Virus record (IMG/VR): IMGVR_UViG_3300031718_000177
Length of the DNA: 64,000 nucleotides
Direction: 5' to 3' (one strand)
Source: a virus
Lineage: Duplodnaviria; Heunggongvirae; Uroviricota; Caudoviricetes
Shown: one piece after another, positions 1 to 64,000 of the stretch
Position numbering within the stretch: position 1 is the first letter of the stretch
Layout: each line of letters begins with the position of its first letter
Program-made: the position numbers and the translations under genes
Notes under the pieces: generated by a model
The model's database searches: none
Seen by the model: the letters and a program-made list of their open reading frames with translations, nothing else
What the model was told of the DNA's origin: nothing

Positions 1-74
1 CACATATCCACGTTCGATATGTGTTGCCGTTCCTATCCGCCATCTTCTTTCCAACGGCTTGTTTAGTACAGTTT

Positions 75-437
75 TTATTTCAAATAGACCGGGCCGTGAG
101 CGGTCATGTAGTTCGCTGTTGTTTCGGGCTCGTAGATATTACCTCTAGCGTGCTTCGCCGGTGCTCGCCACGTCGCTGGCTTAAATACGTCGCCAGTAGC
201 AATCTCGACAAAGGCATAGATACGGCTATGCCGCTCTTGGTCCTTTTTCTCGTCATTGACCCAAATCACACAATAGCGACTGCCCATGTTCCCTCGGACA
301 ATGATAGGGATAGGGACGTGCGTATACTGTTGTTTTTCCCAATACTTCCGCATAATCTCCTGGCACTGGACAATCCAGGCGTCCAGGGCGACGAGGAAAC
401 CGGGTGTAATCTTGGCTTGTGTAGTTCGGAAGGACAT
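75..437 (-). CDS. Phage hypothetical protein (YAFVEIATGDVFKPATWRAPAK motif)
   Basis: ORF with RBS; motif recalls a widespread phage family. Confidence 0.75.
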   Translation of the reverse strand: MSFRTTQAKITPGFLVALDAWIVQCQEIMRKYWEKQQYTHVPIPIIVRGNMGSRYCVIWVNDEKKDQERHSRIYAFVEIATGDVFKPATWRAPAKHARGNIYEPETTANYMTAHGPVYLK

Positions 438-458
438 TTTTCGTTTCCCTTGATTGGC

Positions 459-950
459 TTAGTACAGGTTATGGGGCTTGCTGCCTTTACCTGCCTTCTC
501 GGCGAGATGCCTTAATTCCATCCGGCTAACGGCTTTACTGACCCTTCGCGACGGGTTGACTAGGTAGAACGTCCCGCCCGTTTGTCCCGCCGCCTGAAAC
601 GTGTAGGTCTTTGGGAATGTAATCAACCAGTCCGTCCCGCATTCTAGGCGGCGGGGCGTGTTAAAGGCAATGTCCTCGGCAACGTCGCGGGGAATACCGC
701 AAACTTGTAGCAATTGAATGAGACCGTGGGGACCACTGCCCTTGTAGCCCCATAAGACACTGTTAAAGCGTGCAGTACCGTTCAGCCCTTTGACTAGTAC
801 ACCTTCACGGACTACGGTTCCGCCGCCATAACCTTTGAGCTTCGCCCTATACCGTCGTCCTTCGATACTGAGAAGGCGTCCCAGGCGAGCGATATGCTCA
901 AACTTGAGAATAGTGTGCTGCGTGTCTCTTGCGTAGCGATATCGAATCAT
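459..950 (-). CDS. Hypothetical protein
   Basis: ORF tiles on minus strand; ends CTG TAC TAA. Confidence 0.7.
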   Translation of the reverse strand: MIRYRYARDTQHTILKFEHIARLGRLLSIEGRRYRAKLKGYGGGTVVREGVLVKGLNGTARFNSVLWGYKGSGPHGLIQLLQVCGIPRDVAEDIAFNTPRRLECGTDWLITFPKTYTFQAAGQTGGTFYLVNPSRRVSKAVSRMELRHLAEKAGKGSKPHNLY

Positions 951-1082
951 TTTTAGTTGTCCAGTAACTCGGCGGCTAGAAAGCCGATCAAAATAGCTAG
1001 AGCACCTGCGATAATGTATGCCACGCCTTAAAATCCCCTCCGCTCCCTAGTATTGGCTTCCACATGCCCCGTTTGCCGCTTT

Positions 1083-1265
1083 TTACAGTACAGCTTTCTT
1101 GTCGTTCTCTGCTATCTCCTTAAACATCGCTTTCGCCATCTGACGGGCTTCCCTCTTGTTGTCGGCGAAGATATTGACTTCTTTGTAATAGTACCCGATG
1201 CCAACGCAATAGAGCCGCTTGGAGAATACATAAGCACCCTGGAAAGTCTTACGGACGAATCGCAT
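1083..1265 (-). CDS. Hypothetical protein
   Basis: Tiling ORF. Confidence 0.6.
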   Translation of the reverse strand: MRFVRKTFQGAYVFSKRLYCVGIGYYYKEVNIFADNKREARQMAKAMFKEIAENDKKAVL

Positions 1266-1268
1266 TTG

Positions 1269-1410
1269 CTACCCTTTCGGCGTTGTATCGTGTGTGTAGC
1301 CAACTTGCTTATAGGCAAGGGCGATAATCCAACATTCTTCCAGCGTCCCGGTGTATACGCCGTAGTGTTGATAGCCATTTGTGGTAACAAACAGCGTATA
1401 TTTTGTTCAT
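1269..1410 (-). pseudogene. Small ORF interrupted by an apparent 1-nt insertion (MNKYTLFVTTNGYQHYGVY...)
   Basis: GGAAA RBS + ATG; 142 nt = 47 codons + 1. Confidence 0.4.
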
Positions 1411-1526
1411 GGCGATTTCCTACAGTACAGAGAAAATTGGCTAGATAGCGTCGCTTTTGCACGACTACGCACCATGATGGAATTATCGTAGGCGGTCCAG
1501 TGATTCGCTATCTAGCCAGTGTATCC

Positions 1527-1667
1527 TTACGTCTGGACAGTGATACACAGGTCGGGGATGCCAAAGGTATGAATTGCGTTCCCCATTGCTTCGTCGTAAG
1601 TCGCACCATATACACAACCCAGAAAACGATGCGTGCTAATGCGAAAAACATTCCATTTTCTTTCCAC
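1527..1667 (-). CDS. 46-aa hypothetical protein (not in ORF track)
   Basis: AGGAG RBS 7 nt before GTG; MERKWNVFRISTHRFLGCVYG... Confidence 0.6.
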   Translation of the reverse strand: MERKWNVFRISTHRFLGCVYGATYDEAMGNAIHTFGIPDLCITVQT

Positions 1668-1696
1668 TGTGTAGCTCCTGTTTATGTGCGGGTTGA

Positions 1697-1860
1697 GGAT
1701 TTAGCTAGGTTTTAAGGGGCTTTTAGCTATGTTTTATTGGGGATTTAGCTAGATTTAGGGGAAGGGGGGCTGGGAACTACCTTATTCCCTTTCCCCTACT
1801 TTTACCCCTTTTGTCTCACTTGTTGCCCCTTGTTCCTTATCGTTTGCCCCGTTTTCGCCT
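1697..1860. repeat. Phased repeat arrays flanking a G/C-rich palindrome (iteron/operator-like)
   Basis: TTTAGCTA at 1700, 1722, 1744; TTRCCCC at 1802, 1823, 1844; inverted repeat 1756-1766/1787-1798. Confidence 0.75.
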
Positions 1861-1908
1861 CATTTACACAACATAATACAGGAAAAGGCGTTATTAGCTG
1901 GGTATTAG

Positions 1909-2157
1909 CTACCCCGAAACATTAAACCATCCCGGTAGTACAATCCTAACTTCCTTATACCACTCGGGATGCTCGGGGTCAGGCGGTTCGGGAAACCGCT
2001 CAAATGCTTCTAACTTGACCGAGATACGTTTTTCGATGATTGGCTCGTTTGCCCTTGCCCTGCAATTCATTACAACAACAGGGACTTTATTAGCGTCACG
2101 GTCCTTGATCGAATCGCGAATTGCTTGTAGTTTGGATATTAGTTCTCCTAATTCCAT
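1909..2157 (-). CDS. Hypothetical protein
   Basis: Tiling ORF with GAGG RBS. Confidence 0.7.
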   Translation of the reverse strand: MELGELISKLQAIRDSIKDRDANKVPVVVMNCRARANEPIIEKRISVKLEAFERFPEPPDPEHPEWYKEVRIVLPGWFNVSG

Positions 2158-2200
2158 AACTACCTCATTGTGGAATGTCGCATAGCATTAGCCCTCCTCG

Positions 2201-2308
2201 TTACTCACCCCAGAGAAAAGAAAAGAACAACACCCAGCCGGCAATCACTAGGATACTAATTACCCATGCTAGGAGTCGTATGGAGTCGTGTTTAGTCCGG
2301 CGTATCAT
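2201..2308 (-). CDS. 35-aa single-TM peptide (not in ORF track)
   Basis: MIRRTKHDSIRLLAWVISILVIAGWVLFFSFLWGE; TGATG coupling to upstream gene. Confidence 0.5.
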   Translation of the reverse strand: MIRRTKHDSIRLLAWVISILVIAGWVLFFSFLWGE

Positions 2309-2517
2309 CAACCCCTATCCCCGAACTTAGTCGCCTGTATATCCTCTTTGGCGTCTTCCCCTCGGAATGAACCATACCCAGCCGGTTGCTTTGTGAGGTA
2401 GCCCGATGCCTTTAGCTCGTCTAGTTTGAGTGTTCTGTGTAGCGAGCAATACCGTTCCCCTCTAAGTGCGTTGTAATGGCAATTGGGGACGGCACAAGGC
2501 TTTAAGGGCGACAACAT
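2308..2517 (-). CDS. Small zinc-finger protein (CxxxxC...CxxH)
   Basis: KPCAVPNCHYNALRGERYCSLHR. Confidence 0.6.
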   Translation of the reverse strand: MLSPLKPCAVPNCHYNALRGERYCSLHRTLKLDELKASGYLTKQPAGYGSFRGEDAKEDIQATKFGDRG

Positions 2518-2671
2518 ACGCTAGTTCCCTTTTACTCGCTCTTCCAATCGCTTTAGTTCGGCTTCATCGGCTTCCCGAATCGCACGCCCATTCTCACCCT
2601 TGTAAGATCGCCCCTTTTCGCAATCTTCGATCCATTTTCGCTACTGTGCTAGGCGATTCTGCCAATACGCT

Positions 2672-2929
2672 TTATCGTATCTCATCTGTTTGATACCCCT
2701 CAGTCGATAGTGTTGAGTCGCGCGAGGGGCTATCAACAAAGGTATCTGTCTCAATGTTGTAACGTAACCAAACTTGATGCCCTGCTTCAACAAATGCGGC
2801 GGGTCTCACTTTGAGAGTACGCTCGGGGTCGTGAGCCATGAACCTAACTTCGCTACGTCGCCCAAACAAGGTTTGTGCTTGTTGAATCTTGAAAACCAGT
2901 TGTTCGCCAGTCATAGTTACTATTCCCAC
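2672..2929 (-). CDS. Hypothetical protein
   Basis: Tiling ORF. Confidence 0.65.
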   Translation of the reverse strand: MGIVTMTGEQLVFKIQQAQTLFGRRSEVRFMAHDPERTLKVRPAAFVEAGHQVWLRYNIETDTFVDSPSRDSTLSTEGYQTDEIR

Positions 2930-3255
2930 TCAACGATGACTTGTTCGCCGTCTTTGACTAGTACAGGATAAAGGCCGGGCCATTCGACGCCTAATCCGAG
3001 CTTACCGGCGTATCTCTCAAATGTAAAGATAGCGGAATCGCTGCTAGGTGCTTCTCGTTCGTTATGCTCTTTCTCTTGGGCAGAAGCCGCTTTCTTAGCG
3101 AGCATTTCCAAGCGAATAAATTGCCAGGGTAGAATACCTAGACGTTCGGGATAACGGTTGAACATGGCGTTATTAACCTTTAATACCAAATCCGCAGGTT
3201 GCGGATATAGGGGTTGTTTTGCTGGTAGGCGATGTAAAGTTGTGCATCTCTCCAA
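2920..3255 (-). CDS. Hypothetical protein
   Basis: Tiling ORF. Confidence 0.65.
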   Translation of the reverse strand: MERCTTLHRLPAKQPLYPQPADLVLKVNNAMFNRYPERLGILPWQFIRLEMLAKKAASAQEKEHNEREAPSSDSAIFTFERYAGKLGLGVEWPGLYPVLVKDGEQVIVEWE

Positions 3256-3336
3256 TGTTTGATTGGAAAGAAGTCGCTACCCTTCCGCCACTTGCAGTCG
3301 GCGAGATATTCCCAGGTAACAGCGACCATAGTACAC

Positions 3337-3582
3337 CTAATCCCACCAGAACGAATTGACCTCAACCATTTGCTTACCGTAGTCGGGATGCCCTTCATTA
3401 TCAACGCGAGCTAACTTGGCCTCGACATTCCTAGCACATAAGGCACCCCGCAGGGCGATTAGGTTACTATACGGTTGACCGATGCCGATATACACATCGC
3501 GAAACTTGCCAGCCCCGCCATGAAAATCATCAACGGTCAATCCGTAAGCCTTAACTAGCTCTTGTAATTCTGCGATGGTCAT
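3337..3582 (-). CDS. Hypothetical protein
   Basis: Tiling ORF. Confidence 0.7.
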   Translation of the reverse strand: MTIAELQELVKAYGLTVDDFHGGAGKFRDVYIGIGQPYSNLIALRGALCARNVEAKLARVDNEGHPDYGKQMVEVNSFWWD

Positions 3583-3620
3583 AATACACCTAGATTACGT
3601 TGATGCCGTGCTGGATGTTC

Positions 3621-3812
3621 TTAGCTGCATCGACGGGATAGAGTTTTAACAGCTTCCATTGCTCGCCGAACGGGCTGGGCACCCCAATTCGTATACTTAC
3701 GTGCATAGTTGGGGAATGCCTTATGAAAGGCGTCGTGAAACTCACTACTCAAAGCACTAGCGTCAGTGTTGTTATCTTTGAGGTAGGAGAGTACCCATTG
3801 TTCCGGAGTCAA
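3621..3812 (-). CDS. Hypothetical protein
   Basis: AAGGAAA RBS; CTGTACT 22 nt upstream. Confidence 0.65.
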   Translation of the reverse strand: MTPEQWVLSYLKDNNTDASALSSEFHDAFHKAFPNYARKYTNWGAQPVRRAMEAVKTLSRRCS

Positions 3813-4073
3813 TCTGTTTCCTTCGCTTCACCTTAGTACAGCTTTGTAATCGGCGGTCGTGCCTAACTAGCGATAAGTGGCCACTATCGCTAATCCCGTT
3901 ACACTAAACCCCGGACTTGCCGACGTTGTAGGATGGTTAGTTCCTACTCTAACCGCTTTATTCGCTTTTTGTTCTTTCCTTTTGTTCCGGCTCCTCGACG
4001 GTGTTACTTCACAAATCGCAATTTATGCCCATGCTTGGCGAAGATAGCACGCATTCGACTTTTGATATTGTTG

Positions 4074-4292
4074 TCATTCCTTGCAGATGTGCGTCAGCGT
4101 CAAGTCGCCGTTCAGCGTATGTATTTCGGCTTGATCTCTTTTGCTAGGAATGATCTTACTCATTCTCCTATCTAGCTCGATCATTGGTACCCCTGGCCCA
4201 TCGTGACAGAGTTGGCCGAATACGCAATGCTTATCACCGGCACTGGAATAGACGTAGGAGAGCTTATCTGTGTGAACAGTGAAAGTTGCCAT
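4074..4292 (-). CDS. Hypothetical protein
   Basis: GAGG RBS. Confidence 0.65.
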   Translation of the reverse strand: MATFTVHTDKLSYVYSSAGDKHCVFGQLCHDGPGVPMIELDRRMSKIIPSKRDQAEIHTLNGDLTLTHICKE

Positions 4293-4321
4293 TATGAAAC
4301 CTCTTTGTTTTCTTCTTCGGT

Positions 4322-4966
4322 TTATATAGTACAGAGCTTAATAAACATTTCCTCGCGTGTCATCCCTTTAGGGAATCGACCGGAAGGCGTGCAGGGAATT
4401 GGCTTATCCGTGATTAGGTTGCCCTCTTTGTCTTTATGCTGGACTGTGAACGGGCAAGGGATAGTGCCATTGAAAATGTTTCGTTCATACTTGGCAAGGT
4501 CGGGGTTTGTATAGGGCGGTCGCTGACGGTTAGCGGGGCTTTTCATAGTCCCTAGCGGGAAGGTAATGAGAGTATCGGGGGGAAGGTATTTGTATTCTGT
4601 TCTGCGTCTGTATTTCCTCTTCTCGTCATACCCCCATGTCTCAAACTCGCAAGCAATACCCTGTTCGGTAGGTTCTTCGCCTATCTTTCGGTAAGTCGTC
4701 CCCTCATAGACGAATTGGGTATAATAGGCAAGCGACTTTAGCTCAAACTCCCACCATTTACGGTTTGTGGGTATTCCTAACTTGGTGGATGTGCCTTGCG
4801 GTCGCTCGTCGTGTATTGCTCCGCACTTACATTGCCACAGTAAGGGAGCAACCTTGACCATTCTTATTAAGCCGTTGCACCGCCCACAATACGGACAATA
4901 GCTAGGGTCTTTAGCTGCATTTATTCGGATTTGTTCGCTCATTGCTATTCCATAATCGCGAGACAA
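4322..4966 (-). CDS. Hypothetical protein with N-terminal Cys zinc ribbon
   Basis: CPYCGRC...WQCKCG. Confidence 0.7.
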   Translation of the reverse strand: MSRDYGIAMSEQIRINAAKDPSYCPYCGRCNGLIRMVKVAPLLWQCKCGAIHDERPQGTSTKLGIPTNRKWWEFELKSLAYYTQFVYEGTTYRKIGEEPTEQGIACEFETWGYDEKRKYRRRTEYKYLPPDTLITFPLGTMKSPANRQRPPYTNPDLAKYERNIFNGTIPCPFTVQHKDKEGNLITDKPIPCTPSGRFPKGMTREEMFIKLCTI

Positions 4967-5065
4967 CTCGTTCGCCTCAATAGCTGAACGTAGTACACTG
5001 CCTCCTCAATCTCACAACCGCCCCACAGAACTAGGAACATAAAAAACTTAAAGTGTGGGCTCATT

Positions 5066-5320
5066 TTAGATTGGTTCCAATGATTCCAACTCTGTATAGT
5101 CGATACCGATAAGATGACCATCAAACTCGACATTGACGTGTTTGGAGTTATCGAATACTCGTTCAATGACCCCAACTTGTCCCTTTAATCCCCGCAATAT
5201 ATCCCGCCATTGGAATTGTTCGCGAGTATAACCCATGTGGGCAGGGACACTGCGGGCATGACGTTGTAGCACATCGTCTCGTAGCTTCACCTTATCGCCG
5301 GTATTGGGGCGTGTTTGCAT
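5066..5320 (-). CDS. Small SH3/KOW-like beta-barrel protein
   Basis: GDKVKLR...GQVGVIERVF...VNVEF pattern. Confidence 0.65.
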   Translation of the reverse strand: MQTRPNTGDKVKLRDDVLQRHARSVPAHMGYTREQFQWRDILRGLKGQVGVIERVFDNSKHVNVEFDGHLIGIDYTELESLEPI

Positions 5321-5511
5321 TAGATTGATTCCTTCGGTGGATAGGTGAACTCTAGCTTATGTTGGTTGATTAAAGTACATCCCCATCGGAATAGTCGGTT
5401 CTTGATTTCGGCTTGATTACGGTCAGCGTTGACTACAAAGGTTTCCTTGCCGAGAGTTATGCCAGCCCCTTTGCTCTGTAGGAATCTGGTGATAGCTTTA
5501 TTGCTGTGCAT
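5320..5511 (-). CDS. Hypothetical protein (start reassigned to internal ATG)
   Basis: Avoids overlap with the next gene; in frame. Confidence 0.55.
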   Translation of the reverse strand: MHSNKAITRFLQSKGAGITLGKETFVVNADRNQAEIKNRLFRWGCTLINQHKLEFTYPPKESI

Positions 5512-5512
5512 C

Positions 5513-5710
5513 CTAGATTGGTTCCAACTCTTCGGCGGTATAACGCTCGTCATCGCCGGTAAAAGGATTAGTAATATCGGCGTCATCCCACTTGACATAA
5601 TACCAGGGGAAACTCCCATTGCCAGGGACGCAAGTAGTAACCTCACCAGTACATCGGTAATACTTGTGTCTAACACGCTGGCCAGGGCGGAAAACGTAGT
5701 TGACTGCCAT
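5513..5710 (-). CDS. Small SH3-like protein
   Basis: FRPGQRVRHKYYRCTGEV...WYYVKWDD. Confidence 0.65.
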   Translation of the reverse strand: MAVNYVFRPGQRVRHKYYRCTGEVTTCVPGNGSFPWYYVKWDDADITNPFTGDDERYTAEELEPI

Positions 5711-5834
5711 TGGCTTATCTCTATGCCGAGAGTGAGGCTTGGGTTTCGAGAGAGTAATTGAAGATGCGCAGGGTGTATTCAACACCCCAGAGATTGCACA
5801 TCAGTACGAACAAAGCAAATTCGTCGCTCATCTT

Positions 5835-6125
5835 TCAACCTACCGTTACCTCTACCTTAACCTCGGTTACGACTTTGGCGGGAGTGAATAAGCCAGCCTT
5901 AAAGGCAGTACGACTAGCTGTAGCCCGCTTAATCTCGGCTTCCCATTCCGCTCTGTAGGTATATATTTCGATATCCCAACTATGTTCGGTGCCTGCGGGA
6001 TAACCATGTCCAGGGTTAGTTCTGCTCCGCTCGTCGCCCGGAATGTAGGTAGAGCGTGGCTTGAGAATCAAATAGATAGGTTCGTCGCCAATCTCTTGCG
6101 GTTGTGTCGGAAACTTGCGGGCCAT
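5835..6125 (-). CDS. Hypothetical protein
   Basis: Tiling ORF. Confidence 0.7.
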   Translation of the reverse strand: MARKFPTQPQEIGDEPIYLILKPRSTYIPGDERSRTNPGHGYPAGTEHSWDIEIYTYRAEWEAEIKRATASRTAFKAGLFTPAKVVTEVKVEVTVG

Positions 6126-6134
6126 TGGTTTGCC

Positions 6135-6584
6135 TTAGTTTGGGTAATTACCCTCTCGGATATGACGCCGTATGTTCTTTCTTACTTGGTCAAGGTGTTT
6201 CTTGTTCCAACCGCTCGGTACGTTCGGATCACAGGGCGGCAGGTCAATACCCCAATAGCCGATGGTAATGCCTCGGGGAGTGAAGGCGGTAATTTGGCCG
6301 CCATACCAAGCAACGAAATAGCTATTTTTGGTGTCAATCTCGACGATAAGGGCATCTTTAAGTTGCTCGGCAAGAGTCTCTAGATTCAATGCCAAGCACA
6401 TATCGACGATGGTTTGAGTCTTACGGGTTTGTTTGTTCATGTTTTCCCTTAGTACAGGCGTTAGTTTCTTCCCCAAAACATAGATAGCTTTGTTCGTCTT
6501 CGCTTGCTGGGATTGGAGCAATGCCTCCCCTACTATCCTCGCCAGATGTGGGTCTAGGGATATCTTAACCGGGTTCTTGCTCAT
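6135..6584 (-). CDS. Hypothetical protein (possible internal start at 6440)
   Basis: CTGTACT-AAGGGAAAAC-ATG at 6440. Confidence 0.65.
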   Translation of the reverse strand: MSKNPVKISLDPHLARIVGEALLQSQQAKTNKAIYVLGKKLTPVLRENMNKQTRKTQTIVDMCLALNLETLAEQLKDALIVEIDTKNSYFVAWYGGQITAFTPRGITIGYWGIDLPPCDPNVPSGWNKKHLDQVRKNIRRHIREGNYPN

Positions 6585-6887
6585 TCATGGGTTTCCCTTA
6601 GTACAGGCTAGTCGCATAAGCAACTCGCCATAAATTCTAGTAAGGACAAACTTGACCGCAAGTGGCTCTTTGTTGAAGTGCTCCGGTGTATTACCCAGGT
6701 GCCCGTAGATGGTAATTGCCTCATCTTCAGTGATTGCCGACCCCATATAAGCCGATTTCAACATTTGAAACCGCCTGAAGTCGGCGTCACACATATCTAG
6801 GTCTTTGCTGTGTAGCTCGACTTGTTCCTTGGGAAGCCCATCTACTTTAGATTGGACTTTGGCGATGGCAAGAGTGATGCGATTCAT
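6585..6887 (-). CDS. Hypothetical protein
   Basis: CTGTACT-AGGAATAACC-ATG. Confidence 0.75.
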   Translation of the reverse strand: MNRITLAIAKVQSKVDGLPKEQVELHSKDLDMCDADFRRFQMLKSAYMGSAITEDEAITIYGHLGNTPEHFNKEPLAVKFVLTRIYGELLMRLACTKGNP

Positions 6888-6965
6888 GGTTATTCCTAGT
6901 ACAGCGTGACGTGGGAATCAGGCATTTCCCTTTTCCCTAAAAGCGTCGCCCTGTTATTTCAAGGG

Positions 6966-7244
6966 TTAGGCTACCGTCACTTTGTAGCTACCTATTGACC
7001 TGACGTTGACTAAGTGGCAGATACGCTGTTTGTCTTGGTCGGTTAGAGGTTCGCCAGCGAGAACTAGGTCAGTTGCTCGGGTATCATCGCCCGGCTTAAT
7101 AGGTTCATTAGCTGCCTTTAATAAGGTAGCTAAGTCGTTCCCTTCGCCGGGGAGTGTCCAATGTGTTCCAAGTGGTGGTTTAGTAGACAAATCGAAGCCC
7201 ATGCCTAAGCCGGTCATTGTTATTATTCCTGTCCTTCGTTCCAA
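6966..7244 (-). CDS. Hypothetical protein
   Basis: Tiling ORF. Confidence 0.6.
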   Translation of the reverse strand: MERRTGIITMTGLGMGFDLSTKPPLGTHWTLPGEGNDLATLLKAANEPIKPGDDTRATDLVLAGEPLTDQDKQRICHLVNVRSIGSYKVTVA

Positions 7245-7417
7245 TCCCGATACTCATCTGTATCGTCTTTCTCGTTGTCTTCTTGTAAGTCAGCAGGGTA
7301 AGGTTCCACCCGACTATCAAACCTATGTGCTGTCTCATTATGATGTGCTTCCATATCGCTAATAATGCGGCTATGAAAGTTACACAAGCGACACTGATAC
7401 CAGATGTGGTGAGTCAT
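7223..7417 (-). CDS. C2H2-like zinc-finger small protein
   Basis: CRLCNF...HHNETAH. Confidence 0.55.
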   Translation of the reverse strand: MTHHIWYQCRLCNFHSRIISDMEAHHNETAHRFDSRVEPYPADLQEDNEKDDTDEYRDWNEGQE

Positions 7418-7426
7418 TTTAATAAT

Positions 7427-7472
7427 CGCTATTAGCGGGTTATTAAGCCCGTTATTAAGTTATTAACGGGCT
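7427..7472. repeat. Nested GTTATTAA direct repeats and inverted repeats
   Basis: GTTATTAA x3; AGCCCGTTA/TAACGGGCT hairpin; CGCTA-T-TAGCG. Confidence 0.65.
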
Positions 7473-7807
7473 ATAAAACGAGATAAAACTTCCGTCGCAA
7501 ACTCTTTGCGGGCTTGTGCATACCGCTTGCAATGATGGAAACGGTGCATCGCACGTTTGATCGGCCGAAGTTCATAGCCGATATTAGTTAGCTCGCGGGC
7601 AAGGGCTTTGTATTCTTTAGGTGTAGCAAGTCGGGTATTGTTGATAACTCCGTAATAATCTGCCGCACCATGTTGGCCGACATGGGCATAGGATTGACAA
7701 TGCCCGTCAAGGTCGGCGGCAATCTCGGGGAATAGGGCAATGATAGTCCCGTCGTCCCGATACTTGCGGAAAACAACTACAGCTTGGTCTTTGTATCGTT
7801 TTGTCAC
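7463..7807 (-). CDS. Conserved phage/MGE hypothetical (VVFRK...IALFP...SYAHVGQHG)
   Basis: Recognisable family motif. Confidence 0.8.
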   Translation of the reverse strand: MTKRYKDQAVVVFRKYRDDGTIIALFPEIAADLDGHCQSYAHVGQHGAADYYGVINNTRLATPKEYKALARELTNIGYELRPIKRAMHRFHHCKRYAQARKEFATEVLSRFIAR

Positions 7808-7811
7808 GTTT

Positions 7812-8087
7812 CTACTCGGTGATGTAATCGTACTCGATTTCGCTTAATTCGCCGCGACCATATAGCTCGTCGGCAATTCTATGAACGAGCCATATCGGGT
7901 TAGTTTTTGGTCCCATCTTGACTAGAAGGCATTGAAAATCACGGTTTTCGGGATAACGATCTAGCTTATCGCCACCCAGCATTCGCCTAAGACATGACGA
8001 AGGAATCATCCTTATCCGTTTGATGCCAACAATAGCATCTTCGGTATAATATCTGAATTCCTCGCGGTCAGCCTCCGTAATTTGCAT
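7812..8087 (-). CDS. Hypothetical protein (start reassigned to ATG 8087)
   Basis: CTGTACT-ACGGGAAGCAA-ATG. Confidence 0.6.
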   Translation of the reverse strand: MQITEADREEFRYYTEDAIVGIKRIRMIPSSCLRRMLGGDKLDRYPENRDFQCLLVKMGPKTNPIWLVHRIADELYGRGELSEIEYDYITE

Positions 8088-8445
8088 TTGCTTCCCGTAG
8101 TACAGTAAGCCTCTGGTTCGCACGGTCGATTGCTGCTAATCTCTCTTTGGTGTAATCTTCCCCGTAGCAAGTAACATACCATTGATTGCTATTCCAGAAC
8201 TTGCCACCAAAACCTAGCGAACCTTGGAAACGGTATTCAACACATCCCCCTTGTTCTTGAGCCACTACAAAGAAGATGCGGTTGTGTTCGCCAGCCCCGC
8301 ATTCTTCTACCAGGATATCATATATCTTGTTAGCAGTATCGGAGTCGATAGCTTCCGCTCGCCGTCGTCGCTTGGTTTCTTCCGCCACTGATTCCCTTAC
8401 CTTTGCTTGTTCGGGAGTAGCTTTTTCGCCGGCTGGATTAGTCAT
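8068..8445 (-). CDS. Conserved phage hypothetical (EYRFQGSLGFGGKFW)
   Basis: Recognisable family motif. Confidence 0.8.
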   Translation of the reverse strand: MTNPAGEKATPEQAKVRESVAEETKRRRRAEAIDSDTANKIYDILVEECGAGEHNRIFFVVAQEQGGCVEYRFQGSLGFGGKFWNSNQWYVTCYGEDYTKERLAAIDRANQRLTVLREANANYGG

Positions 8446-8767
8446 GGACTAAACCTTTCAATTCAATTAGTCGGTCAATGAGTAGCTGGATGTTCTTTTT
8501 GGAGATAGCACTATGGTATTTATCTACTCCCTCGACATAGAGGGACATATCGCCTTTGCCGTCAATGGGAGTACGCCAGCGTGTAGCTGGTGGCCAGCTA
8601 TTGCAGGTGCTCACTTTCCAGCCACGGTAAGTACAAGTGATAACTTGATGGTTAAGTTTGGGCTTGGGCTTCTGCTTGTTGAGATATGCTTTTTCTAGTC
8701 GGCGTCTTTTCCTTTGTTGATGTTTCCTTCGGACGGGATTACCGAATTCGTGTCCTTTTGGCCGCAT
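8438..8767 (-). CDS. Basic hypothetical protein
   Basis: Tiling ORF. Confidence 0.6.
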   Translation of the reverse strand: MRPKGHEFGNPVRRKHQQRKRRRLEKAYLNKQKPKPKLNHQVITCTYRGWKVSTCNSWPPATRWRTPIDGKGDMSLYVEGVDKYHSAISKKNIQLLIDRLIELKGLVHD

Positions 8768-8993
8768 CGTGATTATCCTTCCATGTTGCGGACTTGATGA
8801 AAGGGAGTAGAAGTTTTGTTTGCTTGATTAGCTCGTGAATCTTCGGTAAGTCAACTTCGAGGGAAGATACACCATCTTCCATATTCATAACATGACCCTC
8901 TATCGCCATCAGCATAACGATAAGCTGGTCATGCGGAGTCGCTTGGTGGAATTGTTCGGGTTTAGTTGTCATAATTGTTACTCTTGCTTTCAA
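8739..8993 (-). CDS. Hypothetical protein
   Basis: Tiling ORF. Confidence 0.6.
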   Translation of the reverse strand: MKARVTIMTTKPEQFHQATPHDQLIVMLMAIEGHVMNMEDGVSSLEVDLPKIHELIKQTKLLLPFIKSATWKDNHDAAKRTRIR

Positions 8994-9987
8994 CTATCGG
9001 TGCATTTGTTCTTGTGTTCCACATACGGATTGCCGCTCGCGAACCACTAAAGGACTTACCTTGATGGTGCCTCATGTTCGCATAGGCCAGTAAGAACTCC
9101 TCGGCTTTGTTGTGTCTCTGGGGGAATAAGATATCTCGGTTGCGGGCATTCCCGGCCGTGAGAGGGATACGTCCGTTGATACCGACATAGCCGGAAATAT
9201 CAAAGCAGCTATCAAAGATACGTCGGTAAATGCTACTCGCTCTCTCTCTATGCTCTACCTTGAACTTTAAGAACACCATCGGACAGCCCTTGCCCGTAGT
9301 GGGATTGGCGTCGTGGTATTCGATACATTCAAGGATGTTAAGGTTATATTTGTTGAGTATCGCTCTAAGTAGAACGATGGTATCAACGCATCTGCTAGTT
9401 TCTACCTTTGCTGTTGTGGGTAGTTCGTTGCACGTATCGAACCATACCTTTGATGCTTCCGACCCCTCGTCATCATACGGATTGCCCAGGGCTTTATATA
9501 CCCGGTTGTTTCTAATCGCCCGGCTGAATGTAAATCCGATGATAGCTCCATCCCCAAAATCAAACTGACGGAGAAACCTTGCTACCTTATCGGTTATTTC
9601 GCCGCAGAAGTCGAAGAATGCAAGGTCCGTCTCGATGGCGTTGAGATAATGTATGTTATGGCTCTCGGCTTTGCCAGTGAATAGGATATTCTCTCCATCA
9701 TCACCGGGTTCGCCTCTATCGTCATGTAAGTTAAAACCCATATCTACACTGATAGGCCACTTGTTTTTGTGGAACCATCGGAGGATATGTGCAGCTTTCT
9801 CGCAGTCGTTTTCCCACATATAGAGCAAAGTATCTTTGTTGATGATACCTTTTGCCTTGGCTAAGGTCAAGTCAAGGCACTTGTCGCTCGGGAAGAAAGC
9901 AGCAACATGAGAGTAGGGAACATCCTTGAACATCAACTCACGGCATATATCTTTGTTACGCCGAACGCGGGAGCTATCATACGGCAT
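8962..9987 (-). CDS. Putative divergent Rossmann-fold methyltransferase-like protein
   Basis: 341 aa; LYMWEND (motif II-like) and DLAFFDFCG (motif IV-like); weak. Confidence 0.4.
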   Translation of the reverse strand: MPYDSSRVRRNKDICRELMFKDVPYSHVAAFFPSDKCLDLTLAKAKGIINKDTLLYMWENDCEKAAHILRWFHKNKWPISVDMGFNLHDDRGEPGDDGENILFTGKAESHNIHYLNAIETDLAFFDFCGEITDKVARFLRQFDFGDGAIIGFTFSRAIRNNRVYKALGNPYDDEGSEASKVWFDTCNELPTTAKVETSRCVDTIVLLRAILNKYNLNILECIEYHDANPTTGKGCPMVFLKFKVEHRERASSIYRRIFDSCFDISGYVGINGRIPLTAGNARNRDILFPQRHNKAEEFLLAYANMRHHQGKSFSGSRAAIRMWNTRTNAPIVESKSNNYDN

Positions 9988-10031
9988 AGAGAACTTCCTT
10001 GTGTTTTGTAGCGAGAGGTTAGAAAAAGAGG

Positions 10032-10409
10032 TTATTCGCCTGCTTGGCGTTGAATCCAGTACCGACCATCTTCATCGAAAAGTACCGTTTGGTTGCTACA
10101 GGGAGGCATGCCGATAGCTATTTCGCCTTCTTTGATTTTCCGCATTACATCACCAGGAGATAGCCCTTGTTTCTGGTAGTAGAGAATAGCTTTCAGCTTA
10201 CTCGTGAAGTGGTTAGTACCGACGCGAGTACCATCGTTTCTCTGTAAGGCAAATCCCTCTGGAGAAATAACATTCCCCTTAGCGGCGTTCCAGCCGGCTA
10301 GGAAATCAACTAGGCGTGCTTTATCGTGGACGATTGCTTGCTTGTAAGCCCGCCATGCGTCTGCCGCTTCGGCGCTAGATTTCCGGTAGTGAATGATGGG
10401 GCGTGTCAT
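10032..10409 (-). CDS. Hypothetical protein
   Basis: ATG 22 nt after CTGTACT. Confidence 0.7.
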   Translation of the reverse strand: MTRPIIHYRKSSAEAADAWRAYKQAIVHDKARLVDFLAGWNAAKGNVISPEGFALQRNDGTRVGTNHFTSKLKAILYYQKQGLSPGDVMRKIKEGEIAIGMPPCSNQTVLFDEDGRYWIQRQAGE

Positions 10410-10439
10410 GGTTAGTTCTTTCGGAAGCAAAAGTACAGA

Positions 10440-10590
10440 GGTAGGATTTCCACAGTCGCGAGCCGTTTCTGTTTCTTTTTAAGAGGCTATAACCTAACGG
10501 ACATTGCGTATCTGTGCAGGAGCAACAAGATGCCTACCACAAGCTTCCGTTGATTAGACCCCTCTCCTGCCTCTGTTTGCGGAAACTACC
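10440..10590 (-). ncRNA. Candidate structured RNA with possible pseudoknot
   Basis: Nested pairings GTAGG..TTTCCGC/GTGGAAA..CCTAC, AGAGG/CCTCT, GCAGGAG/CTCCTGC; crossing AACGGA/TCCGTT. Confidence 0.45.
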
Positions 10591-10945
10591 TACGCGGAGG
10601 GAGAACCGGCTTGTATCGGTAAGACACAATGAGACAATCGGCGAGCAACATACTAGCCAACTTGTTTGTGTTGTTGTTAACTAGTCGAATCCAATCATCC
10701 CGCTCTTGTTCAGTGGGATTAGGGATACGGACACTGCCTTGCCGCATCACGCGGTCATAGTTATCGCGGTCAGCCTTTTTGCGACGGCGAAACTCTTGAA
10801 CCTCTTTCTCATGGGCAAGTTGGGCTTGTAATGAACGCTGCCAGGGCTTAGAACCGCCTTGCTGGCCACCCCTGCGGCGTTTCTTCGCCGCACGTCGTTC
10901 GCGGTCCATATCTTCGCTTGACTTGTGTTTGCCATCTTTGGACAT
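10586..10945 (-). CDS. Basic hypothetical protein
   Basis: GAGGAG RBS. Confidence 0.65.
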   Translation of the reverse strand: MSKDGKHKSSEDMDRERRAAKKRRRGGQQGGSKPWQRSLQAQLAHEKEVQEFRRRKKADRDNYDRVMRQGSVRIPNPTEQERDDWIRLVNNNTNKLASMLLADCLIVSYRYKPVLPPRR

Positions 10946-11058
10946 GGATATGCTCCTCGGTCAAAGGGTTTTTTAGAAAGTTACTTGGGCGGTTTAGTTT
11001 TACCAACGCCGCACGGACGTAGTATGGAGTGTTGAACGCGGGAAAAGACTTTGTTTCG

Positions 11059-11220
11059 TTATGGATTACGTTGGCCTGTTACAAGTGCGATCAGGAACAG
11101 GACGATGAACACGACAAAGAGAACTTTCGCAACGCTTGCTGCCACACCGACAATTACGCCGAAACCAAGCATAGCAGCAATCAAGGCGATGACGAGAAAG
11201 GTGATTGCCCAACCAAGCAT
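11059..11220 (-). CDS. DUF1328/UPF0391 (YtjA-like) small membrane protein, 53 aa (not in ORF track)
   Basis: [49 protein letters not shown]; AAGGAG RBS. Confidence 0.9.
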
Positions 11221-11263
11221 TTGTCGCTCCTTTTTTAGTTAGATGGACGCGGTTTAGTACAGT

Positions 11264-11473
11264 TTACCGACGGCCGCGAAGGACTTGAAGCCGCTCGATA
11301 AAGTTAGCTAGCTCGGCACGATTCATGTAAACGTCAATGGTGCTAGCGGTAAGTTTGATACTGAAAGCGTAAAGTTTTGGTTCGGTGCCGATCTCTACTA
11401 CATCGCCGATGGTAGCACTTTCATCGTGAGAAGGTTGCTCGGCATCATCTTTTCTCCAAAGGTTTACGTGCAT
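11264..11473 (-). CDS. Hypothetical protein
   Basis: Tiling ORF. Confidence 0.6.
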   Translation of the reverse strand: MHVNLWRKDDAEQPSHDESATIGDVVEIGTEPKLYAFSIKLTASTIDVYMNRAELANFIERLQVLRGRR

Positions 11474-11682
11474 TGTTTACTCGACTTCGTAGATTTGCCG
11501 GAAGGTGCTTCCGTGCCATTGATATTGGCAGTGGCAAGCATCAAACGGCCAACATTATCCGATTTCCAATTGCTAATAGTACAACCGCTATGGGAAAGAG
11601 CTAGAATCAGCTTGTGGTAGGACAACGCTAAACCCCCACAACCACTGAGGAAATCACCATGATATCTCATCGTGATTTGCAT
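11464..11682 (-). CDS. Hypothetical protein
   Basis: Tiling ORF. Confidence 0.55.
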   Translation of the reverse strand: MQITMRYHGDFLSGCGGLALSYHKLILALSHSGCTISNWKSDNVGRLMLATANINGTEAPSGKSTKSSKQCT

Positions 11683-12077
11683 TACCCGCCTTCATTCTCT
11701 AAGGGCGAATTGATTGGCAAAGAGTTACTCAAGGGTTGGAGTGATGGCTTCTCGGGAATCTTCTCAACCATTGAGGGGTCAAGGACGATTCTTGGGCTGA
11801 ATCTTCCGAGAAACTGACCTTCCTCAGCCATAATAGTGATTTTCTTGGTGCGGAAGTCGGTAACTCGGGCCGTAACACCAATCATGTATTTCGGATTACA
11901 TTGTTTGATGCGAACACGGTCGCCCTTAGCGAGTGCCATGAAGGTATCGCGACTTACTTGCTCGCGAAGATACTTACGGCGGTCAAGTGCCGCGTTATAG
12001 ATAGCTTCAAGGTTGTCGTCATATTTGCCGGTGCGGATATCCGCTATAAGCAAATCGGCATGAATGAGCATTGACAT
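11682..12077 (-). CDS. KOW/SH3-like domain protein
   Basis: LAKGDRVRIKQCNPKYMIGVTARVTDFRTKKITI. Confidence 0.65.
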   Translation of the reverse strand: MSMLIHADLLIADIRTGKYDDNLEAIYNAALDRRKYLREQVSRDTFMALAKGDRVRIKQCNPKYMIGVTARVTDFRTKKITIMAEEGQFLGRFSPRIVLDPSMVEKIPEKPSLQPLSNSLPINSPLENEGG

Positions 12078-12080
12078 ATT

Positions 12081-12275
12081 CTATCCTTTCAGGAAATGGG
12101 TTACACAACCGATATGAGTAGCCTTTACCGGGTCAATACCCGTAGCTACTTTGAGTTTCTTGTCGGCCATAAGGATATCTTCGGCTTCAACCTGAAAGAT
12201 AACCTTGCCGACGTTGATCTTGTTTTCAACGTCCCACTTTTGTTGATTGTTGTCGTAATAGGTGTAAGTGTTCAT
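12081..12275 (-). CDS. Hypothetical protein
   Basis: ATG 8 nt after CTGTACT. Confidence 0.65.
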   Translation of the reverse strand: MNTYTYYDNNQQKWDVENKINVGKVIFQVEAEDILMADKKLKVATGIDPVKATHIGCVTHFLKG

Positions 12276-12300
12276 TGTCGGATAGTACAGATTTAGAGGA

Positions 12301-12543
12301 TCATTCTTCTACCTCTACCATTTCGTTGTCATCAACGTGGTCGGTATGAACTGTGTATGGCGGCTCGGGATATTGGTAGGTACAGTTTTGTGGTAGCCAA
12401 GGCCCGGTTTTACAGGGCTTTGTCTTAGTCCACCATAATGTTCCTCTAAGGAACTTGGTAGCCACTTCTAGGTCGCCGAACCTACGTTTCACAATACATT
12501 TCTCTTGCGCAGAGAAAGGAAGGTCAGAATAGGGATTGAGCAT
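12301..12543 (-). CDS. Hypothetical protein (start reassigned)
   Basis: AAGGA RBS before MLNPYSD. Confidence 0.55.
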   Translation of the reverse strand: MLNPYSDLPFSAQEKCIVKRRFGDLEVATKFLRGTLWWTKTKPCKTGPWLPQNCTYQYPEPPYTVHTDHVDDNEMVEVEE

Positions 12544-12554
12544 TAGTTTATCCT

Positions 12555-12920
12555 TTAATCGTGTGTTCCTACGTGTCGGTCGCCATGAATCGGGCAGGTT
12601 GTAGCGTAAGCACATACACAAGGCAGGGGAGTTGCTTGGTCGCAGCATGCATAACGCTTGAGTGTTTCACGTTGTAAGCAATCGGTGCTACATACTCCAC
12701 GCTCTAGATGCCAGTAAGCAAAAGCTAGAGTTGTATCATCAAGTTCCTTGCCGCAGACACGGCAAAGGGTATAGGGCTTAACCCATGCCTCATCTAACCA
12801 GTAGGTTTCCGTTGGTGCTTGTTCCCACCGATAGCGTGTTCCGATTGTTCCGGCTGTTCCGGCTTCACGGTCGATGATAACTTCCGTGCCGCAGTTATGA
12901 ACTTGGATTGCTGTTGGCAT
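12555..12920 (-). CDS. Cys-rich zinc-binding protein (TRASH-like CxxC...CSxxC)
   Basis: CRVCGKEL...VCSTDC...CCD...CVC...CPIH. Confidence 0.6.
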   Translation of the reverse strand: MPTAIQVHNCGTEVIIDREAGTAGTIGTRYRWEQAPTETYWLDEAWVKPYTLCRVCGKELDDTTLAFAYWHLERGVCSTDCLQRETLKRYACCDQATPLPCVCAYATTCPIHGDRHVGTHD

Positions 12921-12954
12921 TGGTTTGCTTAGTACAGGTTAGCGGATCGGTGCA

Positions 12955-13314
12955 TCAAAAGTCATCAACGACGTTATGGTGCGAACCGCATATTCTGCAT
13001 GTTGGATATATACGGTCAGCCGGTAGCTTGGTAATAGCTACACTTAGTTCAGTGCGACCATCTAGCGATACGAGATTGACGCTAGGCCATACTGTTGTCT
13101 TTAGTTTTAGCAAGAGGCGAAGGTGGTTTTCTGCGTTCTCCAAGTCAAAAAGATGGTGATTCTCGTCGGTGAAAATTGCCTCTAATGCCGCCTTAATTGC
13201 CTTATCATGCTCATCATCGTTGCAGGCGAAGATTGCTTTGGGCTGAATATGGACTGGAAAATCATTCATATTGCGTGTTGCCATAACGACGATATACATT
13301 ATTGGTTGCCTCAA
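12955..13314 (-). CDS. Hypothetical protein with C-terminal CxxC
   Basis: Tiling ORF. Confidence 0.6.
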   Translation of the reverse strand: MRQPIMYIVVMATRNMNDFPVHIQPKAIFACNDDEHDKAIKAALEAIFTDENHHLFDLENAENHLRLLLKLKTTVWPSVNLVSLDGRTELSVAITKLPADRIYPTCRICGSHHNVVDDF

Positions 13315-13730
13315 TATGAGTGAGAAGGGCTTGTTTCGGGCAGGATTGCGTTTGCCGCTTGTTCCAGGGCAGTTAGTACAGCGATAAGGAAGCGACCATC
13401 AAGTTGCCGATATTCTCTGCCAATGGCTAGATGGCAAAGAGTATCACAACCGTCCAGAGCATTATCGTAGTAAACAGTTATCCGATAATCAAAATCTAGC
13501 TCTTCGTCTGGTTCGGTGATAACGATCCTCCGTCCGTGGTCAATTTCCTTTATCCAACAAGGGTCATCCAGAAACGAAAGGATTTGCCCTCTGGGATTAC
13601 CATCACGGTATCCGAGTTGTTCTAATTGGTCGTTGAGTCTCATGGTTTCTTCCGGCACAACACATGCCAGCAGTATGATACCTAGGTCATGCGATCTTGC
13701 GGAGCGGACGCCATTCGACGGCATGGGCAT
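13311..13730 (-). CDS. Hypothetical protein
   Basis: Tiling ORF. Confidence 0.7.
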   Translation of the reverse strand: MPMPSNGVRSARSHDLGIILLACVVPEETMRLNDQLEQLGYRDGNPRGQILSFLDDPCWIKEIDHGRRIVITEPDEELDFDYRITVYYDNALDGCDTLCHLAIGREYRQLDGRFLIAVLTALEQAANAILPETSPSHSY

Positions 13731-13957
13731 TATCTACGAATACTTCCTGCCACTCGATAAGCCCTTGGCGGTCGTTCAACCATCGTTGCATTTGTTGGCG
13801 AGATTGCTCGCGTTCTTTTTCATTCTTGAACTTGGGGAAGGTTTTGACTTGCCACATTGGGCTATCCGGTAATTATCGGTTGTATTCTGCGAAGAAGGCA
13901 TGAGGATCGTTTTCTGCCCGGCCTTGTTTCCGCTCTAATTCGGCATTCTTCCAATTG

Positions 13958-14332
13958 TCAAGTTGAGCAGTCATAACTCGGGAATGTTTTGCCTGGACGC
14001 TTAACGTATTCAGCCATAGCCGCGAACATGGTGATACCCTTATCGACACACCATTGGGCGAATGTATCGCGATATTCCTTTTTGGCTTCTGGGGAAAGAC
14101 ATAGCCAGCAGGGTAAGATTGTATCCTCTGCCGTAGCTTTTGCCAAGGCAAGGGAGAAGGCACCCAGATTGAAGTAAGTGAATTCCTTATCCTCTTCGGG
14201 GGTGAAGGTAACGGTCAGGAGAAGAAGGGGATTGGTAACTTCGTTGGGTTGGGTTTGCTTGTCCATTAGAACTTCCCTGTAATCAGGTAATGGACGCCAT
14301 GAGCCAAAAACCAGACGGTTATGCCACCACAT
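13958..14332 (-). CDS. Hypothetical protein (true start probably MDKQTQ)
   Basis: Tiling ORF. Confidence 0.6.
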   Translation of the reverse strand: MWWHNRLVFGSWRPLPDYREVLMDKQTQPNEVTNPLLLLTVTFTPEEDKEFTYFNLGAFSLALAKATAEDTILPCWLCLSPEAKKEYRDTFAQWCVDKGITMFAAMAEYVKRPGKTFPSYDCST

Positions 14333-14378
14333 CCAAGCATAGCGATGGAAAGTGGTAAGTTAGCTTCTGGGTTTAGTT

Positions 14379-14582
14379 TCATGGGAGGTTCTTATGAACA
14401 GCGATTGAAAAATACTCGCCGTGAAAGGTAACTGTTTCGAGGCGATTGGTGTTCGAGTTGCCGTCGCTTATCTGTTGGGCAAGAGAAGCAATCAATTTGA
14501 TAGCTTCAGTATGGTCCACGCGAACCATATAGCTCCACGGCATTTTTTTGCCCTTGTGCTCTTGAAATCTTATGATTTGCAT
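14379..14582 (-). CDS. Hypothetical protein
   Basis: ATG 11 nt after CTGTACT. Confidence 0.7.
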   Translation of the reverse strand: MQIIRFQEHKGKKMPWSYMVRVDHTEAIKLIASLAQQISDGNSNTNRLETVTFHGEYFSIAVHKNLP

Positions 14583-14848
14583 GGTGTTTCTTCAGTACAG
14601 ACATCGACAACGCGGCAGCGAAAGATATCATACGCTTGGCCTCGGTCCCCTTCAAGAATCACCAAAGGGCCGAAACTGGTATTACATACCCTTAAAACCT
14701 TACCTTTATGCGAGTATGTTTTCCAGTCGTCAAAGGTAATCTCAACGGTTTTACCGACCAGAGGATGCGTGTATTGATTTGGGTATAACTGCCGGTGAGT
14801 AAGAGGGGCGGGGCGAATTGCAGGGGGAATGTAGTATTCGGTAGTCAT
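14570..14848 (-). CDS. SH3-like small protein
   Basis: LVGKTVEITF...KGKVLRV...LVIL. Confidence 0.6.
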   Translation of the reverse strand: MTTEYYIPPAIRPAPLTHRQLYPNQYTHPLVGKTVEITFDDWKTYSHKGKVLRVCNTSFGPLVILEGDRGQAYDIFRCRVVDVCTEETPCKS

Positions 14849-15108
14849 GGGGTAGTTACTCCGGCTGGACGAATATAGGAGTTGCTACTACCTTGTTTGG
14901 TAAGTTCCGTAGTGCATTGTTGTAGTTCTTGGAGGGTGAGATGGGTAATGAAGCAGCGTGTTTCCCTTAACACGACCCTGGATTGACCCTGAAGCCAATC
15001 TAAGTAGCCAATATAGACGCCATCGCGAAAGACATCGCGCGACCGCATCCCTACCGCATCTCTAAATGTAAGCATGGGTTCTATCCTTGCCTTAAAAGCA
15101 CGTCCCAC
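14845..15108 (-). CDS. Hypothetical protein
   Basis: Tiling ORF. Confidence 0.5.
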   Translation of the reverse strand: MGRAFKARIEPMLTFRDAVGMRSRDVFRDGVYIGYLDWLQGQSRVVLRETRCFITHLTLQELQQCTTELTKQGSSNSYIRPAGVTTP

Positions 15109-15134
15109 ACGATGCTATGATGAGATAATAATTA

Positions 15135-15554
15135 TTATGTGATTGGCGGGACCGCCACATCAACAATAAGGATATTCCCGATTTGCTCGACTTGTTCGAC
15201 AATAAGATTACTGCCGGGACTACTTTGGAACAACTTGATAAGCTCTGGATAATCCGTTGTATCGTCCGCACGATGCACTTCCGGCCAATGATATTTACAG
15301 CCCTGCATTGTGCCGGGGATAACGACAATACAATCCATTTCATTACAAAGACCTACCAAATAGGTCTTCCCATCGTCACCATCGACAATAAACATTTTCT
15401 TGTAGTAGGTCGTGCTCTTGGGCTTGCCGGCGGTAATACGGTTGATACGCTCGCCACGCTTAGTAGCTTCAACAAAGAATTCGGCAGTAACTCGATTGCT
15501 ACCGCTAGGCCAGTTCTCGATGATTGCTCGGCGTCGAGGGTTTAAGTATTGCAT
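15135..15554 (-). CDS. Hypothetical protein (start reassigned to ATG 15554)
   Basis: CTGTACT-AGGAGGAATC-ATG. Confidence 0.75.
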   Translation of the reverse strand: MQYLNPRRRAIIENWPSGSNRVTAEFFVEATKRGERINRITAGKPKSTTYYKKMFIVDGDDGKTYLVGLCNEMDCIVVIPGTMQGCKYHWPEVHRADDTTDYPELIKLFQSSPGSNLIVEQVEQIGNILIVDVAVPPIT

Positions 15555-15571
15555 GATTCCTCCTAGTACAG

Positions 15572-15830
15572 AAAAAAAGGGACGCCGGTAGTAGCTCAAC
15601 GGTTACGGCAGCTTGAACCTAAACCTACCACTTACCGGCGTCCTAGTCGTTCTGTTTTGCCTTAATGCCGACGTAAACGTGTGGGGCTAACCCGGAGAAC
15701 AGATAAACCAAGTTTCGCTCTGATCCACCGCGAGCCATTAAGGGGCAACTACGCTAGGCGATTACTCGCTTCGGTGTTGTATCAACTATGAAAGCCCGAC
15801 CCTCAAACCCATTGACCCAAGTTAGAATTG
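15572..15830 (-). ncRNA. Candidate structured RNA ending in a long-stem terminator
   Basis: No sizeable ORF; 11-bp GGACGCCGGTA/TACCGGCGTCC stem + U7; upstream helices. Confidence 0.45.
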
Positions 15831-15836
15831 TATTCT

Positions 15837-16220
15837 TTAAACGGGGAACAAGTCCCTACCGACAATTTGCCGATATTCGCCGACGAATTCCAAACCGGGG
15901 AGCAACTCTTTGGCCTTTTGTTCTTGTTGTTCGCGGGTGTCGGGTTGATTAAGCAAGGAGTAGTTGACCCGACAGACTTGATAAATTGTTTCTGGATCTA
16001 GCCCCTTTTCTTCAGCCAAGACATCATAGTAGTTTATACGGCCAAGACAGGGGCCTTGGGGATCGGGGTTATCATTGGGCAAGTCGAAGGACTGTCCCAA
16101 GAGGCAACCACAATCTGCACCGACTCGCCAAAACTGAGTCAACTTGGAGCGATCAACAGGTTTGATGAACATCATTTGACTCCTACCAAACAGTGAAAGT
16201 CGAGGCAATCCAGGCGGCAA
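15837..16220 (-). CDS. Hypothetical protein
   Basis: Tiling ORF. Confidence 0.65.
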   Translation of the reverse strand: MPPGLPRLSLFGRSQMMFIKPVDRSKLTQFWRVGADCGCLLGQSFDLPNDNPDPQGPCLGRINYYDVLAEEKGLDPETIYQVCRVNYSLLNQPDTREQQEQKAKELLPGLEFVGEYRQIVGRDLFPV

Positions 16221-16731
16221 CTACTTTGTTTGTTCGTAAGTCCTTAAACTCTACCTTGTTAGGATAAGGCATACCTAAGAAACCCCTTGCCTTGGTGCAA
16301 TGCTCATTTATGCCGCCCGGCATATACTGTTTCATCCAGTCATCTTTAATCCACTGATGGATATCTTCGGGGATGAGTTTATCTCCCCAGAGACAAGGAA
16401 CACCATCAACTTCTAAGATGATACACGGTGCGTCTTTGAAGAATGCCGGCCCGCGAGTGATAGTACCATCGCCTTCGATACGGAAACTACCAGATTTAGC
16501 AATTCTACCCTCTATGCCGGTGAATCGCCAAATGGTTCCGGTGATAGCACCGTCGCTGTGTTCCTTATTGCTTCTCTCCCACATATACCGACATATATCG
16601 GAAGGGGAGTCGCCTACCCGATACTCATAGTCGCCTACCCGATACTCATTCTGTATCCCGGTTTGCTTGTAGCAAGCATTCGAGATAGCATCCAGGCGGA
16701 ATGCCGCCATCCTAGCACATGACCATCCCAT
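16183..16731 (-). CDS. Hypothetical protein with internal EYRVGD duplication
   Basis: MGWSC start; 21-nt tandem repeat. Confidence 0.75.
   Translation of the reverse strand: MGWSCARMAAFRLDAISNACYKQTGIQNEYRVGDYEYRVGDSPSDICRYMWERSNKEHSDGAITGTIWRFTGIEGRIAKSGSFRIEGDGTITRGPAFFKDAPCIILEVDGVPCLWGDKLIPEDIHQWIKDDWMKQYMPGGINEHCTKARGFLGMPYPNKVEFKDLRTNKVVAAWIASTFTVW
16608..16649. repeat. Perfect 21-nt tandem duplication
   Basis: agtcgcctacccgatactcat x2. Confidence 0.9.
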
Positions 16732-16756
16732 TGTAGTTTCCTATACCTTTAATTGT

Positions 16757-17084
16757 TCAAAGAGCAACAGCAATAGGTTTCAACTTTGCCCACAAGCTAT
16801 CGGCGAAGTCGTAAACTTGACTACGCAGACAACCTTGCCACACATCACTCCCGTCGATTTTCGCAGAGAATACCTTGTAAAACCTCACATCCACCTTATG
16901 CCCGTTATACTCAAACGTCAGATGATGGAAGTCTTGTCGTTGGTCGTAGTACAGTCCAAACTCAGTAACTTTAGTAGTCCGATGAAGGTAGTTCGGCTAA
17001 GAACCGCAATTCATCGAACCGCCATTCGGTGAAGTATTGGCCTTTGGTATTGCCGATAGTGTAGTTGAGATTGCTCGATTCCAT
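16757..17084 (-). pseudogene. ORF split by an apparent +1 frameshift near 16970
   Basis: MESSNL...SDY* followed by start-less frame KVTEFGLYYDQRQDF...; 328 nt = 109 codons + 1. Confidence 0.45.
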
Positions 17085-17106
17085 TGTTATTCCCGAAGAG
17101 TACAGT

Positions 17107-17454
17107 TTAGTCAAAGCCAAGTCGTGCTTTGGCTTCCTTCGCTTTCTTCGCTTGAACTTTGACAGGCACGAAGCAGAAAGAAGCAGTCACGGACTTAGCT
17201 GCCTTATCGGCATTGCTATCTTGTGCTCGAACGATTAGCTGCGGTCTACCCCGCTTAATGACCAGTGAAACCGAAAATAGTGCTTCTGTCTGCTCATCAT
17301 CGTTGAGAACGGAAATACGGCATACTTTCGCATCGTGACGGCTATACGCTTCCTCTTCCACCTGTTTGCGAGTATAGCCAAGATGCAATTCGTTGTTACG
17401 GAGACCATCTTGGGGATAAACGGGATAGTAAGGTTTGTTGATTTGAGGGAGCAT
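17107..17454 (-). CDS. Hypothetical protein
   Basis: Tiling ORF. Confidence 0.7.
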   Translation of the reverse strand: MLPQINKPYYPVYPQDGLRNNELHLGYTRKQVEEEAYSRHDAKVCRISVLNDDEQTEALFSVSLVIKRGRPQLIVRAQDSNADKAAKSVTASFCFVPVKVQAKKAKEAKARLGFD

Positions 17455-17709
17455 TTACTTTTCCTTTGTTTCAGCTAGTACAGCCGGCCCGTAGCACGGA
17501 GCGATTAAATAGGGTTGTCCACGGTCGAGGACGCCGTTATACTCATAGAGCTTACCCGCAACTGCCAAGCCAACAATAGGGAATGATTCGCCATTCACCG
17601 CATCACAGAGCATGACATTAGTAGCACGTTGTTCATTCGTCATTGCGTTGATAGCACACGAAAGCTCGTTCCAATCCATAGGTATTTGTTCCACTTCGGC
17701 TTTCGCCAT
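17455..17709 (-). CDS. Hypothetical protein (start reassigned)
   Basis: MAKAEVEQ; follows stop at 17711. Confidence 0.6.
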   Translation of the reverse strand: MAKAEVEQIPMDWNELSCAINAMTNEQRATNVMLCDAVNGESFPIVGLAVAGKLYEYNGVLDRGQPYLIAPCYGPAVLAETKEK

Positions 17710-17710
17710 C

Positions 17711-18010
17711 TCAGTATTCCTCTGATTCGATTGGTTCGTCCGTTTCGTAGTATTCTTTGATATTCGGGATGTAGTGAGATAACTTTTCCTTGCGGCACTT
17801 GTCGCAGGCATAGAACAAGAAAATGCCATGTCCGTCATGTTCTGGTTCTGGGTATTCTCCTGAACCACAAGAGCAAGTATCATCATCCTCACGTAGTCCA
17901 GAGAATACATGACCACAATTAAAACATTCTTGCCCTTCGGCGATATTATCGGGGATTGGTTCATTACAATCCGGGCATTCGCCATTGGGATAGTTATCTT
18001 TGATTGTCAT
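17711..18010 (-). CDS. Double zinc-ribbon protein
   Basis: CPDC...CFNC...CSC...CDKC. Confidence 0.7.
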   Translation of the reverse strand: MTIKDNYPNGECPDCNEPIPDNIAEGQECFNCGHVFSGLREDDDTCSCGSGEYPEPEHDGHGIFLFYACDKCRKEKLSHYIPNIKEYYETDEPIESEEY

Positions 18011-18027
18011 GGTTGTTTCCTACTACT

Positions 18028-18438
18028 TTATCTTATCTTGAAATATAGGTCGAGGGGTATTTTGTCACTGCCTCTCTCTGGGTAGCGAGTGATAGTTAGT
18101 AATACATGGTCAAAAAGTTGGTCAGCTTGTAGCAAATCGAAGTCACCCTCGGTAGCCATGTAGATATTGTGTATATCAATATATGCTCCCCCTTTCCCTG
18201 CTTTACGACAAGTATGATAATCTATCGTGTAAGCACCGGAGAGTTGTAGCTTGAATAGGAACTTTAAGGATTCCCCTTGTTTAACGGGCGGCTCGACTTT
18301 TAAGATGATGGCTTCTTCGCGGAATGTAGGTGACTTATCGCTCTCTGTGATTATCTCTGGGCCTCGGATGCTCTCGATAGTGATCTTATGGGTATCTCCC
18401 ACAAGTAAGCAAGAGCAAAGAGCAATAGTTGGAAGCAT
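18028..18438 (-). CDS. Putative exported protein
   Basis: Hydrophobic N-terminus MLPTIALCSCLLVG. Confidence 0.6.
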   Translation of the reverse strand: MLPTIALCSCLLVGDTHKITIESIRGPEIITESDKSPTFREEAIILKVEPPVKQGESLKFLFKLQLSGAYTIDYHTCRKAGKGGAYIDIHNIYMATEGDFDLLQADQLFDHVLLTITRYPERGSDKIPLDLYFKIR

Positions 18439-18440
18439 TG

Positions 18441-18764
18441 TTATTCCGTTGATGGTGCTTTAACGGCGTTGTAGCCAAATGATTGCATCTTTTGGGCAAC
18501 TCGTTCTGCCCATATATCGCTTTCATTCCCAGCCGGACAAACAAGATCAAAACAGCGAGTTGTGAGTCCGTGCGGATCAACTTGATGGACGCGAACTAAT
18601 CCCGCATAGCGTAGGCATTCAAGGAAACTATCGTCAATAATCCCGCCTTCGTTGATTTCTTGACTAGCTGCTTGGACAACATAGGAATCGTCAGGATTTG
18701 TCGCTGGTGTATGCGTCTGCACTACCCGGACAACATATTGTCTCTTATTAACTCGCTGGTTCAT
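18441..18764 (-). CDS. Hypothetical protein
   Basis: Tiling ORF. Confidence 0.7.
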   Translation of the reverse strand: MNQRVNKRQYVVRVVQTHTPATNPDDSYVVQAASQEINEGGIIDDSFLECLRYAGLVRVHQVDPHGLTTRCFDLVCPAGNESDIWAERVAQKMQSFGYNAVKAPSTE

Positions 18765-18988
18765 TTCTTACCAATCTTAAATGTCCGTTGACGAGGCGTG
18801 TCGGAATGCAAGCAACGCATACCGTCATCGCTAATAAATTCTTCCACTTTCCCATTGCTGTGCGGTTTGTGATGCCGAACGAAGTCCGTAATCACCTGTC
18901 CCTCGCCAGTGACACTTGCACCACAAGGACAGATGTAGGTGACAGAATCCAGATCGACAGTGGCCCGCATAGGCTGTTTCTTAACCAT
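18761..18988 (-). CDS. Hypothetical protein (CPC...HH)
   Basis: Tiling ORF. Confidence 0.6.
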   Translation of the reverse strand: MVKKQPMRATVDLDSVTYICPCGASVTGEGQVITDFVRHHKPHSNGKVEEFISDDGMRCLHSDTPRQRTFKIGKK

Positions 18989-19023
18989 GATTCAGTCTCT
19001 CGCTTCCAATTTGGTAGTACATC

Positions 19024-19326
19024 CTAATAGCCCGGTGTCGGCATCCACCACTGGCGTCTATCGCAGGAACTAGCACTAGCGATTAGTTCCTTGAGTGTTT
19101 CGCTTGGCTTGTAGTCGGGACTATATTCCTGCGTGCAAGAACTACCCGGATTCGCATGGTTATCAAATAAATGCTCTTCGGCTTTTTCCTCAGTAGTGAA
19201 TGGACCGTATGCTCTCGCATACTCCATCCAATCCCAACTATTCTTTGGAGCATTATAATCTTCGAGCACGTAATACCACTTCTTCGGCTCGATTTCAATA
19301 AAGAGACATTCGCAACCAGTGCTCAT
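19024..19326 (-). CDS. Conserved phage hypothetical (MSTGCEC...WYY.LE...GPF...H.NPG)
   Basis: Recognisable family motif. Confidence 0.75.
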   Translation of the reverse strand: MSTGCECLFIEIEPKKWYYVLEDYNAPKNSWDWMEYARAYGPFTTEEKAEEHLFDNHANPGSSCTQEYSPDYKPSETLKELIASASSCDRRQWWMPTPGY

Positions 19327-19327
19327 C

Positions 19328-19561
19328 TCATCTCCTATCTACATAGTCCCAAGAATAAACAGGAGTTGTGTCGCCTTTACCTCGAAATGCACATCTGATT
19401 CCTTTGCCCAACGCCAGATAGACAGCATAAGCAAGTTTCTGGTCTTCATAATGCTCGATTCTACCGTCCACAAAGTAGAGACGGGCTTTAGAGGTATCGG
19501 GTTTGCTCATGGTTTCCCTATATGCTTCAAATACCATTCGTGCCCGGTTGTGCGTGCCCAC
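19328..19561 (-). CDS. Hypothetical protein
   Basis: Tiling ORF. Confidence 0.6.
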   Translation of the reverse strand: MGTHNRARMVFEAYRETMSKPDTSKARLYFVDGRIEHYEDQKLAYAVYLALGKGIRCAFRGKGDTTPVYSWDYVDRR

Positions 19562-19692
19562 TCGTCTAGAAACTCATGCCCGGTTGATACCTGATAAACT
19601 ATCAAGAACAATCCGAACACAACTAAGCCAATGAACAGACTTACGCCCAACACTTCGCCTGTTGCATCAAAGAAGTTTCTAATCGTTCTCAC
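19507..19692 (-). CDS. Single-TM small protein
   Basis: Hydrophobic segment LGVSLFIGLVVFGLFLIVY. Confidence 0.6.
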   Translation of the reverse strand: MRTIRNFFDATGEVLGVSLFIGLVVFGLFLIVYQVSTGHEFLDEWARTTGHEWYLKHIGKP

Positions 19693-19886
19693 GGAACTTT
19701 CTCAATATCAGAAAACAAGCGAAAAATGTAATTACACCCATCCTCTAAGAATACTCCATCTATCTCTTTAAGATAGGGTTGGGAATATCCAAAACTCCAA
19801 ATAGGATGGATTTCATTGATGAGTTTGTCTAGTACAGCTTCGCCGAGTTGATAGCCGTTGATGTTGTTGATTTGGTTATAGAGCAT
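19689..19886 (-). CDS. Hypothetical protein
   Basis: Tiling ORF. Confidence 0.55.
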   Translation of the reverse strand: MLYNQINNINGYQLGEAVLDKLINEIHPIWSFGYSQPYLKEIDGVFLEDGCNYIFRLFSDIEKVP

Positions 19887-19890
19887 GGCG

Positions 19891-20085
19891 TTAAAAAGGC
19901 GGGGAATCGTTCCATTTATCGGGGTTATAATCTATCTCGCTAATCATTTTGTTCACTCGCTTAGAGATGACATCCAGTAGTTCCCATTTCACTATGTTGT
20001 TATCCAGTATTTCCTTTGGTAATTTTATGAGTATGTCGTTCTGTATCCCTTCTCGCAAGTTGATTAGTCGCTGTAGCATTAGCAT
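19891..20085 (-). CDS. Hypothetical protein
   Basis: Tiling ORF. Confidence 0.55.
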   Translation of the reverse strand: MLMLQRLINLREGIQNDILIKLPKEILDNNIVKWELLDVISKRVNKMISEIDYNPDKWNDSPPF

Positions 20086-20088
20086 CGG

Positions 20089-20271
20089 TCATCTCACTTG
20101 AAGATTTTCTGGCTTCACATGAATTCGCTTTTCCTTCCAATCACCCAACTTAGCATCAATCGTTATTCTTTTCTTGCCAATCCTAACCACGGTTGCAGGC
20201 ACCTTGAATTGATAGCCGTAGCCACCTTTTGGTGCATGTAGCCAAGTTACCTCTTGGCCAATTGTAAACAT
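20089..20271 (-). CDS. SH3/KOW-like small protein
   Basis: FTIGQEVTW...VPATVVRIGKKRITI. Confidence 0.65.
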   Translation of the reverse strand: MFTIGQEVTWLHAPKGGYGYQFKVPATVVRIGKKRITIDAKLGDWKEKRIHVKPENLQVR

Positions 20272-20272
20272 T

Positions 20273-20473
20273 TCATACCCCTAGTAATCGCCGAATCTTT
20301 TCATCATCGGCATTACCCACTGCTTGCACTAACTCGCGGTCAATATGGATGCCAAGTTGTTCCATTTTGTTAAGGATAGCCAGCCCTACCCAATGTTTAC
20401 AAACCTTGCTGGCTGGATAAGAAAGAACTTCTCTAAGTATGTCTCTTAGAGCTATCTCGGTATGGTCGCACAT
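20273..20473 (-). CDS. Hypothetical protein
   Basis: ATG 9 nt after CTGTACT. Confidence 0.65.
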   Translation of the reverse strand: MCDHTEIALRDILREVLSYPASKVCKHWVGLAILNKMEQLGIHIDRELVQAVGNADDEKIRRLLGV

Positions 20474-20489
20474 GGCTTCGGTAGTACAG

Positions 20490-20677
20490 AAAAAACGAGC
20501 GTGCCTGATAGTTGCCTATCAGTTTCCCTCTGGCAAGAGCGAACGATTATCTAATTCCCCCACCACTTTCAGGCTCGCCCTCGGCTATACCGCACGATTT
20601 CCCGAAATTGTGGCACAGGAAGTACCTAGCGGTTGCTCAGCCCGCTTGGCCTTATCGTTCCTGAATTAGCACGCTTG
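20490..20677 (-). ncRNA. Candidate multi-stem structured RNA (about 190 nt)
   Basis: Closing helix CAAGCGTGC/GCACGCTCG + U6; GCAA-tetraloop hairpin CTGATAG/CTATCAG; further stems. Confidence 0.55.
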
Positions 20678-20893
20678 ACGTTTTACGGTTGTTTACCCCT
20701 CCCCGCCCAAGTCGAGATACAACTCGTTGATGTTTTCTTCGCGTTCTTTGGCATCAAGAGCATCAAGAGCAGCTTGAACAGCTTCGTAGTGAGGACATGA
20801 TGTTTCCTCCGACTCGATAAATTGCTGCTTCATTGTTTCTTCATCCTTTTCCTCTGGCACAAGTATCAAACTCCACTTGAGAGTAGTACAATA

Positions 20894-20931
20894 GAAAAGG
20901 GAAAGGGGACTTAGTTACTTCGTCCCCTTTC
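20894..20931 (-). terminator. Intrinsic terminator
   Basis: AAAGGGGAC/GTCCCCTTT stem followed by CCCTTTTCT. Confidence 0.7.
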
Positions 20932-20955
20932 GTAACCCCTTTGGACGATGAGAAA

Positions 20956-21351
20956 CTAGGCAGCCTTAGCAACAGGCGTAAACTTCTCGATCTTATCGAG
21001 CAATGCCTGAATTGCCTCATTCTGCAAGGCGTCGGAATTGCTCTTAACAGCGAGAGCATGCACCTTGAGGATGAATGGCCCGGCGAAGTGGAAGACCGCC
21101 ATACGACCAGCCCAATCGCAATAGTGGGTCTGAGACTTGCCTGCGTTGGACCATCCCGACTCATCCCGCAGCAAATCGTTCACGAATGCCCGGATATCCT
21201 CATTCTCGCAGGATTCCAGACAATCGGCAAACTCTTTCGCAAGGTTATGGTCGATATGCAAGACCGACATCTTCAATGACTTGCACCAGTAATACTGGAA
21301 ACTCGGAACCTTACGAACTTCACGAACCTCACGATCATCACGACGAAACAT
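20956..21351 (-). CDS. Hypothetical protein
   Basis: Tiling ORF. Confidence 0.7.
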   Translation of the reverse strand: MFRRDDREVREVRKVPSFQYYWCKSLKMSVLHIDHNLAKEFADCLESCENEDIRAFVNDLLRDESGWSNAGKSQTHYCDWAGRMAVFHFAGPFILKVHALAVKSNSDALQNEAIQALLDKIEKFTPVAKAA

Positions 21352-21447
21352 CGTAGCAACCTTTCAGAAAAGATAGGATAACCAGGGATACCGAACGTCG
21401 GTAACTCTCAGTCATCCCTTGGACGACGCTTTCCCACAGTACAGTTT

Positions 21448-21711
21448 TTACGTCGCTTGGGCTTGCGGGACTACTTTCACCTTAACTTCTACGATAACTT
21501 TCCCATCATCGTCCAAGGATTGAACGATATTCTTTTCAGGGAAATAGCACAAGCAACCTACTTTATCGCCCTCCGAGAACGGACCAAAGGGCTCGGTAAA
21601 CTCGGCGTTATATAACTGAATATCTCCCCAATCACCGCCCACATCCCATCCATCATAAGTGATGGGAAAGATACTATCAGTTTGACGACCTTCTGGTTCC
21701 TCTATGCTCAT
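21448..21711 (-). CDS. Acidic hypothetical protein
   Basis: Tiling ORF. Confidence 0.7.
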   Translation of the reverse strand: MSIEEPEGRQTDSIFPITYDGWDVGGDWGDIQLYNAEFTEPFGPFSEGDKVGCLCYFPEKNIVQSLDDDGKVIVEVKVKVVPQAQAT

Positions 21712-21760
21712 TTTGTTTGACCTTTCGTCGTTTTAGCAACTTTGTAGGTGTCCCGGTCCA

Positions 21761-22042
21761 TTACAAATTCCTACGCAACCAGATATCGAGGCGATCCGCC
21801 AGGGAAATTTTGTCTTTGAGGTTTTCAAGGTTGACCCTGATGGGCGTATGTCCCTCTTTGACAAACAGCCAGTCATTCGACCACCCCACTGAACTTTTGA
21901 TGACTTGTTCAGCAATGCGTTGGGCATGTTCCTGGGGCTTGTATTCAGCTTGGGGGTTCCAGCCAACACTGCCCACAATTCCTTCACTACCGAGTGGGGC
22001 GGTTGGGCTCGCGGGTCGAAAGAAATATACTTGATGATCCAT
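21761..22042 (-). CDS. Hypothetical protein
   Basis: Tiling ORF. Confidence 0.65.
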   Translation of the reverse strand: MDHQVYFFRPASPTAPLGSEGIVGSVGWNPQAEYKPQEHAQRIAEQVIKSSVGWSNDWLFVKEGHTPIRVNLENLKDKISLADRLDIWLRRNL

Positions 22043-22172
22043 TATTCTTGACTTTGGTTTAATTCAATTCTTTGGCGGTTTTACAGGCGGCCATTCAAAC
22101 GGCATTGGACAGTCCCTTTTCGCTTGCGGTTTCCGTGTTCGGTTTAATGGTCCTGGTCCGTGAGTACAGTTT

Positions 22173-22373
22173 TCAAGCCGTAGGGTCGAAGCAACGGATA
22201 TCTACCGCTTGCCCTTGCCCTTTTGAGACTAGGAGAGTTTCACCTGTAAAAAGTAGCTCAAACAACGTGCGATAAGAAGTGGTTGAAACACGGTCTCCAT
22301 CAACTTCAAGATAACAATAGCCCCATGCGCCAGGATAATCGTAGATAGTAGCTTCTACCATCCATTTCAACAA
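22173..22373 (-). CDS. Hypothetical protein
   Basis: Tiling ORF. Confidence 0.6.
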   Translation of the reverse strand: MLKWMVEATIYDYPGAWGYCYLEVDGDRVSTTSYRTLFELLFTGETLLVSKGQGQAVDIRCFDPTA

Positions 22374-22456
22374 CTAACTTGCCGAAACAAACAAACATAC
22401 AACCTAATCCGTCTTGAACAGAGGTAGATTTGCTTCCTGATTCTTCTTCGTCCATG

Positions 22457-22831
22457 TTACACCTTGGTTGTTTCCATAAGAGGTTTGCACGTCCAACCCA
22501 TTGTATCTAACATCTCGACGATGGTTTGTGTCTCAGGAAACTTGGAACATCCATAACTCGGTCCAGCACCCATATAATCACAGAACCTATGATGACACCT
22601 ATTTAAGTCGCCACGACATACAAGATTATTCTTGTCGTCTCGTAAGTCATACTTAGTTGTTGAAACTGGTGTTTCCGCTTCTACTAATCCGCGAACGCTG
22701 TCGATAAACTCGTCAGTAGCGTTCATTCCACGTTCTGCTAAGAGGGTACGCACTTCTTCGTTGTTAAGCCAATCGCCGCCCTCATTGATAAGGATAGCTC
22801 TGACCCATGAAGCGAGCACTAGACCATCCAT
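22457..22831 (-). CDS. Hypothetical protein
   Basis: Tiling ORF. Confidence 0.7.
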   Translation of the reverse strand: MDGLVLASWVRAILINEGGDWLNNEEVRTLLAERGMNATDEFIDSVRGLVEAETPVSTTKYDLRDDKNNLVCRGDLNRCHHRFCDYMGAGPSYGCSKFPETQTIVEMLDTMGWTCKPLMETTKV

Positions 22832-22845
22832 ATCGTTATCCCCTG

Positions 22846-23229
22846 CTACCCCTTAATTACTTCATTACCCGCCAACATCAAAGCTAAGGTCTTCCAACTC
22901 CAATCGCCTAGACACCTATCTCCTACCCACAAAGAGCAGAAGTGATAACGTCGGCCATCCTTGATTTGAGCCGTAACCATCTTGCCATCAACCAACACGC
23001 GGATAGGGGGGTATTGTTCTTGTGGGATTTCACTTGGCATTGTGCGGGGACCGTCTAGAGGTTGTTTGCTTCCAACTAATCCCGGTCCATCGTGTGGACA
23101 TTCCCACGACTGCTTAATATTGTCAAAGAAGTTACCACATTTATTACACGTTGTTATCATTGAGCTTCTCCTGTTTCTTTTTCTTTCATACATTCTTCGC
23201 ACCAACCAAGAGGATCGGCTGAATGCCAT
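22846..23229 (-). CDS. Hypothetical protein with CxxC...CPH (true start probably MITTC)
   Basis: Tiling ORF. Confidence 0.6.
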   Translation of the reverse strand: MAFSRSSWLVRRMYERKRNRRSSMITTCNKCGNFFDNIKQSWECPHDGPGLVGSKQPLDGPRTMPSEIPQEQYPPIRVLVDGKMVTAQIKDGRRYHFCSLWVGDRCLGDWSWKTLALMLAGNEVIKG

Positions 23230-23435
23230 ATTGCGAGTTGTCTAGTGAAGTGCGAAATAATAGTTGCGTGGTCCTCGCACACCGTTTGCCATCGTCCGCC
23301 TTCAATATCATCGCCTGATAACTTACCATCATAAACCGAGACCTGTCTGCCAGTTTGCCGCGACTTATGAGTTGCAACAAGTCCAACGACACCTTCTAGG
23401 TCTCGTGCGGTTATACGCGGGCCATTCGCTTCCAT
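23157..23435 (-). CDS. Hypothetical protein (WQTVCEDH...WCEEC)
   Basis: Metal-binding pattern. Confidence 0.65.
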   Translation of the reverse strand: MEANGPRITARDLEGVVGLVATHKSRQTGRQVSVYDGKLSGDDIEGGRWQTVCEDHATIISHFTRQLAIWHSADPLGWCEECMKEKETGEAQ

Positions 23436-23447
23436 TTTTACTGTCGC

Positions 23448-23666
23448 TTAAAAAGCGGGGTATATTTCGTAATAACAACTAAGCCCAAGATCGGTTTGTT
23501 CTGGCTTTGTTGCCCTTACATCCGTATAACAATGTTGGCAAGGTAGTTTCACTTTTGGTCGCTTGCTGAGATGCTTTACTTCCTCTTTCCCCAGTACAGG
23601 AAGATTGCAGGCCGGGCAGCGAAAGTCAACGAGTATCTTTTCGTAGGAGCGTGTTTTATGAGGCAT
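23448..23666 (-). CDS. Zinc-ribbon protein (start reassigned)
   Basis: CPAC...CQHC. Confidence 0.65.
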   Translation of the reverse strand: MPHKTRSYEKILVDFRCPACNLPVLGKEEVKHLSKRPKVKLPCQHCYTDVRATKPEQTDLGLSCYYEIYPAF

Positions 23667-23817
23667 TGTTAGTCCCACAATTCCCCTAGAAAGCTGGCTA
23701 TCGCAAAGATAAGGAATAGAACACCTGCACTCACCATCCACGGCAGACGATAATCGGTAACTTGCGTAGAAGCAAGAAACCATATACCAGCAATAAGACA
23801 CCATTCTCTAGCGGCTT

Positions 23818-24174
23818 TCATTGATGCATTCCTCTGCAATTCCCACAGCGACATCGACGCCGTTTCCAAACTATACTCCAACCTTCCCTACGGGCTCTCT
23901 TTTCTACCTCATATTCTCTCTTAGCTACAAAAGTTTGACTACGCCCACATATATCGCATTCCAAGGTGTATATCCGCTGGTAGATAACCTTGCCATCTTC
24001 TTTTTCTTTACTAATACAATCGGGACACTTCGCATGTCTCCACCCATATAGACGCCAACCTGCTGCCTTGGCAACTTTCAGAAAATCTTGAGCGTTAGGA
24101 GATTTGTACGAAACAAAAGTATTGTGGCATAATTTACAAGTCGCCTTGTAGATTTTTTCGCAAATAATCGGCAT
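23818..24174 (-). CDS. Tandem duplicated zinc-ribbon protein
   Basis: CxxC...GW...CxxC unit repeated twice. Confidence 0.7.
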   Translation of the reverse strand: MPIICEKIYKATCKLCHNTFVSYKSPNAQDFLKVAKAAGWRLYGWRHAKCPDCISKEKEDGKVIYQRIYTLECDICGRSQTFVAKREYEVEKRARREGWSIVWKRRRCRCGNCRGMHQ

Positions 24175-24185
24175 TATTACGATCC

Positions 24186-24252
24186 AAAAAAGAGGCTAGG
24201 CGCCCTAATCCCTGCCGGGGCCTTTGTTCGGCAGTAAGTAACACCTAGCCTC
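24186..24252 (-). terminator. Terminator-like stem with inserted inner hairpin
   Basis: GAGGCTAGG/CCTAGCCTC + U6; inner CTGCCG/CGGCAG. Confidence 0.7.
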
Positions 24253-24267
24253 CTCGGAAGGACTGCT

Positions 24268-24573
24268 TTAATCTCCGCAATCAAGTTTTACTGTGAATTG
24301 CCATCCCTCTTGCTGCATCGCCAGGATTGATTCTACTAGGCAGAAAGGCATATAGTCAGGGATGATTATTTCTTCAGGGCCGTTGTGCCTAAGCAAGTAC
24401 TCGTTAGGGCTTCCTTGGAATACCAGAGTAACAGGGCCGGGTTTTAGTCCCGCCTTATAGAATAGTCCCTGTAAGCTGTGCGAGCCAATCTTCGGCAATA
24501 ATTCTTTGGTTAAGACAAAGCGTTGCATGATTAGGTTCCAAATCCCATTGAAACTTGATGCTTTAAGTCCCAA
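24268..24573 (-). CDS. Hypothetical protein
   Basis: Tiling ORF. Confidence 0.6.
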   Translation of the reverse strand: MGLKASSFNGIWNLIMQRFVLTKELLPKIGSHSLQGLFYKAGLKPGPVTLVFQGSPNEYLLRHNGPEEIIIPDYMPFCLVESILAMQQEGWQFTVKLDCGD

Positions 24574-24761
24574 ACATCATGGGACGCTCTTAGGGCAAGA
24601 GCAATGGCTTCATCTTTTGTTTTCGCTCCAAGCACACGATATACTTTAATCATATTAGGTGAGAGTAGGTCGCGGTCGAAATTACCTTTACATCTATGAA
24701 CGCGAAACTTGGTCTCGCCAAGGAACGTGAAAACTTCAACATAGTGAGTATAGCGAGACAT
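24531..24761 (-). CDS. Hypothetical protein
   Basis: Tiling ORF. Confidence 0.6.
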   Translation of the reverse strand: MSRYTHYVEVFTFLGETKFRVHRCKGNFDRDLLSPNMIKVYRVLGAKTKDEAIALALRASHDVWDLKHQVSMGFGT

Positions 24762-24988
24762 GATTATCCCAATGAGACAGGGGTATTGGTGTTAAGACAA
24801 TGAACGATGGTACTCCAAGATACTTCGGCAACTTCAAGCATCGCACCATGTAGTTCAGTACTTGTCATGTTCGCGGGCGACTACTGCCTTTCGCAAATGT
24901 GACTACAGATTGTTCCATCTGGGAACTTTGCTTGAATGTCGGGCAGTTCTTCCTTGACTTTTTCAATCGTCCACATTTTGTAATCCCT

Positions 24989-25270
24989 TTATTCGTAAAT
25001 GTCGTTGTCCGAATCTATAAGTACACCATCCTGCTCAGTGATAACATAATCCGTATAGCCATACATTGCGTCAACGCCAATAAGGAAAGCGTTCATTTCC
25101 GCTTCGGTATCAAAAACGAATTCTTCCCCTCTCTCTCCCTTCTTATACGCTTCTCGGCGATAGTTATCACCGCCCCAACGAATAGTCACGCTATACGACT
25201 TCTTCTCACCGGCAATGGGGTTACTCATGTTTTTACCTCTGTATGGTAAAGAGCAAATAGCCGCAGACAA
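24989..25270 (-). CDS. Hypothetical protein (true start probably MSNPIA)
   Basis: AGAGG RBS. Confidence 0.6.
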   Translation of the reverse strand: MSAAICSLPYRGKNMSNPIAGEKKSYSVTIRWGGDNYRREAYKKGERGEEFVFDTEAEMNAFLIGVDAMYGYTDYVITEQDGVLIDSDNDIYE

Positions 25271-25650
25271 GAATCGCTACGGCGTTTCCAGTTGTTATTA
25301 GTTAGGATTTGGCGACGAGCTTCCCGCATAACTGCTTCACCAAGTTTCTTGACGAATTGGTTATATGTCAATTTAGCAGCATTAGTAGAGAGCCCAATAC
25401 GTCGGCGGATATCTTCCCACGTAAGGGAAACACCTTCGCCAGTGGTGCCATTTGTTAGAGTATGCCCATATACCTTATCTGCTGCCCTACACCGCTCTAA
25501 AAAATCTTCGGCGTTTGTTTCGGTAATTTTGTTGATACCTACTGTCAGCGTGCGGAAAACGATAGCATCGGTGGTAGCAGCTTCGCTGGGATTCTCAGCA
25601 TGAAGTTCTTTAAGCTCTTTACACTTAGACCAATCGTAGTTTAATGACAT
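25225..25650 (-). CDS. Conserved phage hypothetical (MSLNY.W...IGLSTNA)
   Basis: Recognisable family motif. Confidence 0.7.
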   Translation of the reverse strand: MSLNYDWSKCKELKELHAENPSEAATTDAIVFRTLTVGINKITETNAEDFLERCRAADKVYGHTLTNGTTGEGVSLTWEDIRRRIGLSTNAAKLTYNQFVKKLGEAVMREARRQILTNNNWKRRSDSCLRLFALYHTEVKT

Positions 25651-25689
25651 TATCTACTCACCTTTAAGAAGCAGTCGTTGCCGTCTTCT

Positions 25690-25932
25690 TTACTCTTCAA
25701 TCGGAATAAGGAGTTGTTTAGCAAGGCGAATATGTTCGGTATCCCCATTTGCTTTAGCTGGGTTAAGAGCATGACCAAAACAGTTGACCGAAACAATATC
25801 GGGAAACATAATGTCTAGTTCAGGCTGCTGGTCATTGTCGAGTTTGTGAAGCCAGATACTTATTTGCGTCTTCCCGTTGACAATGAGCGTTACCTCATCG
25901 CCGATATTGATACTGGTTCGTTTCTGGGTCAT
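25690..25932 (-). CDS. Hypothetical protein (start reassigned)
   Basis: ATG 10 nt after CTGTACT. Confidence 0.65.
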   Translation of the reverse strand: MTQKRTSINIGDEVTLIVNGKTQISIWLHKLDNDQQPELDIMFPDIVSVNCFGHALNPAKANGDTEHIRLAKQLLIPIEE

Positions 25933-25951
25933 GTTTAACCTAAGTACAGTT

Positions 25952-26416
25952 TTAGTGATGCGATTTGAGAACAATCAGATAAGGGGCTTCACAGCATACG
26001 TCCTTATCGGTCTTCTCGCGTGCTTCCACTACGTCTGTATTTCGGAACATTACAAGGGAATCTCGGACATGAATATAAAAAGTTCGCTCCGTATGTAATC
26101 CCTTTTCGTGCTCACATAGCGGCCCGCACCAATGAGCAGCGAGTCCTTTCATTTCAACTTGAACTTGCTTGCCGCATAGTTCAACAAGTTGGTCTACGCT
26201 AACTGATGGCACATCAAGTTCATTCGCATAGTCACGAAGTCGTTTAATTAGCACGTCCCGATATGGCTCATCGTGGCGACGGTAGCTACTTAGTGTCGCC
26301 ACTAGGGCGGATACTTCCGGGTCTGAGATATTCATGGACGCATGAGCTAGTTGCGTATTCGCAACATCATCACGTCGGTCCATTTCAGCTACGCTATCGT
26401 AGATGCGTTTGGTCAA
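25952..26416 (-). CDS. Hypothetical protein
   Basis: Tiling ORF. Confidence 0.7.
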   Translation of the reverse strand: MTKRIYDSVAEMDRRDDVANTQLAHASMNISDPEVSALVATLSSYRRHDEPYRDVLIKRLRDYANELDVPSVSVDQLVELCGKQVQVEMKGLAAHWCGPLCEHEKGLHTERTFYIHVRDSLVMFRNTDVVEAREKTDKDVCCEAPYLIVLKSHH

Positions 26417-26576
26417 GAGAAGTTCCTTTCAAGAGTTGTTTTAGCTTACGAGCGTCTTCACGTCCTTTAATGTGCTTTCGGAACAGACACATAGCTTCGG
26501 ACATTAGTACAGGATCGCCCGAACGACGAAGTTTAAGTATTTGTCTCCATTGGGCGTGACGAATTAGGTTCCGCAT
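26394..26576 (-). CDS. Hypothetical protein
   Basis: Tiling ORF. Confidence 0.55.
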   Translation of the reverse strand: MRNLIRHAQWRQILKLRRSGDPVLMSEAMCLFRKHIKGREDARKLKQLLKGTSLDQTHLR

Positions 26577-26874
26577 TACTAGTACCTTCGCTACGGCGTT
26601 TCCAATCGTTATCGTAGGGTGTTTCGACTCGATCCATTTCTTTTAACACAGCTCCCCGCAGATAAGCCGGAACGCGGGCAGGAGCATCCCAGCCAAGATT
26701 ACCACTAAGATATCGAACTGGGGTTTCAACCCATCCTTGGGAGGTATTTACCTGTAGAAAACGCTTTTCAAGGATGCGATAATTGCTTTCCACAATCAAT
26801 ACTTGTAAATGTGCTGATTTGGATTCACGAAAGACATTTGGCAATCGTTCAAAGCGACTACGATTGTGGCTCAT
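26533..26874 (-). CDS. Hypothetical protein
   Basis: Tiling ORF. Confidence 0.6.
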   Translation of the reverse strand: MSHNRSRFERLPNVFRESKSAHLQVLIVESNYRILEKRFLQVNTSQGWVETPVRYLSGNLGWDAPARVPAYLRGAVLKEMDRVETPYDNDWKRRSEGTSNAEPNSSRPMETNT

Positions 26875-27221
26875 AACTTCTCCATTGCTTTGTCGATATC
26901 GCGGGCTAGTGCAGCGTCCAGTACAGTTTCATTCAACGCTTCTGCGTTTCGAGCGGCTTCAACTAGGGCTGCGTTGGGACATGCTTTATTATCATTGGTT
27001 AGTTCCCTAAATAATTCTGCACACTTTGGAGAGAGATTAGTCGTATTAGTCATTCTCGCCATTGTGCTAACAATCTCAAGCATATCGGCGAAAGTAAGAG
27101 AATAGGATTGTTGGGGATACCACTCAGTTTGAGTATCCCATGCTCGAATACTCCCTAGATAGATACTCTCTCGGTAAACCCACACACAACTCGGCATGGA
27201 GCCTGGAACGAACTTGAGCAT
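26871..27221 (-). CDS. Hypothetical protein
   Basis: Tiling ORF. Confidence 0.65.
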   Translation of the reverse strand: MLKFVPGSMPSCVWVYRESIYLGSIRAWDTQTEWYPQQSYSLTFADMLEIVSTMARMTNTTNLSPKCAELFRELTNDNKACPNAALVEAARNAEALNETVLDAALARDIDKAMEKL

Positions 27222-27224
27222 TGT

Positions 27225-27836
27225 CTATTCCTTGGGTTCAGGGTAAGTGTAACAATTGTCGCTTGCAATTACCAAACCACGTTTGAGAAGGCGTCGTCGG
27301 ATGAAAGTTGCTTGTCTAGTGGTACGCGGGAATACCTCAAATCCTTTTGGTCCAATATGTAATCCCGCCCCACTATTTATGATAAAATTGGAGATAGCTT
27401 CAACTGAGTATCTGCTATCGTCAATTACATTCCCTATAAGGACACGATATTCCTTTTTGACTGACTTTTGATTCCCTATCGTTATATGAAAGCGACCGTG
27501 CCCGAAACGAGTAGGAGCTAGCCCTAACTCTATGCGAATGTCCTCTAACTCTCTGGAATAAGCATTAAGGAAAAAATACTTGATATCTGAGTAGATACGA
27601 GGCTCATACTTGAATGATATAACTTGTCCCTCGTACTTTCGCCAATACTGTGCTTTCTTGTCTGCGGCTATTTGCTCTTTACCATAGCGAATTACGGTAA
27701 TATGCGGCGAATAGCGTGTGCCGTCTACAGTAATCCATTTGGGTATAAGGCGGCGATAGTAGATTGCTAGGTCATCGGTCAAATTGGCAACTACATAGCT
27801 ATCGCTATATGCTAGGACGCCTCGTGAGGAATACAT
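27225..27836 (-). CDS. 2H phosphoesterase superfamily protein
   Basis: Two HxT motifs (PHITVI, FHITIG) about 70 aa apart. Confidence 0.8.
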   Translation of the reverse strand: MYSSRGVLAYSDSYVVANLTDDLAIYYRRLIPKWITVDGTRYSPHITVIRYGKEQIAADKKAQYWRKYEGQVISFKYEPRIYSDIKYFFLNAYSRELEDIRIELGLAPTRFGHGRFHITIGNQKSVKKEYRVLIGNVIDDSRYSVEAISNFIINSGAGLHIGPKGFEVFPRTTRQATFIRRRLLKRGLVIASDNCYTYPEPKE

Positions 27837-28225
27837 GCGTCGGGTTCTTCCGCAAGGCGTTCAGTGTTAGTAATTTTACCGTTTTCAACGGTTACTTTAT
27901 ACCACGCATTGCCGTGCTCAGGCATTGCGTAGAGTACAGGATTGTTTGCTTGTAACTTAATCCAACACTGTTGACCGAAGTGTTTCCTAACTATCGTAAT
28001 AAGGTCAATCTCTTTAGTGAGTCCCCTCAATTGACCGGCGTATCTAACAAGAGAGAGAAAATCTAGTTGATGGTCATAGCGTTTGTAGTTCGCACATAAT
28101 TCGGGCAACCGACGATGTTCCCCATCATACGGACAATCAGCACACGTTCCCCATACGCCATTCCTGGCAAAATGATGGAACGCTTCACGAACGAATGGGT
28201 CAAGTTTGTGATTCATGTTCGTCAT
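27812..28225 (-). CDS. Hypothetical protein
   Basis: ATG 11 nt after CTGTACT. Confidence 0.65.
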   Translation of the reverse strand: MTNMNHKLDPFVREAFHHFARNGVWGTCADCPYDGEHRRLPELCANYKRYDHQLDFLSLVRYAGQLRGLTKEIDLITIVRKHFGQQCWIKLQANNPVLYAMPEHGNAWYKVTVENGKITNTERLAEEPDACIPHEAS

Positions 28226-28595
28226 CGGGAATAACTAGTACAGTATTTTCCTCATAAGGACTAAACGGATGTTCCTCGTCACCTAATGCTTCTAAGTAGG
28301 CACCGTCAAAGCCGACCAATACTCCACTTTCCGTCTTGCGTATTTCAACGGGACATTCAAGGCACGTATCGGGGTCAATAACATTGACGATTGCTACATG
28401 CTTAGTATTCTCTCGATGTGGCTTGTATTGTTCTCGGATGATTTCAGCGATATGTTGGCGAGCGGCCATCATATCCGCTAATGAAAGCCTACATCCAGGG
28501 ATAAAACCTTCATGTAAACTATGCCCGATATTCATAGCAGCACGATAAGCCGGGTCTTCAATGGTATTAAGTGTTTCGTTTTCTTGGCGGGTCAT
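28200..28595 (-). CDS. Hypothetical protein
   Basis: Tiling ORF. Confidence 0.7.
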   Translation of the reverse strand: MTRQENETLNTIEDPAYRAAMNIGHSLHEGFIPGCRLSLADMMAARQHIAEIIREQYKPHRENTKHVAIVNVIDPDTCLECPVEIRKTESGVLVGFDGAYLEALGDEEHPFSPYEENTVLVIPDDEHESQT

Positions 28596-28633
28596 TTTTC
28601 ACCTTCATTCTAGTGAAGTATCGAATCCCATAA

Positions 28634-28870
28634 CTACCCGTCAATCATGGCGATAACTTCAATAAAAGTATTATATTGGTGTGTTAGGGCAAAATATCGC
28701 CAACGGAAATTGTCCTTCATATCGGCAGATTCTTCTTCTGGCAAAGAATCATATTCCTTAGCAATCTCTTCCATGCGTTTCTGGGTCGCATCCCGTTTCT
28801 TACAAATAGCTTCTCGGAGTTGTTTGAGTTGCATCCTAATCCTCATCTCGCTTGGTTCTAAGGGCAACAT
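28634..28870 (-). CDS. Coiled-coil hypothetical protein
   Basis: Heptad-like composition. Confidence 0.6.
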   Translation of the reverse strand: MLPLEPSEMRIRMQLKQLREAICKKRDATQKRMEEIAKEYDSLPEEESADMKDNFRWRYFALTHQYNTFIEVIAMIDG

Positions 28871-28957
28871 CTACCACACAGAGAAATAACACTGCAAATC
28901 CAAGTAGAGCATGCACACTGAACGCAGTGATGATTACAGCAAGCCAAAGCAACATTT

Positions 28958-29191
28958 TCAATCCTTTAATTCTTTTGGAGGCCGAATAGAGAAGTTGATA
29001 TAGCTAGGATAAAGCATCAATTGATTGAGTTTTTCCGGCGTTATCATTTGCCCAATGACTAGACAGATTGTATTTTGGCAACTCTCAACTCTGTAAACAA
29101 GTTTTGAGTTGTCCGCAAGGTTCTCTTCCTTCGTCGGATCGAACTTCGGATTGTTGCACTGGGAGACAACAATGAGTCTTTGACGCGGCAT
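28958..29191 (-). CDS. Hypothetical protein
   Basis: Tiling ORF. Confidence 0.6.
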   Translation of the reverse strand: MPRQRLIVVSQCNNPKFDPTKEENLADNSKLVYRVESCQNTICLVIGQMITPEKLNQLMLYPSYINFSIRPPKELKD

Positions 29192-29194
29192 GAT

Positions 29195-29428
29195 TTATTC
29201 CTTAATCACTTCAATCGTATTGAGATTATTAGTGTCGCCTATCCACAAATCAACATCGTGGGCATAATGACAGCAAACTACCTTTTTGCCTCTTGCTTTC
29301 CTAAAACAATAGGTCGGGGCCTTGTAGTACAGTCCCATTGAGACTCGATACTTTTGTCCGTCTTCAAGCCCTTTAAGCATGACAAAGCCATGCACAAGGA
29401 TAATGGAACCGACTTTAAGTTTCGTCAT
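29195..29428 (-). CDS. Hypothetical protein
   Basis: Tiling ORF. Confidence 0.65.
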   Translation of the reverse strand: MTKLKVGSIILVHGFVMLKGLEDGQKYRVSMGLYYKAPTYCFRKARGKKVVCCHYAHDVDLWIGDTNNLNTIEVIKE

Positions 29429-30020
29429 TTGCTACACCTAGCAAATTGCGAACGGCCGTTTCCTTGTTTGCTTCCCGAATAGCGTTGAGCATCACTTGTT
29501 CCATCTCCACTCTTTGTCGCTCGCTTGCTAGTTCGATAGCTCTCTTCATCATTATTTTCTCTTTTGCTTTCTCGATCTTCGCTCTAACGTCGTCATATAC
29601 TCCATCAATCATAGCGACGATCATTTCGGCGAAATCGCGTCTCTTGGTATAGTCAATGATTTTGCTCATAATGCCAAGGCGAGACATGCCGTGATCGGGA
29701 GCATGTTTAACTCGCTTCACTCGCGGATCAAGTACATTGATCGCACGACCACGAAAGCGAACTTCCTGTATAGTGTCGGGAACATGGAAACTATAATTCC
29801 CAGTCCGCATCGAACGGTGAACCTTATATATTTCCTTTTCCCCATTTGCGCACACATAGCACAAATGGACAGCCACCCATCCGTTTATTGCCTTCAAGCT
29901 AATAAAGTTAGGTTCTGGGCCACTATCGTCCAATAGTGTATGGCAGAACTTAACAGGAACTTCAATCCGTTCCTTTTTGATTGTCTTATATTGCGGTTCG
30001 ATTGACCAACCTGGGGTCAT
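29415..30020 (-). CDS. Hypothetical protein with C-terminal coiled coil
   Basis: Tiling ORF. Confidence 0.7.
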   Translation of the reverse strand: MTPGWSIEPQYKTIKKERIEVPVKFCHTLLDDSGPEPNFISLKAINGWVAVHLCYVCANGEKEIYKVHRSMRTGNYSFHVPDTIQEVRFRGRAINVLDPRVKRVKHAPDHGMSRLGIMSKIIDYTKRRDFAEMIVAMIDGVYDDVRAKIEKAKEKIMMKRAIELASERQRVEMEQVMLNAIREANKETAVRNLLGVANDET

Positions 30021-30032
30021 TGTAAGTTTCCT

Positions 30033-30263
30033 TTAGCAAGAACGTAGTAAAACTTTAGAGTTTACTGGGGGTGAAATGAATTGCTCGCGAAACTCTGTAT
30101 ATTGTTCGTGTAGCTCACGGTATATCGAGTCGTTCCCTCGTTGCTTAAAAGTAGTAAGCAAACGGTCTACCAACTCAGGTGTAAGGTCGCCAGGAGCAAC
30201 AAAGTCAAGCTGATAGAATAGCCACCAAGCGAGTAATTCTTGTTCGGTTGGGATTCCCTTCAT
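30033..30263 (-). CDS. Hypothetical protein
   Basis: Tiling ORF. Confidence 0.6.
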   Translation of the reverse strand: MKGIPTEQELLAWWLFYQLDFVAPGDLTPELVDRLLTTFKQRGNDSIYRELHEQYTEFREQFISPPVNSKVLLRSC

Positions 30264-30496
30264 TGTATAACCTCTCGCCGGAACTCCATAGCTGACTTGA
30301 TGGTGATTTGCCTGCCAGTATCCAGATTAGTACAGGCGTAATGAGTCGTAGCATTAGAATGATGAAGTCCCTGTCCTCTCCATCCCTCATGCTTTACAAT
30401 CTCATCTACGCGGACATTACACACTTGTCCGCTAACTTTCGCACGATAAACCTTGCCTTCGACGATTTCATTTTGGAGCATGGTTAGTCTTACCAT
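30260..30496 (-). CDS. Small beta-barrel protein (Y.AKVSG..V.VR.D...TNL.TG..I.IKSA)
   Basis: Pattern recalled from planctomycete prophage-type proteins. Confidence 0.65.
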   Translation of the reverse strand: MVRLTMLQNEIVEGKVYRAKVSGQVCNVRVDEIVKHEGWRGQGLHHSNATTHYACTNLDTGRQITIKSAMEFRREVIQ

Positions 30497-30852
30497 TCAG
30501 GAGGAATGTAGTCGGGATCGAGTTTCTTGACTTCCGCGAGTATCTTTTTCTTATAGTCACTTACAATCCCGTCCAGTACACCAAATAATTTGCTCCACTT
30601 TTCCTCAACAATTTTTTCGGCATGTTGGTAATAATGCCATTGTAAGTTTGCTTCAAGTCGTTCGATAAATCCGTTAAAATCCATTTCCTCACCATTGATT
30701 GTTAGCGTAATCTCTAATGGGTGAGCGAAAAGTTTCTCTTGTAATTTGTCCTTTTCTTCCCTTGACTTATCGGTTCCATTGATAGCTTTCGTAATCATAG
30801 CGATAACCGCCCATTGACCAAACTCGGAAAGTTTGTTGTAATTGATTTTCAT
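30490..30852 (-). CDS. Hypothetical protein
   Basis: Tiling ORF. Confidence 0.7.
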   Translation of the reverse strand: MKINYNKLSEFGQWAVIAMITKAINGTDKSREEKDKLQEKLFAHPLEITLTINGEEMDFNGFIERLEANLQWHYYQHAEKIVEEKWSKLFGVLDGIVSDYKKKILAEVKKLDPDYIPPEW

Positions 30853-30885
30853 GGTTTTTGGCGTTCCTTGGAAGGGAGGTCAAGG

Positions 30886-31260
30886 TTAAGAAGCGACACT
30901 TTCCTCATGCTCCTTAGCAAGTTCATCTAGTGCGATTTGCTCTAGTACAGTATCGGCAAAATGGTAGCTGAGACATTTCACCAACTCATATACGATAACG
31001 AAAAAAGAAGTTGATTCCTCAAGATCACCAACATCCACATCGTCAGGCTCCATACTATTTCGCCCTGGCCTGTATTCGGCTACACTCAACTTATAGCCCG
31101 GCACTTTAACTACTCTGCCGATAGAGGGTCTATCAACCCCTATTTGTTCGATAGTAAATGCGTCAACGACTAGACAACTATTTTCAAGCCGCACCGGAGG
31201 CGGGTTCTTAAAGATTTTGAGAGCTTCTTCTAGGATATGCTGTTCATTGTTAGCGAACAT
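30886..31260 (-). CDS. Hypothetical protein
   Basis: Tiling ORF. Confidence 0.7.
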   Translation of the reverse strand: MFANNEQHILEEALKIFKNPPPVRLENSCLVVDAFTIEQIGVDRPSIGRVVKVPGYKLSVAEYRPGRNSMEPDDVDVGDLEESTSFFVIVYELVKCLSYHFADTVLEQIALDELAKEHEESVAS

Positions 31261-31319
31261 TAGTTTTCTTCGTCAGCTTGTTCTTGTAGGAACCTCTCGC
31301 ATGATGCATTCTAGTACAA

Positions 31320-31541
31320 TTATTCCTCGATTTCACCACTCAGCGTCAGGAGATTGAGAAGAGTCGTTGCCTCAAACTCAAGTTGCTGTTGAAACACCGA
31401 TATCAAACCTTCAACATTACTTGCTGCTGCAACATGGACCGCCCCATCTTCCAGATAACAACCACTCCCCTTCAAGCGAGCAACTTGGAGAGCACAATCA
31501 ACTATTCTTGCTCTCGCACTATTTCTTTGTTGTTTGTTCAT
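31320..31541 (-). CDS. Hypothetical protein
   Basis: Tiling ORF. Confidence 0.6.
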   Translation of the reverse strand: MNKQQRNSARARIVDCALQVARLKGSGCYLEDGAVHVAAASNVEGLISVFQQQLEFEATTLLNLLTLSGEIEE

Positions 31542-31559
31542 TGTTTTCTCTAATTTTCT

Positions 31560-31895
31560 CTAAACCTCTGCGAGATATTTTTCGGGGTGTCTTAGGAAAT
31601 CTGTTTGGTCGCGTCTGTTGCCGACGAACAATCCCCATTTACCTTTACGTTGGTGTGCATTGGAGATCATGTAACAATTATGCGATAGATGCTTATTCTC
31701 CGACGCCGCTTTAAGCAACGCCATCGCTTGCTCATTAGTTAAGTTAAACTCGATACAGGCGAATCTAGTGAGAACAACTTTTCGTTGTCGTTTCATGCTA
31801 CAACCTTTTCGTCGTCGTTTCATGCTACAACCGGACAACTGAAGTTTGCAGGGGCGTATTTTTTCCATAACTCGCGTACTTTCATAGGATCGCAT
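31560..31895 (-). CDS. Basic hypothetical protein with 9-aa duplication
   Basis: GCSMKRRRK/GCSMKRQRK. Confidence 0.6.
   Translation of the reverse strand: MRSYESTRVMEKIRPCKLQLSGCSMKRRRKGCSMKRQRKVVLTRFACIEFNLTNEQAMALLKAASENKHLSHNCYMISNAHQRKGKWGLFVGNRRDQTDFLRHPEKYLAEV
31779..31832. repeat. 27-nt tandem duplication (1 mismatch)
   Basis: ttttcgtYgtcgtttcatgctacaacc x2. Confidence 0.9.
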
Positions 31896-32006
31896 TCAGC
31901 CATAAGTTCGTGGATAACTTTCAGGTGAGCACTACCAGAAAGCCAAACACTATGGTCATCGCTCATTGCGTAATACCAATCGTGTCCTTTTAATTCTTGT
32001 TCGAGT

Positions 32007-32495
32007 TCATCTAAATCTCTTTAACCATGCATGGGATTTCTTAGGAACATGAGCATTCATGCGAGCCGCAGCTAATACTCTGCCACCACATTTGCCGAAG
32101 TTGTTAGCAATCCATTCTGGATTGTTGATTATGTCCCCAACTCCTGCATCGGGATTGTTTCGCAGGATGCGTGTAGCAAGTACAATCTTTTCGTTCATTA
32201 AATCCTGATTAGCTACGCTATCTTGTTCGCCTTCCTTCTCAATACTCACGATTTCGATACCACAAGTGACATTGTTGTCAATGAGACGTTCGCAGAACTT
32301 GGTAAAATTATAGCGATTGTGAAAGCCAATATAATCAGCAAGGCAGGATGTGGGGTCGCTAGGGTCTGATACAGGAGGATGACCTAATATCCTTTCGTAT
32401 TCCTCTGCTGAATGAAACCACCCTAGTCCGCCAAGAAGCTCTTTAATACTTTCATCGGACACCCCTACGGCGTTAAAGACGACTTTGATTAACAT
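32007..32495 (-). CDS. Hypothetical protein
   Basis: Tiling ORF. Confidence 0.7.
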   Translation of the reverse strand: MLIKVVFNAVGVSDESIKELLGGLGWFHSAEEYERILGHPPVSDPSDPTSCLADYIGFHNRYNFTKFCERLIDNNVTCGIEIVSIEKEGEQDSVANQDLMNEKIVLATRILRNNPDAGVGDIINNPEWIANNFGKCGGRVLAAARMNAHVPKKSHAWLKRFR

Positions 32496-32504
32496 TAGAA
32501 CACC

Positions 32505-32816
32505 TTACTGAAGTTCGCCTAAGAGAAGCTGAACCCAATTACACAGATCGTAGACAAGGCGATGCGGCTTATCTGCCCATTCGTCAGCAAGCGGCCCGAT
32601 ATCACTAGGGGCATTGCGATAATCGTCAAGCGTCTGCCCCTGATATATATTTGTAGGCGGTCGTTGGTTTTTTTCTCTTAATTCGGTAAGTCGCTGGGTG
32701 ATAACTATATCTACCTCGTCAGCATGGTCAAGTAGTTGAACGATAAGGACTTCATGCGGGAGTAATGGATCAGGAATAGATTGACGAACCTTTTTTCTAA
32801 AATCTTTAGAGAGCAT
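32505..32816 (-). CDS. Hypothetical protein
   Basis: Tiling ORF. Confidence 0.7.
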   Translation of the reverse strand: MLSKDFRKKVRQSIPDPLLPHEVLIVQLLDHADEVDIVITQRLTELREKNQRPPTNIYQGQTLDDYRNAPSDIGPLADEWADKPHRLVYDLCNWVQLLLGELQ

Positions 32817-33178
32817 TATTTCTTATACCTTGCCTCAAGGATTTCATATGCAGCTTGAATTTGCTTAAAGTCATCCACAGTGAGTTTTTCTTCAGGATGA
32901 TTCGCTTGCCAATCAGGATGACTATGAGCAGCAAGTTTCTTATATGCCTTGCGAATCTCGTGCCAAGTAGCGTCTCTACTCACGCCTAGAATTGTCCAGG
33001 GGTCTAAATCCTTTAGTACACGCTTGGCTTCGTCGAGACCTAGACGAGTACGGAAAGCAGCGTTCCACTGTTCGGGATTCCCGTATCCTTCCACGCTAGG
33101 ATCGTATTGCCTATCGGGACGGTTATACATATCCATAAAAGCCGGCTTGGGCTTATTGGGGTCGCGACGATGAGGCAT
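32816..33178 (-). CDS. J-domain (DnaJ-like) protein
   Basis: DPWTILGVSRDATWHEIRKAYKKLAAHSHPD...FKQIQAAYEIL with HPD. Confidence 0.9.
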   Translation of the reverse strand: MPHRRDPNKPKPAFMDMYNRPDRQYDPSVEGYGNPEQWNAAFRTRLGLDEAKRVLKDLDPWTILGVSRDATWHEIRKAYKKLAAHSHPDWQANHPEEKLTVDDFKQIQAAYEILEARYKK

Positions 33179-33192
33179 GATGGCATTCCTGC

Positions 33193-33555
33193 TTAGTCTA
33201 TGACGTTTCGGTAGTTGTAACCAAGAGGGATTTGTTCGGGGTTTCCTATAAACTCAATATCAATGCCACACTTCTCGAATACACTAATAGCATCTACTCT
33301 AGCCAAGTCAAACAGAGCGGCATCTGCTGTATCTCTAAGTGGAGCATACCGAATCATGCGTAAAACAGTATTGTTAAACTCTCCGACATACCTGCTAGTT
33401 ATGTTGCAATGGGCAAAATTATCCTCATCCCCAAACACTTGCCCCATCAAACACCCACAACCATCGCTGCGACAGTAGCTAAAAATTAGCTTAGCGTAGT
33501 CAACACTCGCTTTCATCGTTGTGTAATCAATCGTCCCCTTCATTTGTGTTCTCAC
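33193..33555 (-). CDS. Hypothetical protein
   Basis: Tiling ORF. Confidence 0.65.
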   Translation of the reverse strand: MRTQMKGTIDYTTMKASVDYAKLIFSYCRSDGCGCLMGQVFGDEDNFAHCNITSRYVGEFNNTVLRMIRYAPLRDTADAALFDLARVDAISVFEKCGIDIEFIGNPEQIPLGYNYRNVID

Positions 33556-33845
33556 ATATTATTAGGAGGATCGGGAAGGGTAGCGGGCATGAACTTTCCT
33601 ACATAACCCGCTCGTTGATTTTCCTTGTCGAACTTAGTATTATTCATAAACTGCCCTTCGCAAATACCTAGCAGACCATTGACACACCTTCTAACTTGTA
33701 TAAGGTGCATCTCAAGTCGTGGTTTTACACAGTTTTTATCACCGTCGTCATAGTAGCAACAATTCATATTTCCGAAAGTGGGCTGTCCATAAAACCAGTA
33801 ATTACCCGGCTTGGTAGGAAACTCCGTTGACCAAAGGTTAGTCAT
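33552..33845 (-). CDS. Hypothetical protein (PTKPGNYWF)
   Basis: Tiling ORF. Confidence 0.65.
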   Translation of the reverse strand: MTNLWSTEFPTKPGNYWFYGQPTFGNMNCCYYDDGDKNCVKPRLEMHLIQVRRCVNGLLGICEGQFMNNTKFDKENQRAGYVGKFMPATLPDPPNNM

Positions 33846-34101
33846 TAGATTTCAATGTAACTTCGTGGGGCGTCTCGTAACAGGGGAGTGAGAGAGATTG
33901 AAGATGCTTACAGTAACGGCGTGTCCGGTAACTTGGACAACTACAACCGAAGTGTCGCTTCGTTTTGTGCTGGGCAATGATATAAACGCGACCACTTGTT
34001 TCAGAATGGATAGAGAAGCGATTTTGCCACTGAGCATTATCGGGCAGGTGTTCGCTCCCTGGCGGAATGTGTAAAATGGGAAGGTTTTTTTCGTTGCTCA
34101 T
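33838..34101 (-). CDS. SWIM zinc-finger protein
   Basis: FGCSCPSYRTRRYCKHL (CxC...CxH). Confidence 0.85.
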   Translation of the reverse strand: MSNEKNLPILHIPPGSEHLPDNAQWQNRFSIHSETSGRVYIIAQHKTKRHFGCSCPSYRTRRYCKHLQSLSLPCYETPHEVTLKSND

Positions 34102-34148
34102 CGTTTTTTCTCCTGCGAAAACCAGTACAGTTTTACTCGATTAAAAGG

Positions 34149-34853
34149 ATGGAAAAGGTCACAAAACCAACAACAGAAACGGAAAGAGTTTGCAAGACTT
34201 GTAATAAGACCAAAGCGATAAGTTGTTTCGGGCGAAAGAAGGTCTATAACGGCAAAGAATATCGCAGTTACGATTGCTCTGCTTGTCAATCTCGACAATA
34301 TCGGAGTAATCCAGAACGCAGACAACGATGCCGAGATACTCAAAAAAGATGTCGTGCAAAATATGATAAGGACACAATAAGAAAACAATTATTTCAACAT
34401 ATAGGTCAAGATCGTTGTTTCCATTGCGGGATAACCGATGTAAGAGTATTACATTTCCATCATCGCGACCCATCTACAAAAGAATTCAATATCAAATGGG
34501 GCTTCACCCACTATATGCCGCTCAAATCACTTATACCAGAAGCCGAGAAGTGCGACATATTATGTTCTAACTGCCACTTAAAAGTTCATAAAGGTAATAG
34601 CAAGCCGGCTCAATATCGTCTTCGTAAAAAAGTTGAGTTGCTTACAACTGTCGGACAAACCAAATGTCTGTATTGTGGAAATGATGATCCAGAATGCTTA
34701 GTTTTCCACCACAAGCGAGACAAACAATTCATTATTTCAGCGAGACTACATCGCCCAGTAGAAGAACTTCTCGATGAAGCAATGAAGTGCGACGTGTTAT
34801 GTTGTAATTGCCATATGATAGTTCACGCTAACCTGCTTTTTTACGCGAGATAG
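34149..34853 (+). CDS. Tandem HNH endonuclease-like protein
   Basis: Two CxxC...FHH...CDxLCxNCHxxVH units plus N-terminal CxxC...CxxC; AAAAGG RBS; only convincing plus-strand gene. Confidence 0.8.
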   Translation: MEKVTKPTTETERVCKTCNKTKAISCFGRKKVYNGKEYRSYDCSACQSRQYRSNPERRQRCRDTQKRCRAKYDKDTIRKQLFQHIGQDRCFHCGITDVRVLHFHHRDPSTKEFNIKWGFTHYMPLKSLIPEAEKCDILCSNCHLKVHKGNSKPAQYRLRKKVELLTTVGQTKCLYCGNDDPECLVFHHKRDKQFIISARLHRPVEELLDEAMKCDVLCCNCHMIVHANLLFYAR

Positions 34854-35508
34854 CCATAAGACCACTATACGAATGCTCGTCAGTCCACTTCCGTTCTGTA
34901 TAATTGTAAGTTTCCATAGTTTCCTTATCTTTCTGGCTCATCTGTCGCACGCACCAGCCATGCCAACCCACAACGATAGCAAGCGGCTTTATAGCTTCGA
35001 TAACGCGACACTCAAAATCTTGTTCGGCATCGCCTGTCATCGGAGAATAAAAATAGATGACATCAAACTTACCATAATGCCGAAACTTTAAGGCATCACC
35101 CCAAACAACTTTCGGGAAGTCGGCTAGTAAGTCGCTATTAGCTTCTACCTTTGTAAGTCCCATTCCGAGCGATATATCAATATACTCTGAGTTGATTTCA
35201 AGACCACAGCTACGGAAACCCATTGATTGGGCTATCATCACTTTATCACCAAAGGCACTTCCTACCTCAAGAAAAGTAGCATTTTTGGGTGCGTACTTTT
35301 TAACTATCTTCATCATTTCCACAAACTTGTCGTTGCCGTAAGGAATACGCGGATAACAATACTCGTTCTGGTATTTACGTCTATTGTATGCTTCTGGACG
35401 GTGCGGCATAACTCTCTTAATGTCGCTTTCTTCATACATCCCGTGTATACGATGCTTTGCTTCTAAATCGCATAGCTTCTTTTGAATTTTTTGGATGGCG
35501 TTCATCAT
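34828..35508 (-). CDS. Class I SAM-dependent methyltransferase
   Basis: FLEVGSAFG, GLEIN, WGDAL, FDVIYFYSP motifs. Confidence 0.85.
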   Translation of the reverse strand: MMNAIQKIQKKLCDLEAKHRIHGMYEESDIKRVMPHRPEAYNRRKYQNEYCYPRIPYGNDKFVEMMKIVKKYAPKNATFLEVGSAFGDKVMIAQSMGFRSCGLEINSEYIDISLGMGLTKVEANSDLLADFPKVVWGDALKFRHYGKFDVIYFYSPMTGDAEQDFECRVIEAIKPLAIVVGWHGWCVRQMSQKDKETMETYNYTERKWTDEHSYSGLMAISRKKAG

Positions 35509-35771
35509 AGTTCTTCCTTCACCTTATTGAAGAGCGGCTCACAAGGATTATCTACATAAATAGAACGGCAACGTAAAGCTCGGTGCATCTTTTCCACCTT
35601 GTTAGCGTGTTGTAAAATCATATCTCGGAATATTGGGGAGAGTAGTAATTCTCTTTTCTCGCCAAAGATTTCTCGAACTATTCCCGTGAACATATCAAGT
35701 TCGTTGTGAAAATCTTTGATAAACTTCTGGTCTTCATCGTTAAAATCAATAGTGACACGCTGTTTAGGCAT
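35505..35771 (-). CDS. Hypothetical protein
   Basis: Tiling ORF. Confidence 0.65.
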   Translation of the reverse strand: MPKQRVTIDFNDEDQKFIKDFHNELDMFTGIVREIFGEKRELLLSPIFRDMILQHANKVEKMHRALRCRSIYVDNPCEPLFNKVKEEL

Positions 35772-36114
35772 CGCACAAACCCTTTAGCAATCCTAACTTG
35801 TTGGCTTCGTCTAATGTTAAGCGAAACTCCTCAGAACTATCCATTTGACCTTCACTGATTGCCCAATCGTTGATACCACGCATTTCGCAAAACTTGATCC
35901 ATACACCTTTATCCAACAAAGCACTAGCAGTAAGTATGATTTTGGGTTGGTTGGCTACCCGTTGTTGCTCAATTATTTCGTCTCTTTGGCTCCGACATAG
36001 TTTCGCGTGGAGTTCAACATCACGAGGGCCAGTTGCATCTTCGTTTCTAGAGCATCTATACCATTCTTCAATAATATCAAGTTCTTCGTTAGTGAGTTCG
36101 AGTTTCATATACAA
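35764..36114 (-). CDS. Hypothetical protein
   Basis: Tiling ORF. Confidence 0.7.
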   Translation of the reverse strand: MYMKLELTNEELDIIEEWYRCSRNEDATGPRDVELHAKLCRSQRDEIIEQQRVANQPKIILTASALLDKGVWIKFCEMRGINDWAISEGQMDSSEEFRLTLDEANKLGLLKGLCDA

Positions 36115-36118
36115 CCTT

Positions 36119-36445
36119 TCATTCTACAATCACTTTCTTTCTCTCTTGGACATAATCGTAATAATTTGTCCAAAAGCCGATGTCTTTCATGTACATATCG
36201 AAATTTTCTTCAATATGTAATTTAAGGAATGTATCCCAATCCTCAGGATTAACATCTATCAAATGAATGGTATGGCCGATCCAGCTAGAGTGTCCCTGCA
36301 TCACTTCCAGTGTTTCAATTACAACAATACAGTCTAACAAACGCTCGATCTGAACAGGTGTTAAATCACGGGCAGCGTAAGTCTGACAATTCGTAGACTT
36401 GTTTTTCCTTCCCTGGATTACAGCTTTGGTTAGCAAATGTCCCAT
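36119..36445 (-). CDS. Hypothetical protein
   Basis: Tiling ORF. Confidence 0.65.
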   Translation of the reverse strand: MGHLLTKAVIQGRKNKSTNCQTYAARDLTPVQIERLLDCIVVIETLEVMQGHSSWIGHTIHLIDVNPEDWDTFLKLHIEENFDMYMKDIGFWTNYYDYVQERKKVIVE

Positions 36446-36488
36446 AACTACCTTAGAGAAAAATGCGGCATTGAAATTGGGAAAAGCA

Positions 36489-37004
36489 TTATTTATCTCT
36501 GGCTACGATTTTGTAAACTTCGTGTTGGTCTTCTATCCATCCACGTCTCAATAAATAATCCCTCCTCGTCTCGCCTGTAACCGTTAGCCCACCCGGCGAT
36601 TGTCGTATCTCGCCACAGCCAATATCTGCGGCTATATCCTCAAGTGCTTTATATAATGCCGCTCCGTGCCCTTGACCGCGATAACATTCATCTAGCGTGA
36701 TTGAACAGAGATACAATGTTTTTTCAACTATGATAACATCTAAGTTTGTACCTCGTTCGTGGAAGCCCACCCACCAACCAACCACAGAACTACCCGCGAT
36801 AACTCGTCGAACCTCCAAATTATCAATACGATATTTGGCGAATAGAGACCACTCTTGTAAACGTCGCGCAAAACTCTGATATACTTTTTCATTTGTAGGT
36901 AAAGCAGATGAATCAATCGAAGCCATAATTTCATCTCTTGTGGTATTGGCAATAATATATCTCCTTTTTCTGCCATGCGGTAATAAGGCATTGACTGTGA
37001 ACAT
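36489..37004 (-). CDS. GNAT-family N-acetyltransferase
   Basis: ITLDECYRGQGHGAALY acetyl-CoA binding motif A. Confidence 0.85.
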   Translation of the reverse strand: MFTVNALLPHGRKRRYIIANTTRDEIMASIDSSALPTNEKVYQSFARRLQEWSLFAKYRIDNLEVRRVIAGSSVVGWWVGFHERGTNLDVIIVEKTLYLCSITLDECYRGQGHGAALYKALEDIAADIGCGEIRQSPGGLTVTGETRRDYLLRRGWIEDQHEVYKIVARDK

Positions 37005-37334
37005 TTACCTCAACTCCGGGCATTTGAGATTGTGTCTAGTACAGAAGGATTTGATAGGCGTCATCGCCTTTTTCACTTGCTCAATAGTCACCAACCCTTC
37101 TCTACGTCCGAAATCTTTACCAGCATCGTCAATTAAGGTCATAAGTTTCTTGGCAGAATTGATTCCGGCCTTCCAATAACTCCAACCATCGGAGTTATTA
37201 TTCACTAGGTCGCGAAGGTCAGATAATAGGCGAGTAGCCGGACCAAGAATAGGATGGTCTTCGTACTGTTCTTTCTTGCTATCAATTTCCCACTCGTTCA
37301 TAAAGTACATTATTCCGCTCCTTGAAATCGCCAT
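37005..37334 (-). CDS. Conserved phage hypothetical (NSDGWSYW)
   Basis: Recognisable family motif. Confidence 0.75.
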   Translation of the reverse strand: MAISRSGIMYFMNEWEIDSKKEQYEDHPILGPATRLLSDLRDLVNNNSDGWSYWKAGINSAKKLMTLIDDAGKDFGRREGLVTIEQVKKAMTPIKSFCTRHNLKCPELR

Positions 37335-37603
37335 TCCAAGAATGGAATTACACTCTCAAGTACCTTTTGGATTTTAGGCGTCGTATAGCGATAGCGAAGT
37401 TCGTAAAGTCCCTCTTCTCGTTTTTCAAGGAACCAACCGTTTCCAGAATCAAGTTGCCATTCTTGTTTCGATTCCTTAAAAGTTTTATCCTCACGGAAAA
37501 AAGGAACCATTACCCTCGGGTCAAACCCAAGAGTTAAAGCAACTGCTTGAGCTAATTGCTTTGGATTCTGATTCCACCTTTTTGAAACTCTGAATTGGAT
37601 CAT
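37310..37603 (-). CDS. Hypothetical protein
   Basis: Tiling ORF. Confidence 0.65.
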   Translation of the reverse strand: MIQFRVSKRWNQNPKQLAQAVALTLGFDPRVMVPFFREDKTFKESKQEWQLDSGNGWFLEKREEGLYELRYRYTTPKIQKVLESVIPFLEWRFQGAE

Positions 37604-37606
37604 TTT

Positions 37607-37915
37607 TCACCATTCACCATCGCCAAAAAGAACTGTTGGGTCGCACATACCGATATATCTGTCATCAAGTTGGATTTCGCCTGAATCAAATATCACTACT
37701 TCGTGATCGTGGTTGTCGGTTATGTTGGCAAGAGAGGTATAGACATACGAATTCATAATTCCTACGCTACGGTCGGATGGTTCGTATCCATCAAACCCTT
37801 GAACAGTAATTTCTTTTGAGTTGCCCGCCTTGTCCGTGTAGGGAATTGTAATTGGGCTTTTGAGTTTCTTTTCTAACCCCAGCCTCCTTTGTTGGAAACG
37901 CTTATTCACTGCCAT
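37607..37915 (-). CDS. Hypothetical protein
   Basis: Tiling ORF. Confidence 0.65.
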   Translation of the reverse strand: MAVNKRFQQRRLGLEKKLKSPITIPYTDKAGNSKEITVQGFDGYEPSDRSVGIMNSYVYTSLANITDNHDHEVVIFDSGEIQLDDRYIGMCDPTVLFGDGEW

Positions 37916-38108
37916 GTTGCTTCTCCACCATTTCTACGAGATGTTCTATTTGTTCATCGCTAGCTTCATACACCCTCAAATCTGGCGTAGGAGTAAGTAG
38001 CCAACTTTTAGTCGGAAAGCGATGAGCAAGCTGACTGTTACAACGTAGTACAGCTTGAAGCAACACACAGCCCGGTCGCATTAGTTTTATGTCAAATGCA
38101 ATTCTCAT
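37902..38108 (-). CDS. Hypothetical protein
   Basis: Tiling ORF. Confidence 0.65.
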   Translation of the reverse strand: MRIAFDIKLMRPGCVLLQAVLRCNSQLAHRFPTKSWLLTPTPDLRVYEASDEQIEHLVEMVEKQHGSE

Positions 38109-38329
38109 TAGATACCCAAGTCCTGTCCGTTTAGATACTCTTGCTTCGATTCCTCAAAAGTTTTTTCGGTCATCTTGTCTAATTCCTCTTGCGGTAATCC
38201 CTGGCATTCTAATGCCATTGTACCCTGAACTAACCGTGTAATTCGTATTGCTCTTTTCCTAAGTTTATCTTCAATATCTGGTGTAAGAATACGTTCAGGT
38301 TTGATAGGCGTAGTCATGTGGGCCTCCAA
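38108..38329 (-). CDS. Hypothetical protein
   Basis: Tiling ORF. Confidence 0.6.
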   Translation of the reverse strand: MEAHMTTPIKPERILTPDIEDKLRKRAIRITRLVQGTMALECQGLPQEELDKMTEKTFEESKQEYLNGQDLGI

Positions 38330-38477
38330 TCAGTAGAACTTGCCCTGGAAGAATTCGCCAACACCCTCTTCGGCATCGGCCTTTCTAATACGTTCTCGTT
38401 CGTTCTCTCTGCGTGTTCTCCCTTTAACGCAGTTAACCTGCCCCTGCGTTTTCTGGCTTTGTTTCGTTTGCTTGTTT

Positions 38478-38852
38478 TCATTTGAGTCCCCAGCAATTTA
38501 AGTATAGCAGTCCGATCGAACGACCACCCCATTCTTTGATTTTGGAAATCCTTTGCCGATATTCGTCTACGGAACTATCTTGAGTTATTTCTTCGAGAGA
38601 GTTAAGAAGGTCGGTTAACTCTGCTGTGCAAATCGCCCAACGCTTGTAGTCGAAAGATGGCGTATCTTTGTTATCAGCGTTCGCATATTTAGCTTGATAC
38701 TCTTTCACTAATTTGTGGATAGCTTCCTTCCAAGATTTGCGAATACGATGAGCGGCAATACAAGCTACTTCTTCAAGGTTCAGGCTCTTATGTAATCTAT
38801 CGTGTAGATCAACGATGCTAACTTTGGTGAGGAAAGAAGGTTTCTCGTTCAT
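38478..38852 (-). CDS. Hypothetical protein
   Basis: Tiling ORF. Confidence 0.7.
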   Translation of the reverse strand: MNEKPSFLTKVSIVDLHDRLHKSLNLEEVACIAAHRIRKSWKEAIHKLVKEYQAKYANADNKDTPSFDYKRWAICTAELTDLLNSLEEITQDSSVDEYRQRISKIKEWGGRSIGLLYLNCWGLK

Positions 38853-39046
38853 ATTTATTTCCTAGTGCCGCTCTATTAGAAAGTTTAGTCACTTGCTTTT
38901 ACCTTCCAGTACAGAAACGCGGGCTTTCAAGTCCCTGATATTGTCTTCGTCGGATTTAATTCTATTAAATGCGGTAAGGACAACAAAAATGATACAAGCA
39001 GCAATTGCCATCTTCCATAACCCTTCAACAATCGCAACAAAAAGTT

Positions 39047-39376
39047 TCATTCCAGAAACTCCACGGCATTAGCAGGGATGATGCACCAATCCATAGAGTA
39101 TTTTTCATATACCTTATGACCTGAATAGGCACTAACTACATCTATGATTTCCGATACATACTGACCGCCACGCCTAATTAGCTCTCGTGATTTGTGTAGA
39201 TAGCCAATGGTAATATCACCTTTACGGAACCAAGTAAAACCTTTGCGTCCTGTATTTCGTTTAAGGCGTATCTTTTTGCTACGTTCTGTTGTCCTTTTAT
39301 ATTGCGGATATAATTTCAAGAATTCGTATGCCGCCGCTATATGGTCTTCGCACCAGATATAAGGGATTTTGCTCAC
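39047..39376 (-). CDS. Hypothetical protein
   Basis: Tiling ORF. Confidence 0.65.
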   Translation of the reverse strand: MSKIPYIWCEDHIAAAYEFLKLYPQYKRTTERSKKIRLKRNTGRKGFTWFRKGDITIGYLHKSRELIRRGGQYVSEIIDVVSAYSGHKVYEKYSMDWCIIPANAVEFLE

Positions 39377-39585
39377 TTTGCAACCTTAGCAAGCAAAGTA
39401 GCGGCCAGTGCGCCAACCCCCATACTAACAAGAAGTCCCGACAAATAGCTCTCGGTATATCTCTCTACAGTGATGCCCGACACAACTCCTAGTAAAGTCG
39501 CTAGGGAGATATAACAGAATGCTTTCATAGCTCTACCTTTCGTGGCTTGATGTATGTAATATGTCCGCAAGTAGGGCAAATCCAT
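39373..39585 (-). CDS. Small two-TM membrane protein
   Basis: Two hydrophobic segments. Confidence 0.6.
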   Translation of the reverse strand: MDLPYLRTYYIHQATKGRAMKAFCYISLATLLGVVSGITVERYTESYLSGLLVSMGVGALAATLLAKVAK

Positions 39586-39706
39586 CTACCGGATTCCGTG
39601 AAAACCCTCATACTCGGAGGATAATGTTCGGGGTCTCTACACTTAACTTGGTCGTCCCAAGGTAATTTCTTCTCTTGTTCTGAATCTGGAATGAAAGGCA
39701 TGTTTC

Positions 39707-39898
39707 TTACCCCTTGAACAGCGTTAGTACAGTTCTGATGGGGATGGACGGCGGTTCTTCGTATCTTGATAGCATCCCTCCCATAACTTCGTCGCCATCA
39801 ATAGCGAAAGAGAACCACACGCGACCAATTTCATCGCGTTGGGTTGTGTATCTAATACCCATCATCCAAAATATAACTCGGCGAAGGAGTTGTTTCAT
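39707..39898 (-). CDS. Hypothetical protein
   Basis: Tiling ORF. Confidence 0.55.
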   Translation of the reverse strand: MKQLLRRVIFWMMGIRYTTQRDEIGRVWFSFAIDGDEVMGGMLSRYEEPPSIPIRTVLTLFKG

Positions 39899-40152
39899 AA
39901 TTCTTCTCTATCCTTCTCGAACTCCCGTGCTATACGTTTCCACTTCCTAATTTCTCTTTTGCTTAGAGGCCGCGAAAGTTCTTCTATTGATTTACCTGTT
40001 TTCTCAGCTTCCTCTTGAAGCAGTTCCTTAACTCGCTCTTCCAACGGGATTCGCCGAAATTGGTCAACAAACCTTTCGGGTGCAACAAACCTTTCGGGTG
40101 CCGAAGTCTTGGTCCAGAACATCCTTTTAAGTACAGATAGAAAATGTTTCAT
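39895..40152 (-). CDS. Hypothetical protein with APERFV duplication
   Basis: 18-nt tandem repeat. Confidence 0.6.
   Translation of the reverse strand: MKHFLSVLKRMFWTKTSAPERFVAPERFVDQFRRIPLEERVKELLQEEAEKTGKSIEELSRPLSKREIRKWKRIAREFEKDREEL
40065..40100. repeat. Perfect 18-nt tandem duplication
   Basis: caacaaacctttcgggtg x2. Confidence 0.9.
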
Positions 40153-40192
40153 GGTTAGAAGAATCCAGTAACTAGGGCCGCCCTATTAAGGG

Positions 40193-40558
40193 TTACGAAC
40201 AATGTGGCCTTCTTAGTTTGTCGTCCGGCAACTTGTATACGAAATGGTGTGGAACCCCAAGGAAGGGAATAATACCAGTTAGCTCATTAGGAGTGGTAGT
40301 GATAGCCACCTCCTGCCATGCTTTCTTTCCAATAGCTCCGCAATCGGTACGATGGACTTCTAATGTAGCTACTAGTACAGTCCCATCATAAACTTCGACA
40401 GTAGCCGTATTGGCCGTCAACTCAACCGTTCGCGTGTGCATCGGCTTTGTCCCTATAAAAGAGGACATCTGGATAGCTGTGAAGAACGATCCCTCTTTGA
40501 TACCAGGGGAGATACCACCAGTGCCTACGTCTCCTAAGCACGAACATACTCCATCCAC
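40193..40558 (-). CDS. Hypothetical protein (true start probably MHTRTV)
   Basis: Tiling ORF. Confidence 0.5.
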   Translation of the reverse strand: MDGVCSCLGDVGTGGISPGIKEGSFFTAIQMSSFIGTKPMHTRTVELTANTATVEVYDGTVLVATLEVHRTDCGAIGKKAWQEVAITTTPNELTGIIPFLGVPHHFVYKLPDDKLRRPHCS

Positions 40559-40612
40559 GATGTTTAAGTATGAAGTGGCCGATAGGCCAGGAGAGGTATG
40601 TGAGAATGGTTT

Positions 40613-40942
40613 TCATATTCTCAGCAATTCATCCAAAGCGTCTTCATTGATATTCATAAGTGGATGTTCCCAAGCATCATTAGACCGTAGATCGTCATTA
40701 AAGTGAGCTACTTTGCCATAAATAGTCCAAGTGATTGAAGGGCGTTCATCCTTCGGCATCTTGTGCAATGCCGCTCTTAGAACTTGAAGGACAAGCAAGT
40801 TAGAGATATGAAATATGAAGCTGAACCCCGTTCGCGGACTGCGAGCCTGCTCTAACGCTATATTCACTTCCTCTGCTACCTCGCAGTCAGCAATAGGAAT
40901 ACCTTCTTCGTCTAGCCAAACTTGTAACTTGCCGATAGCCAT
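40613..40942 (-). CDS. Hypothetical protein
   Basis: AGGAG RBS. Confidence 0.7.
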   Translation of the reverse strand: MAIGKLQVWLDEEGIPIADCEVAEEVNIALEQARSPRTGFSFIFHISNLLVLQVLRAALHKMPKDERPSITWTIYGKVAHFNDDLRSNDAWEHPLMNINEDALDELLRI

Positions 40943-40953
40943 TCTTTACACTC

Positions 40954-41322
40954 CTAACTTAGAACCTCTTGATAGATGAGAAGACCGCCTTGGAAGATTG
41001 TTAGAGAGACGATAACAGGATAAATCCACGTAGGTTTCCGCTTATGTAGAATGACAAGGGCACCTAGTACAATTAGAGTGCCCAATGCTTTAACATAAAG
41101 CAAATAGGGTGTGCCGCCATATTTCAGAAGGTATAAGTTCATCGGATTTTTCTCAAAACTAGATATTGGTTCTTGCCCCTTTATCCTTTCAGTACAACCA
41201 TTTGGGTCTTGTCTATTTGTACGAACTACCAGATAGCCGTCGCGTAGTGAGGCACTACCGATGAAGATAATCATCGCTAACAGAATGTTCTCAGCACGGA
41301 TGATTTTAGCTCGATTCATCAT
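40954..41322 (-). CDS. Membrane protein, DUF5658-like (E.NP...KALGT)
   Basis: Three TM segments; EKNPM...VKALGT pattern. Confidence 0.6.
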   Translation of the reverse strand: MMNRAKIIRAENILLAMIIFIGSASLRDGYLVVRTNRQDPNGCTERIKGQEPISSFEKNPMNLYLLKYGGTPYLLYVKALGTLIVLGALVILHKRKPTWIYPVIVSLTIFQGGLLIYQEVLS

Positions 41323-41360
41323 CGCTTCCTCCGTGATGTGAAAGTACAGCTACGGAGCAA

Positions 41361-41687
41361 CTATCCCATTCCCAGGATTCGCCGCACTTCAAGCACAAAC
41401 TCATCTTCGCTCATTGTTGAGGGAGGGTCAAGTATTTCTAGGATAGTTTTAAGTGCCGCAGCACGCTCTTCTTCGTTTTTATTAAAAAGAGCTATTTTCA
41501 AGCATTCCATGAAGTCGCTACGGTCCCATATACCATCCTCAGAGTCATTTTCAGCAAGAGGTCGCACAATACTTCGTAAACGAGGATAAATTGTGTTAAG
41601 GAAATCAGCACAGTTTTTGCCTGCGATACTTTCTTTCGTCATTTGTTTTCCTTTACTCTTGCTCGCTGTCTTCTCGGTGCATCGCAC
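41361..41687 (-). CDS. Hypothetical protein
   Basis: Tiling ORF. Confidence 0.6.
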   Translation of the reverse strand: MRCTEKTASKSKGKQMTKESIAGKNCADFLNTIYPRLRSIVRPLAENDSEDGIWDRSDFMECLKIALFNKNEEERAAALKTILEILDPPSTMSEDEFVLEVRRILGMG

Positions 41688-41867
41688 CTTGCGTACCTCT
41701 CCCTATTTTCTTGGAAAGGATCGCCGCAACTTTTACATTCCATTGCTTAATAGCATCCCTAATTAGAGCCCGTTGTTTCTCCGTTGGAGCCACTGGGCAA
41801 GACAATAGAACACGTTAAGCATCCAGCCATTACCTCACCAGCTACGCGAAGAGCCTCAACATCTTTT

Positions 41868-42755
41868 TTAGTCGTCGTCTTCATCCTTCTTGCTTCCCTT
41901 CTTAGGAACGAAGTTAAGCATTTCACCAGCGATATTAGAGAGGAGTTCGTATTCTTGCTTCAGTCCACCCGGACATTTGATTTTCATATGCGAAGGATAG
42001 TACACCGGCTTAATCACGGTGAAGACGGCTCGAAGTTGTTCCGGCGTCTTAACATAGAGAGGCAAACGATCAAGGAATCCATCCTTAACCTCCACCCTTG
42101 CGGTACGATAGAACAACAGTTTCCGGTCAGCAGCAGTAAGTGGTTCCACATGAACCAAGCTATCTTTGCCTTCCGCATTTGCCATCGCATAAGCCATAAG
42201 CCGTTTAAGAGCTTCTGGCCCACCTTCCGTTTTCATAACATTATCGAAGGAATTGATACCACGAGCGGGAGAACAATTCAACTCGTTCTTCACAATCTCA
42301 ATAGCGATATCCTCGGGAATACCCAGGTTAGTCATCATATCAACGATAACGTCTTCGGGAGCCTGATTCTCCCCAATCGTAGGATTGATTTTGGTATAGC
42401 GAGCGTGAACTTGGAAGAGGCCGGAATAGGTAATCTCGCCATACTGGCAGGTAACTTTAGGATTGTGTTCGGGGCGTGACTTATTTGCTGTAACAAATTC
42501 GCACCAAGCAGTAATCAACCCATTCTCGGTGTCATCTTTCTGATTCTCGAAACACCCTTCAACTCGATCATATACTGCTTTATAGCGAACCAATTTAACA
42601 AAAGCCGCTTGTAGATTTTCAGGAATCGTCATCTCAAGATGCTTATCCTTCTTAGCCGAGGCAGCAGGTTGTTTAACCTCTGTTACCTTATCAACTTCGC
42701 CGAATAGGTCGTCCAAACTCGCAGATTTGTTCGCGGTTTTTGTTGCTTTTGCCAT
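41868..42755 (-). CDS. 295-aa hypothetical protein with acidic C-terminal tail
   Basis: AAAGGAAAA RBS; ends KKDEDDD. Confidence 0.8.
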   Translation of the reverse strand: MAKATKTANKSASLDDLFGEVDKVTEVKQPAASAKKDKHLEMTIPENLQAAFVKLVRYKAVYDRVEGCFENQKDDTENGLITAWCEFVTANKSRPEHNPKVTCQYGEITYSGLFQVHARYTKINPTIGENQAPEDVIVDMMTNLGIPEDIAIEIVKNELNCSPARGINSFDNVMKTEGGPEALKRLMAYAMANAEGKDSLVHVEPLTAADRKLLFYRTARVEVKDGFLDRLPLYVKTPEQLRAVFTVIKPVYYPSHMKIKCPGGLKQEYELLSNIAGEMLNFVPKKGSKKDEDDD

Positions 42756-42792
42756 GACAGGTTTTCCTTTGTGTGTTGGAAGATGGAATTAC

Positions 42793-42826
42793 TCGTCCAG
42801 ATAAGTTTTGTCGTCCAGATAAGTTT
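42793..42826. repeat. 18-nt-period tandem duplication in 5' leader
   Basis: tcgtccagataagttt x2. Confidence 0.85.
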
Positions 42827-42852
42827 CTGGCATTCCGCACCTTTAGTACAGC

Positions 42853-42917
42853 AAAAACTTCCATGTGCCATTGAGCCGAGAATAGCTGGGAAGCTAAACC
42901 GGCTCAATGGTGGCACA
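42853..42917 (-). terminator. Long hairpin + U-tract directly followed by CTGTACT
   Basis: CCATTGAGCCG/CGGCTCAATGG stem with inner TAGCT/AGCTA hairpin. Confidence 0.7.
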
Positions 42918-42928
42918 AGGAATGTCAA

Positions 42929-43255
42929 TCAGTTGGCCAGAGCGTCGAGGACGTTCTTGGCTTCGTGAAGGTTTCCGCAAGCGGAGAGGAAAGCACGACC
43001 GGCCTTGAGCACCTCAACGGCATTACCCGTATGAGCGGTCAGAGCCTTGCGAGCATTCTTCTTGCTCGTGTTCTTGGTATAGAACGCGGTTTTGATACTT
43101 CCATCCTTGGCATCGGGCCGCGTGGCCTGGACGAACTTGATGCACGCATTGATATCGTGCTCTTTCGTCGAAGCCTTGTAAGACGCAACGAGCGTCTTAA
43201 CCGTGACCTTCTTCGCCGGAGCCGTAGCTTCAGCAGTCGCAGAACTCTTAGTCAT
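42929..43255 (-). CDS. Small Lys/Ala-rich basic protein (putative DNA-binding)
   Basis: K/A-rich; C-terminal L.AG.AFL..CG.L..A..VL..L helices. Confidence 0.7.
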   Translation of the reverse strand: MTKSSATAEATAPAKKVTVKTLVASYKASTKEHDINACIKFVQATRPDAKDGSIKTAFYTKNTSKKNARKALTAHTGNAVEVLKAGRAFLSACGNLHEAKNVLDALAN

Positions 43256-43330
43256 CGGACACCAAACCTTTCTGGAAAGTGAAAAGAAATGAACAACCCT
43301 CTAAGTACAACTCTTTGGGTTACTGGAACG

Positions 43331-43390
43331 AAAAAAAGTGCCTTGTGTCTACGTGCTCAATGAAATGCCCACAGCGTTTCCCGGCACCTT
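43331..43390 (-). terminator. Terminator-like stem with about 40-nt insertion
   Basis: GGTGCC/GGCACT + U7. Confidence 0.55.
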
Positions 43391-43428
43391 TTCTCTACAC
43401 CAGTGTTTCCGTTTTTTACAGTACAGTT

Positions 43429-43629
43429 TTAACGCCGGTCCCAATCTTCGATTACGTCAACGGCAGATTGTAAAGTCGTAATCAAATTCTTAACTTCCTT
43501 AACAGATAGTTCGTTTCGGCAAATCATCCAACGCATAAGAATCGTGCCCTGTTGGCCCGGTCGGCGGTCCATTTGCGGTTCTACACTAACTGATGTTTCG
43601 GGATTGGCGAAAACTAGTTGTTTTTTCAT
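43429..43629 (-). CDS. Hypothetical protein
   Basis: Tiling ORF. Confidence 0.6.
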   Translation of the reverse strand: MKKQLVFANPETSVSVEPQMDRRPGQQGTILMRWMICRNELSVKEVKNLITTLQSAVDVIEDWDRR

Positions 43630-43862
43630 GTTTTGTCCTCTTCGCTCTTGCCCTTACAGAACGTAATGAAATCTGGGTCGTCTTCCAAGTCAAATCGCTC
43701 TCTTCGTGCCATCTTTGAGTATTTTTCTAACTTCATCGCTATCCATACGATAGAAATTAAAAGACATACAAGCGATAAAGATGTAGGATGTAAAAAGAAG
43801 GATAAAGATGCTCCGGTTATGCCGACAAGCACTTCAGCTAAAAGTAGCATCCTTGCTGTCAT
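43626..43862 (-). CDS. Two-TM membrane protein
   Basis: Hydrophobic N-terminal half. Confidence 0.65.
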   Translation of the reverse strand: MTARMLLLAEVLVGITGASLSFFLHPTSLSLVCLLISIVWIAMKLEKYSKMARRERFDLEDDPDFITFCKGKSEEDKT

Positions 43863-43905
43863 GTTTTCCTTTCATTCCCTTAGTACAGCCCCACCGTCGT
43901 TTCCG

Positions 43906-44769
43906 TTACTCCCAGCCCTCAAGTTTGACCTTGACCGATCTGCGGTCATCGTTGAAAGTATGCGAAACAGTCAATACCACGGTATCACCCAGCTTATAGT
44001 CGTTAAGTATAGCAACCAGATCATCACAATTTTTTAGAGGTTTGCCATCCATTTCAACAATCTTGTCGAAGGGTTCCAAGCCGGCCATCCTCGCGGTATT
44101 ACCTACTACAGAACTCACTATACAACCCGCACCCATCGAATTCGGTGTAAACTCAATCCCTAACCTGACCGGGCTGCGTTTTGATATTTCGACTACATTA
44201 GGCAAATCACGTCGTAGCTCATTCACTTTATCATCACTCACCTTAGCCCCTCGGATTTGATATATTTGTGTAAGAGATTTTATCCTTGCTATCTGCCGTA
44301 ATCCTTCATTACCGCCAGTCCAGCTAGGTAAAATAACTACCCTTTCTCCTTCTTGTATTCCCATCACAGTTGGCTTAGAAGTCACTTCCACCTTACCGTT
44401 CATACTGCGGACTAAAACCGTCGCTCGCCGTGCTGCAATATCTTCGTGGATACGTAGAATCTCTGTAGCTCTTTGAGATATGGCCGGTGGAGCATGAATT
44501 GTGTAATCTTGTAGTACAGCTTCGGCATCGTCAATGCCTTTGTCTTTAACCGAAATATAAGTGTTTTCTAATATCCCAACAGCACGAATAGAGGCTTCTA
44601 AACTACCCGATTTGTATAGTCCCTTGAGATATGGCAGGGATTTTTCTTTACCATTCATTAGAGTAATGGTAGCTGCTTCCCGTTTCGCGTAATCAGGACT
44701 CCCTAGATTAGCAGCCGCTTCACTAAGCGGCATAGTTATTATATAAGAGATTAGGAGAGTTGGGAGCAT
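43906..44769 (-). CDS. Exported HEAT-like repeat + C-terminal PDZ domain protein
   Basis: Signal-like N-terminus; LGSPDYAKREAAT; RLGIEF...ARMAGLEPFDKIVEMDGKP PDZ pattern. Confidence 0.85.
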   Translation of the reverse strand: MLPTLLISYIITMPLSEAAANLGSPDYAKREAATITLMNGKEKSLPYLKGLYKSGSLEASIRAVGILENTYISVKDKGIDDAEAVLQDYTIHAPPAISQRATEILRIHEDIAARRATVLVRSMNGKVEVTSKPTVMGIQEGERVVILPSWTGGNEGLRQIARIKSLTQIYQIRGAKVSDDKVNELRRDLPNVVEISKRSPVRLGIEFTPNSMGAGCIVSSVVGNTARMAGLEPFDKIVEMDGKPLKNCDDLVAILNDYKLGDTVVLTVSHTFNDDRRSVKVKLEGWE

Positions 44770-44778
44770 ATTTTTATC

Positions 44779-44961
44779 CTATGACATGAAAGAACCATCA
44801 GGACCAATTTTAGGCGGGGCAAGTCGCTTTCCTAGTTCGTCTAAACGACGGGCTTCTTCTCGCTGCATTTCCTCTTTTACCACTGCTTCAATATATTCTT
44901 CGTTAGTCATACCTAAGTGAGCAAGATTTAGATTTTGGGCCGCCCATTGAAAACCGTTCAT
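44779..44961 (-). CDS. Hypothetical protein
   Basis: Tiling ORF. Confidence 0.6.
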   Translation of the reverse strand: MNGFQWAAQNLNLAHLGMTNEEYIEAVVKEEMQREEARRLDELGKRLAPPKIGPDGSFMS

Positions 44962-44970
44962 TGTCGTCTC

Positions 44971-45300
44971 CTACGTTAGAAAGTGATGCAGAACCCACGA
45001 AGCAATGAAAGTTACTACTGCTCCAAATAACGAAATGACTTGTGAGAAAAAGATAGCTTTCGCACTTGCTGCCTGCACCTTCGGATTACTGAAAAGGATA
45101 GATATAATAGGCATCCTCACCGGAAAATGCACATAGGCATCAAACATCAGAAGAATAGCAAAACAATGCCAGTAATGGAGTGGGTGTAATCCATGCAGGA
45201 TAGGGACGACGAACCACACATACTGATGTTGGAACACAAACGCCCATAACATAAGGAGGAGTATCTTCGCTGGCAGCAAACTAAACCACTTAGCGAGCAT
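44971..45300 (-). CDS. Multi-TM membrane protein (WFVVP...YWH)
   Basis: Paralogous to 46483-46806. Confidence 0.7.
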   Translation of the reverse strand: MLAKWFSLLPAKILLLMLWAFVFQHQYVWFVVPILHGLHPLHYWHCFAILLMFDAYVHFPVRMPIISILFSNPKVQAASAKAIFFSQVISLFGAVVTFIASWVLHHFLT

Positions 45301-45601
45301 TGGTTTCTTCTAACGACTTCTTAATTGTGGCTGGAGACGCATGATAAATTATTGTCCAATGATCGTGGATAATTCTTTGCTCTCCGTTGGGAAGCGTAAA
45401 GGCGACAGCAGAAGGGTAAGTCCAATCAATCTGATTTTCCTCTGGATTCCACGATTCGATAATTTTGCCGCTATCATTGCGATGGATTACCATACATTTC
45501 GGCTTCTCCGACACGATAGCTTCATCAGGGGTTTTACTGCTACACCCCATACACACGGCTACACAGCACAGAACAAAAGCAAGCAAAATCAGTCGTTTCA
45601 T
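45290..45601 (-). CDS. Putative lipoprotein
   Basis: MKRLILLAFVLCCVAVCMGC lipobox-like. Confidence 0.7.
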   Translation of the reverse strand: MKRLILLAFVLCCVAVCMGCSSKTPDEAIVSEKPKCMVIHRNDSGKIIESWNPEENQIDWTYPSAVAFTLPNGEQRIIHDHWTIIYHASPATIKKSLEETNAR

Positions 45602-45603
45602 TT

Positions 45604-46101
45604 TTATTCTTTCTTAAACAATGTCAACCATTCTTCGTAGTTTGTATGGGCTGGGAGACGCACTTCTTCACAATTACCATTACAGTCAACACGACGGATA
45701 GTACCATCTTCGTCTGGACAATAAATACATCCACCGTCATCTAATTCGTGTGCGTCAGGCGTATAGGAGGAGCTATGTTCTTCGGTGATGATATGGATAT
45801 TAGGTGCGTCAATAATCCAATCTTTTCCGTAATAGTTGTCGCTTCCGATGATACGATGATTTGCGAGACTATCCAAATCGCCACCATCAGCCACAGAAAG
45901 GATAGAACCACCTTCAGTAATGGCACTTGCGATAGCAGCATTCAAGGATTCGAGTGAATCAAAAGTATCATTATAGCTTTGGTAGGTATTAGTAGATGCC
46001 ATTACGCCAAAGGTGGGATTACCTTGGGGATTACCACGTTCATCAATAGTTTGGATTTTAACACGACGGACAGAAAGGGGATTACTCATTTCTAGTCCCA
46101 C
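45604..46101 (-). CDS. Acidic hypothetical protein
   Basis: Tiling ORF. Confidence 0.7.
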   Translation of the reverse strand: MGLEMSNPLSVRRVKIQTIDERGNPQGNPTFGVMASTNTYQSYNDTFDSLESLNAAIASAITEGGSILSVADGGDLDSLANHRIIGSDNYYGKDWIIDAPNIHIITEEHSSSYTPDAHELDDGGCIYCPDEDGTIRRVDCNGNCEEVRLPAHTNYEEWLTLFKKE

Positions 46102-46490
46102 TTGAAACCAAAAACTACGACCAATTCTTTCATCGTGAATGGGGCATGTGTAGGAAGATCATTAAGCATTTTAAGTGCTTCAACCTCTGTCTCATATTCT
46201 TTAACTACACTCATATCATCATTGTCATTTACGCGAATTGCAAATGTGTTTTCCCATTCTACCAGATACGCCCAGAAATAGTCACCCGGCAAGCCGTTCC
46301 AATTAGGGTACGTCGGTATCAGTACAGTTTCGCGAGTCGGCCCGCTACTTTTAAGATTGTTGTCGCTCCGGTGTCCCTTGGCTTTGGACCACGTTAAACC
46401 AGTTATCCAGTTACGAAATCGTTCCCCCTCTGGGTAATCTTTAACATAATCATCGAAAGAATAGTAGGTTTTAGGAGTCATTCTAGCCAA
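46092..46490 (-). CDS. Hypothetical protein
   Basis: Tiling ORF. Confidence 0.7.
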   Translation of the reverse strand: MARMTPKTYYSFDDYVKDYPEGERFRNWITGLTWSKAKGHRSDNNLKSSGPTRETVLIPTYPNWNGLPGDYFWAYLVEWENTFAIRVNDNDDMSVVKEYETEVEALKMLNDLPTHAPFTMKELVVVFGFKWD

Positions 46491-46806
46491 TCATCATTCG
46501 ATGTATAACCCACATTATAGTGAGCCCTACCCAAGCAATTATTAGATTAGTTAAAGAAAGGGCAAGCGATATGACACCGAGCTTTTCCGTATCCACACAT
46601 TTCTGACACCATGCACATAATGCGGCTGTAACAATTACAGGAACGATAAAGAATACAAAAATGGAATAAGTCAGCCCTAATGCGTGCCAATAAGTTATTG
46701 GCGGAACGCTGAGTGGTACGAGAAACCATAGCCAAGCGTATTGGAAAGCGAAAGCCGTAGAAAATAAAGCGGCTATGCTCATTACCGATGTGAAAAAGGA
46801 TTTCAT
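46483..46806 (-). CDS. Multi-TM membrane protein (WFLVP...ITYWHALGL)
   Basis: Paralogous to 44971-45300. Confidence 0.7.
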   Translation of the reverse strand: MKSFFTSVMSIAALFSTAFAFQYAWLWFLVPLSVPPITYWHALGLTYSIFVFFIVPVIVTAALCAWCQKCVDTEKLGVISLALSLTNLIIAWVGLTIMWVIHRMMIG

Positions 46807-47162
46807 TTGTCTTCAACCAATTCAAGGTTTAATGTGATTTCCTTACAATCATATCGCCCAATCTTGAAAGACACATACCTATCGTCCATATAACCCATAA
46901 CGCTTGAAACACGTTTCCGGCCTGTCCATCTGTATCCCTCTGGAAAACCAGGAGGATTCTTATGGACTACTACTTTGTGCGTAGCATATCGTGGATGTTT
47001 ATCCCCTTCATCTATAGCTGCTGGTTTGTTTGTCCAGATAATCAACTGGTGTTTATCATTGGTAAAGTCGTTGTATGTAACCCAGGGCAATTTAAGATCC
47101 CCGTTCGGGTTTACGACTTGCATAATGCAGATCATCGAAAAATCCAGGCACGAAACGAACAT
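46803..47162 (-). CDS. Hypothetical protein
   Basis: Tiling ORF. Confidence 0.6.
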   Translation of the reverse strand: MFVSCLDFSMICIMQVVNPNGDLKLPWVTYNDFTNDKHQLIIWTNKPAAIDEGDKHPRYATHKVVVHKNPPGFPEGYRWTGRKRVSSVMGYMDDRYVSFKIGRYDCKEITLNLELVEDK

Positions 47163-47173
47163 CGTATGTTTCG

Positions 47174-47467
47174 CTATTCATTGTTTTGCTCCATAACAAC
47201 AAGGCATCGTCGAGCTTCTACGATGGAATCATCTTCAAGAAAAGTAAAAGCCGGAATATTAAGTAGCTCGTGTGTAACTACTGCCTTTACTGTATTGACT
47301 CTTGAGCCGGACTTAAAGGGCTTATTGCTAGATTTATACACCTTTTTGCCAATGAAAGACGATAGTACACTGAAATCCCATTCTCCATCGTCTTTGGTAA
47401 AGGGCTTCCTATACGATAGACTTTTCGTGAGCCGTTCCTCAAAACATCGCTGCTTTGTCTTAGTCAT
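47174..47467 (-). CDS. Conserved phage hypothetical (GKKVYK.S.KPFKSG...NTV)
   Basis: Recognisable family motif. Confidence 0.75.
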   Translation of the reverse strand: MTKTKQRCFEERLTKSLSYRKPFTKDDGEWDFSVLSSFIGKKVYKSSNKPFKSGSRVNTVKAVVTHELLNIPAFTFLEDDSIVEARRCLVVMEQNNE

Positions 47468-47500
47468 CGTTATCTCTGAATCTCTCCGACCGTATTCATT

Positions 47501-47773
47501 TTACTTATTAACGGAGGTCGCTTGATGACCTCCGCTACCCAAGTCAACAACCACAGCGACGATAATAAGCACCATCCAACTACCATCTACATGATGGTTA
47601 TTACAGAGCATTGTCGCCATATAGGCGAGTGTTGTATATGGCATGAATAAGAAACCTAAGACTGGCCAGATAATCGTGTGGTATGCTTGTGAGAACCAGT
47701 TGGTAAGTAAAAAGATAAAGAACATAACAAGTCGTGGCACGAAAATGCTAACAAGTGGCAACAAGCAGCCCAT
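47501..47773 (-). CDS. Conserved small membrane protein (MGCLL...PRL...LGFLFMPYTTLAY)
   Basis: AGGAG RBS before ATG 47773. Confidence 0.8.
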   Translation of the reverse strand: MGCLLPLVSIFVPRLVMFFIFLLTNWFSQAYHTIIWPVLGFLFMPYTTLAYMATMLCNNHHVDGSWMVLIIVAVVVDLGSGGHQATSVNK

Positions 47774-47783
47774 TTGATTTCTC

Positions 47784-48146
47784 CTATTTGTTTGGAATTG
47801 AATGGTTGTCTTCGTAGTCGCTCGGAAGTTTATGTCCAATTGCCTTTTCAATCTCTGCAATGAACCTATCGTCTTCATCACGAAAACGATTCATGTCGCG
47901 TTGATCCCATGTAGCATTCTTAGTAGTAAATCGAGGTTCATTTTCGTCAAATATATATTGATCTTCCGATATCAATTTGGCAAGTTGTTCTGGGCGTAAT
48001 CTAAAGCTAGGTTCCGATCCATCTAACGGATGGAACACGCTGAGTGTATGCTGTGCGACAGTATGATAAATACCCCAATCTTTGTGTGTCTCAAAACTTA
48101 ATTTTGCGTCATGTTCGTAGCCATTCCCTGAGCCACATGAGAACAT
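47784..48146 (-). CDS. Hypothetical protein
   Basis: Tiling ORF. Confidence 0.65.
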   Translation of the reverse strand: MFSCGSGNGYEHDAKLSFETHKDWGIYHTVAQHTLSVFHPLDGSEPSFRLRPEQLAKLISEDQYIFDENEPRFTTKNATWDQRDMNRFRDEDDRFIAEIEKAIGHKLPSDYEDNHSIPNK

Positions 48147-48197
48147 CGCTAATCTCTTTTTCTGACGGCTGCTTAGTGAAATGACCGATGGACATTG

Positions 48198-48692
48198 TTA
48201 TTCTATTGAACCTACTTCAACTTCTGAGCCGCACATATTTTCATTGCCGTTGGAAGCCTGAGCACTGACGACGCATAGCACCCAACTCTCTGGCGGCTGA
48301 GGCCCGGCTGTGCCATCATCACTAACACCAACCCAATCTATCCATTCCGTATTAGGCTGAACCGGAGATGAAGAACCCGGAACATAATGCCAAACCATAT
48401 CCGTTTGAATCCAATACTGCGGTTCTGGCACACCATTCCAATAGTAATCAAAGACATAAAGGATTGCCCAGCCCTGACCAGGGGTTGTACCCGTATTCAC
48501 AAGACCAGTATTCACCACACGAACATATACGTCGCCTACATTGTTTGGCCACAAATCGACCTGAGTTCTACTCCCGTCGATTGCACATTTACCGTTGCCT
48601 TGATTGCCGCTACCTGCGCCACCACCCATTCCCTTCTGAACAAGAACGCCGACGACAGCAATTGCCACTAGCATCACAAGAAACTTTTTCAT
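48198..48692 (-). CDS. Secreted beta-rich protein
   Basis: Signal peptide MKKFLVMLVAIAVVGVLV. Confidence 0.7.
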   Translation of the reverse strand: MKKFLVMLVAIAVVGVLVQKGMGGGAGSGNQGNGKCAIDGSRTQVDLWPNNVGDVYVRVVNTGLVNTGTTPGQGWAILYVFDYYWNGVPEPQYWIQTDMVWHYVPGSSSPVQPNTEWIDWVGVSDDGTAGPQPPESWVLCVVSAQASNGNENMCGSEVEVGSIE

Positions 48693-48775
48693 TTTACAAA
48701 CTTTCTAGTTGAAAGAGAAAAACCGGCTTCTTTAATCGGGGTGAATGGCTTTTCGTCAGACAGTACAGGCGACTT

Positions 48776-49282
48776 TCATGGTTGTATTTCCGACAGAGGT
48801 TTTCCAAGGACTTTCGCAATTTGTTCTGGCGACTTTTTTTCTTGTGTAAGACAATCTACTATGATTTTAATACACTTAGGGCAAGTAACCCTTTTTTCGT
48901 CCTCAACACAATCGCCTTCTTTGTCTCCGCACGCCGAATAGCCACCAATCAATCCGGCTGAGTTGATGTGAATCTTTTCCTCTTTATACTCCACAGTAGG
49001 ACATTCTGGTGGAATTACAAACGCATCAAACCTATCACCCAGTCCATCTAAATGTAGTGTAGTTTTACGTTTCAATAACGCCATAGCAAATGAATGATTC
49101 TCAAAGCCAAGCGGTATTGCCGCACCATTTAGTACAGCAACATCACGCGGCTTCGCATGAGCATCAACATCCCAACAGCCCTTCTCTTTAATACATCCAG
49201 ATGATTTTCCGCATTGACATTTTCTTACTTTAAGTTGTAATTTAAGAACGTCATTACAATGAGGGCAGAAGAGGAGTTTCAC
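48776..49282 (-). CDS. Zinc-binding phage hypothetical (MKLLFCPHC...CQCG)
   Basis: Recognisable family motif. Confidence 0.75.
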   Translation of the reverse strand: MKLLFCPHCNDVLKLQLKVRKCQCGKSSGCIKEKGCWDVDAHAKPRDVAVLNGAAIPLGFENHSFAMALLKRKTTLHLDGLGDRFDAFVIPPECPTVEYKEEKIHINSAGLIGGYSACGDKEGDCVEDEKRVTCPKCIKIIVDCLTQEKKSPEQIAKVLGKPLSEIQP

Positions 49283-50100
49283 GGTTTATCCAATTCAGCT
49301 TCTAACTTTTTGTCTCTTTTGCCACCAACAAATATACCACATTCTTCATCATCGTTATCATCACTCTTGGGTTTCTGCTGCGATAGTTTTTCACTCATAT
49401 AATCTTGTAAATCTTCCTCCAAAACTAGAATTGTGCTCTGAAATACTTTATCTAGGGCCTCTAAGTGGTCTGCTAAATCCTCCCTAAGTGCATCGAACTT
49501 ATTTGTAATATATTCTTCTATATCAGGTGTCATTTTCCTTACTTTCTTTTTGGATATAGCAGTTTTTGATTTTGGTTTGGATTTCTTTATTGTTGGTTCG
49601 GACTTCTCCCACGGGTAGCGCCACCATCTAACATTATTCTTATCTTTAGTTAGATTGCTTAGATAGTTCTCTCGTTGACGACCACTATTACGGTAATCAG
49701 GATGATAATGGACTACATAAGCGGTTTTATCATCCTTAAATGAGGTAATCTTATATCTACCGCCCCCTTCGGTTCCGTAAACGACATCCCCTATTGCAAA
49801 TGTTTCGCCTCTATAATTTGCGTATTCATCCCACGTCGGCTGCCTAGTCGTTAAATCGTCTAACTTTATTAACCAGCCATCCGTACCTCTTGTGAGATTG
49901 TCTGCACGAGCAACAATTGCTTGTTTTTTTCTCTGCCCAAACGAGCGGATTTTATATCGGTGGCGGTTGTGTAGACCATAAACAATATCGCCTACTCGAA
50001 ATGTTTCGCCCCTACGATTTGTACACCTTAGTACAGTGTATTCCTCTACAGAGGATTTCCCCTTCCCGAATATTTTGTCCCAGTTACTTCTATAAGACAT
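49279..50100 (-). CDS. Protein with two tandem SH3-like RGETFxxGDxVYG repeats and coiled-coil tail
   Basis: Internal duplication seen in translation. Confidence 0.75.
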   Translation of the reverse strand: MSYRSNWDKIFGKGKSSVEEYTVLRCTNRRGETFRVGDIVYGLHNRHRYKIRSFGQRKKQAIVARADNLTRGTDGWLIKLDDLTTRQPTWDEYANYRGETFAIGDVVYGTEGGGRYKITSFKDDKTAYVVHYHPDYRNSGRQRENYLSNLTKDKNNVRWWRYPWEKSEPTIKKSKPKSKTAISKKKVRKMTPDIEEYITNKFDALREDLADHLEALDKVFQSTILVLEEDLQDYMSEKLSQQKPKSDDNDDEECGIFVGGKRDKKLEAELDKP

Positions 50101-50342
50101 TAGTTTCTGCCTTCTAGAAATCGTTCCAATATACGAGCAGTTCGTAGAGAAATGTTGTTTTGTAATTCGTGCTCTCTTACTACCTCTTTGATTAGGTGAA
50201 TAGCAGCTTCTAGTTGGTTATGTGTCCACGCAATGTCATTTGGGTCGCTCGCGGACATATGTTGTAATATTGTTTCTATCAGCGTAACTCTTTCTGGTTC
50301 TATTTCAAGGACAGCCTCATCAGAGAACACCGGGTCCATCAT
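50100..50342 (-). CDS. Hypothetical protein
   Basis: Tiling ORF. Confidence 0.65.
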   Translation of the reverse strand: MMDPVFSDEAVLEIEPERVTLIETILQHMSASDPNDIAWTHNQLEAAIHLIKEVVREHELQNNISLRTARILERFLEGRN

Positions 50343-50370
50343 TTTAACTTAAAGTCCTTCCTGATGCAAC

Positions 50371-50755
50371 AAAAAAACGGTGTGTCAGTTGCGTGCTTTT
50401 AACCGGGGTATTACCTTCATTCGACCGAGATTGCCCAGTCCAACCCCGTAACCTTAGTCGCCAACCAACCTACCGTTGCCGTGCAGGTGCCACAGCTAAC
50501 ACTATGACGCTTGAGTTGCATTCGGGTTTGATTTTTTTCACTATACCTATGTGATTGCTTGTCGGAATAGTGATTGACGGTCACTAATCCTTACGCCTAC
50601 ACATAAGCATAATGGGAAACGGGCATCTGCTACTGCTTACATTTCCAATCGTGAATGCGTGCGTTTTCCCCAGCTTTGTTTTAAGTGGCTATGCTGGCAA
50701 CCACTAAAGGTTCAGGTCAATTTTATCGCCGTAGGACGACCCTTTCCTACGTTTC
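50371..50755 (-). ncRNA. Candidate large structured ncRNA (about 385 nt)
   Basis: Longest ORF-free gap; at least 8 helices by eye; ends in stem + U7. Confidence 0.6.
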
Positions 50756-50941
50756 TTAATGGCTTTCACCATTAAGAGGCAATTCGCGTATTCTTCTTTT
50801 TCTTCTTTGTGCGGAATCGTAACGCTGTATCTCATAAAAGTCAACTGGCCGTTTGACTAAACCTTTATCCCTTAGCTCTTGCCATTCCTCCCACGAGAGA
50901 TGACAACTACTTCGGATTTCGTTCCATTCGACATAGCTCAT
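50756..50941 (-). CDS. Hypothetical protein
   Basis: Tiling ORF. Confidence 0.6.
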   Translation of the reverse strand: MSYVEWNEIRSSCHLSWEEWQELRDKGLVKRPVDFYEIQRYDSAQRRKRRIRELPLNGESH

Positions 50942-51375
50942 ATACCACTCCCCATATCTGCGTAAGCAGTAGCATCCTCGTAGTGTTGTAGTTCTATTCC
51001 TGGTGGTGAGATATTACCATATTCTACCTCCTCATCGGCATGTTCGGAAGGGGAAGTATCAGTTGTGATAGGGATAGGAATACGCTGTTGCTTAAACCCC
51101 TCAAAGTGTTCTTCTGCGGTAGGTCTTTCTTCCAACTCGCCCCATTCTTTGGCGGCCTCTTCTAGTCCCGGCGTAACATCAATAACGAATTCTTCGGTAT
51201 CTACATCATATTCAGCGTATTCAGCAAAATCAATGTTATCTGCGAGTACAACTTCAAGGATGTCGGTATCGGCATGTTTGATAACATCGCACAACTTATC
51301 AATCGCAGTCCCAACATTGACACGGATTTGTTTAGACATTAGAGTTCCTTTCTTGGAAGCAGAGGGATATCCCAA
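50938..51375 (-). CDS. Highly acidic hypothetical protein
   Basis: D/E-rich. Confidence 0.65.
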   Translation of the reverse strand: MGYPSASKKGTLMSKQIRVNVGTAIDKLCDVIKHADTDILEVVLADNIDFAEYAEYDVDTEEFVIDVTPGLEEAAKEWGELEERPTAEEHFEGFKQQRIPIPITTDTSPSEHADEEVEYGNISPPGIELQHYEDATAYADMGSGI

Positions 51376-51623
51376 CCTTCAATGGCCTTCTTTGTCGGTA
51401 TTTCATGGTGTTCGGGCATCCCCGCTGTAACTCGTAACGGCCTAGGTGCTCGCGCTTTCCAAGCAACCTTGGGCTGACTGCTTTCTATAAGTACAGAACT
51501 ATCGCGTCCCTCAATATTCTCGGCCTCTGCTTGACCACCACGTACTTTAAGCATAATGGTTTTGTTTAGATGCTCTGGGTGATTAGACGCCCAAGCAACT
51601 AGGTCAGCAAGAGTGAGAAACAT
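51339..51623 (-). CDS. Hypothetical protein
   Basis: Tiling ORF. Confidence 0.6.
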   Translation of the reverse strand: MFLTLADLVAWASNHPEHLNKTIMLKVRGGQAEAENIEGRDSSVLIESSQPKVAWKARAPRPLRVTAGMPEHHEIPTKKAIEGWDIPLLPRKEL

Positions 51624-51819
51624 TATATGCTTACCTCAAGGTCTGTCAGGTTCATCAAAACCGAAAAGGAATTCGAGTGTTGGTAGCGGCGAAATAGCGA
51701 GACAGCTTGTCAACCAATTCCACCGCACACCAATATACCAGTCTGAACGCCACGACCACACGAAATGAATTCTAAAGTTGCCCTTTGGTGATTTGAATAG
51801 GTTACTCATTGCGACCGTC

Positions 51820-52194
51820 CTATGCTAAAAGGCGTAAAGATTTTGCTACTACTCTTCCTCTATACCCCTTAGCTTTATCGGAAAGGTAATTATCAATAAG
51901 ATTAATAAGCTCATGGGGAAAGTCAACCGTTGTAAAATCAATGCTATTTTCGTTTCCATCAATGCTAATAAAACGGATGCTCGGATTTACGATGATTTCT
52001 ATCCCGCAATATGTGCCTGTGTAGCATCCTCCCCATTCGTATTCGGTCTTTTCCCATCGTATTTTTTTGGCTTGGGTTAAAGCGATTAACCTATCTACTA
52101 CTTTTTGGACACTATTGTTCATCGCAAACACCTTACACTTTCGCCCACTAGGGGCATTGCACAAACTGGGAAAGTTAATGGAGAGAACAGCCAC
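51820..52194 (-). CDS. Hypothetical protein (true start probably MNNSVQ)
   Basis: Tiling ORF. Confidence 0.6.
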   Translation of the reverse strand: MAVLSINFPSLCNAPSGRKCKVFAMNNSVQKVVDRLIALTQAKKIRWEKTEYEWGGCYTGTYCGIEIIVNPSIRFISIDGNENSIDFTTVDFPHELINLIDNYLSDKAKGYRGRVVAKSLRLLA

Positions 52195-52478
52195 ATTCTA
52201 AGCCAAGAAGTAGTATCCTTAGCGTAGCCAAGTTTGTAAGCTACTCTCCAAGCAATAGCCACGGTGGTATAGGCAATTAGAGCATACGCTCCGTTGCAAT
52301 AGACTTCCATCCTAACTGCCCCCGCAGCAGTGCAGACCATAGCAGTGCAGAATAGCCAGGCAAGAAAAGCTACGATTACTAGTTGTCCTAACCAATGGCA
52401 ACAAATAAACTCACCCTTGGTTGTCGAAACTAGCACAGCCCAGATAATAAAGCCATAGAAAAGCATTGCGACGATCAT
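52119..52478 (-). CDS. Multi-TM membrane protein
   Basis: Several hydrophobic segments. Confidence 0.6.
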   Translation of the reverse strand: MIVAMLFYGFIIWAVLVSTTKGEFICCHWLGQLVIVAFLAWLFCTAMVCTAAGAVRMEVYCNGAYALIAYTTVAIAWRVAYKLGYAKDTTSWLRMWLFSPLTFPVCAMPLVGESVRCLR

Positions 52479-52481
52479 TGC

Positions 52482-52670
52482 CTATCCTTTTCCTATCTTA
52501 TTCCATCTTGGATATTCCACCCAAGGGATTTTATCTGGAAGTGTGGGGAGGAAAAACATTTCCATTGCCGTTGATAGTAATAAGCAAAAGAAAATACCTA
52601 CGGTAAAGCCACGAAGCCAATCACATTGTTTTTCGGACATCACTCTACCTCCACACACCGTTCGATCCAT
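52482..52670 (-). CDS. Single-TM small protein
   Basis: Hydrophobic segment. Confidence 0.55.
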   Translation of the reverse strand: MDRTVCGGRVMSEKQCDWLRGFTVGIFFCLLLSTAMEMFFLPTLPDKIPWVEYPRWNKIGKG

Positions 52671-52879
52671 TTACCGAGAGCGTAAAGTGCTGGATTCGAT
52701 TTAGCTTGGGGGGACCGTAGGATGATCTCGCCGATCATACTAAGTAGATTGACTTCAATCTTCAAGGTAATACGAGTATCGCCTTCCCACGATTCGAGTT
52801 TATCTCGGCGTGGGGTATTTTGCTGCGGAGCATGACGATCCTGATGATTTTCAGGGTCGTCCACATCGTTATAAACCAC
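52640..52879 (-). CDS. Hypothetical protein
   Basis: Tiling ORF. Confidence 0.55.
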   Translation of the reverse strand: MVYNDVDDPENHQDRHAPQQNTPRRDKLESWEGDTRITLKIEVNLLSMIGEIILRSPQAKSNPALYALGKWIERCVEVE

Positions 52880-52988
52880 GTTGACACCTTAAAAGAAAAG
52901 AAAGAAAAAGTAGAGTTAGAAATTGTTGTAGACAGTAACCACCAGGGAGTTATTAGCTCCCTAGTGGTTCGTTTCTGTCTAGTGCGAA

Positions 52989-53429
52989 CTAGGCCGCAAC
53001 CGGCTCCGCGAAAGCGGAATGGCATTCGTTCCACGCTTCCAATGCGTTAACCATCTTGTCGAGGCTTCCAACCTCTTGCACGGTCTTCAAGAAACCAACC
53101 GTAGCTGCAATCGTCTCAGCCTCGGTAGCTCGCTTGAAGTTCTTGGTGGCGAATTGCAGAGCCATAACCATCTGCTCCTTCGTCACCTTACCGGCACTAC
53201 CACCTCGCTTGCTGCTCGTGGGAATACCCAGTTCCTTACGAACCGAACCGATCAAGCGACCACCCGGATGACCCCAGGTGGTAGGCGACCAACGCGGATC
53301 GGCCTCGACTTGCTTCTGGTCGTAATCACGGTGCTCACTAAGGATCGCCTTAATGGTAGCCCGCTTCTCGGCATTCTTCTCGGCTTCAGTCTGTTCAACG
53401 ACAGGCTTGCCACTCTTCTTTTCGGACAT
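52989..53429 (-). CDS. Basic Lys/Ala-rich protein (putative DNA-binding)
   Basis: GGAG RBS; GC3-rich codons; C-terminal FLKTVQEVGSLDKMVNALEAW. Confidence 0.75.
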   Translation of the reverse strand: MSEKKSGKPVVEQTEAEKNAEKRATIKAILSEHRDYDQKQVEADPRWSPTTWGHPGGRLIGSVRKELGIPTSSKRGGSAGKVTKEQMVMALQFATKNFKRATEAETIAATVGFLKTVQEVGSLDKMVNALEAWNECHSAFAEPVAA

Positions 53430-53501
53430 GACTAGCACTCCAAACAAAGGGAAAAACCGAACGAATCTGAACCGTACAACACAGTACAGTCCTTGTTTCC
53501 G

Positions 53502-53861
53502 TTAATCGGCAAAGGAAAAGTAGTCGGGCGACTCAGGCCCGCCACTATCCCATTCAGGCTTAGTACAGTTTTCAATAGCGTCGGCAACTTTTTGTGTTTC
53601 TTTCGGGAAAAGCATTTCAGCAAGTACATCCAAGGTCAACTTTCGGTCGTCGTCGTCTAACTTTTCGCCATCACACTCGCCGGTCGCAATCTGGCGAAGT
53701 AACAAGATAGCGTCTGGCTTCAATGCTTCTTCTAGGTTTATGAAAGCGACTACAACTTTTGCTGAATTGTTGATAAGTTTCAGTAGGTTATGTTGTTTCT
53801 CCATAATAATTGCGATCAGCCCTTCATCCGTGTATTTCATGTTGTTCGTTTCGTTGCCCAT
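53502..53861 (-). CDS. Hypothetical protein
   Basis: Tiling ORF. Confidence 0.7.
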   Translation of the reverse strand: MGNETNNMKYTDEGLIAIIMEKQHNLLKLINNSAKVVVAFINLEEALKPDAILLLRQIATGECDGEKLDDDDRKLTLDVLAEMLFPKETQKVADAIENCTKPEWDSGGPESPDYFSFAD

Positions 53862-54107
53862 GTCTTTATCTTACGGCAGACGCCTGCCAATTTCAAGTGA
53901 AAACTTCCGATTTTCGGTCACTTTCCGTAAGTGTAAGTCATAAGCGAGTTTAAGCCACCAAGACAACCGATCACAAAGAGCACCCCTACCACAATTATCA
54001 GGAGAAGGATCAATTCGGTCACGATCAACTCCACCACCTTTTTCCAATCTGCCATCGCTTGATTTCTTCTGGTGATTCTCCGCATTTACGCTTCTCTTAG
54101 TACAGTT

Positions 54108-54311
54108 TTACAACAGATGCTTTCCTAAATACATGAAGCCGATAGCACTATCAGTCAACAGACCAACAACGAGGATTACCGTAAAGATCGCGAGGAAGAA
54201 TATAGCGGCGGGGGTATTCGCACAGTAGATTCTCGTTTCAATAAGAACCCACGCCATTCCTAACACCCCAATTACGGATAAAACACTTCCAATTGCTAAC
54301 GCCCACATCAT
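54108..54311 (-). CDS. Two-TM membrane protein
   Basis: Hydrophobic. Confidence 0.65.
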   Translation of the reverse strand: MMWALAIGSVLSVIGVLGMAWVLIETRIYCANTPAAIFFLAIFTVILVVGLLTDSAIGFMYLGKHLL

Positions 54312-54312
54312 C

Positions 54313-54528
54313 TTAACGCTCCCTGTTATGTGCCCGTCTCGCTAACCTTACTGCTTCCGTATCCTCTGGGTCAATCATAACCATTGTCGGTGCTGTCTTA
54401 TGGTCATATACGGCAAAGCCTATTTTAGCTTTTACATTACTATGCTTAACGCAAGTTTCGGTATCGGGCAGTACCTCTAAGCGTTCGGCTGGGATTTGCT
54501 GTCCACATATCTTACAGAACTTTTCCAT
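54313..54528 (-). CDS. DksA/TraR-type zinc-finger protein
   Basis: CKICGQQIPAERLEVLPDTETCVKH. Confidence 0.85.
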   Translation of the reverse strand: MEKFCKICGQQIPAERLEVLPDTETCVKHSNVKAKIGFAVYDHKTAPTMVMIDPEDTEAVRLARRAHNRER

Positions 54529-54537
54529 TCGTTTCTC

Positions 54538-55002
54538 CTACTTGGTTACATGTAAATCAACGTTGTCGGCATCAATCTTCATGCCGGTGTCTTTTAACTC
54601 AATAGTATGTAAACAAACCATATTATCGGTATTACGATTCTTAAAAGTAAGAAGTTTCTCCCAACCGTTCTTGGTGAGTATCTTCTGTTGTGGCGTATTC
54701 TTTTCTACATCAGTACAGAGTAAGATGGTATAAAGCGAATCCCATGCTATCTGCTGCCGCATCTTGTTAAGTAGGTTGCCTAACCCTCTTTTGCGGTATT
54801 CATCAAATACATAAGCGTAAAAAGAGACACAAATACCGCAACAACCGGGTAGTTGCTGTAAGTTAAAATGAGCTACGCACGGCTGTATAGCTTCTTTTAA
54901 TGCATCTATAGAGTAGAAAGTTGACCCTGCGAGTGTTTTTTTGCGTTTTATAGAAACAGGTTTGTCTACTATTCGAGCAATCTCGTCCATGTAGGTAGTC
55001 AT
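54538..55002 (-). CDS. GNAT-family N-acetyltransferase
   Basis: AYVFDEYRKRGLGNLL motif A; NTPQQKILTKNGW motif B. Confidence 0.85.
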   Translation of the reverse strand: MTTYMDEIARIVDKPVSIKRKKTLAGSTFYSIDALKEAIQPCVAHFNLQQLPGCCGICVSFYAYVFDEYRKRGLGNLLNKMRQQIAWDSLYTILLCTDVEKNTPQQKILTKNGWEKLLTFKNRNTDNMVCLHTIELKDTGMKIDADNVDLHVTK

Positions 55003-55371
55003 CTAATTTGCCTCGCCAGGATGTTTCCAGTTGGGGTCAGAATAACCAGGAAGATAAACTCGTTTTAACTCCCTACCTTCATAAGCAACTAAAAAGCCCT
55101 CTTTATACAATGCTTTTAATGTCTGCTTATTTGTTTCATTAGGGATAAGAGCGTCTATTCCACAATAAGGGCAAAGGCCAGTATCTTTCTCCATATCAAC
55201 CCACTCTTTAATCTCCTTCGTAGGGAATACTTTAAGGCAATAGAAACAACCGCAAACTTCGGCGGCTTGTAACTCCGCTTTATTATGGAAACAACGGTAT
55301 TCGCTCATTCTCTCACCATTTCTGGATAGAAACACCTGCATTTGCGAAAGTTTGCAGGTAATTCTATCCAA
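55003..55371 (-). CDS. Conserved Cys-rich hypothetical (CGCFYC...W.D...CPYCGID)
   Basis: Recognisable family motif. Confidence 0.8.
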   Translation of the reverse strand: MDRITCKLSQMQVFLSRNGERMSEYRCFHNKAELQAAEVCGCFYCLKVFPTKEIKEWVDMEKDTGLCPYCGIDALIPNETNKQTLKALYKEGFLVAYEGRELKRVYLPGYSDPNWKHPGEAN

Positions 55372-55686
55372 TCCGTATTTAGAAACCGCATCTAAATCGT
55401 TGTGGACGTTGGACTTCGGTGAAAACGCATGTCAGGTTTTGTGACAAAAAAACTGCCAAAAAATTGACATCAAATAACAGCCCACACAATAACAAAAACT
55501 AGAAGTCCAGCAATAAGAGCGATACCTAACGATTCTAGCCATCCACCGCCCATGTCTATAATTTGATACGGAGGATACTTCGGATGCGAAACAGGTTTCT
55601 TAGCCATTCTTCTCCCTCAAATCATCAGCAAAATGATTTTAACAATCAAAACCAAAGCTATAATCGAGCAAACTATAATTCCAATA

Positions 55687-56163
55687 TTACCGAGTTTCAT
55701 TTTTCTTCTCCACCAACTTCGTCACATCCACACGCCATTTGTTTTTTACGAAATGTGCCGTAAACTTCCGATATAATGGATGGATAGGATTACTACTATC
55801 GTTTCCAGGCACTTCAGGTAGATTATATTGCCTTCTGATTTCTTCTAGTTCCTTTTTCCCTTCTGCGGTGTCTAATGAATATTTCTTCCTTAATTCTTCC
55901 CGCGACAATCCGGTATAAGGTGCAGGTTCTAATTCTAGCGTGGGAAGACCATTGATGGTGACGGGATAATAACCTCTAAGTACAGTTACGGGCATAAGTA
56001 AATCGTACTTTGGATCAAAGATATTTGGCACAAAGAAATACGCTCTATCTCCAACGTCCAGTTTTCCTTTTCCCGCTTCCGGCAACCCTTCCTTGAAATT
56101 ACTTGATGGACCGGGATAGGAACTAAAACTACTTAAATAGAGGGTGCTGTAAGTAGTATTCAT
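55687..56163 (-). CDS. Hypothetical protein
   Basis: Tiling ORF. Confidence 0.7.
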   Translation of the reverse strand: MNTTYSTLYLSSFSSYPGPSSNFKEGLPEAGKGKLDVGDRAYFFVPNIFDPKYDLLMPVTVLRGYYPVTINGLPTLELEPAPYTGLSREELRKKYSLDTAEGKKELEEIRRQYNLPEVPGNDSSNPIHPLYRKFTAHFVKNKWRVDVTKLVEKKNETR

Positions 56164-56507
56164 TGTTTCTTCAAGGTGATTTGTAGGATTAAGTCGCCAT
56201 CATTGCCGATATGATTCCAGCCGAACTTTTCAATATCCTTTTCTGCAAATTTTATAACGGCATGCCGACCTTTAGTGCCGAAGACCGAAACAGTAAGATG
56301 AACCTTAGTGAAAATCGTAAGTCTGCCACGAATATAAAAAGTACCCAATAAGTGGTAGTCCGGGCCGTGCGTATCATTCGCCATCTCAGTTAGCCAACCC
56401 TGTTCCTTCCACTTGGCAATGTTCTTAGCTGCCGCTTTATTAGGTTTGTTTATGCTTTGGAGAAGAAGTTTAGTAGCGAGTTTCCTAGTTGCCGATGTTG
56501 CGGACAT
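56160..56507 (-). CDS. Basic hypothetical protein
   Basis: Tiling ORF. Confidence 0.65.
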   Translation of the reverse strand: MSATSATRKLATKLLLQSINKPNKAAAKNIAKWKEQGWLTEMANDTHGPDYHLLGTFYIRGRLTIFTKVHLTVSVFGTKGRHAVIKFAEKDIEKFGWNHIGNDGDLILQITLKKQ

Positions 56508-56737
56508 TAAAGATACCTAAAAAAGAGACGCCAAACAAAATATGATATAATACCGCCATAAACAATAACAACTAAGAATAGACAGGCGGCTTCCCCTATG
56601 AGCCGGTCATAGTCATTATATTCATTCGGAGTAGGTATAGATTTAGGTCGTTTGTCCGGGTCAAATATAGGGTAGGTTTTGCCCATTTCGTGTAAAAGGT
56701 CTGGTTGTTTGGTTTCCGTAGTGGTTTCGTCTTTCAT
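56507..56737 (-). CDS. C-terminal-TM protein, EMGKTYPIF paralog 1
   Basis: Shared motif with 56741-56995. Confidence 0.7.
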   Translation of the reverse strand: MKDETTTETKQPDLLHEMGKTYPIFDPDKRPKSIPTPNEYNDYDRLIGEAACLFLVVIVYGGIISYFVWRLFFRYL

Positions 56738-56740
56738 ATG

Positions 56741-56995
56741 TCACCTTATCACAAACCTGGACAAGATACCAATAAAATATATAATTACGAATACCAGGGC
56801 AAGCCAAGCCACAACTATTCCAAATAGACTTCCTAAACAACCAACACAGCCGCTAAGATCAGAAGGATAAGAGGGGGGATAATCATAAGACCTGGATTGC
56901 GTCTCAATTCTATTCGCAATCTTAGTTTTTACAGGCTCAGCAGGCTCAAAGATAGGGTAAGTTTTACCCATTTCTTCCAAGCTGTCGTTTTCCAT
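56741..56995 (-). CDS. C-terminal-TM protein, EMGKTYPIF paralog 2
   Basis: Shared motif with 56507-56737. Confidence 0.7.
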   Translation of the reverse strand: MENDSLEEMGKTYPIFEPAEPVKTKIANRIETQSRSYDYPPSYPSDLSGCVGCLGSLFGIVVAWLALVFVIIYFIGILSRFVIR

Positions 56996-57003
56996 CGTTT
57001 TGC

Positions 57004-57309
57004 CTAGATTTTCATTATCTTCCTAATTTTCTTCTCAAAACGACTCACATAACGAGATAATGCCTCACAGTTTTTAAGCTCACCATTGTCAATACGTTTG
57101 CGTAATTCATTTACTTCATCGTAAGCATGGGATACAAGCAACGGATCGGGATTATCTGGATTACCTAAAAGTGCTAACTCAATATAACCTTCTGCTTTTG
57201 TAAGTTCTGTTACCATAATTTTTCTACCGTCCTTAACAATAGATTCTACCACGCAAGCACAAGCGGTTAGTAATCCGGCGTATAAAAGAAGCATCTTTTT
57301 CATTTGCAT
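57004..57309 (-). CDS. Hypothetical protein with N-terminal hydrophobic segment
   Basis: Tiling ORF. Confidence 0.6.
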   Translation of the reverse strand: MQMKKMLLLYAGLLTACACVVESIVKDGRKIMVTELTKAEGYIELALLGNPDNPDPLLVSHAYDEVNELRKRIDNGELKNCEALSRYVSRFEKKIRKIMKI

Positions 57310-57611
57310 GCTTCTTGTGCTATTGTAGATATAATTTGTTCGCCTATTTCCTTAATCACTTTATTGCAAGCGTCCTTAGCATCTTGTTCTTTCGCGAACA
57401 TGATGGGGTCAGCTTCATTGTCACTTAAAATGACGCTATTATGGCATAGTGCCGTCCAGGTGTCGTCCCTCTGTCGGCTGACGTAGAAAGGAATATCCAC
57501 TACAATCATACCACAGTTTCGTGTAATCACCAAATGCCGAGCGAAACCCGAGAAGTAAGTTTCCCACGGTGTAAGTTTGATTTCTGTGAGGGATTTCGTC
57601 ATTTTGTCCAC
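57300..57611 (-). CDS. Hypothetical protein
   Basis: Tiling ORF. Confidence 0.6.
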   Translation of the reverse strand: MDKMTKSLTEIKLTPWETYFSGFARHLVITRNCGMIVVDIPFYVSRQRDDTWTALCHNSVILSDNEADPIMFAKEQDAKDACNKVIKEIGEQIISTIAQEACK

Positions 57612-58237
57612 TTTCTAAACGCCTCGAAAATCTCGTGGATGTTGGTAGCGTCAAACCTAAATGAATCAGTATTAGGCGTTAAGCAAATCAAATCATATAC
57701 CCATCTAAGAAAATCAGTAGCCGTCTGTTTCTCTTCATCAGTAATAACATCTTCTATCAGGGGTATAACATCCTTTGGGTTGTAGCGATTGGTTTTCTTA
57801 ACGGCACTTAATAACAATACTTCTAACTTCTTGGTTAAAACCATCTTGTCAGAAGGTTTTTGGTCTAATCGGTAAGCAAACTTATCTAAGTCTATTTGGG
57901 TATTTACTAATTTCTGTAGGGCAGAGGCTTCTTCGGTATTGAGATAAATAGAAGTAAAGGGAGGTTTAGTGTTAAAGATTTTAAGTACATCTCCTTCGGT
58001 TATATCAACGATTTCTTCCCCGATAAGGTCGTGTGTAACTTGGGAGAACGACAAAAGAATGAACTTCATTGGCTTGCCTTTGTCTCCAAATGTATTGGGA
58101 TATTTCTTCCATGATTTATCGAAATATGCCTTCGGAAATAACTCCCTCATTTTTTCTACAACATTTTCTGTATCCCTGTGGAGAAGTACATCGGGAATTA
58201 TCTCACGATAATCCCTATTAAAGTCAATCGTCTTCAA
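57599..58237 (-). CDS. Hypothetical protein
   Basis: 212-aa tiling ORF. Confidence 0.7.
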   Translation of the reverse strand: MKTIDFNRDYREIIPDVLLHRDTENVVEKMRELFPKAYFDKSWKKYPNTFGDKGKPMKFILLSFSQVTHDLIGEEIVDITEGDVLKIFNTKPPFTSIYLNTEEASALQKLVNTQIDLDKFAYRLDQKPSDKMVLTKKLEVLLLSAVKKTNRYNPKDVIPLIEDVITDEEKQTATDFLRWVYDLICLTPNTDSFRFDATNIHEIFEAFRKWTK

Positions 58238-58844
58238 TTATTGTTCTCCTCTTTTTTCCAACCGCCAGCCCATTGATAAACACACCCTTAAACTTTACTC
58301 CTGCCTCTGAAACTTTATCATCTCTTAGTTTTCTAAGAGCTTTCCTTAAATCATCTTGTGCTTCACGGCACTTAGCAGCAGCTTCGAAATCTTGGCCCAT
58401 CACAAGATATTCTTTTTGCTCTCCTAGTAGTTTAATAGCAACTTCAAGTTCCTCTTCGTTCATAGAAACTATGGCTTTTTCATAGTCAAATGCTTCTATG
58501 AGTTCTATTTTTCTGATAGGAACTTGATGTTGGGCAATACAAGCTGGCCGACCATCAAACTCCCCGTGTTTACCTAGCACATCAACTATACATGTGTTAA
58601 GCATCACTCTCTGTATAATACCAATCTTACCGTAAAACGCCTTTGCTGAATCATCTTTAATTAAAACCTGATCCCCTGGCCTTAGAGGTACATAATGGTC
58701 GTCAATAGCTCTTATAACTTCGGAGAGTTCGCCTTCCATATCAAACCGAGTATCTAAATACATGATAATGTTTGGTCTAGTTTTACCTAAGTGCCGTAAT
58801 TTGTTCCAAGCTGCCACGATTTCTCGTAATTTATTTGCTTCCAT
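58224..58844 (-). CDS. KOW motif + UVR (UvrB/C-type) coiled-coil protein
   Basis: LRPGDQVLIKDD...GKIGIIQRV; KEYLVMGQDFEAAAKCREAQDDL. Confidence 0.7.
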   Translation of the reverse strand: MEANKLREIVAAWNKLRHLGKTRPNIIMYLDTRFDMEGELSEVIRAIDDHYVPLRPGDQVLIKDDSAKAFYGKIGIIQRVMLNTCIVDVLGKHGEFDGRPACIAQHQVPIRKIELIEAFDYEKAIVSMNEEELEVAIKLLGEQKEYLVMGQDFEAAAKCREAQDDLRKALRKLRDDKVSEAGVKFKGVFINGLAVGKKRRTIIEDD

Positions 58845-58914
58845 TACTTATGATCTCTTGGAATCCTGACCGTCGCCAACAACAATGCCCCAAAGATGCC
58901 ATCTCTTGATCGAG

Positions 58915-59148
58915 TCATGTGTCTCGCCTTTTCAGGGACCAAGGAAAAGCATCGCCATCAAACGATATCTGAACTACTTCTAGTCCATGTGGTTTCAATA
59001 TATCGTCTAGTTTTTTGAGGAAATCACCACCCAAGCCACTATCACTATTTGCTCGTTCCATAGTTTTCCAGTCCCAAAAGAAAACCTTGTTGGACAAAGC
59101 AAAATCACCGTAAATGGCTTCTGCTTCTCGCTCTGGCATCGTTCGCAT
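58915..59148 (-). CDS. Hypothetical protein
   Basis: Tiling ORF. Confidence 0.65.
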   Translation of the reverse strand: MRTMPEREAEAIYGDFALSNKVFFWDWKTMERANSDSGLGGDFLKKLDDILKPHGLEVVQISFDGDAFPWSLKRRDT

Positions 59149-59944
59149 TGTTCTTCCTTTGAGTTGAGAGGGAATACCTTTGACTTCGCAGAAGAGAAGC
59201 TCTAATTTTGCTTTTTACTTCCTCAGTACAGGGCCGTCCTTCCTCGCCATCTACATTTAATATTGCTTTTAATTTCCGAATGCCCTTGAACCACCATTGT
59301 CTTGCCATTTCTCTTGAGACAATACGATAACCATTATATTTTCGCTTAAACTTAGCTATATTTCCCAATTTGATACCCAGTAATCTACCTCGTATAGCAA
59401 ATCGCTCGTTGCGAGTCAAGTTAAGACGTATAAGTTCCCATATCCAAATGTTATCCTTGATAGGGTCGGGGTTACGATATAACGCCTTACATCGCGTGTT
59501 GTCGGTGATCTCCTCTGTTCCGTTGAGGGCAGCTTCATATTGAGCGGCGAAGGCAGGAGTTTTTTTAGAACTTGGCAATCTAACTATATGCTCGCGGAGG
59601 TAACTTCGAGCAAAAGCAGCCCTAACTTGCCAACTCACGAATGTTGTCAGTCGTCCCCTTTTTGGATTAAACTTGTGCATATTTTCTACGATATATAAAT
59701 TGAGAATGCCAACCTTATCATTAAGAGACGCATAGCTATGAGTGTTACGCTTAGCCAGATAAACTAGGAATGGCAATACTGCTTCTACAAGTTTGTTTCT
59801 TGCATTGATACGTGCTTTCTTCGTTTTACATTTCATCATCTTCTTATGCAGTTTTATCTCCTCCTCCTTCGACAAAAATACACAACTCCCTAGATCGCGG
59901 AGGTAAGTGGCTTCTATGTTAGCTAGATCGGCAGATTTCTGCAT
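59105..59944 (-). CDS. Sigma70-family RNA polymerase sigma factor (regions 1.2, 2, 4)
   Basis: YLRDLG..FLSKEEE (1.2); ARNKLVEAVL...KFNPKRGRLTTFVSWQVR (2); LTRNER...VSREMARQ...GIRKL (4). Confidence 0.85.
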   Translation of the reverse strand: MQKSADLANIEATYLRDLGSCVFLSKEEEIKLHKKMMKCKTKKARINARNKLVEAVLPFLVYLAKRNTHSYASLNDKVGILNLYIVENMHKFNPKRGRLTTFVSWQVRAAFARSYLREHIVRLPSSKKTPAFAAQYEAALNGTEEITDNTRCKALYRNPDPIKDNIWIWELIRLNLTRNERFAIRGRLLGIKLGNIAKFKRKYNGYRIVSREMARQWWFKGIRKLKAILNVDGEEGRPCTEEVKSKIRASLLRSQRYSLSTQRKNNANDARARSRSHLR

Positions 59945-59949
59945 GGGAA

Positions 59950-60519
59950 CTAACTAATGGCTTCGTTGATTGCACCACGAATTGCCCAAAACGTGACTTC
60001 TCCAAACCGATCAATTACTTCAGCTTTTCGATCCACAAATACAGAGAATAAGCCGTTAGCATAGTTGAAATATTTCACGGCATACTTGCTGTCGCCAGCG
60101 GTAAAGAAGTCCTTAACATTGGTCAGCCTGTCGATAACCTTGGCGACAACTGCTTCTATGCTTTTAGTCGCAAAACCATCTATATGTTGTTGTTTGGCTT
60201 CCCGATAGCCATCAACCGATTCGTTTGTGTCGCGATTGCGAAATGTAAGTTCGCATACAAGATCGGCAACTGAATCGCCGAATATGTCGAGGATATCTTG
60301 TCGAGTTTTACTGCAATCCTCGATTGTGTCGTGCAAAAGCAATGCAACCAAAAAGTTCTCGTCGCTGCCCTTATTGATCCTAGCGTTATATGCCATTTGC
60401 ATAACGGCAAAGGGGTGGACAATATAAGGCAGTTTAATTTCACCACCAGATTTGCGGTCTTTGCCATAGTGAGCAGTAACCGCAAACTGAATTGCAAGAT
60501 GTAGTTTTTCTCCTAGCAT
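59950..60519 (-). CDS. HD-domain hydrolase, RelA/SpoT (Mesh1/small alarmone hydrolase)-like
   Basis: AH.G..RK...PYIVHP...ALLLHDTIEDC...AKVIDRLTN. Confidence 0.9.
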   Translation of the reverse strand: MLGEKLHLAIQFAVTAHYGKDRKSGGEIKLPYIVHPFAVMQMAYNARINKGSDENFLVALLLHDTIEDCSKTRQDILDIFGDSVADLVCELTFRNRDTNESVDGYREAKQQHIDGFATKSIEAVVAKVIDRLTNVKDFFTAGDSKYAVKYFNYANGLFSVFVDRKAEVIDRFGEVTFWAIRGAINEAIS

Positions 60520-60535
60520 GCTATCTATTTTTTCC

Positions 60536-60775
60536 CTAAATGTTCGGAATCAAAAGCAGGAGAATAATATAAGTGAGAAGTACATATCCCATAATCCAAA
60601 AAGGAACGAAAAATGCTGCCGTGATGAGAGCGAGACAAACGAGGATACCGCATAAAGCAGAAAAGAGCATGCTAGCGGCTGCTCCTACGCTTCCGCCCGC
60701 AAACTCACAACAATACAAAAGCGGAATAGCAATCGGACAGCCCAACCGAACGAATTGACTTAGGAAGCGAAACAT
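60536..60775 (-). CDS. Small membrane protein
   Basis: Hydrophobic throughout. Confidence 0.6.
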   Translation of the reverse strand: MFRFLSQFVRLGCPIAIPLLYCCEFAGGSVGAAASMLFSALCGILVCLALITAAFFVPFWIMGYVLLTYIILLLLIPNI

Positions 60776-60786
60776 TTTGGTTTTCC

Positions 60787-61071
60787 TTAAACTTCGATTG
60801 GTCGTCCCTCTTCCTCGCGAACTAATTCACGAAGCCTCATAGCTGTTTTCTTGGCTTCACAATGAGCGGCGGTAGGTGTACGCCTATGTTCATCAACTAA
60901 ATAATCGAACATAGTTCTATGGTAACTCGTACTCAACTCCGCTCGATATTTTTTAATATATTCCCTAGCTTTTTCGGGATATGCGGCTCTGAATCTATCC
61001 CAAGGGACTCTCGCACTTAAAATCCAAGCGTCGTTTTGTATTTGCTCTATGGGAGTCATTAGTCTGGTCAT
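60787..61071 (-). CDS. Hypothetical protein
   Basis: Tiling ORF. Confidence 0.65.
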   Translation of the reverse strand: MTRLMTPIEQIQNDAWILSARVPWDRFRAAYPEKAREYIKKYRAELSTSYHRTMFDYLVDEHRRTPTAAHCEAKKTAMRLRELVREEEGRPIEV

Positions 61072-61274
61072 TTCAATCTAATCCTTACAGTTTCTTTTTC
61101 GCCAACGGTGAATTCGGCAGGTCTTAGGAAACAGGTCTTCCTGTCGTTTTTATCCCACCAAGCAACTTCATAATTTACTGACGTATCAGAGTTAATATAA
61201 GCCCCAACGATAAGAGCATCTATGTCCTTCGCAAGAATTACCTTAGTTCCTGGTTTGATTACCTCGATTTCCAT
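61068..61274 (-). CDS. SH3-like small protein
   Basis: IKPGTKVIL...YEVAWWDKN. Confidence 0.65.
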   Translation of the reverse strand: MEIEVIKPGTKVILAKDIDALIVGAYINSDTSVNYEVAWWDKNDRKTCFLRPAEFTVGEKETVRIRLK

Positions 61275-61640
61275 TAGGAAACCTCCAATTCCTCGATGCG
61301 GTATTTTCGGGCGTAATGGTAATAAGACCGACTCCTATATCTCTCGGCGAAGAAATCACTAACTTCCTTGTTATGATAATTTGCTATAAACTCGTCTTCT
61401 GCTGCTTCACGACGGGCATTATATTCTTCGCTTTCTTTATCGGTCTCGGGACTCCATACAACCCGTGGATTTTCTTTGTCCCATTCATCCTCAAACTTAT
61501 GTAATTTCTCTTGGAAGATGCGAATCTGTTTATCTAATTCAACTAATCTGGCAACTTCTATCGTAATAGCCCCTTACATTCACGCCGAAGTACTCATTGC
61601 TATCTTCATGGTAGATATCACAGACAACAACATGAACCAT
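61274..61640 (-). pseudogene. ORF split by an apparent +1 frameshift at AAGGGG (about 61570)
   Basis: MVHVVVCDIY...NVRG then start-less frame AITIEVARLVELDK...; 367 nt = 122 codons + 1. Confidence 0.4.
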
Positions 61641-61896
61641 TGTTGCATCCTTCTGTGCCGTGTTCATCTGGTTGGACATACCTAATACGCAGGCCAGCTT
61701 TGGCTATATCTTTTAATGCGGAAGCGATTGCGTCCTCTCGCGATTCTGCCTTACGGTCAAATGTTAGAAAAGGCCGAGAATCAAACATGCCCAATAGAGC
61801 GTCGCTACAACCGGCCTCGAAAACCTTATTCTCAATTTCCTCTGTAATCTCCGGTAAATCTTTGAGCCAAATAGTGAAAACGTAGGTCTTCATCAC
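61618..61896 (-). CDS. Conserved hypothetical with HicB-like N-terminal pattern (EAGCSDALLG...LTFDRKAESREDAI)
   Basis: Recognisable family motif. Confidence 0.7.
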   Translation of the reverse strand: MMKTYVFTIWLKDLPEITEEIENKVFEAGCSDALLGMFDSRPFLTFDRKAESREDAIASALKDIAKAGLRIRYVQPDEHGTEGCNNGSCCCL

Positions 61897-62006
61897 TTAA
61901 CCTTTTGCAGTCCTTCCAACTTTTGGATTAGCTCTTCCGGCCCAACGTATGTGTTCCCATTATCTTCCCAGCCGGTGATCGTGTATAGAATCGTTTCATC
62001 GCTCAC
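61893..62006 (-). CDS. 37-aa ORF whose start lies in a 20-nt duplication
   Basis: GTG overlapping upstream TGA; MSDETILYTITGWEDNG... Confidence 0.5.
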   Translation of the reverse strand: MSDETILYTITGWEDNGNTYVGPEELIQKLEGLQKVK

Positions 62007-62026
62007 AGAATCGTTTCATCGCTCAC
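61987..62026. repeat. Perfect 20-nt tandem duplication
   Basis: agaatcgtttcatcgctcac x2. Confidence 0.9.
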
Positions 62027-62200
62027 TGTCGTTCGAACATCATATGTCTTCTGAAACGACTCCAACAATTTGACGCCTTCTGGACCGTAAATCTCTTTGG
62101 TTAATCTTTCAGCGAGAGTCCAATAAACAATTGGTACTCCACAACTCATAAATGGACACATACCTTTCAGAACTTCGTGTAGAATCTCTTTCGTCTGCAT
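62003..62200 (-). CDS. Hypothetical protein
   Basis: Tiling ORF. Confidence 0.6.
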   Translation of the reverse strand: MQTKEILHEVLKGMCPFMSCGVPIVYWTLAERLTKEIYGPEGVKLLESFQKTYDVRTTVSDETIL

Positions 62201-62448
62201 TACTTAACCTTTTGCTTGAAGATCCTATTTGCGGTTCTGGTGGATATGTTGATGTAACTTTTGCCGTCTCTAGCGATCCATACTCCCAACTTATTATCGT
62301 AGTCACATATATCCAAAGAACAACACCCGAATTTTTCCTTCTTGTCCTTTGGATGAAATACCAAGCCCGTACCATCTATGCCCTCTGCTACAAGATAAGC
62401 GTCGAGAATAGTTCCCTCTTCTTCCAAACCAAAATCGGTAGTTACCAT
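62200..62448 (-). CDS. Hypothetical protein
   Basis: Tiling ORF. Confidence 0.65.
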   Translation of the reverse strand: MVTTDFGLEEEGTILDAYLVAEGIDGTGLVFHPKDKKEKFGCCSLDICDYDNKLGVWIARDGKSYINISTRTANRIFKQKVK

Positions 62449-62452
62449 GTAT

Positions 62453-62758
62453 TTAATTTTTTTTATATGTTATACGCCGATATGCTGCTAGTTGACTTTC
62501 GTAGTCCATATCCAAGTTGTAGATTTCCATAACCTGATACGCATTATACGCACTGCCCTGTTCTTTCTTAAACCCCTCGATAAACTTATGTACATCTTTG
62601 CCTCTTGGACAATAGATGGGGAAATCACCCGATATGACTACCATATGGGAGTTATTTACGCTATCGGCGTATTTAAGCCACCGTCGAATATCTGCTTTTG
62701 ATGCTACTGCCATTCTTCGTCCCTTTCTAAGTAGAACATCACGTTTGGCTCTGAGCAT
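62453..62758 (-). CDS. Hypothetical protein (true start probably MAVASK)
   Basis: Tiling ORF. Confidence 0.65.
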   Translation of the reverse strand: MLRAKRDVLLRKGRRMAVASKADIRRWLKYADSVNNSHMVVISGDFPIYCPRGKDVHKFIEGFKKEQGSAYNAYQVMEIYNLDMDYESQLAAYRRITYKKN

Positions 62759-63029
62759 TAGCCCATTTTTGGTAGATATTGACTGCTCGCGAGTTTTGCA
62801 TAAAAGCTCTTAAATCATTTTCGCTTGCAAATGTTAAAGTAGCTTGTGCCTTGATGTGAAGATATTCTGGCTTAGTTAAGATATCTCTTAGGTCAATATG
62901 GGTGCGTTCCCATGTAAATGGTCGTTGCAATTCTTTTAGTTCTTTAATACAAGGTTCAAGCGACGATTCGGCGAGAAAGTGAAGTTTCAACTGGTTCATG
63001 TTATCACTATCGCATGAGCAGCCAGGCAA
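62739..63029 (-). CDS. Hypothetical protein
   Basis: Tiling ORF. Confidence 0.6.
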   Translation of the reverse strand: MPGCSCDSDNMNQLKLHFLAESSLEPCIKELKELQRPFTWERTHIDLRDILTKPEYLHIKAQATLTFASENDLRAFMQNSRAVNIYQKWANAQSQT

Positions 63030-63136
63030 CTAACATACCGATCGTAAAGATTAAAGGTATCCAATCAAAGTATATCTTGCCATCCCATTTCATCTTCGTC
63101 TTCCATTAGTTGAATCAGAACCGACTTCTGCTATTT

Positions 63137-63364
63137 TTACCCAACCTTTGTAGAGTAAGACAATGGGCCAAAATATGTTGAGCATAAAAGCTCAATTCGA
63201 GCACTTTCGGGCAAACCGCCGGTTTTGTAATTATGATAATAACTATTTGCCATGTAACGACCAATAGTAAGGAAACCAACACCATAAATGGCGATGTAGG
63301 TCCAGTAGTTTGTTGCTAAGTCACGAAGAGAGAAAGACAAATGGAGAAGATTATCGAGATTCAT
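63137..63364 (-). CDS. Small membrane protein
   Basis: TM segment YWTYIAIYGVGFLTIG. Confidence 0.55.
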   Translation of the reverse strand: MNLDNLLHLSFSLRDLATNYWTYIAIYGVGFLTIGRYMANSYYHNYKTGGLPESARIELLCSTYFGPLSYSTKVG

Positions 63365-63564
63365 TTTTTGACCTTTTGCCGAGGAAACGGAAGGGACAGT
63401 ACAGCAGTAGAACCCCAGTCATAAGAAGGAGCCGATGATGATAACAATGAGAATTGCTAGAGCAACGACTCCGATTACAGTATCCGGTAGGTCGTCTGGA
63501 TTTTTTGTTGGCTTGTCTAGTAATTCGTCATTTTCATCAAGGCCGGTAATAATGTTAGGGTTCA

Positions 63565-63843
63565 CTAAAGAGATTCCAAAGTTATTTTTATGCCCATGCG
63601 GCTTAATATGCCCTCGTTTAGTACACGTTCGGCGTCAGCAGTATGAATTATTGCCACTTTTTGGTTCATCATCTTTAAGATCATTCCGGGGTCTGCATCT
63701 CTAACAATTTCCATTGGAAAGCCATACTTAGTTATTAGATGGTCGGGTGTATGCCTTACGATTATAGCTTCGTCAATGTCATCGCTTTTCTCTATAATAA
63801 AGGCGAGAAGCTCTTCTGGTGAATTGAAACTCACATGGTCCAT
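63565..63843 (-). CDS. Hypothetical protein
   Basis: Tiling ORF. Confidence 0.65.
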   Translation of the reverse strand: MDHVSFNSPEELLAFIIEKSDDIDEAIIVRHTPDHLITKYGFPMEIVRDADPGMILKMMNQKVAIIHTADAERVLNEGILSRMGIKITLESL

Positions 63844-64000
63844 AAGGGTATGTAGGGATACAACAGTGACATTTTTTTAGGTACTCTTTGTTCGATGGCA
63901 CACCTCAAAGTAGTCATTAATATGTTTGAGAAATTCATCAATTCTATTCTTGGAAACAAGATAACCTTCGTTGGAGTATGTTTCCCAACCACTCGTTTTT

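Follow-up and report, generated by a model that had tools for sequence, protein, structure and literature searches.

The heptamer CTGTACT recurs throughout a 64,000-nt stretch (hereafter, the window) of the 293-kb genome of an uncultured soil phage, where it is under strong selection on the sense strand, clusters shortly before gene starts and occurs after terminators. From these sequence patterns we suggest, with a probability of about one half, that it is a phage-specific promoter or transcript-start signal that acts without a -35 partner and is read by phage machinery; the word itself would presumably recruit an RNA polymerase.

The + strand of the window contains 58 exact matches to AGTACAG, i.e., CTGTACT on the coding (-) strand, and the opposite strand contains none, against an expectation of about 3 per strand. 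This agrees with the one-strand count in the preliminary description of this DNA, of whose 58 coordinates 56 were right and two were one base off (the correct positions being 44513, not 44514, and 54712, not 54713). CTGTACT is the most frequent of all 7-mers on the coding strand; its expected number under Markov models of orders 0-3 is 2.7-3.3, which makes the excess 17- to 20-fold, and dinucleotide-preserving shuffles gave 5.7±2.2 copies with a maximum of 13, even with the two strands summed. The word was indeed spread over the whole region, as had been claimed, since bins of 8 kb hold 5-10 copies each, except for the 56-64 kb bin, where the deficit (just 2 copies) is non-significant after correction.

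The enrichment is not due to codon usage, and the copies are not a repeat element. Loss of the enrichment under codon shuffling had been named beforehand as an outcome that would speak against a signal; it survives, as the 32 in-gene copies compare with 6.5±2.2 in synonymous-codon shuffles (maximum 15 in 1000 shuffles), a 5-fold excess, while the 26 intergenic copies compare with 0.57 expected, a 46-fold excess. The proteins permit the word at 67 in-gene positions, and it is present at 31 of them. It was also correct that the word is read in all three frames and is often intergenic; the in-gene copies divide into 22 of xCT-GTA-CTx, 8 of xxC-TGT-ACT and 2 of CTG-TAC-T. The sequences flanking the copies are unrelated, and a repeat family exceeding about 30 nt was not found around them. 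Nothing similar to the word was found in IMG/VR loci or in one distant relative, nor was a related genome found. Survival under codon shuffling, the non-repeat nature of the copies and the lack of similar words in those comparisons together support a strand-polar cis signal that is under selection and specific to the present phage. That the word is instead a functionless by-product of composition, of codon-pair bias or of the spread of a small repeat element is hardly credible, being already contradicted by the Markov, codon-shuffle and flank results and, additionally, by the non-random placement relative to genes and terminators. What such a view can draw on is the variants differing in the first letter, ATGTACT, GTGTACT and TTGTACT (9, 9 and 10 copies, bearing out the recurring one-mismatch forms noted earlier; reverse complements, 0). 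These look incidental: most are in the Val-Leu frame, a purine is not favoured after them and, unlike CTGTACT, they are spread uniformly within genes.

Intergenic DNA makes up 18% of the window, yet holds 45% of the copies (26/58), all copies given here and below being on the - strand. Eight of these 26 lie 1-3 nt after the upstream stop codon (p=5e-7), namely 1 nt at 17099-17105 and at 11256-11262 (next start 35 nt on), 2 nt at 54099-54105, 43420-43426 and 25943-25949 (start 10 nt on), and 3 nt at 22163-22169, 21438-21444 and 65-71. Others precede a called start closely, as at 12284-12290 (8 nt), 12931-12937 and 6898-6904 (10 nt each), 43882-43888 (19 nt), 41343-41349 (20 nt, with GGAGG between), 10432-10438 (22 nt, after a structured 150-nt gap) and 34124-34130 (22 nt, in a 47-bp gap facing the sole plausible + strand ORF), or at a longer distance, as at 63398-63404 (33 nt), 53483-53489 (53 nt) and 48762-48768 (87 nt). 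The copy at 16948-16954 lies within a non-coding gap of 375 nt, and those at 23593-23599, 3835-3841 and 1087-1093 are likewise intergenic.

The in-gene copies are skewed towards gene ends: the final fifth of the gene holds 16 of the 32, the first fifth only 2 (p=1.4e-4). Copies in the final fifth of the preceding gene include 37038-37044 (next start 33 nt on), 26920-26926 and 2960-2966 (45 nt each), 38908-38914 (55 nt), 13375-13381 (75 nt) and 39726-39732; at the end of that gene are 8099-8105 (start 11 nt on), 6600-6606 (15 nt), 28237-28243 (20 nt), 17477-17483 (22 nt), 4328-4334 (35 nt) and 14594-14600. At 461-467 the trailing AA completes the stop of the gene at 459-950, and the next start is 23 nt on. 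The copy at 59225-59231 lies in the 3' part of a sigma-factor gene, 76 nt before the next start, and four more in-gene copies have a start within 100 nt, at 30329-30335 (65 nt), 26506-26512 (89 nt), 30944-30950 (91 nt) and 27933-27939 (96 nt). The remainder are at 55979-55985 (VL frame), 54712-54718 (CT frame), 53562-53568, 51490-51496, 50030-50036 (near the 5' end of a 273-aa gene), 49131-49137, 46321-46327, 44513-44519 (in a PDZ protein gene), 40374-40380, 38047-38053, 29326-29332 (LY frame) and 19831-19837, together with 40130-40136 and 6451-6457, described at the end.

Overall, a called start is at most 25 nt away for 26% of the copies, compared with 7% of random positions. ATG codons peak at 10-11, 13-14 and 20-23 nt downstream of the word, among them those of uncalled ORFs and one in-frame internal start; the distance to the next start shows a periodicity of about 11 nt, and a Shine-Dalgarno-like sequence begins 0-3 nt past the word. 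It is to be noted that for 42% of the copies the next called start is over 100 nt away, which weakens the promoter reading, and that, of the 29 genes preceded by a gap exceeding 120 nt, just 6 have the word within 120 nt upstream, so that the word is not simply a mark of the first gene after a gap.

The most ordered arrangement was seen at terminators. All four intergenic terminators on the coding strand consisting of a hairpin and a T-run have YTGTACT within 0-3 nt after them, followed by a Shine-Dalgarno-like sequence and then ATG. At 20483-20489 the word abuts a hairpin with T6 (start 9 nt on); at 42845-42851 it lies 1 nt after a hairpin with T5 and precedes AAGGTG and an ATG 11 nt downstream; at 1424-1430 it lies 2 nt after the terminator and precedes AGGA and an ATG 13 nt downstream; and at 20885-20891 the variant TTGTACT lies 3 nt past a hairpin of -16.5 kcal/mol with T4. 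A fifth case, at 15565-15571, reads T7-CTGTACT-AGGAGG-N4-ATG, the ATG being 10 nt downstream. In the tightest of these cassettes, the T-run leads to the word, the ribosome-binding site comes 0-3 nt later, and the ATG is at about 10 nt.

The functional word can be extended to (T)AAAA-CTGTACT-R, as the positions upstream are A-rich, the (T)AAAA prefix being weak, and a purine directly follows in 49 of the 58 copies (p=7e-7). A second upstream element resembling a -35 partner was sought near the copies and was not found, and neither was a palindrome. Everywhere outside the word, GTAC stands at 0.23 of expectation, a depletion of about 4-fold, and the reverse complement AGTACA does not occur on the sense strand; this may reflect avoidance of spurious sites. 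Because of the general GTAC depletion, the absence of CTGTACT from the + strand, which the preliminary description had stressed, stands as a count but is mildly surprising at most (p about 0.02-0.14 after correction).

In the promoter reading, the core would be CTGTACT with its weak prefix and the purine after it, a single element that acts alone and stands at the head of numerous short transcription units along an extended block of small genes, all on one strand. The transcript 5' end would lie at or beside the purine directly after the word, as in an initiator-type promoter, which fits the cassette geometry. A classical -10 element, with its start 6-8 nt downstream, fits less well; with a sigma-type -10 element, transcription of 10-16 genes would begin downstream of their ribosome-binding site. 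Precedents exist for single elements: gp36 of phiEco32 reads tAATGTAtA (PMC8948821), the early operons of jumbo phages are preceded by a single conserved motif, and in phiKZ late promoters the T-3ATG+1 motif overlaps the start (PMC7598289). The start proposed here resembles the last of these, as well as yeast mitochondrial promoters. One candidate reader is a divergent sigma-70-family factor (279 aa) encoded at 59105-59944 on the - strand, through which a -10-type reading would be possible; no relatives of known specificity were found for it. Thus, among the functions listed in the preliminary description, the evidence narrows the choice towards a gene-start-linked signal, i.e., a promoter or transcript 5' end, whereas translocation, entry or Chi-like signals, which ignore gene boundaries, are disfavoured by the placement of the copies.

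Since all genes here are on one strand, gene polarity and DNA-strand polarity of the word are indistinguishable, and a strand-specific signal in the DNA itself has to be weighed. Programmed nick sites are known in T5 and in phiKMV-like phages. In phage tf, all 14 TACT/RTGMC nick sites are in the top strand (PMC3517423), which is matched by the confinement of CTGTACT to one strand (58 vs 0), and TACT/R, formed by the 3' half of the word and the next base, matches the tf nick junction. The most concrete form of such a signal would be a programmed nick, with a phage enzyme reading CTGTACT/R in double-stranded DNA and acting on a single strand, primase or recombination hotspot signals being less likely forms. 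Spacing more even than random (CV 0.75-0.78; 2 gaps below 100 nt vs 10.6 expected) and the rarity of both near-cognate GTAC sites and the reverse complement would suit it, and in-gene copies far from starts would need no gene-level explanation. However, a signal of this kind should ignore gene polarity, in contrast to the skew of in-gene copies to the last fifth, the fixed spacing of intergenic copies ahead of start codons and their position right behind terminators. Most of the reverse-complement deficit is accounted for by the general GTAC depletion; the downstream TGMC half of the tf site is absent here; and the copies are about threefold denser than the sites of tf (0.9 vs 0.3 per kb), which would amount to roughly 260 nicks per genome by extrapolation from the window. 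We regard this explanation as unlikely, though not far-fetched.

Action at the RNA level appears quite unlikely. Here a sequence-specific endoribonuclease would cleave polycistronic transcripts at CUGUACU/R, and the cistrons downstream would be released with a short leader starting at the ribosome-binding site. The sense-strand polarity, the position between stop codon and ribosome-binding site, and the nearness of the Shine-Dalgarno-like sequence all agree with this, and genes of RNA-repair type are nearby (a 2H phosphoesterase gene within the window and an RNA ligase gene just outside it). Nonetheless, cleavage at copies within the 3' ends of preceding genes would cut those messages short of their stop codons, little read-through RNA would reach copies directly after strong terminators, an RNA signal would not be expected to deplete GTAC or the reverse complement on the sense strand, and a candidate nuclease was not found. 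Still less probable, in our judgement, is another same-strand expression signal, such as a sequence-specific site at which a phage polymerase terminates or pauses, a translation enhancer, or the operator of a phage regulator that binds RNA or DNA. Placement right after stops and terminators suits a 3'-end signal, but the 16 genes with the word in their last fifth would have their own messages aborted. A fixed distance from word to ATG suits a translational operator, but a translational element could not work at a distance of 30-100 nt or more upstream, nor at the 25 copies that lack a nearby ATG. With its period of about 11 nt, the distance to the next start hints at a face-of-the-helix relation, as with DNA-bound regulators, but neither the second site nor the palindrome of a dimeric regulator is present.

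Lastly, several copies precede ATG codons of uncalled or uncertain ORFs. An ATG follows at +13 nt at 54099-54105 (uncalled ORF of 55 codons), at +14 nt at 17099-17105 (uncalled, 37 codons) and at +11 nt at 14594-14600 (67 codons). The copy at 40130-40136 is just within a called gene and has an ATG at +7 nt that opens a 75-codon ORF and is possibly the true start. At 6451-6457, in the gene at 6135-6584, the word is followed by AAGGGAA and an in-frame ATG at +10 nt, a possible internal start.

An exact count over the 64-kb window returned 58 copies of AGTACAG on the + strand and none on the - strand. Since the public gene catalogue assigns all 163 genes called for the window to the - strand, the coding-strand form of the word is CTGTACT (copies are named here by their + strand start), and it is to be noted that the 58 to 0 split comes where the called genes all share that strand as well. 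The preliminary description had listed 58 copies on the + strand and none opposite, which is correct, except that two of its coordinates were one base off and should read 44513 and 54712. CTGTACT is the top-ranking 7-mer of the coding strand, where Markov models of orders 0-3 expect 2.7-3.3 copies, and the over-representation that had been claimed thus holds in Markov-corrected counts of the window; dinucleotide-preserving shuffles yielded 5.7±2.2 copies on both strands together, compared to the 58 seen. The density of the word is 0.9 per kb. Regional heterogeneity, suggested by 2 copies in the 56-64 kb segment against 5-10 elsewhere, was not significant after correction.

Codon usage was ruled out as the cause of the enrichment by synonymous-codon shuffles together with the intergenic excess. 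When synonymous codons were permuted within each gene, 6.5±2.2 in-gene copies were obtained (maximum 15 of 1000 permutations) against 32 in the actual sequence; the enrichment therefore persists under the codon-shuffled null that the preliminary description had named. Intergenic DNA, 11.6 kb in all, contains 26 copies where 0.57 are expected. Within genes, the peptide permits synonymous encoding of the word at just 67 positions, and 31 of these indeed use it. A dispersed repeat element of the REP or MITE kind was likewise rejected, since there was no similarity outside the core word: the flanks carry about 0 bits of information past ±5 nt, and repeat families are no longer than 22-46 nt, with 68-100% identity, the longest of those that include copies of the word being 24-29 nt (69-100% identity). 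The copies are therefore independent, and not duplicated cassettes.

The base directly 3' of the word is a purine in 49 of the 58 copies (p=7e-7), and the four bases 5' of it are A-rich with a T at -5, amounting to a weak TAAAA prefix, so that the full word is (T)AAAA-CTGTACT-R. The word itself is 7-8 nt long with 3 G/C letters. Its 6-mer core, TGTACT, occurs 86 times on the coding strand, preceded by C in 58 cases and by A, G and T in 9, 9 and 10, respectively, in agreement with the recurring one-mismatch variants noted previously. These 28 non-C variants, however, look largely incidental, being mostly in the Val-Leu frame, uniform along the genes, and without the purine preference at the next base. 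The word stands alone as a conserved element of the non-template strand: it lacks a -35 element, and no second upstream element was enriched among k-mers at any spacing between -50 and -1. Upstream RNA folding could not be told apart from that of random windows, and matches to the sigma-70 consensus promoter were no commoner in the window than in shuffles. Reading the word as an ECF-type -35 element, with CGTC or CGTA 16-17 nt after it, was rejected, as there was no conserved downstream box. Two intergenic copies, at 1070-1098 and 43403-43431, agree over about 25 nt at 85-88% identity, with the common context AAA-CTGTACT-GTAAAAA(A)CGG-AA; no called gene is close to either, and they may stand at the head of similar small transcripts.

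The polarity of the word has to be read against the tetranucleotide composition of the window. AGTACA, the reverse complement of the TGTACT core, has 0 copies on the coding strand of the window. Outside the word, GTAC is the second most depleted tetranucleotide, at 0.23 of expectation, after GCGC at 0.08; codon shuffles alone expect 8 AGTACA, and 2-4 once the 4-fold depletion of GTAC is taken into account (p about 0.02-0.14). Thus, the strand polarity claimed in the preliminary description stands as to the zero opposite-strand copies, but the argument built on the word never occurring on the other strand is weakened by this general depletion. GCGC is present in 13 copies against about 155 expected, and GATC (0.43) and ACGT (0.49) are also low; a shortage of this kind resembles avoidance of restriction sites, and may give a hint of the host's restriction systems.

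The placement of the word relative to genes is far from random. Intergenic DNA makes up 18% of the window and holds 26 of the 58 copies, and 26% of all copies, compared to 7% of random positions, fall within 25 nt before the next called start. The 32 in-gene copies are skewed towards the 3' ends of genes, with 16 in the final fifth and only 2 in the first (p=1.4e-4). In intergenic DNA, eight of the 26 copies start 1-3 nt past the upstream stop codon (p=5e-7), a placement that is partly due to the TAAAA prefix doubling as a stop. Downstream of the word, ATG peaks at 10-11, 13-14 and 20-23 nt, several being the first codons of uncalled ORFs (33-75 codons) or, with the copy at 6451, an in-frame internal start. 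Five such ORFs on the - strand, with the ATG 7-14 nt past the word, are absent from the calls or lie inside a longer called gene, starting at 54086 (55 codons), 14583 (67 codons), 40123 (75 codons), 17085 (37 codons) and 1411 (33 codons); each may be a small gene that the calls missed or a start that they set wrongly. At 6135-6606, a near-identical pair of CTGTACT-AAGGGAAA-ATG modules is found 149 nt apart, and since the second ATG is in frame within gene 6135-6584, this gene may yield two nested products. The copies stand in the sense orientation upstream of genes, yet for 42% of them the distance to a called start exceeds 100 nt, and the word lies within 120 nt upstream of only 6 of the 29 genes that follow gaps longer than 120 nt; these two figures speak against a simple rule that the word marks the first gene after a gap.

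Spacing between copies is somewhat more even than random (CV 0.75-0.78), with 2 gaps shorter than 100 nt against 10.6 expected. Word-to-start distances, taken to the next called start, show an unexpected periodicity of ~11 nt (R 0.55-0.69), with clusters at about 10, 21, 34, 45, 54, 65, 76 and 88 nt; tested against a jitter null, the full set of distances up to 100 nt and the 25-100 nt subset both gave p <=0.006, and the wider subsets (25-160 and 25-300 nt) gave p of about 0.04-0.06.

The closest arrangements are found behind terminators. The ribosome-binding site of the window's genes is purine-rich and located at -12 to -8, and in a tight class of copies it starts 0-3 nt past the word. At all four definable intergenic terminators, consisting of a hairpin and a T-run on the coding strand, a form of the word (CTGTACT in three, TTGTACT in one) follows 0-3 nt later, and is succeeded by the ribosome-binding site and ATG. 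A fifth cassette on the - strand, T7-CTGTACT-AGGAGG-N4-ATG, is found at the copy at 15565. In T4-type phages, PeSL cassettes, composed of a stem-loop terminator and then a promoter, bound small orphan ORFs, and the hairpin, T-run and CTGTACT in front of the next ORF resemble them. The promoter in a PeSL cassette, however, is an early one of the host sigma-70 type, with both a -35 and a -10 box, whereas sigma-70-like matches here are at shuffle level and the word bears no relation to the spacing rules of TATAAT.

Three features connect the word with expression of the gene downstream: the in-gene asymmetry, the fixed spacing to start codons and the cassettes of terminator, word and gene. A gene-blind process would not yield these patterns of placement; a polar word of the Chi or KOPS type was rejected for the same strong positional bias to stops, starts and terminators. 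The best reading of the word is a promoter. In that role, the copies in the 3' ends of upstream genes would cost those genes nothing, and expression of the genes directly behind terminators would be accounted for. Since the cassettes leave just 9-13 nt from word to ATG, occupied by the ribosome-binding site, it is suggested that the RNA would begin at or beside the purine 3' of the word. In a classical -10 version of the promoter, TGTACT would stand for TATAAT, and leaders of only 2-5 nt would be left in the tight class; the Shine-Dalgarno-like sequence 0-3 nt past the word in the terminator cassettes also argues against a start 6-9 bp downstream, making the -10-type reading less likely than an initiator-type start at the purine. 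Cleavage of the RNA at the word would suit a location between stop codon and ribosome-binding site, but such a processing site fits poorly with copies in coding 3' ends and directly behind terminators. By analogy, the word may also be regarded as a strand-specific nick site, for which there is a real precedent in phage tf, where a 9-bp nick consensus, TACT/RTGMC, occurs at 14 sites in 46 kb, all on one strand and across convergent gene sets (PMC3517423). The localized single-strand interruptions of tf, LUZ24-like, T5 and phiKMV-like phages have, like the word, all sites on one DNA strand, although the called genes here lie on one strand too; the TACT/R junction of tf and LUZ24-like phages is the same as that of the word and its next base. 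The 3' half of the tf consensus is missing, however, as no TGMC follows the R and the full TACTRTGMC is thus not found; moreover, a nick site does not predict the bias to gene boundaries that the word follows here, as seen in assembled contigs, in contrast to the strand of the tf sites, which is fixed across convergent genes. Overall, we tentatively place at about one in four the probability that the word is either an initiator-type promoter, starting at the purine 3' of CTGTACT and employing machinery new for a sigma-carrying phage, or a dense strand-specific nick or marking code coupled to gene boundaries. In the former case, the reader could be a phage RNA polymerase not yet recognised as such, or else a sigma factor whose element-to-start geometry is non-canonical; the latter would amount to about one mark per kb.

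Phage-specific promoter words are already known as a kind; CTGTACT is new in sequence and unusually dense, and its geometry is possibly unusual. The late promoters of T4 that depend on gp55 have a single element, TATAAATA, read by a phage-encoded sigma factor. The gp36 element of phiEco32, tAATGTAtA, is also a single element, with the start 6-8 bp downstream and about six promoters per genome (PMC8948821). Like gp36-type promoters, the word is one short, highly conserved sense-strand sequence upstream of phage genes that lacks a -35 partner and shares its genome with a phage sigma gene; furthermore, the two elements agree in their core, TGTA, and in being A-rich on the left. They differ in that there are 58 copies in 64 kb here against about six per genome, and in that the ribosome-binding site is often 0-3 nt past the word, so that a -10-type start would fall downstream of it. 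Early motifs of the jumbo phages phiKZ and AR9 are about 10 nt long, AT-rich and centred at -10, and the late promoter of phiKZ, T-3ATG+1, overlaps the transcription start (PMC7598289). As in jumbo phages, there is a large genome here and one computationally findable motif upstream of operons of small genes, and the start-site overlap of the phiKZ late element is the geometry suggested for the word. Promoters of yeast mitochondria have the same element-at-start geometry. The word, with its 7-8 nt and 3 G/C letters, is unlike the early motifs of phiKZ and AR9 and does not conform to virion-RNAP early promoters, and no genes for split beta/beta'-like RNA polymerase subunits were found in the window or in the gene lists for 10 kb on either side.

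The reader of the word could be encoded in the same genome, both the divergent sigma factor and an unrecognised polymerase being candidates. The sigma-70-family gene at 59105-59944 (-) has a match to Sigma70_r2 at 4e-6 and to RpoS structures at 1.7e-10; regions 1.2 and 2 of its product align with RpoS, and region 4 does so weakly. Judged from the alignment and sigma-70 numbering, several residues that contact the -10 element in sigma-70 appear to be replaced. In contrast to ECF factors, it is RpoS-like in region 2, with no characterised relatives. An exhaustive HMMER search of 1.8 billion cluster representatives retrieved no close relatives of the protein, the best other match (29% identical) being an enterobacterial RpoS adjoining nlpD, it did not turn up in IMG/VR, and a word-index search returned the sigma factor itself alone.

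If the word is a promoter, it would directly chart some 50-60 transcription units in a 64-kb block of orphan genes, flag uncalled small ORFs and internal starts, and represent a short orthogonal promoter whose reader could be sought in the same genome. It would then be useful for studying gene scheduling in huge phages that lack cultured hosts, and a compact promoter/factor pair might also come of it. Should the word prove instead to be a nick or another DNA-level code at gene boundaries, it would extend the unexplained localized nicks of phages to huge phages, at unprecedented density. Either the initiator promoter or the boundary-coupled nick code, if true, would mean that an orphan lineage of huge soil phages uses a new cis-regulatory grammar.

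Searches for relatives and precedents returned little. INPHARED contained no relatives of the window by DNA or protein, and the literature on CTGTACT with phage yielded only primers and unrelated uses. A homologue of the HD-domain neighbour of the sigma gene, 44% identical, lies on a MAG contig of 151 kb, but that locus showed no enrichment of CTGTACT and no comparable polar word. No dense polar copies were found among 299 IMG/VR loci, of which 232 were drawn with three motif-context 14-mers; the three best records had 1/6, 5/4 and 3/1 copies per strand. A giant-virus MAG contig in IMG/VR (L014:4428-6476) carries seven CTGTACT on one strand within 2 kb, which is probably a local repeat unrelated to the phage of the window. 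An exact 41-mer from the window end had no match among JGI metagenome contigs. No RNA runs were listed with the window sequence; a single soil DNA run, probably the source, contains it, and the contigs of this run cover the window at 12-15x depth with no variants and no informative ends. Against this local depth, a 39-nt assembly unitig at 10504-10542 has a depth of 31, and other contigs branch there; this short sequence, which lies in the structured gap by the copy at 10432, recurs elsewhere in the genome or sample.

The window belongs to a contig of 292,671 bp from a single soil metagenome (ENA analysis ERZ27256860, run SRR8558719), in which gene orientation stays constant for at least 10 kb past both window ends. 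Rfam and tRNA scans of the window gave no matches. Recognisable domains were a 2H phosphoesterase (27225-27836), an HD_4 domain resembling ppGpp hydrolases beside the sigma gene (59950-60519), a J-domain (32816-33178) and a PDZ domain (43906-44769), the small genes of the block being otherwise orphan. A tandem duplication in perfect register, with a 27-nt unit at 96% identity, lies at 31778-31831. Only two + strand ORFs appear in public gene calls. One of them, 46962-47525, looks like a false call, as its codon-usage score is non-coding-like and poorer than those of ORFs 46803-47162 and 47174-47467 on the - strand. The other, 34149-34853, may be a real opposite-strand gene, and has no CTGTACT on its own strand, although one gene is too small a sample.

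Follow-up and report, generated by a model that had tools for sequence, protein, structure and literature searches.

Catalogues list few large structured phage RNAs, and the functions of most are unknown. The large RNAs GOLLD, ROOL, and OLE, whose structures have been solved, form unexpected RNA-only assemblies. GOLLD and ROOL are phage-borne, large multi-pseudoknot RNAs that build RNA-only cages, and for both the function and the protein partner are unknown (PMC12286853). Here we describe a minus-strand locus in an uncultured phage-like genome that, judging from its predicted fold, probably encodes a new structured phage noncoding RNA (ncRNA), an orphan and a single-sequence case. It is about 400 nt long compared with about 660 and 800+ nt for ROOL and GOLLD, and while many GOLLD and ROOL loci lie near tRNA arrays, ARAGORN detected no tRNA or tmRNA genes in the candidate's 64-kb window. 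An RNA of 400 nt with tandem pseudoknots is small enough for direct transcription, probing, and imaging, and if the fold is true as predicted, it would bring a new architecture, perhaps even an RNA switch of phage origin. The value of the finding is capped because it rests on one sequence.

Genomic setting of the locus

The window, meaning the whole 64-kb stretch of DNA that was analysed, is part of a 292,671-bp metagenomic contig (ENA ERZ27256860). Small minus-strand ORFs fill it, most of those tested having no family match, and it encodes a divergent sigma factor and an HD protein, so far as can be judged a gene content as in jumbo-phage accessory regions. Nine neighbouring proteins each form single-member clusters, the 273-aa and 80-aa proteins matched only themselves, and the sigma factor had no relative at E<=1e-20 and none among cultured phages. 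By these protein comparisons, the phage lineage is an orphan. The 133-aa and 168-aa proteins do have weak relatives, which sit in other gene contexts that lack the candidate RNA. One search bearing on the host yielded just a weak PDZ match, in a Myxococcales genome.

Elsewhere in the window, a perfect 32-nt inverted repeat (25242-25273 and 27655-27686, arms 2381 nt apart) encloses genes that all lie on the minus strand and possibly marks an invertible segment or transposon-like ends. A short hydrophobic ORF at 10946-11263 (minus strand) resembles, by eye, DUF1328 small membrane proteins.

The candidate RNA lies in 413 nt without a called gene, between a 61-aa ORF (50941-50756) and an 80-aa ORF (50342-50100), in otherwise densely coding surroundings. 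The reading of the sequence alone that preceded this analysis (hereafter the sequence-only reading) had called this the largest ORF-free gap; it is among the largest, but under a 58-aa rule it comes second, behind 1463-1908. The gene caller skipped two short ORFs within it, a 55-aa GTG ORF and a 53-aa plus-strand ORF. The candidate has the orientation of all flanking genes and begins at the upstream stop codon, and a Shine-Dalgarno-like site at 50362-50355 precedes the 80-aa ORF.

50756-50941, minus strand: upstream 61-aa orphan ORF; its start overlaps the stop of a 133-aa ORF and its stop abuts the RNA
50371-50777, minus strand: candidate structured ncRNA, consisting of a core (50755-50371) and an upstream hairpin
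50100-50342, minus strand: downstream 80-aa orphan ORF, starting 28 nt past the U tract

Predicted anatomy of the RNA

The structural model, predicted from one sequence, runs from two tandem pseudoknots at the 5' end through a central three-way junction to a long 3' stem and a U tract.

50754-50777, minus strand: hairpin H0, 10 bp with a GAAA tetraloop (pair probability 0.98)
50714-50751, minus strand: predicted H-type pseudoknot A (single-sequence prediction)
50707-50712, minus strand: inter-pseudoknot linker, complementary over 6 bp to 50455-50450, an internal-loop strand of the 3' domain
50670-50705, minus strand: predicted H-type pseudoknot B (found by an H-type rule search)
50518-50658, minus strand: central three-way-junction domain, in which P4 (6 bp) closes P5 and a long P6 arm
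50478-50496, minus strand: hairpin P7, 6 bp with a 7-nt loop; alternative pairings exist
50376-50477, minus strand: 3' domain, a 100-nt interrupted hairpin (z -3.39)
50371-50377, minus strand: U7 tract, the probable 3' end, terminator-like; its stem closes the 100-nt domain

The composite model holds 18 helices without conflicts, with about 116 bp, 13 of them G-U, and 234 of 410 nt paired. All the complementary segments listed in the sequence-only reading are present on the minus strand where it had placed them, as is the U7 end (50377-50371), which a canonical terminator scan did not pick up. Its third helix is disfavoured, as the 3' strand of that helix pairs with 50646-50640 at a probability of 0.88. 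Structure also reaches beyond its limit at 50755, up to hairpin H0 (50777-50754), which overlaps the 61-aa ORF at its final codons and stop and may or may not belong to the RNA.

Pseudoknots A and B, both missing from that reading, would be 36-38 nt each and stand back to back at the 5' end, 46 nt apart. Pseudoknot A combines a 7-bp stem 1 (50751-50745/50736-50730) with a 6-bp stem 2 (50742-50737/50719-50714) that includes two G-U pairs, joined by an A-rich linker; pseudoknot B combines a 7-bp stem 1 (50705-50699/50690-50684) with a 5-bp stem 2 (50697-50693/50674-50670) and has an A-rich loop 3. The H-type rule finds 7 sites on the whole 64-kb minus strand, 2 of them inside the candidate RNA, and among 1500 shuffles it found one site in 20 and two in 0. 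These counts overstate the significance of the pseudoknots because the rule was chosen post hoc, with the sequence already seen. Pairing of the linker with the internal loop is weak taken alone, as 4.5% of window segments pair equally well. A role of pseudoknot A as a recoding signal was rejected: it begins 4 nt past the stop codon, no slippery site precedes it, and readthrough would meet a stop after two codons.

In the central domain, P5 and P6 are stacked in the predicted junction. The P6 arm starts with 15 contiguous bp including three G-U pairs (pair probability 1.0), followed by helices of 2, 3, and 6 bp. Two loops interrupt the 3' domain, one a 10x10 internal loop and the other asymmetric and purine-rich.

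Folding strength against controls

Folded as RNA, the minus strand of the element reaches -126.5 kcal/mol (z -3.79) and beats 100 of 100 dinucleotide shuffles, a check that the sequence-only reading had itself named; the plus strand gives z -0.68, and folding with DNA parameters gives z 0.00. The central 147-nt domain stands out at z -6.83 on the minus strand versus -1.84 on the plus strand, as does the P6 arm (z -6.73 versus -2.46), where the three G-U pairs of the 15-bp helix turn into mismatches on the opposite strand. The flanks gave z -2.63 (minus) and -3.0 (plus) for the 5' part and z -3.39 (minus) and -3.1 (plus) for the 3' part on its own. Taken together, the pairing potential of the minus strand is dense and RNA-specific.

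Set against the rest of the window, the central domain ranks 2nd of 863 147-nt windows, and the whole element 3rd of 165 385-nt tiles, two of which fold better. The background is heavy-tailed, with 7 of the 863 windows at z<=-5, several of them inside genes, and the raw energy gap between minus and plus strands (-23.8) falls inside the genome spread (mean -4.4, sd 14.4). Because of this heavy tail and the unexceptional strand gap, the folding signal is strong yet not unique, and other windows of the genome match it. The share of A among unpaired bases is 0.44 versus 0.46 in shuffles, so there is no enrichment. The claim of a structured ncRNA stands as to strand-specific, RNA-level structure without an Rfam match, whereas several of the helices first drawn had to be revised and two pseudoknots had been overlooked.

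Three other minus-strand segments (9242-9388, 52681-53270, and 29581-29965) are coding, yet their folding equals or beats that of the candidate RNA. Another, 42764-43200 (minus strand), reaches a z of about -6 across a Lys/Ala-rich 108-aa ORF (42929-43255) and a long hairpin after it; the exact sequence of this ORF is absent from the protein collection searched.

Tests against known families and homolog searches

An Rfam scan of the element, likewise named as a check in the sequence-only reading, returned nothing at the gathering score and only chance-level matches at E<=10. That reading had recognised no tRNA, tmRNA, RNase P, or group II domain V signatures, and ARAGORN, Rfam, and motif checks bear it out. 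T-loop, 3' CCA, hammerhead core, and domain V motifs are absent from the element, and no catalytic or guide signature was found in it. Given the Rfam, ARAGORN, and motif negatives, the element falls outside every family tested. The covariance models of GOLLD and ROOL in particular gave no match either at the gathering score or at E<=10.

Several individual candidates were examined and rejected. For tmRNA, there is no T-arm and no 3' CCA, ARAGORN and Rfam are negative, and the frames past pseudoknot B, read by eye, contain no ssrA-like tag and lie inside stable helices. For a group I intron, an S-like segment (about 50550-50539) lies 5' of an R-like one (about 50461-50455), the P7 partner is missing downstream, and Rfam is negative; for a group II intron, the domain V motif is absent and Rfam is negative. 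Look-alikes of the conserved regions I and V of RNase P RNA cannot form P4, and Rfam is again negative. The T-box 7-mer UGGNACC occurs once (about 9% by chance), with poor flanking helices and no Rfam match. Small self-cleaving ribozymes (hammerhead, HDV/theta, pistol, twister) were rejected on the missing hammerhead core and negative Rfam scan; one HDV-L3-like 7-mer is present, and its P1/P1.1 partners are missing. A retron msr-msd was rejected on the poor folding of the complement of P6 as DNA (z -1.46) and on the lack of a recognised reverse transcriptase among the neighbouring ORFs examined.

Homolog searches were negative throughout. Blastn detected no homolog of the element among INPHARED phages and plasmids, and six DNA patterns in IMG/VR and one in JGI metagenomes gave negative or chance results. 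A one-sequence covariance model of the central domain found none in the window, the collected loci, or five viral records, nor in 151 genomes of one bacterial phylum, probably not that of the host. No paralog exists within the 64-kb window, and the best partial look-alike, inside a tail-assembly gene, was rejected. Distant relatives would escape these searches, which either demanded identical words of 16-22 bases or some 65-70% identity or sampled few genomes, and because the lineage is an orphan, an absence of homologs is expected whether the RNA is real or not.

Transcription signals

No promoter was detected above chance directly upstream of the element. Two sigma-70 matches were set aside: one of 11/12 at 51649-51622 overlaps the start codon of a 94-aa ORF and is probably due to chance, and one of 9/12 at 50844-50816 is at chance level. 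All 58 copies of the heptamer CTGTACT (span 65-63404) are on the minus strand, often right behind U tracts and shortly ahead of start codons. The heptamer may be a phage promoter element, a candidate for the sigma factor encoded at 59105-59944. Its nearest copy upstream of the RNA is at 51496, inside the 94-aa ORF; there is none within 740 nt upstream of the element and none between U7 and the next start codon. On the simplest reading, we infer that the RNA is co-transcribed with the 133-aa and 61-aa ORFs and terminates at U7.

Two other minus-strand gaps deserve mention. Gap 15572-15830 contains a probable pseudoknot, an 8-bp stem whose loop pairs just downstream, and, after it, a stem of 11 bp that carries a long insert and leads into U7; a 7-bp stem sequence is common to this gap and H0, with no significant overall alignment. 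Gap 20490-20677 has a compact multi-branched fold that a terminal helix closes, then U6, and a CTGTACT follows immediately. Neither shares significant sequence with the element (alignment scores 30-31; background mean 38.5). Because these two gaps share it, an ending in a stem and U tract is a local habit.

Proposed role

We propose, at what we take to be even chances, that the locus yields a stable, compact ncRNA from the 3'-terminal part of a transcript of small genes, and that this RNA, a scaffold or decoy, would be like GOLLD and ROOL without being a member. The RNA, ~385-410 nt long, would work through a compact tertiary fold. It would be made as the 3' end of the message running through the 133-aa and 61-aa ORFs, and the coding part would then be processed and decay so that the stable RNA remains, its 5' end guarded by the tandem pseudoknots, its 3' end by the long stem, and its inter-pseudoknot linker docked in the internal loop of the 3' domain. 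Our guess is that it would act in trans during infection, binding a host protein, an RNP, or its own copies, as proposed for GOLLD and ROOL. A bolder reading, which we hold tentatively and somewhat doubt, sees in it the founder of a new class of large, ornate phage-borne RNAs from an otherwise unrepresented jumbo-phage lineage; the linker of its tandem pseudoknots would clamp the 3' domain, and an alternative fold would toggle termination.

The second gene downstream encodes the 273-aa orphan protein (49279-50100, minus strand), in which two repeats, sharing 51% identity over 37 aa, are accompanied by a basic linker and an acidic tail. Its weak structural neighbours include KOW/SH3 proteins (TM<0.4). 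It is a possible nucleic-acid binder and, as such, a lead for a partner of the RNA.

Competing fold and rival explanations

A second predicted structure competes with the model described above.

50445-50716, minus strand: alternative helix of 50716-50693 with 50465-50445 (20 bp, -26.4 kcal/mol)

This long-range helix excludes pseudoknot B and the 3' domain. The 3' domain that the sequence-only reading had drawn does fold alone (z -3.4), but the nested minimum-energy structure of the whole element holds the long-range helix instead (-126.5 versus -122.0 kcal/mol), leaving the 3'-domain state 4.5 kcal/mol higher before the three pseudoknot helices are counted. The competing fold may be a genuine switch or a by-product. 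If the element were instead an attenuator or riboswitch acting in cis on transcription of the downstream 80-aa, 273-aa, and 168-aa genes, the 20-bp helix would form in one state and block the terminator-like 3' domain; pseudoknot B, possibly with a ligand or protein to stabilise it, would form in the other and free that domain for termination at U7. We consider such a switch unlikely. The two states are mutually exclusive and lie within 4.5 kcal/mol of nested energy, the helix appears in prefix folds at 305-315 nt, once its 3' strand is transcribed, its duplex outscores pairing with any of 6344 other window segments, and U7 stands 28 nt ahead of a start codon that has a Shine-Dalgarno site, with no CTGTACT in between. 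Nevertheless, 18% of shuffles hold a long-range duplex reaching -26.4 kcal/mol, the stem preceding U7, which closes a 100-nt domain, differs from a canonical terminator, no riboswitch family matches, and no metabolic role was recognised for the downstream genes, all of them orphans. It is distinctly unlikely, in our view, that the gap holds no single functional RNA at all and instead an mRNA trailer whose end resembles a terminator, with a stabilising hairpin or two and chance pairing in a decayed-gene gap. This might be argued from the element having been found in a single genome, from the heavy-tailed background of that genome, with well-folding windows within genes, and from the long-range stem and U6-7 that likewise end gaps 15572-15830 and 20490-20677. 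Against this reading, each of the three subdomains beats its shuffles (z -2.6, -6.8, and -3.4), and termination needs neither tandem pseudoknots nor a 15-bp helix containing G-U pairs.

It is very unlikely that the models missed a far-diverged representative of a known class (tmRNA, RNase P RNA, group I intron, or a retron-like msr-msd). The length would suit tmRNA and ORF-less group I introns, the tandem pseudoknots and long enclosing helix are reminiscent of tmRNA, one can pick out by eye short look-alikes of group I R/S and RNase P conserved regions, and the P6 arm resembles an msd hairpin; however, Rfam is negative for these families even at E<=10 and ARAGORN is negative, the T-loop, 3' CCA, hammerhead core, and domain V motifs are absent, the S-like element precedes the R-like one with no P7 partner downstream, the RNase P P4 strands cannot pair, and the DNA complement of P6 folds poorly, with no reverse transcriptase among the ORFs examined. 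Pseudo-ToxI of phage phiTE is a precedent for decoys against type III toxin-antitoxin abortive infection, and the tandem pseudoknots here, H-type, 36-38 nt each, and separated by A-rich linkers in a region crowded with small accessory genes, might similarly mimic ToxI/TenpI/CptI units. Such mimicry is nonetheless highly unlikely, as the two units do not repeat one another, Rfam gave no ToxI-family match, and 300 nt would stay unexplained.

Comparison with known systems

The candidate resembles tmRNA (RF00023, including two-piece forms) in its length, its predicted consecutive H-type pseudoknots with A-rich linkers, and a possible long enclosing helix, whereas tmRNA has a tRNA-like domain and an ssrA tag frame and the candidate has neither. 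Flaviviral xrRNA1/2, tandem pseudoknots in a 3' UTR, offer another analogy. RNA-virus 3' UTRs with tandem pseudoknots show the same order of stop codon, two pseudoknots, central domain, and long 3' stem, and pseudoknot B scores 9.9 bits against TMV UPD-PK3 (RF01072), which at E 7.3 is chance level. The candidate belongs to a bacterial DNA phage and has simple H-type knots, whereas xrRNA forms a three-way-junction ring, so this is an analogy only. The outline of pseudoknot B is also one that we take to resemble the preQ1-I aptamer, with a short stem, a loop of about 12 nt, and an A-rich tail. In preQ1-I, however, a ligand-pairing C comes before the 3' strand of P1, where pseudoknot B has a stem-extending G, and the candidate has no Rfam match to this riboswitch and no queuosine genes downstream. 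Like the candidate as predicted, ROOL (RF03087) and GOLLD (RF02032) are phage-borne and free of protein-coding sequence, with many helices and several pseudoknots (PMC12286853). By this analogy, the candidate is a non-member nearest in kind to GOLLD and ROOL.
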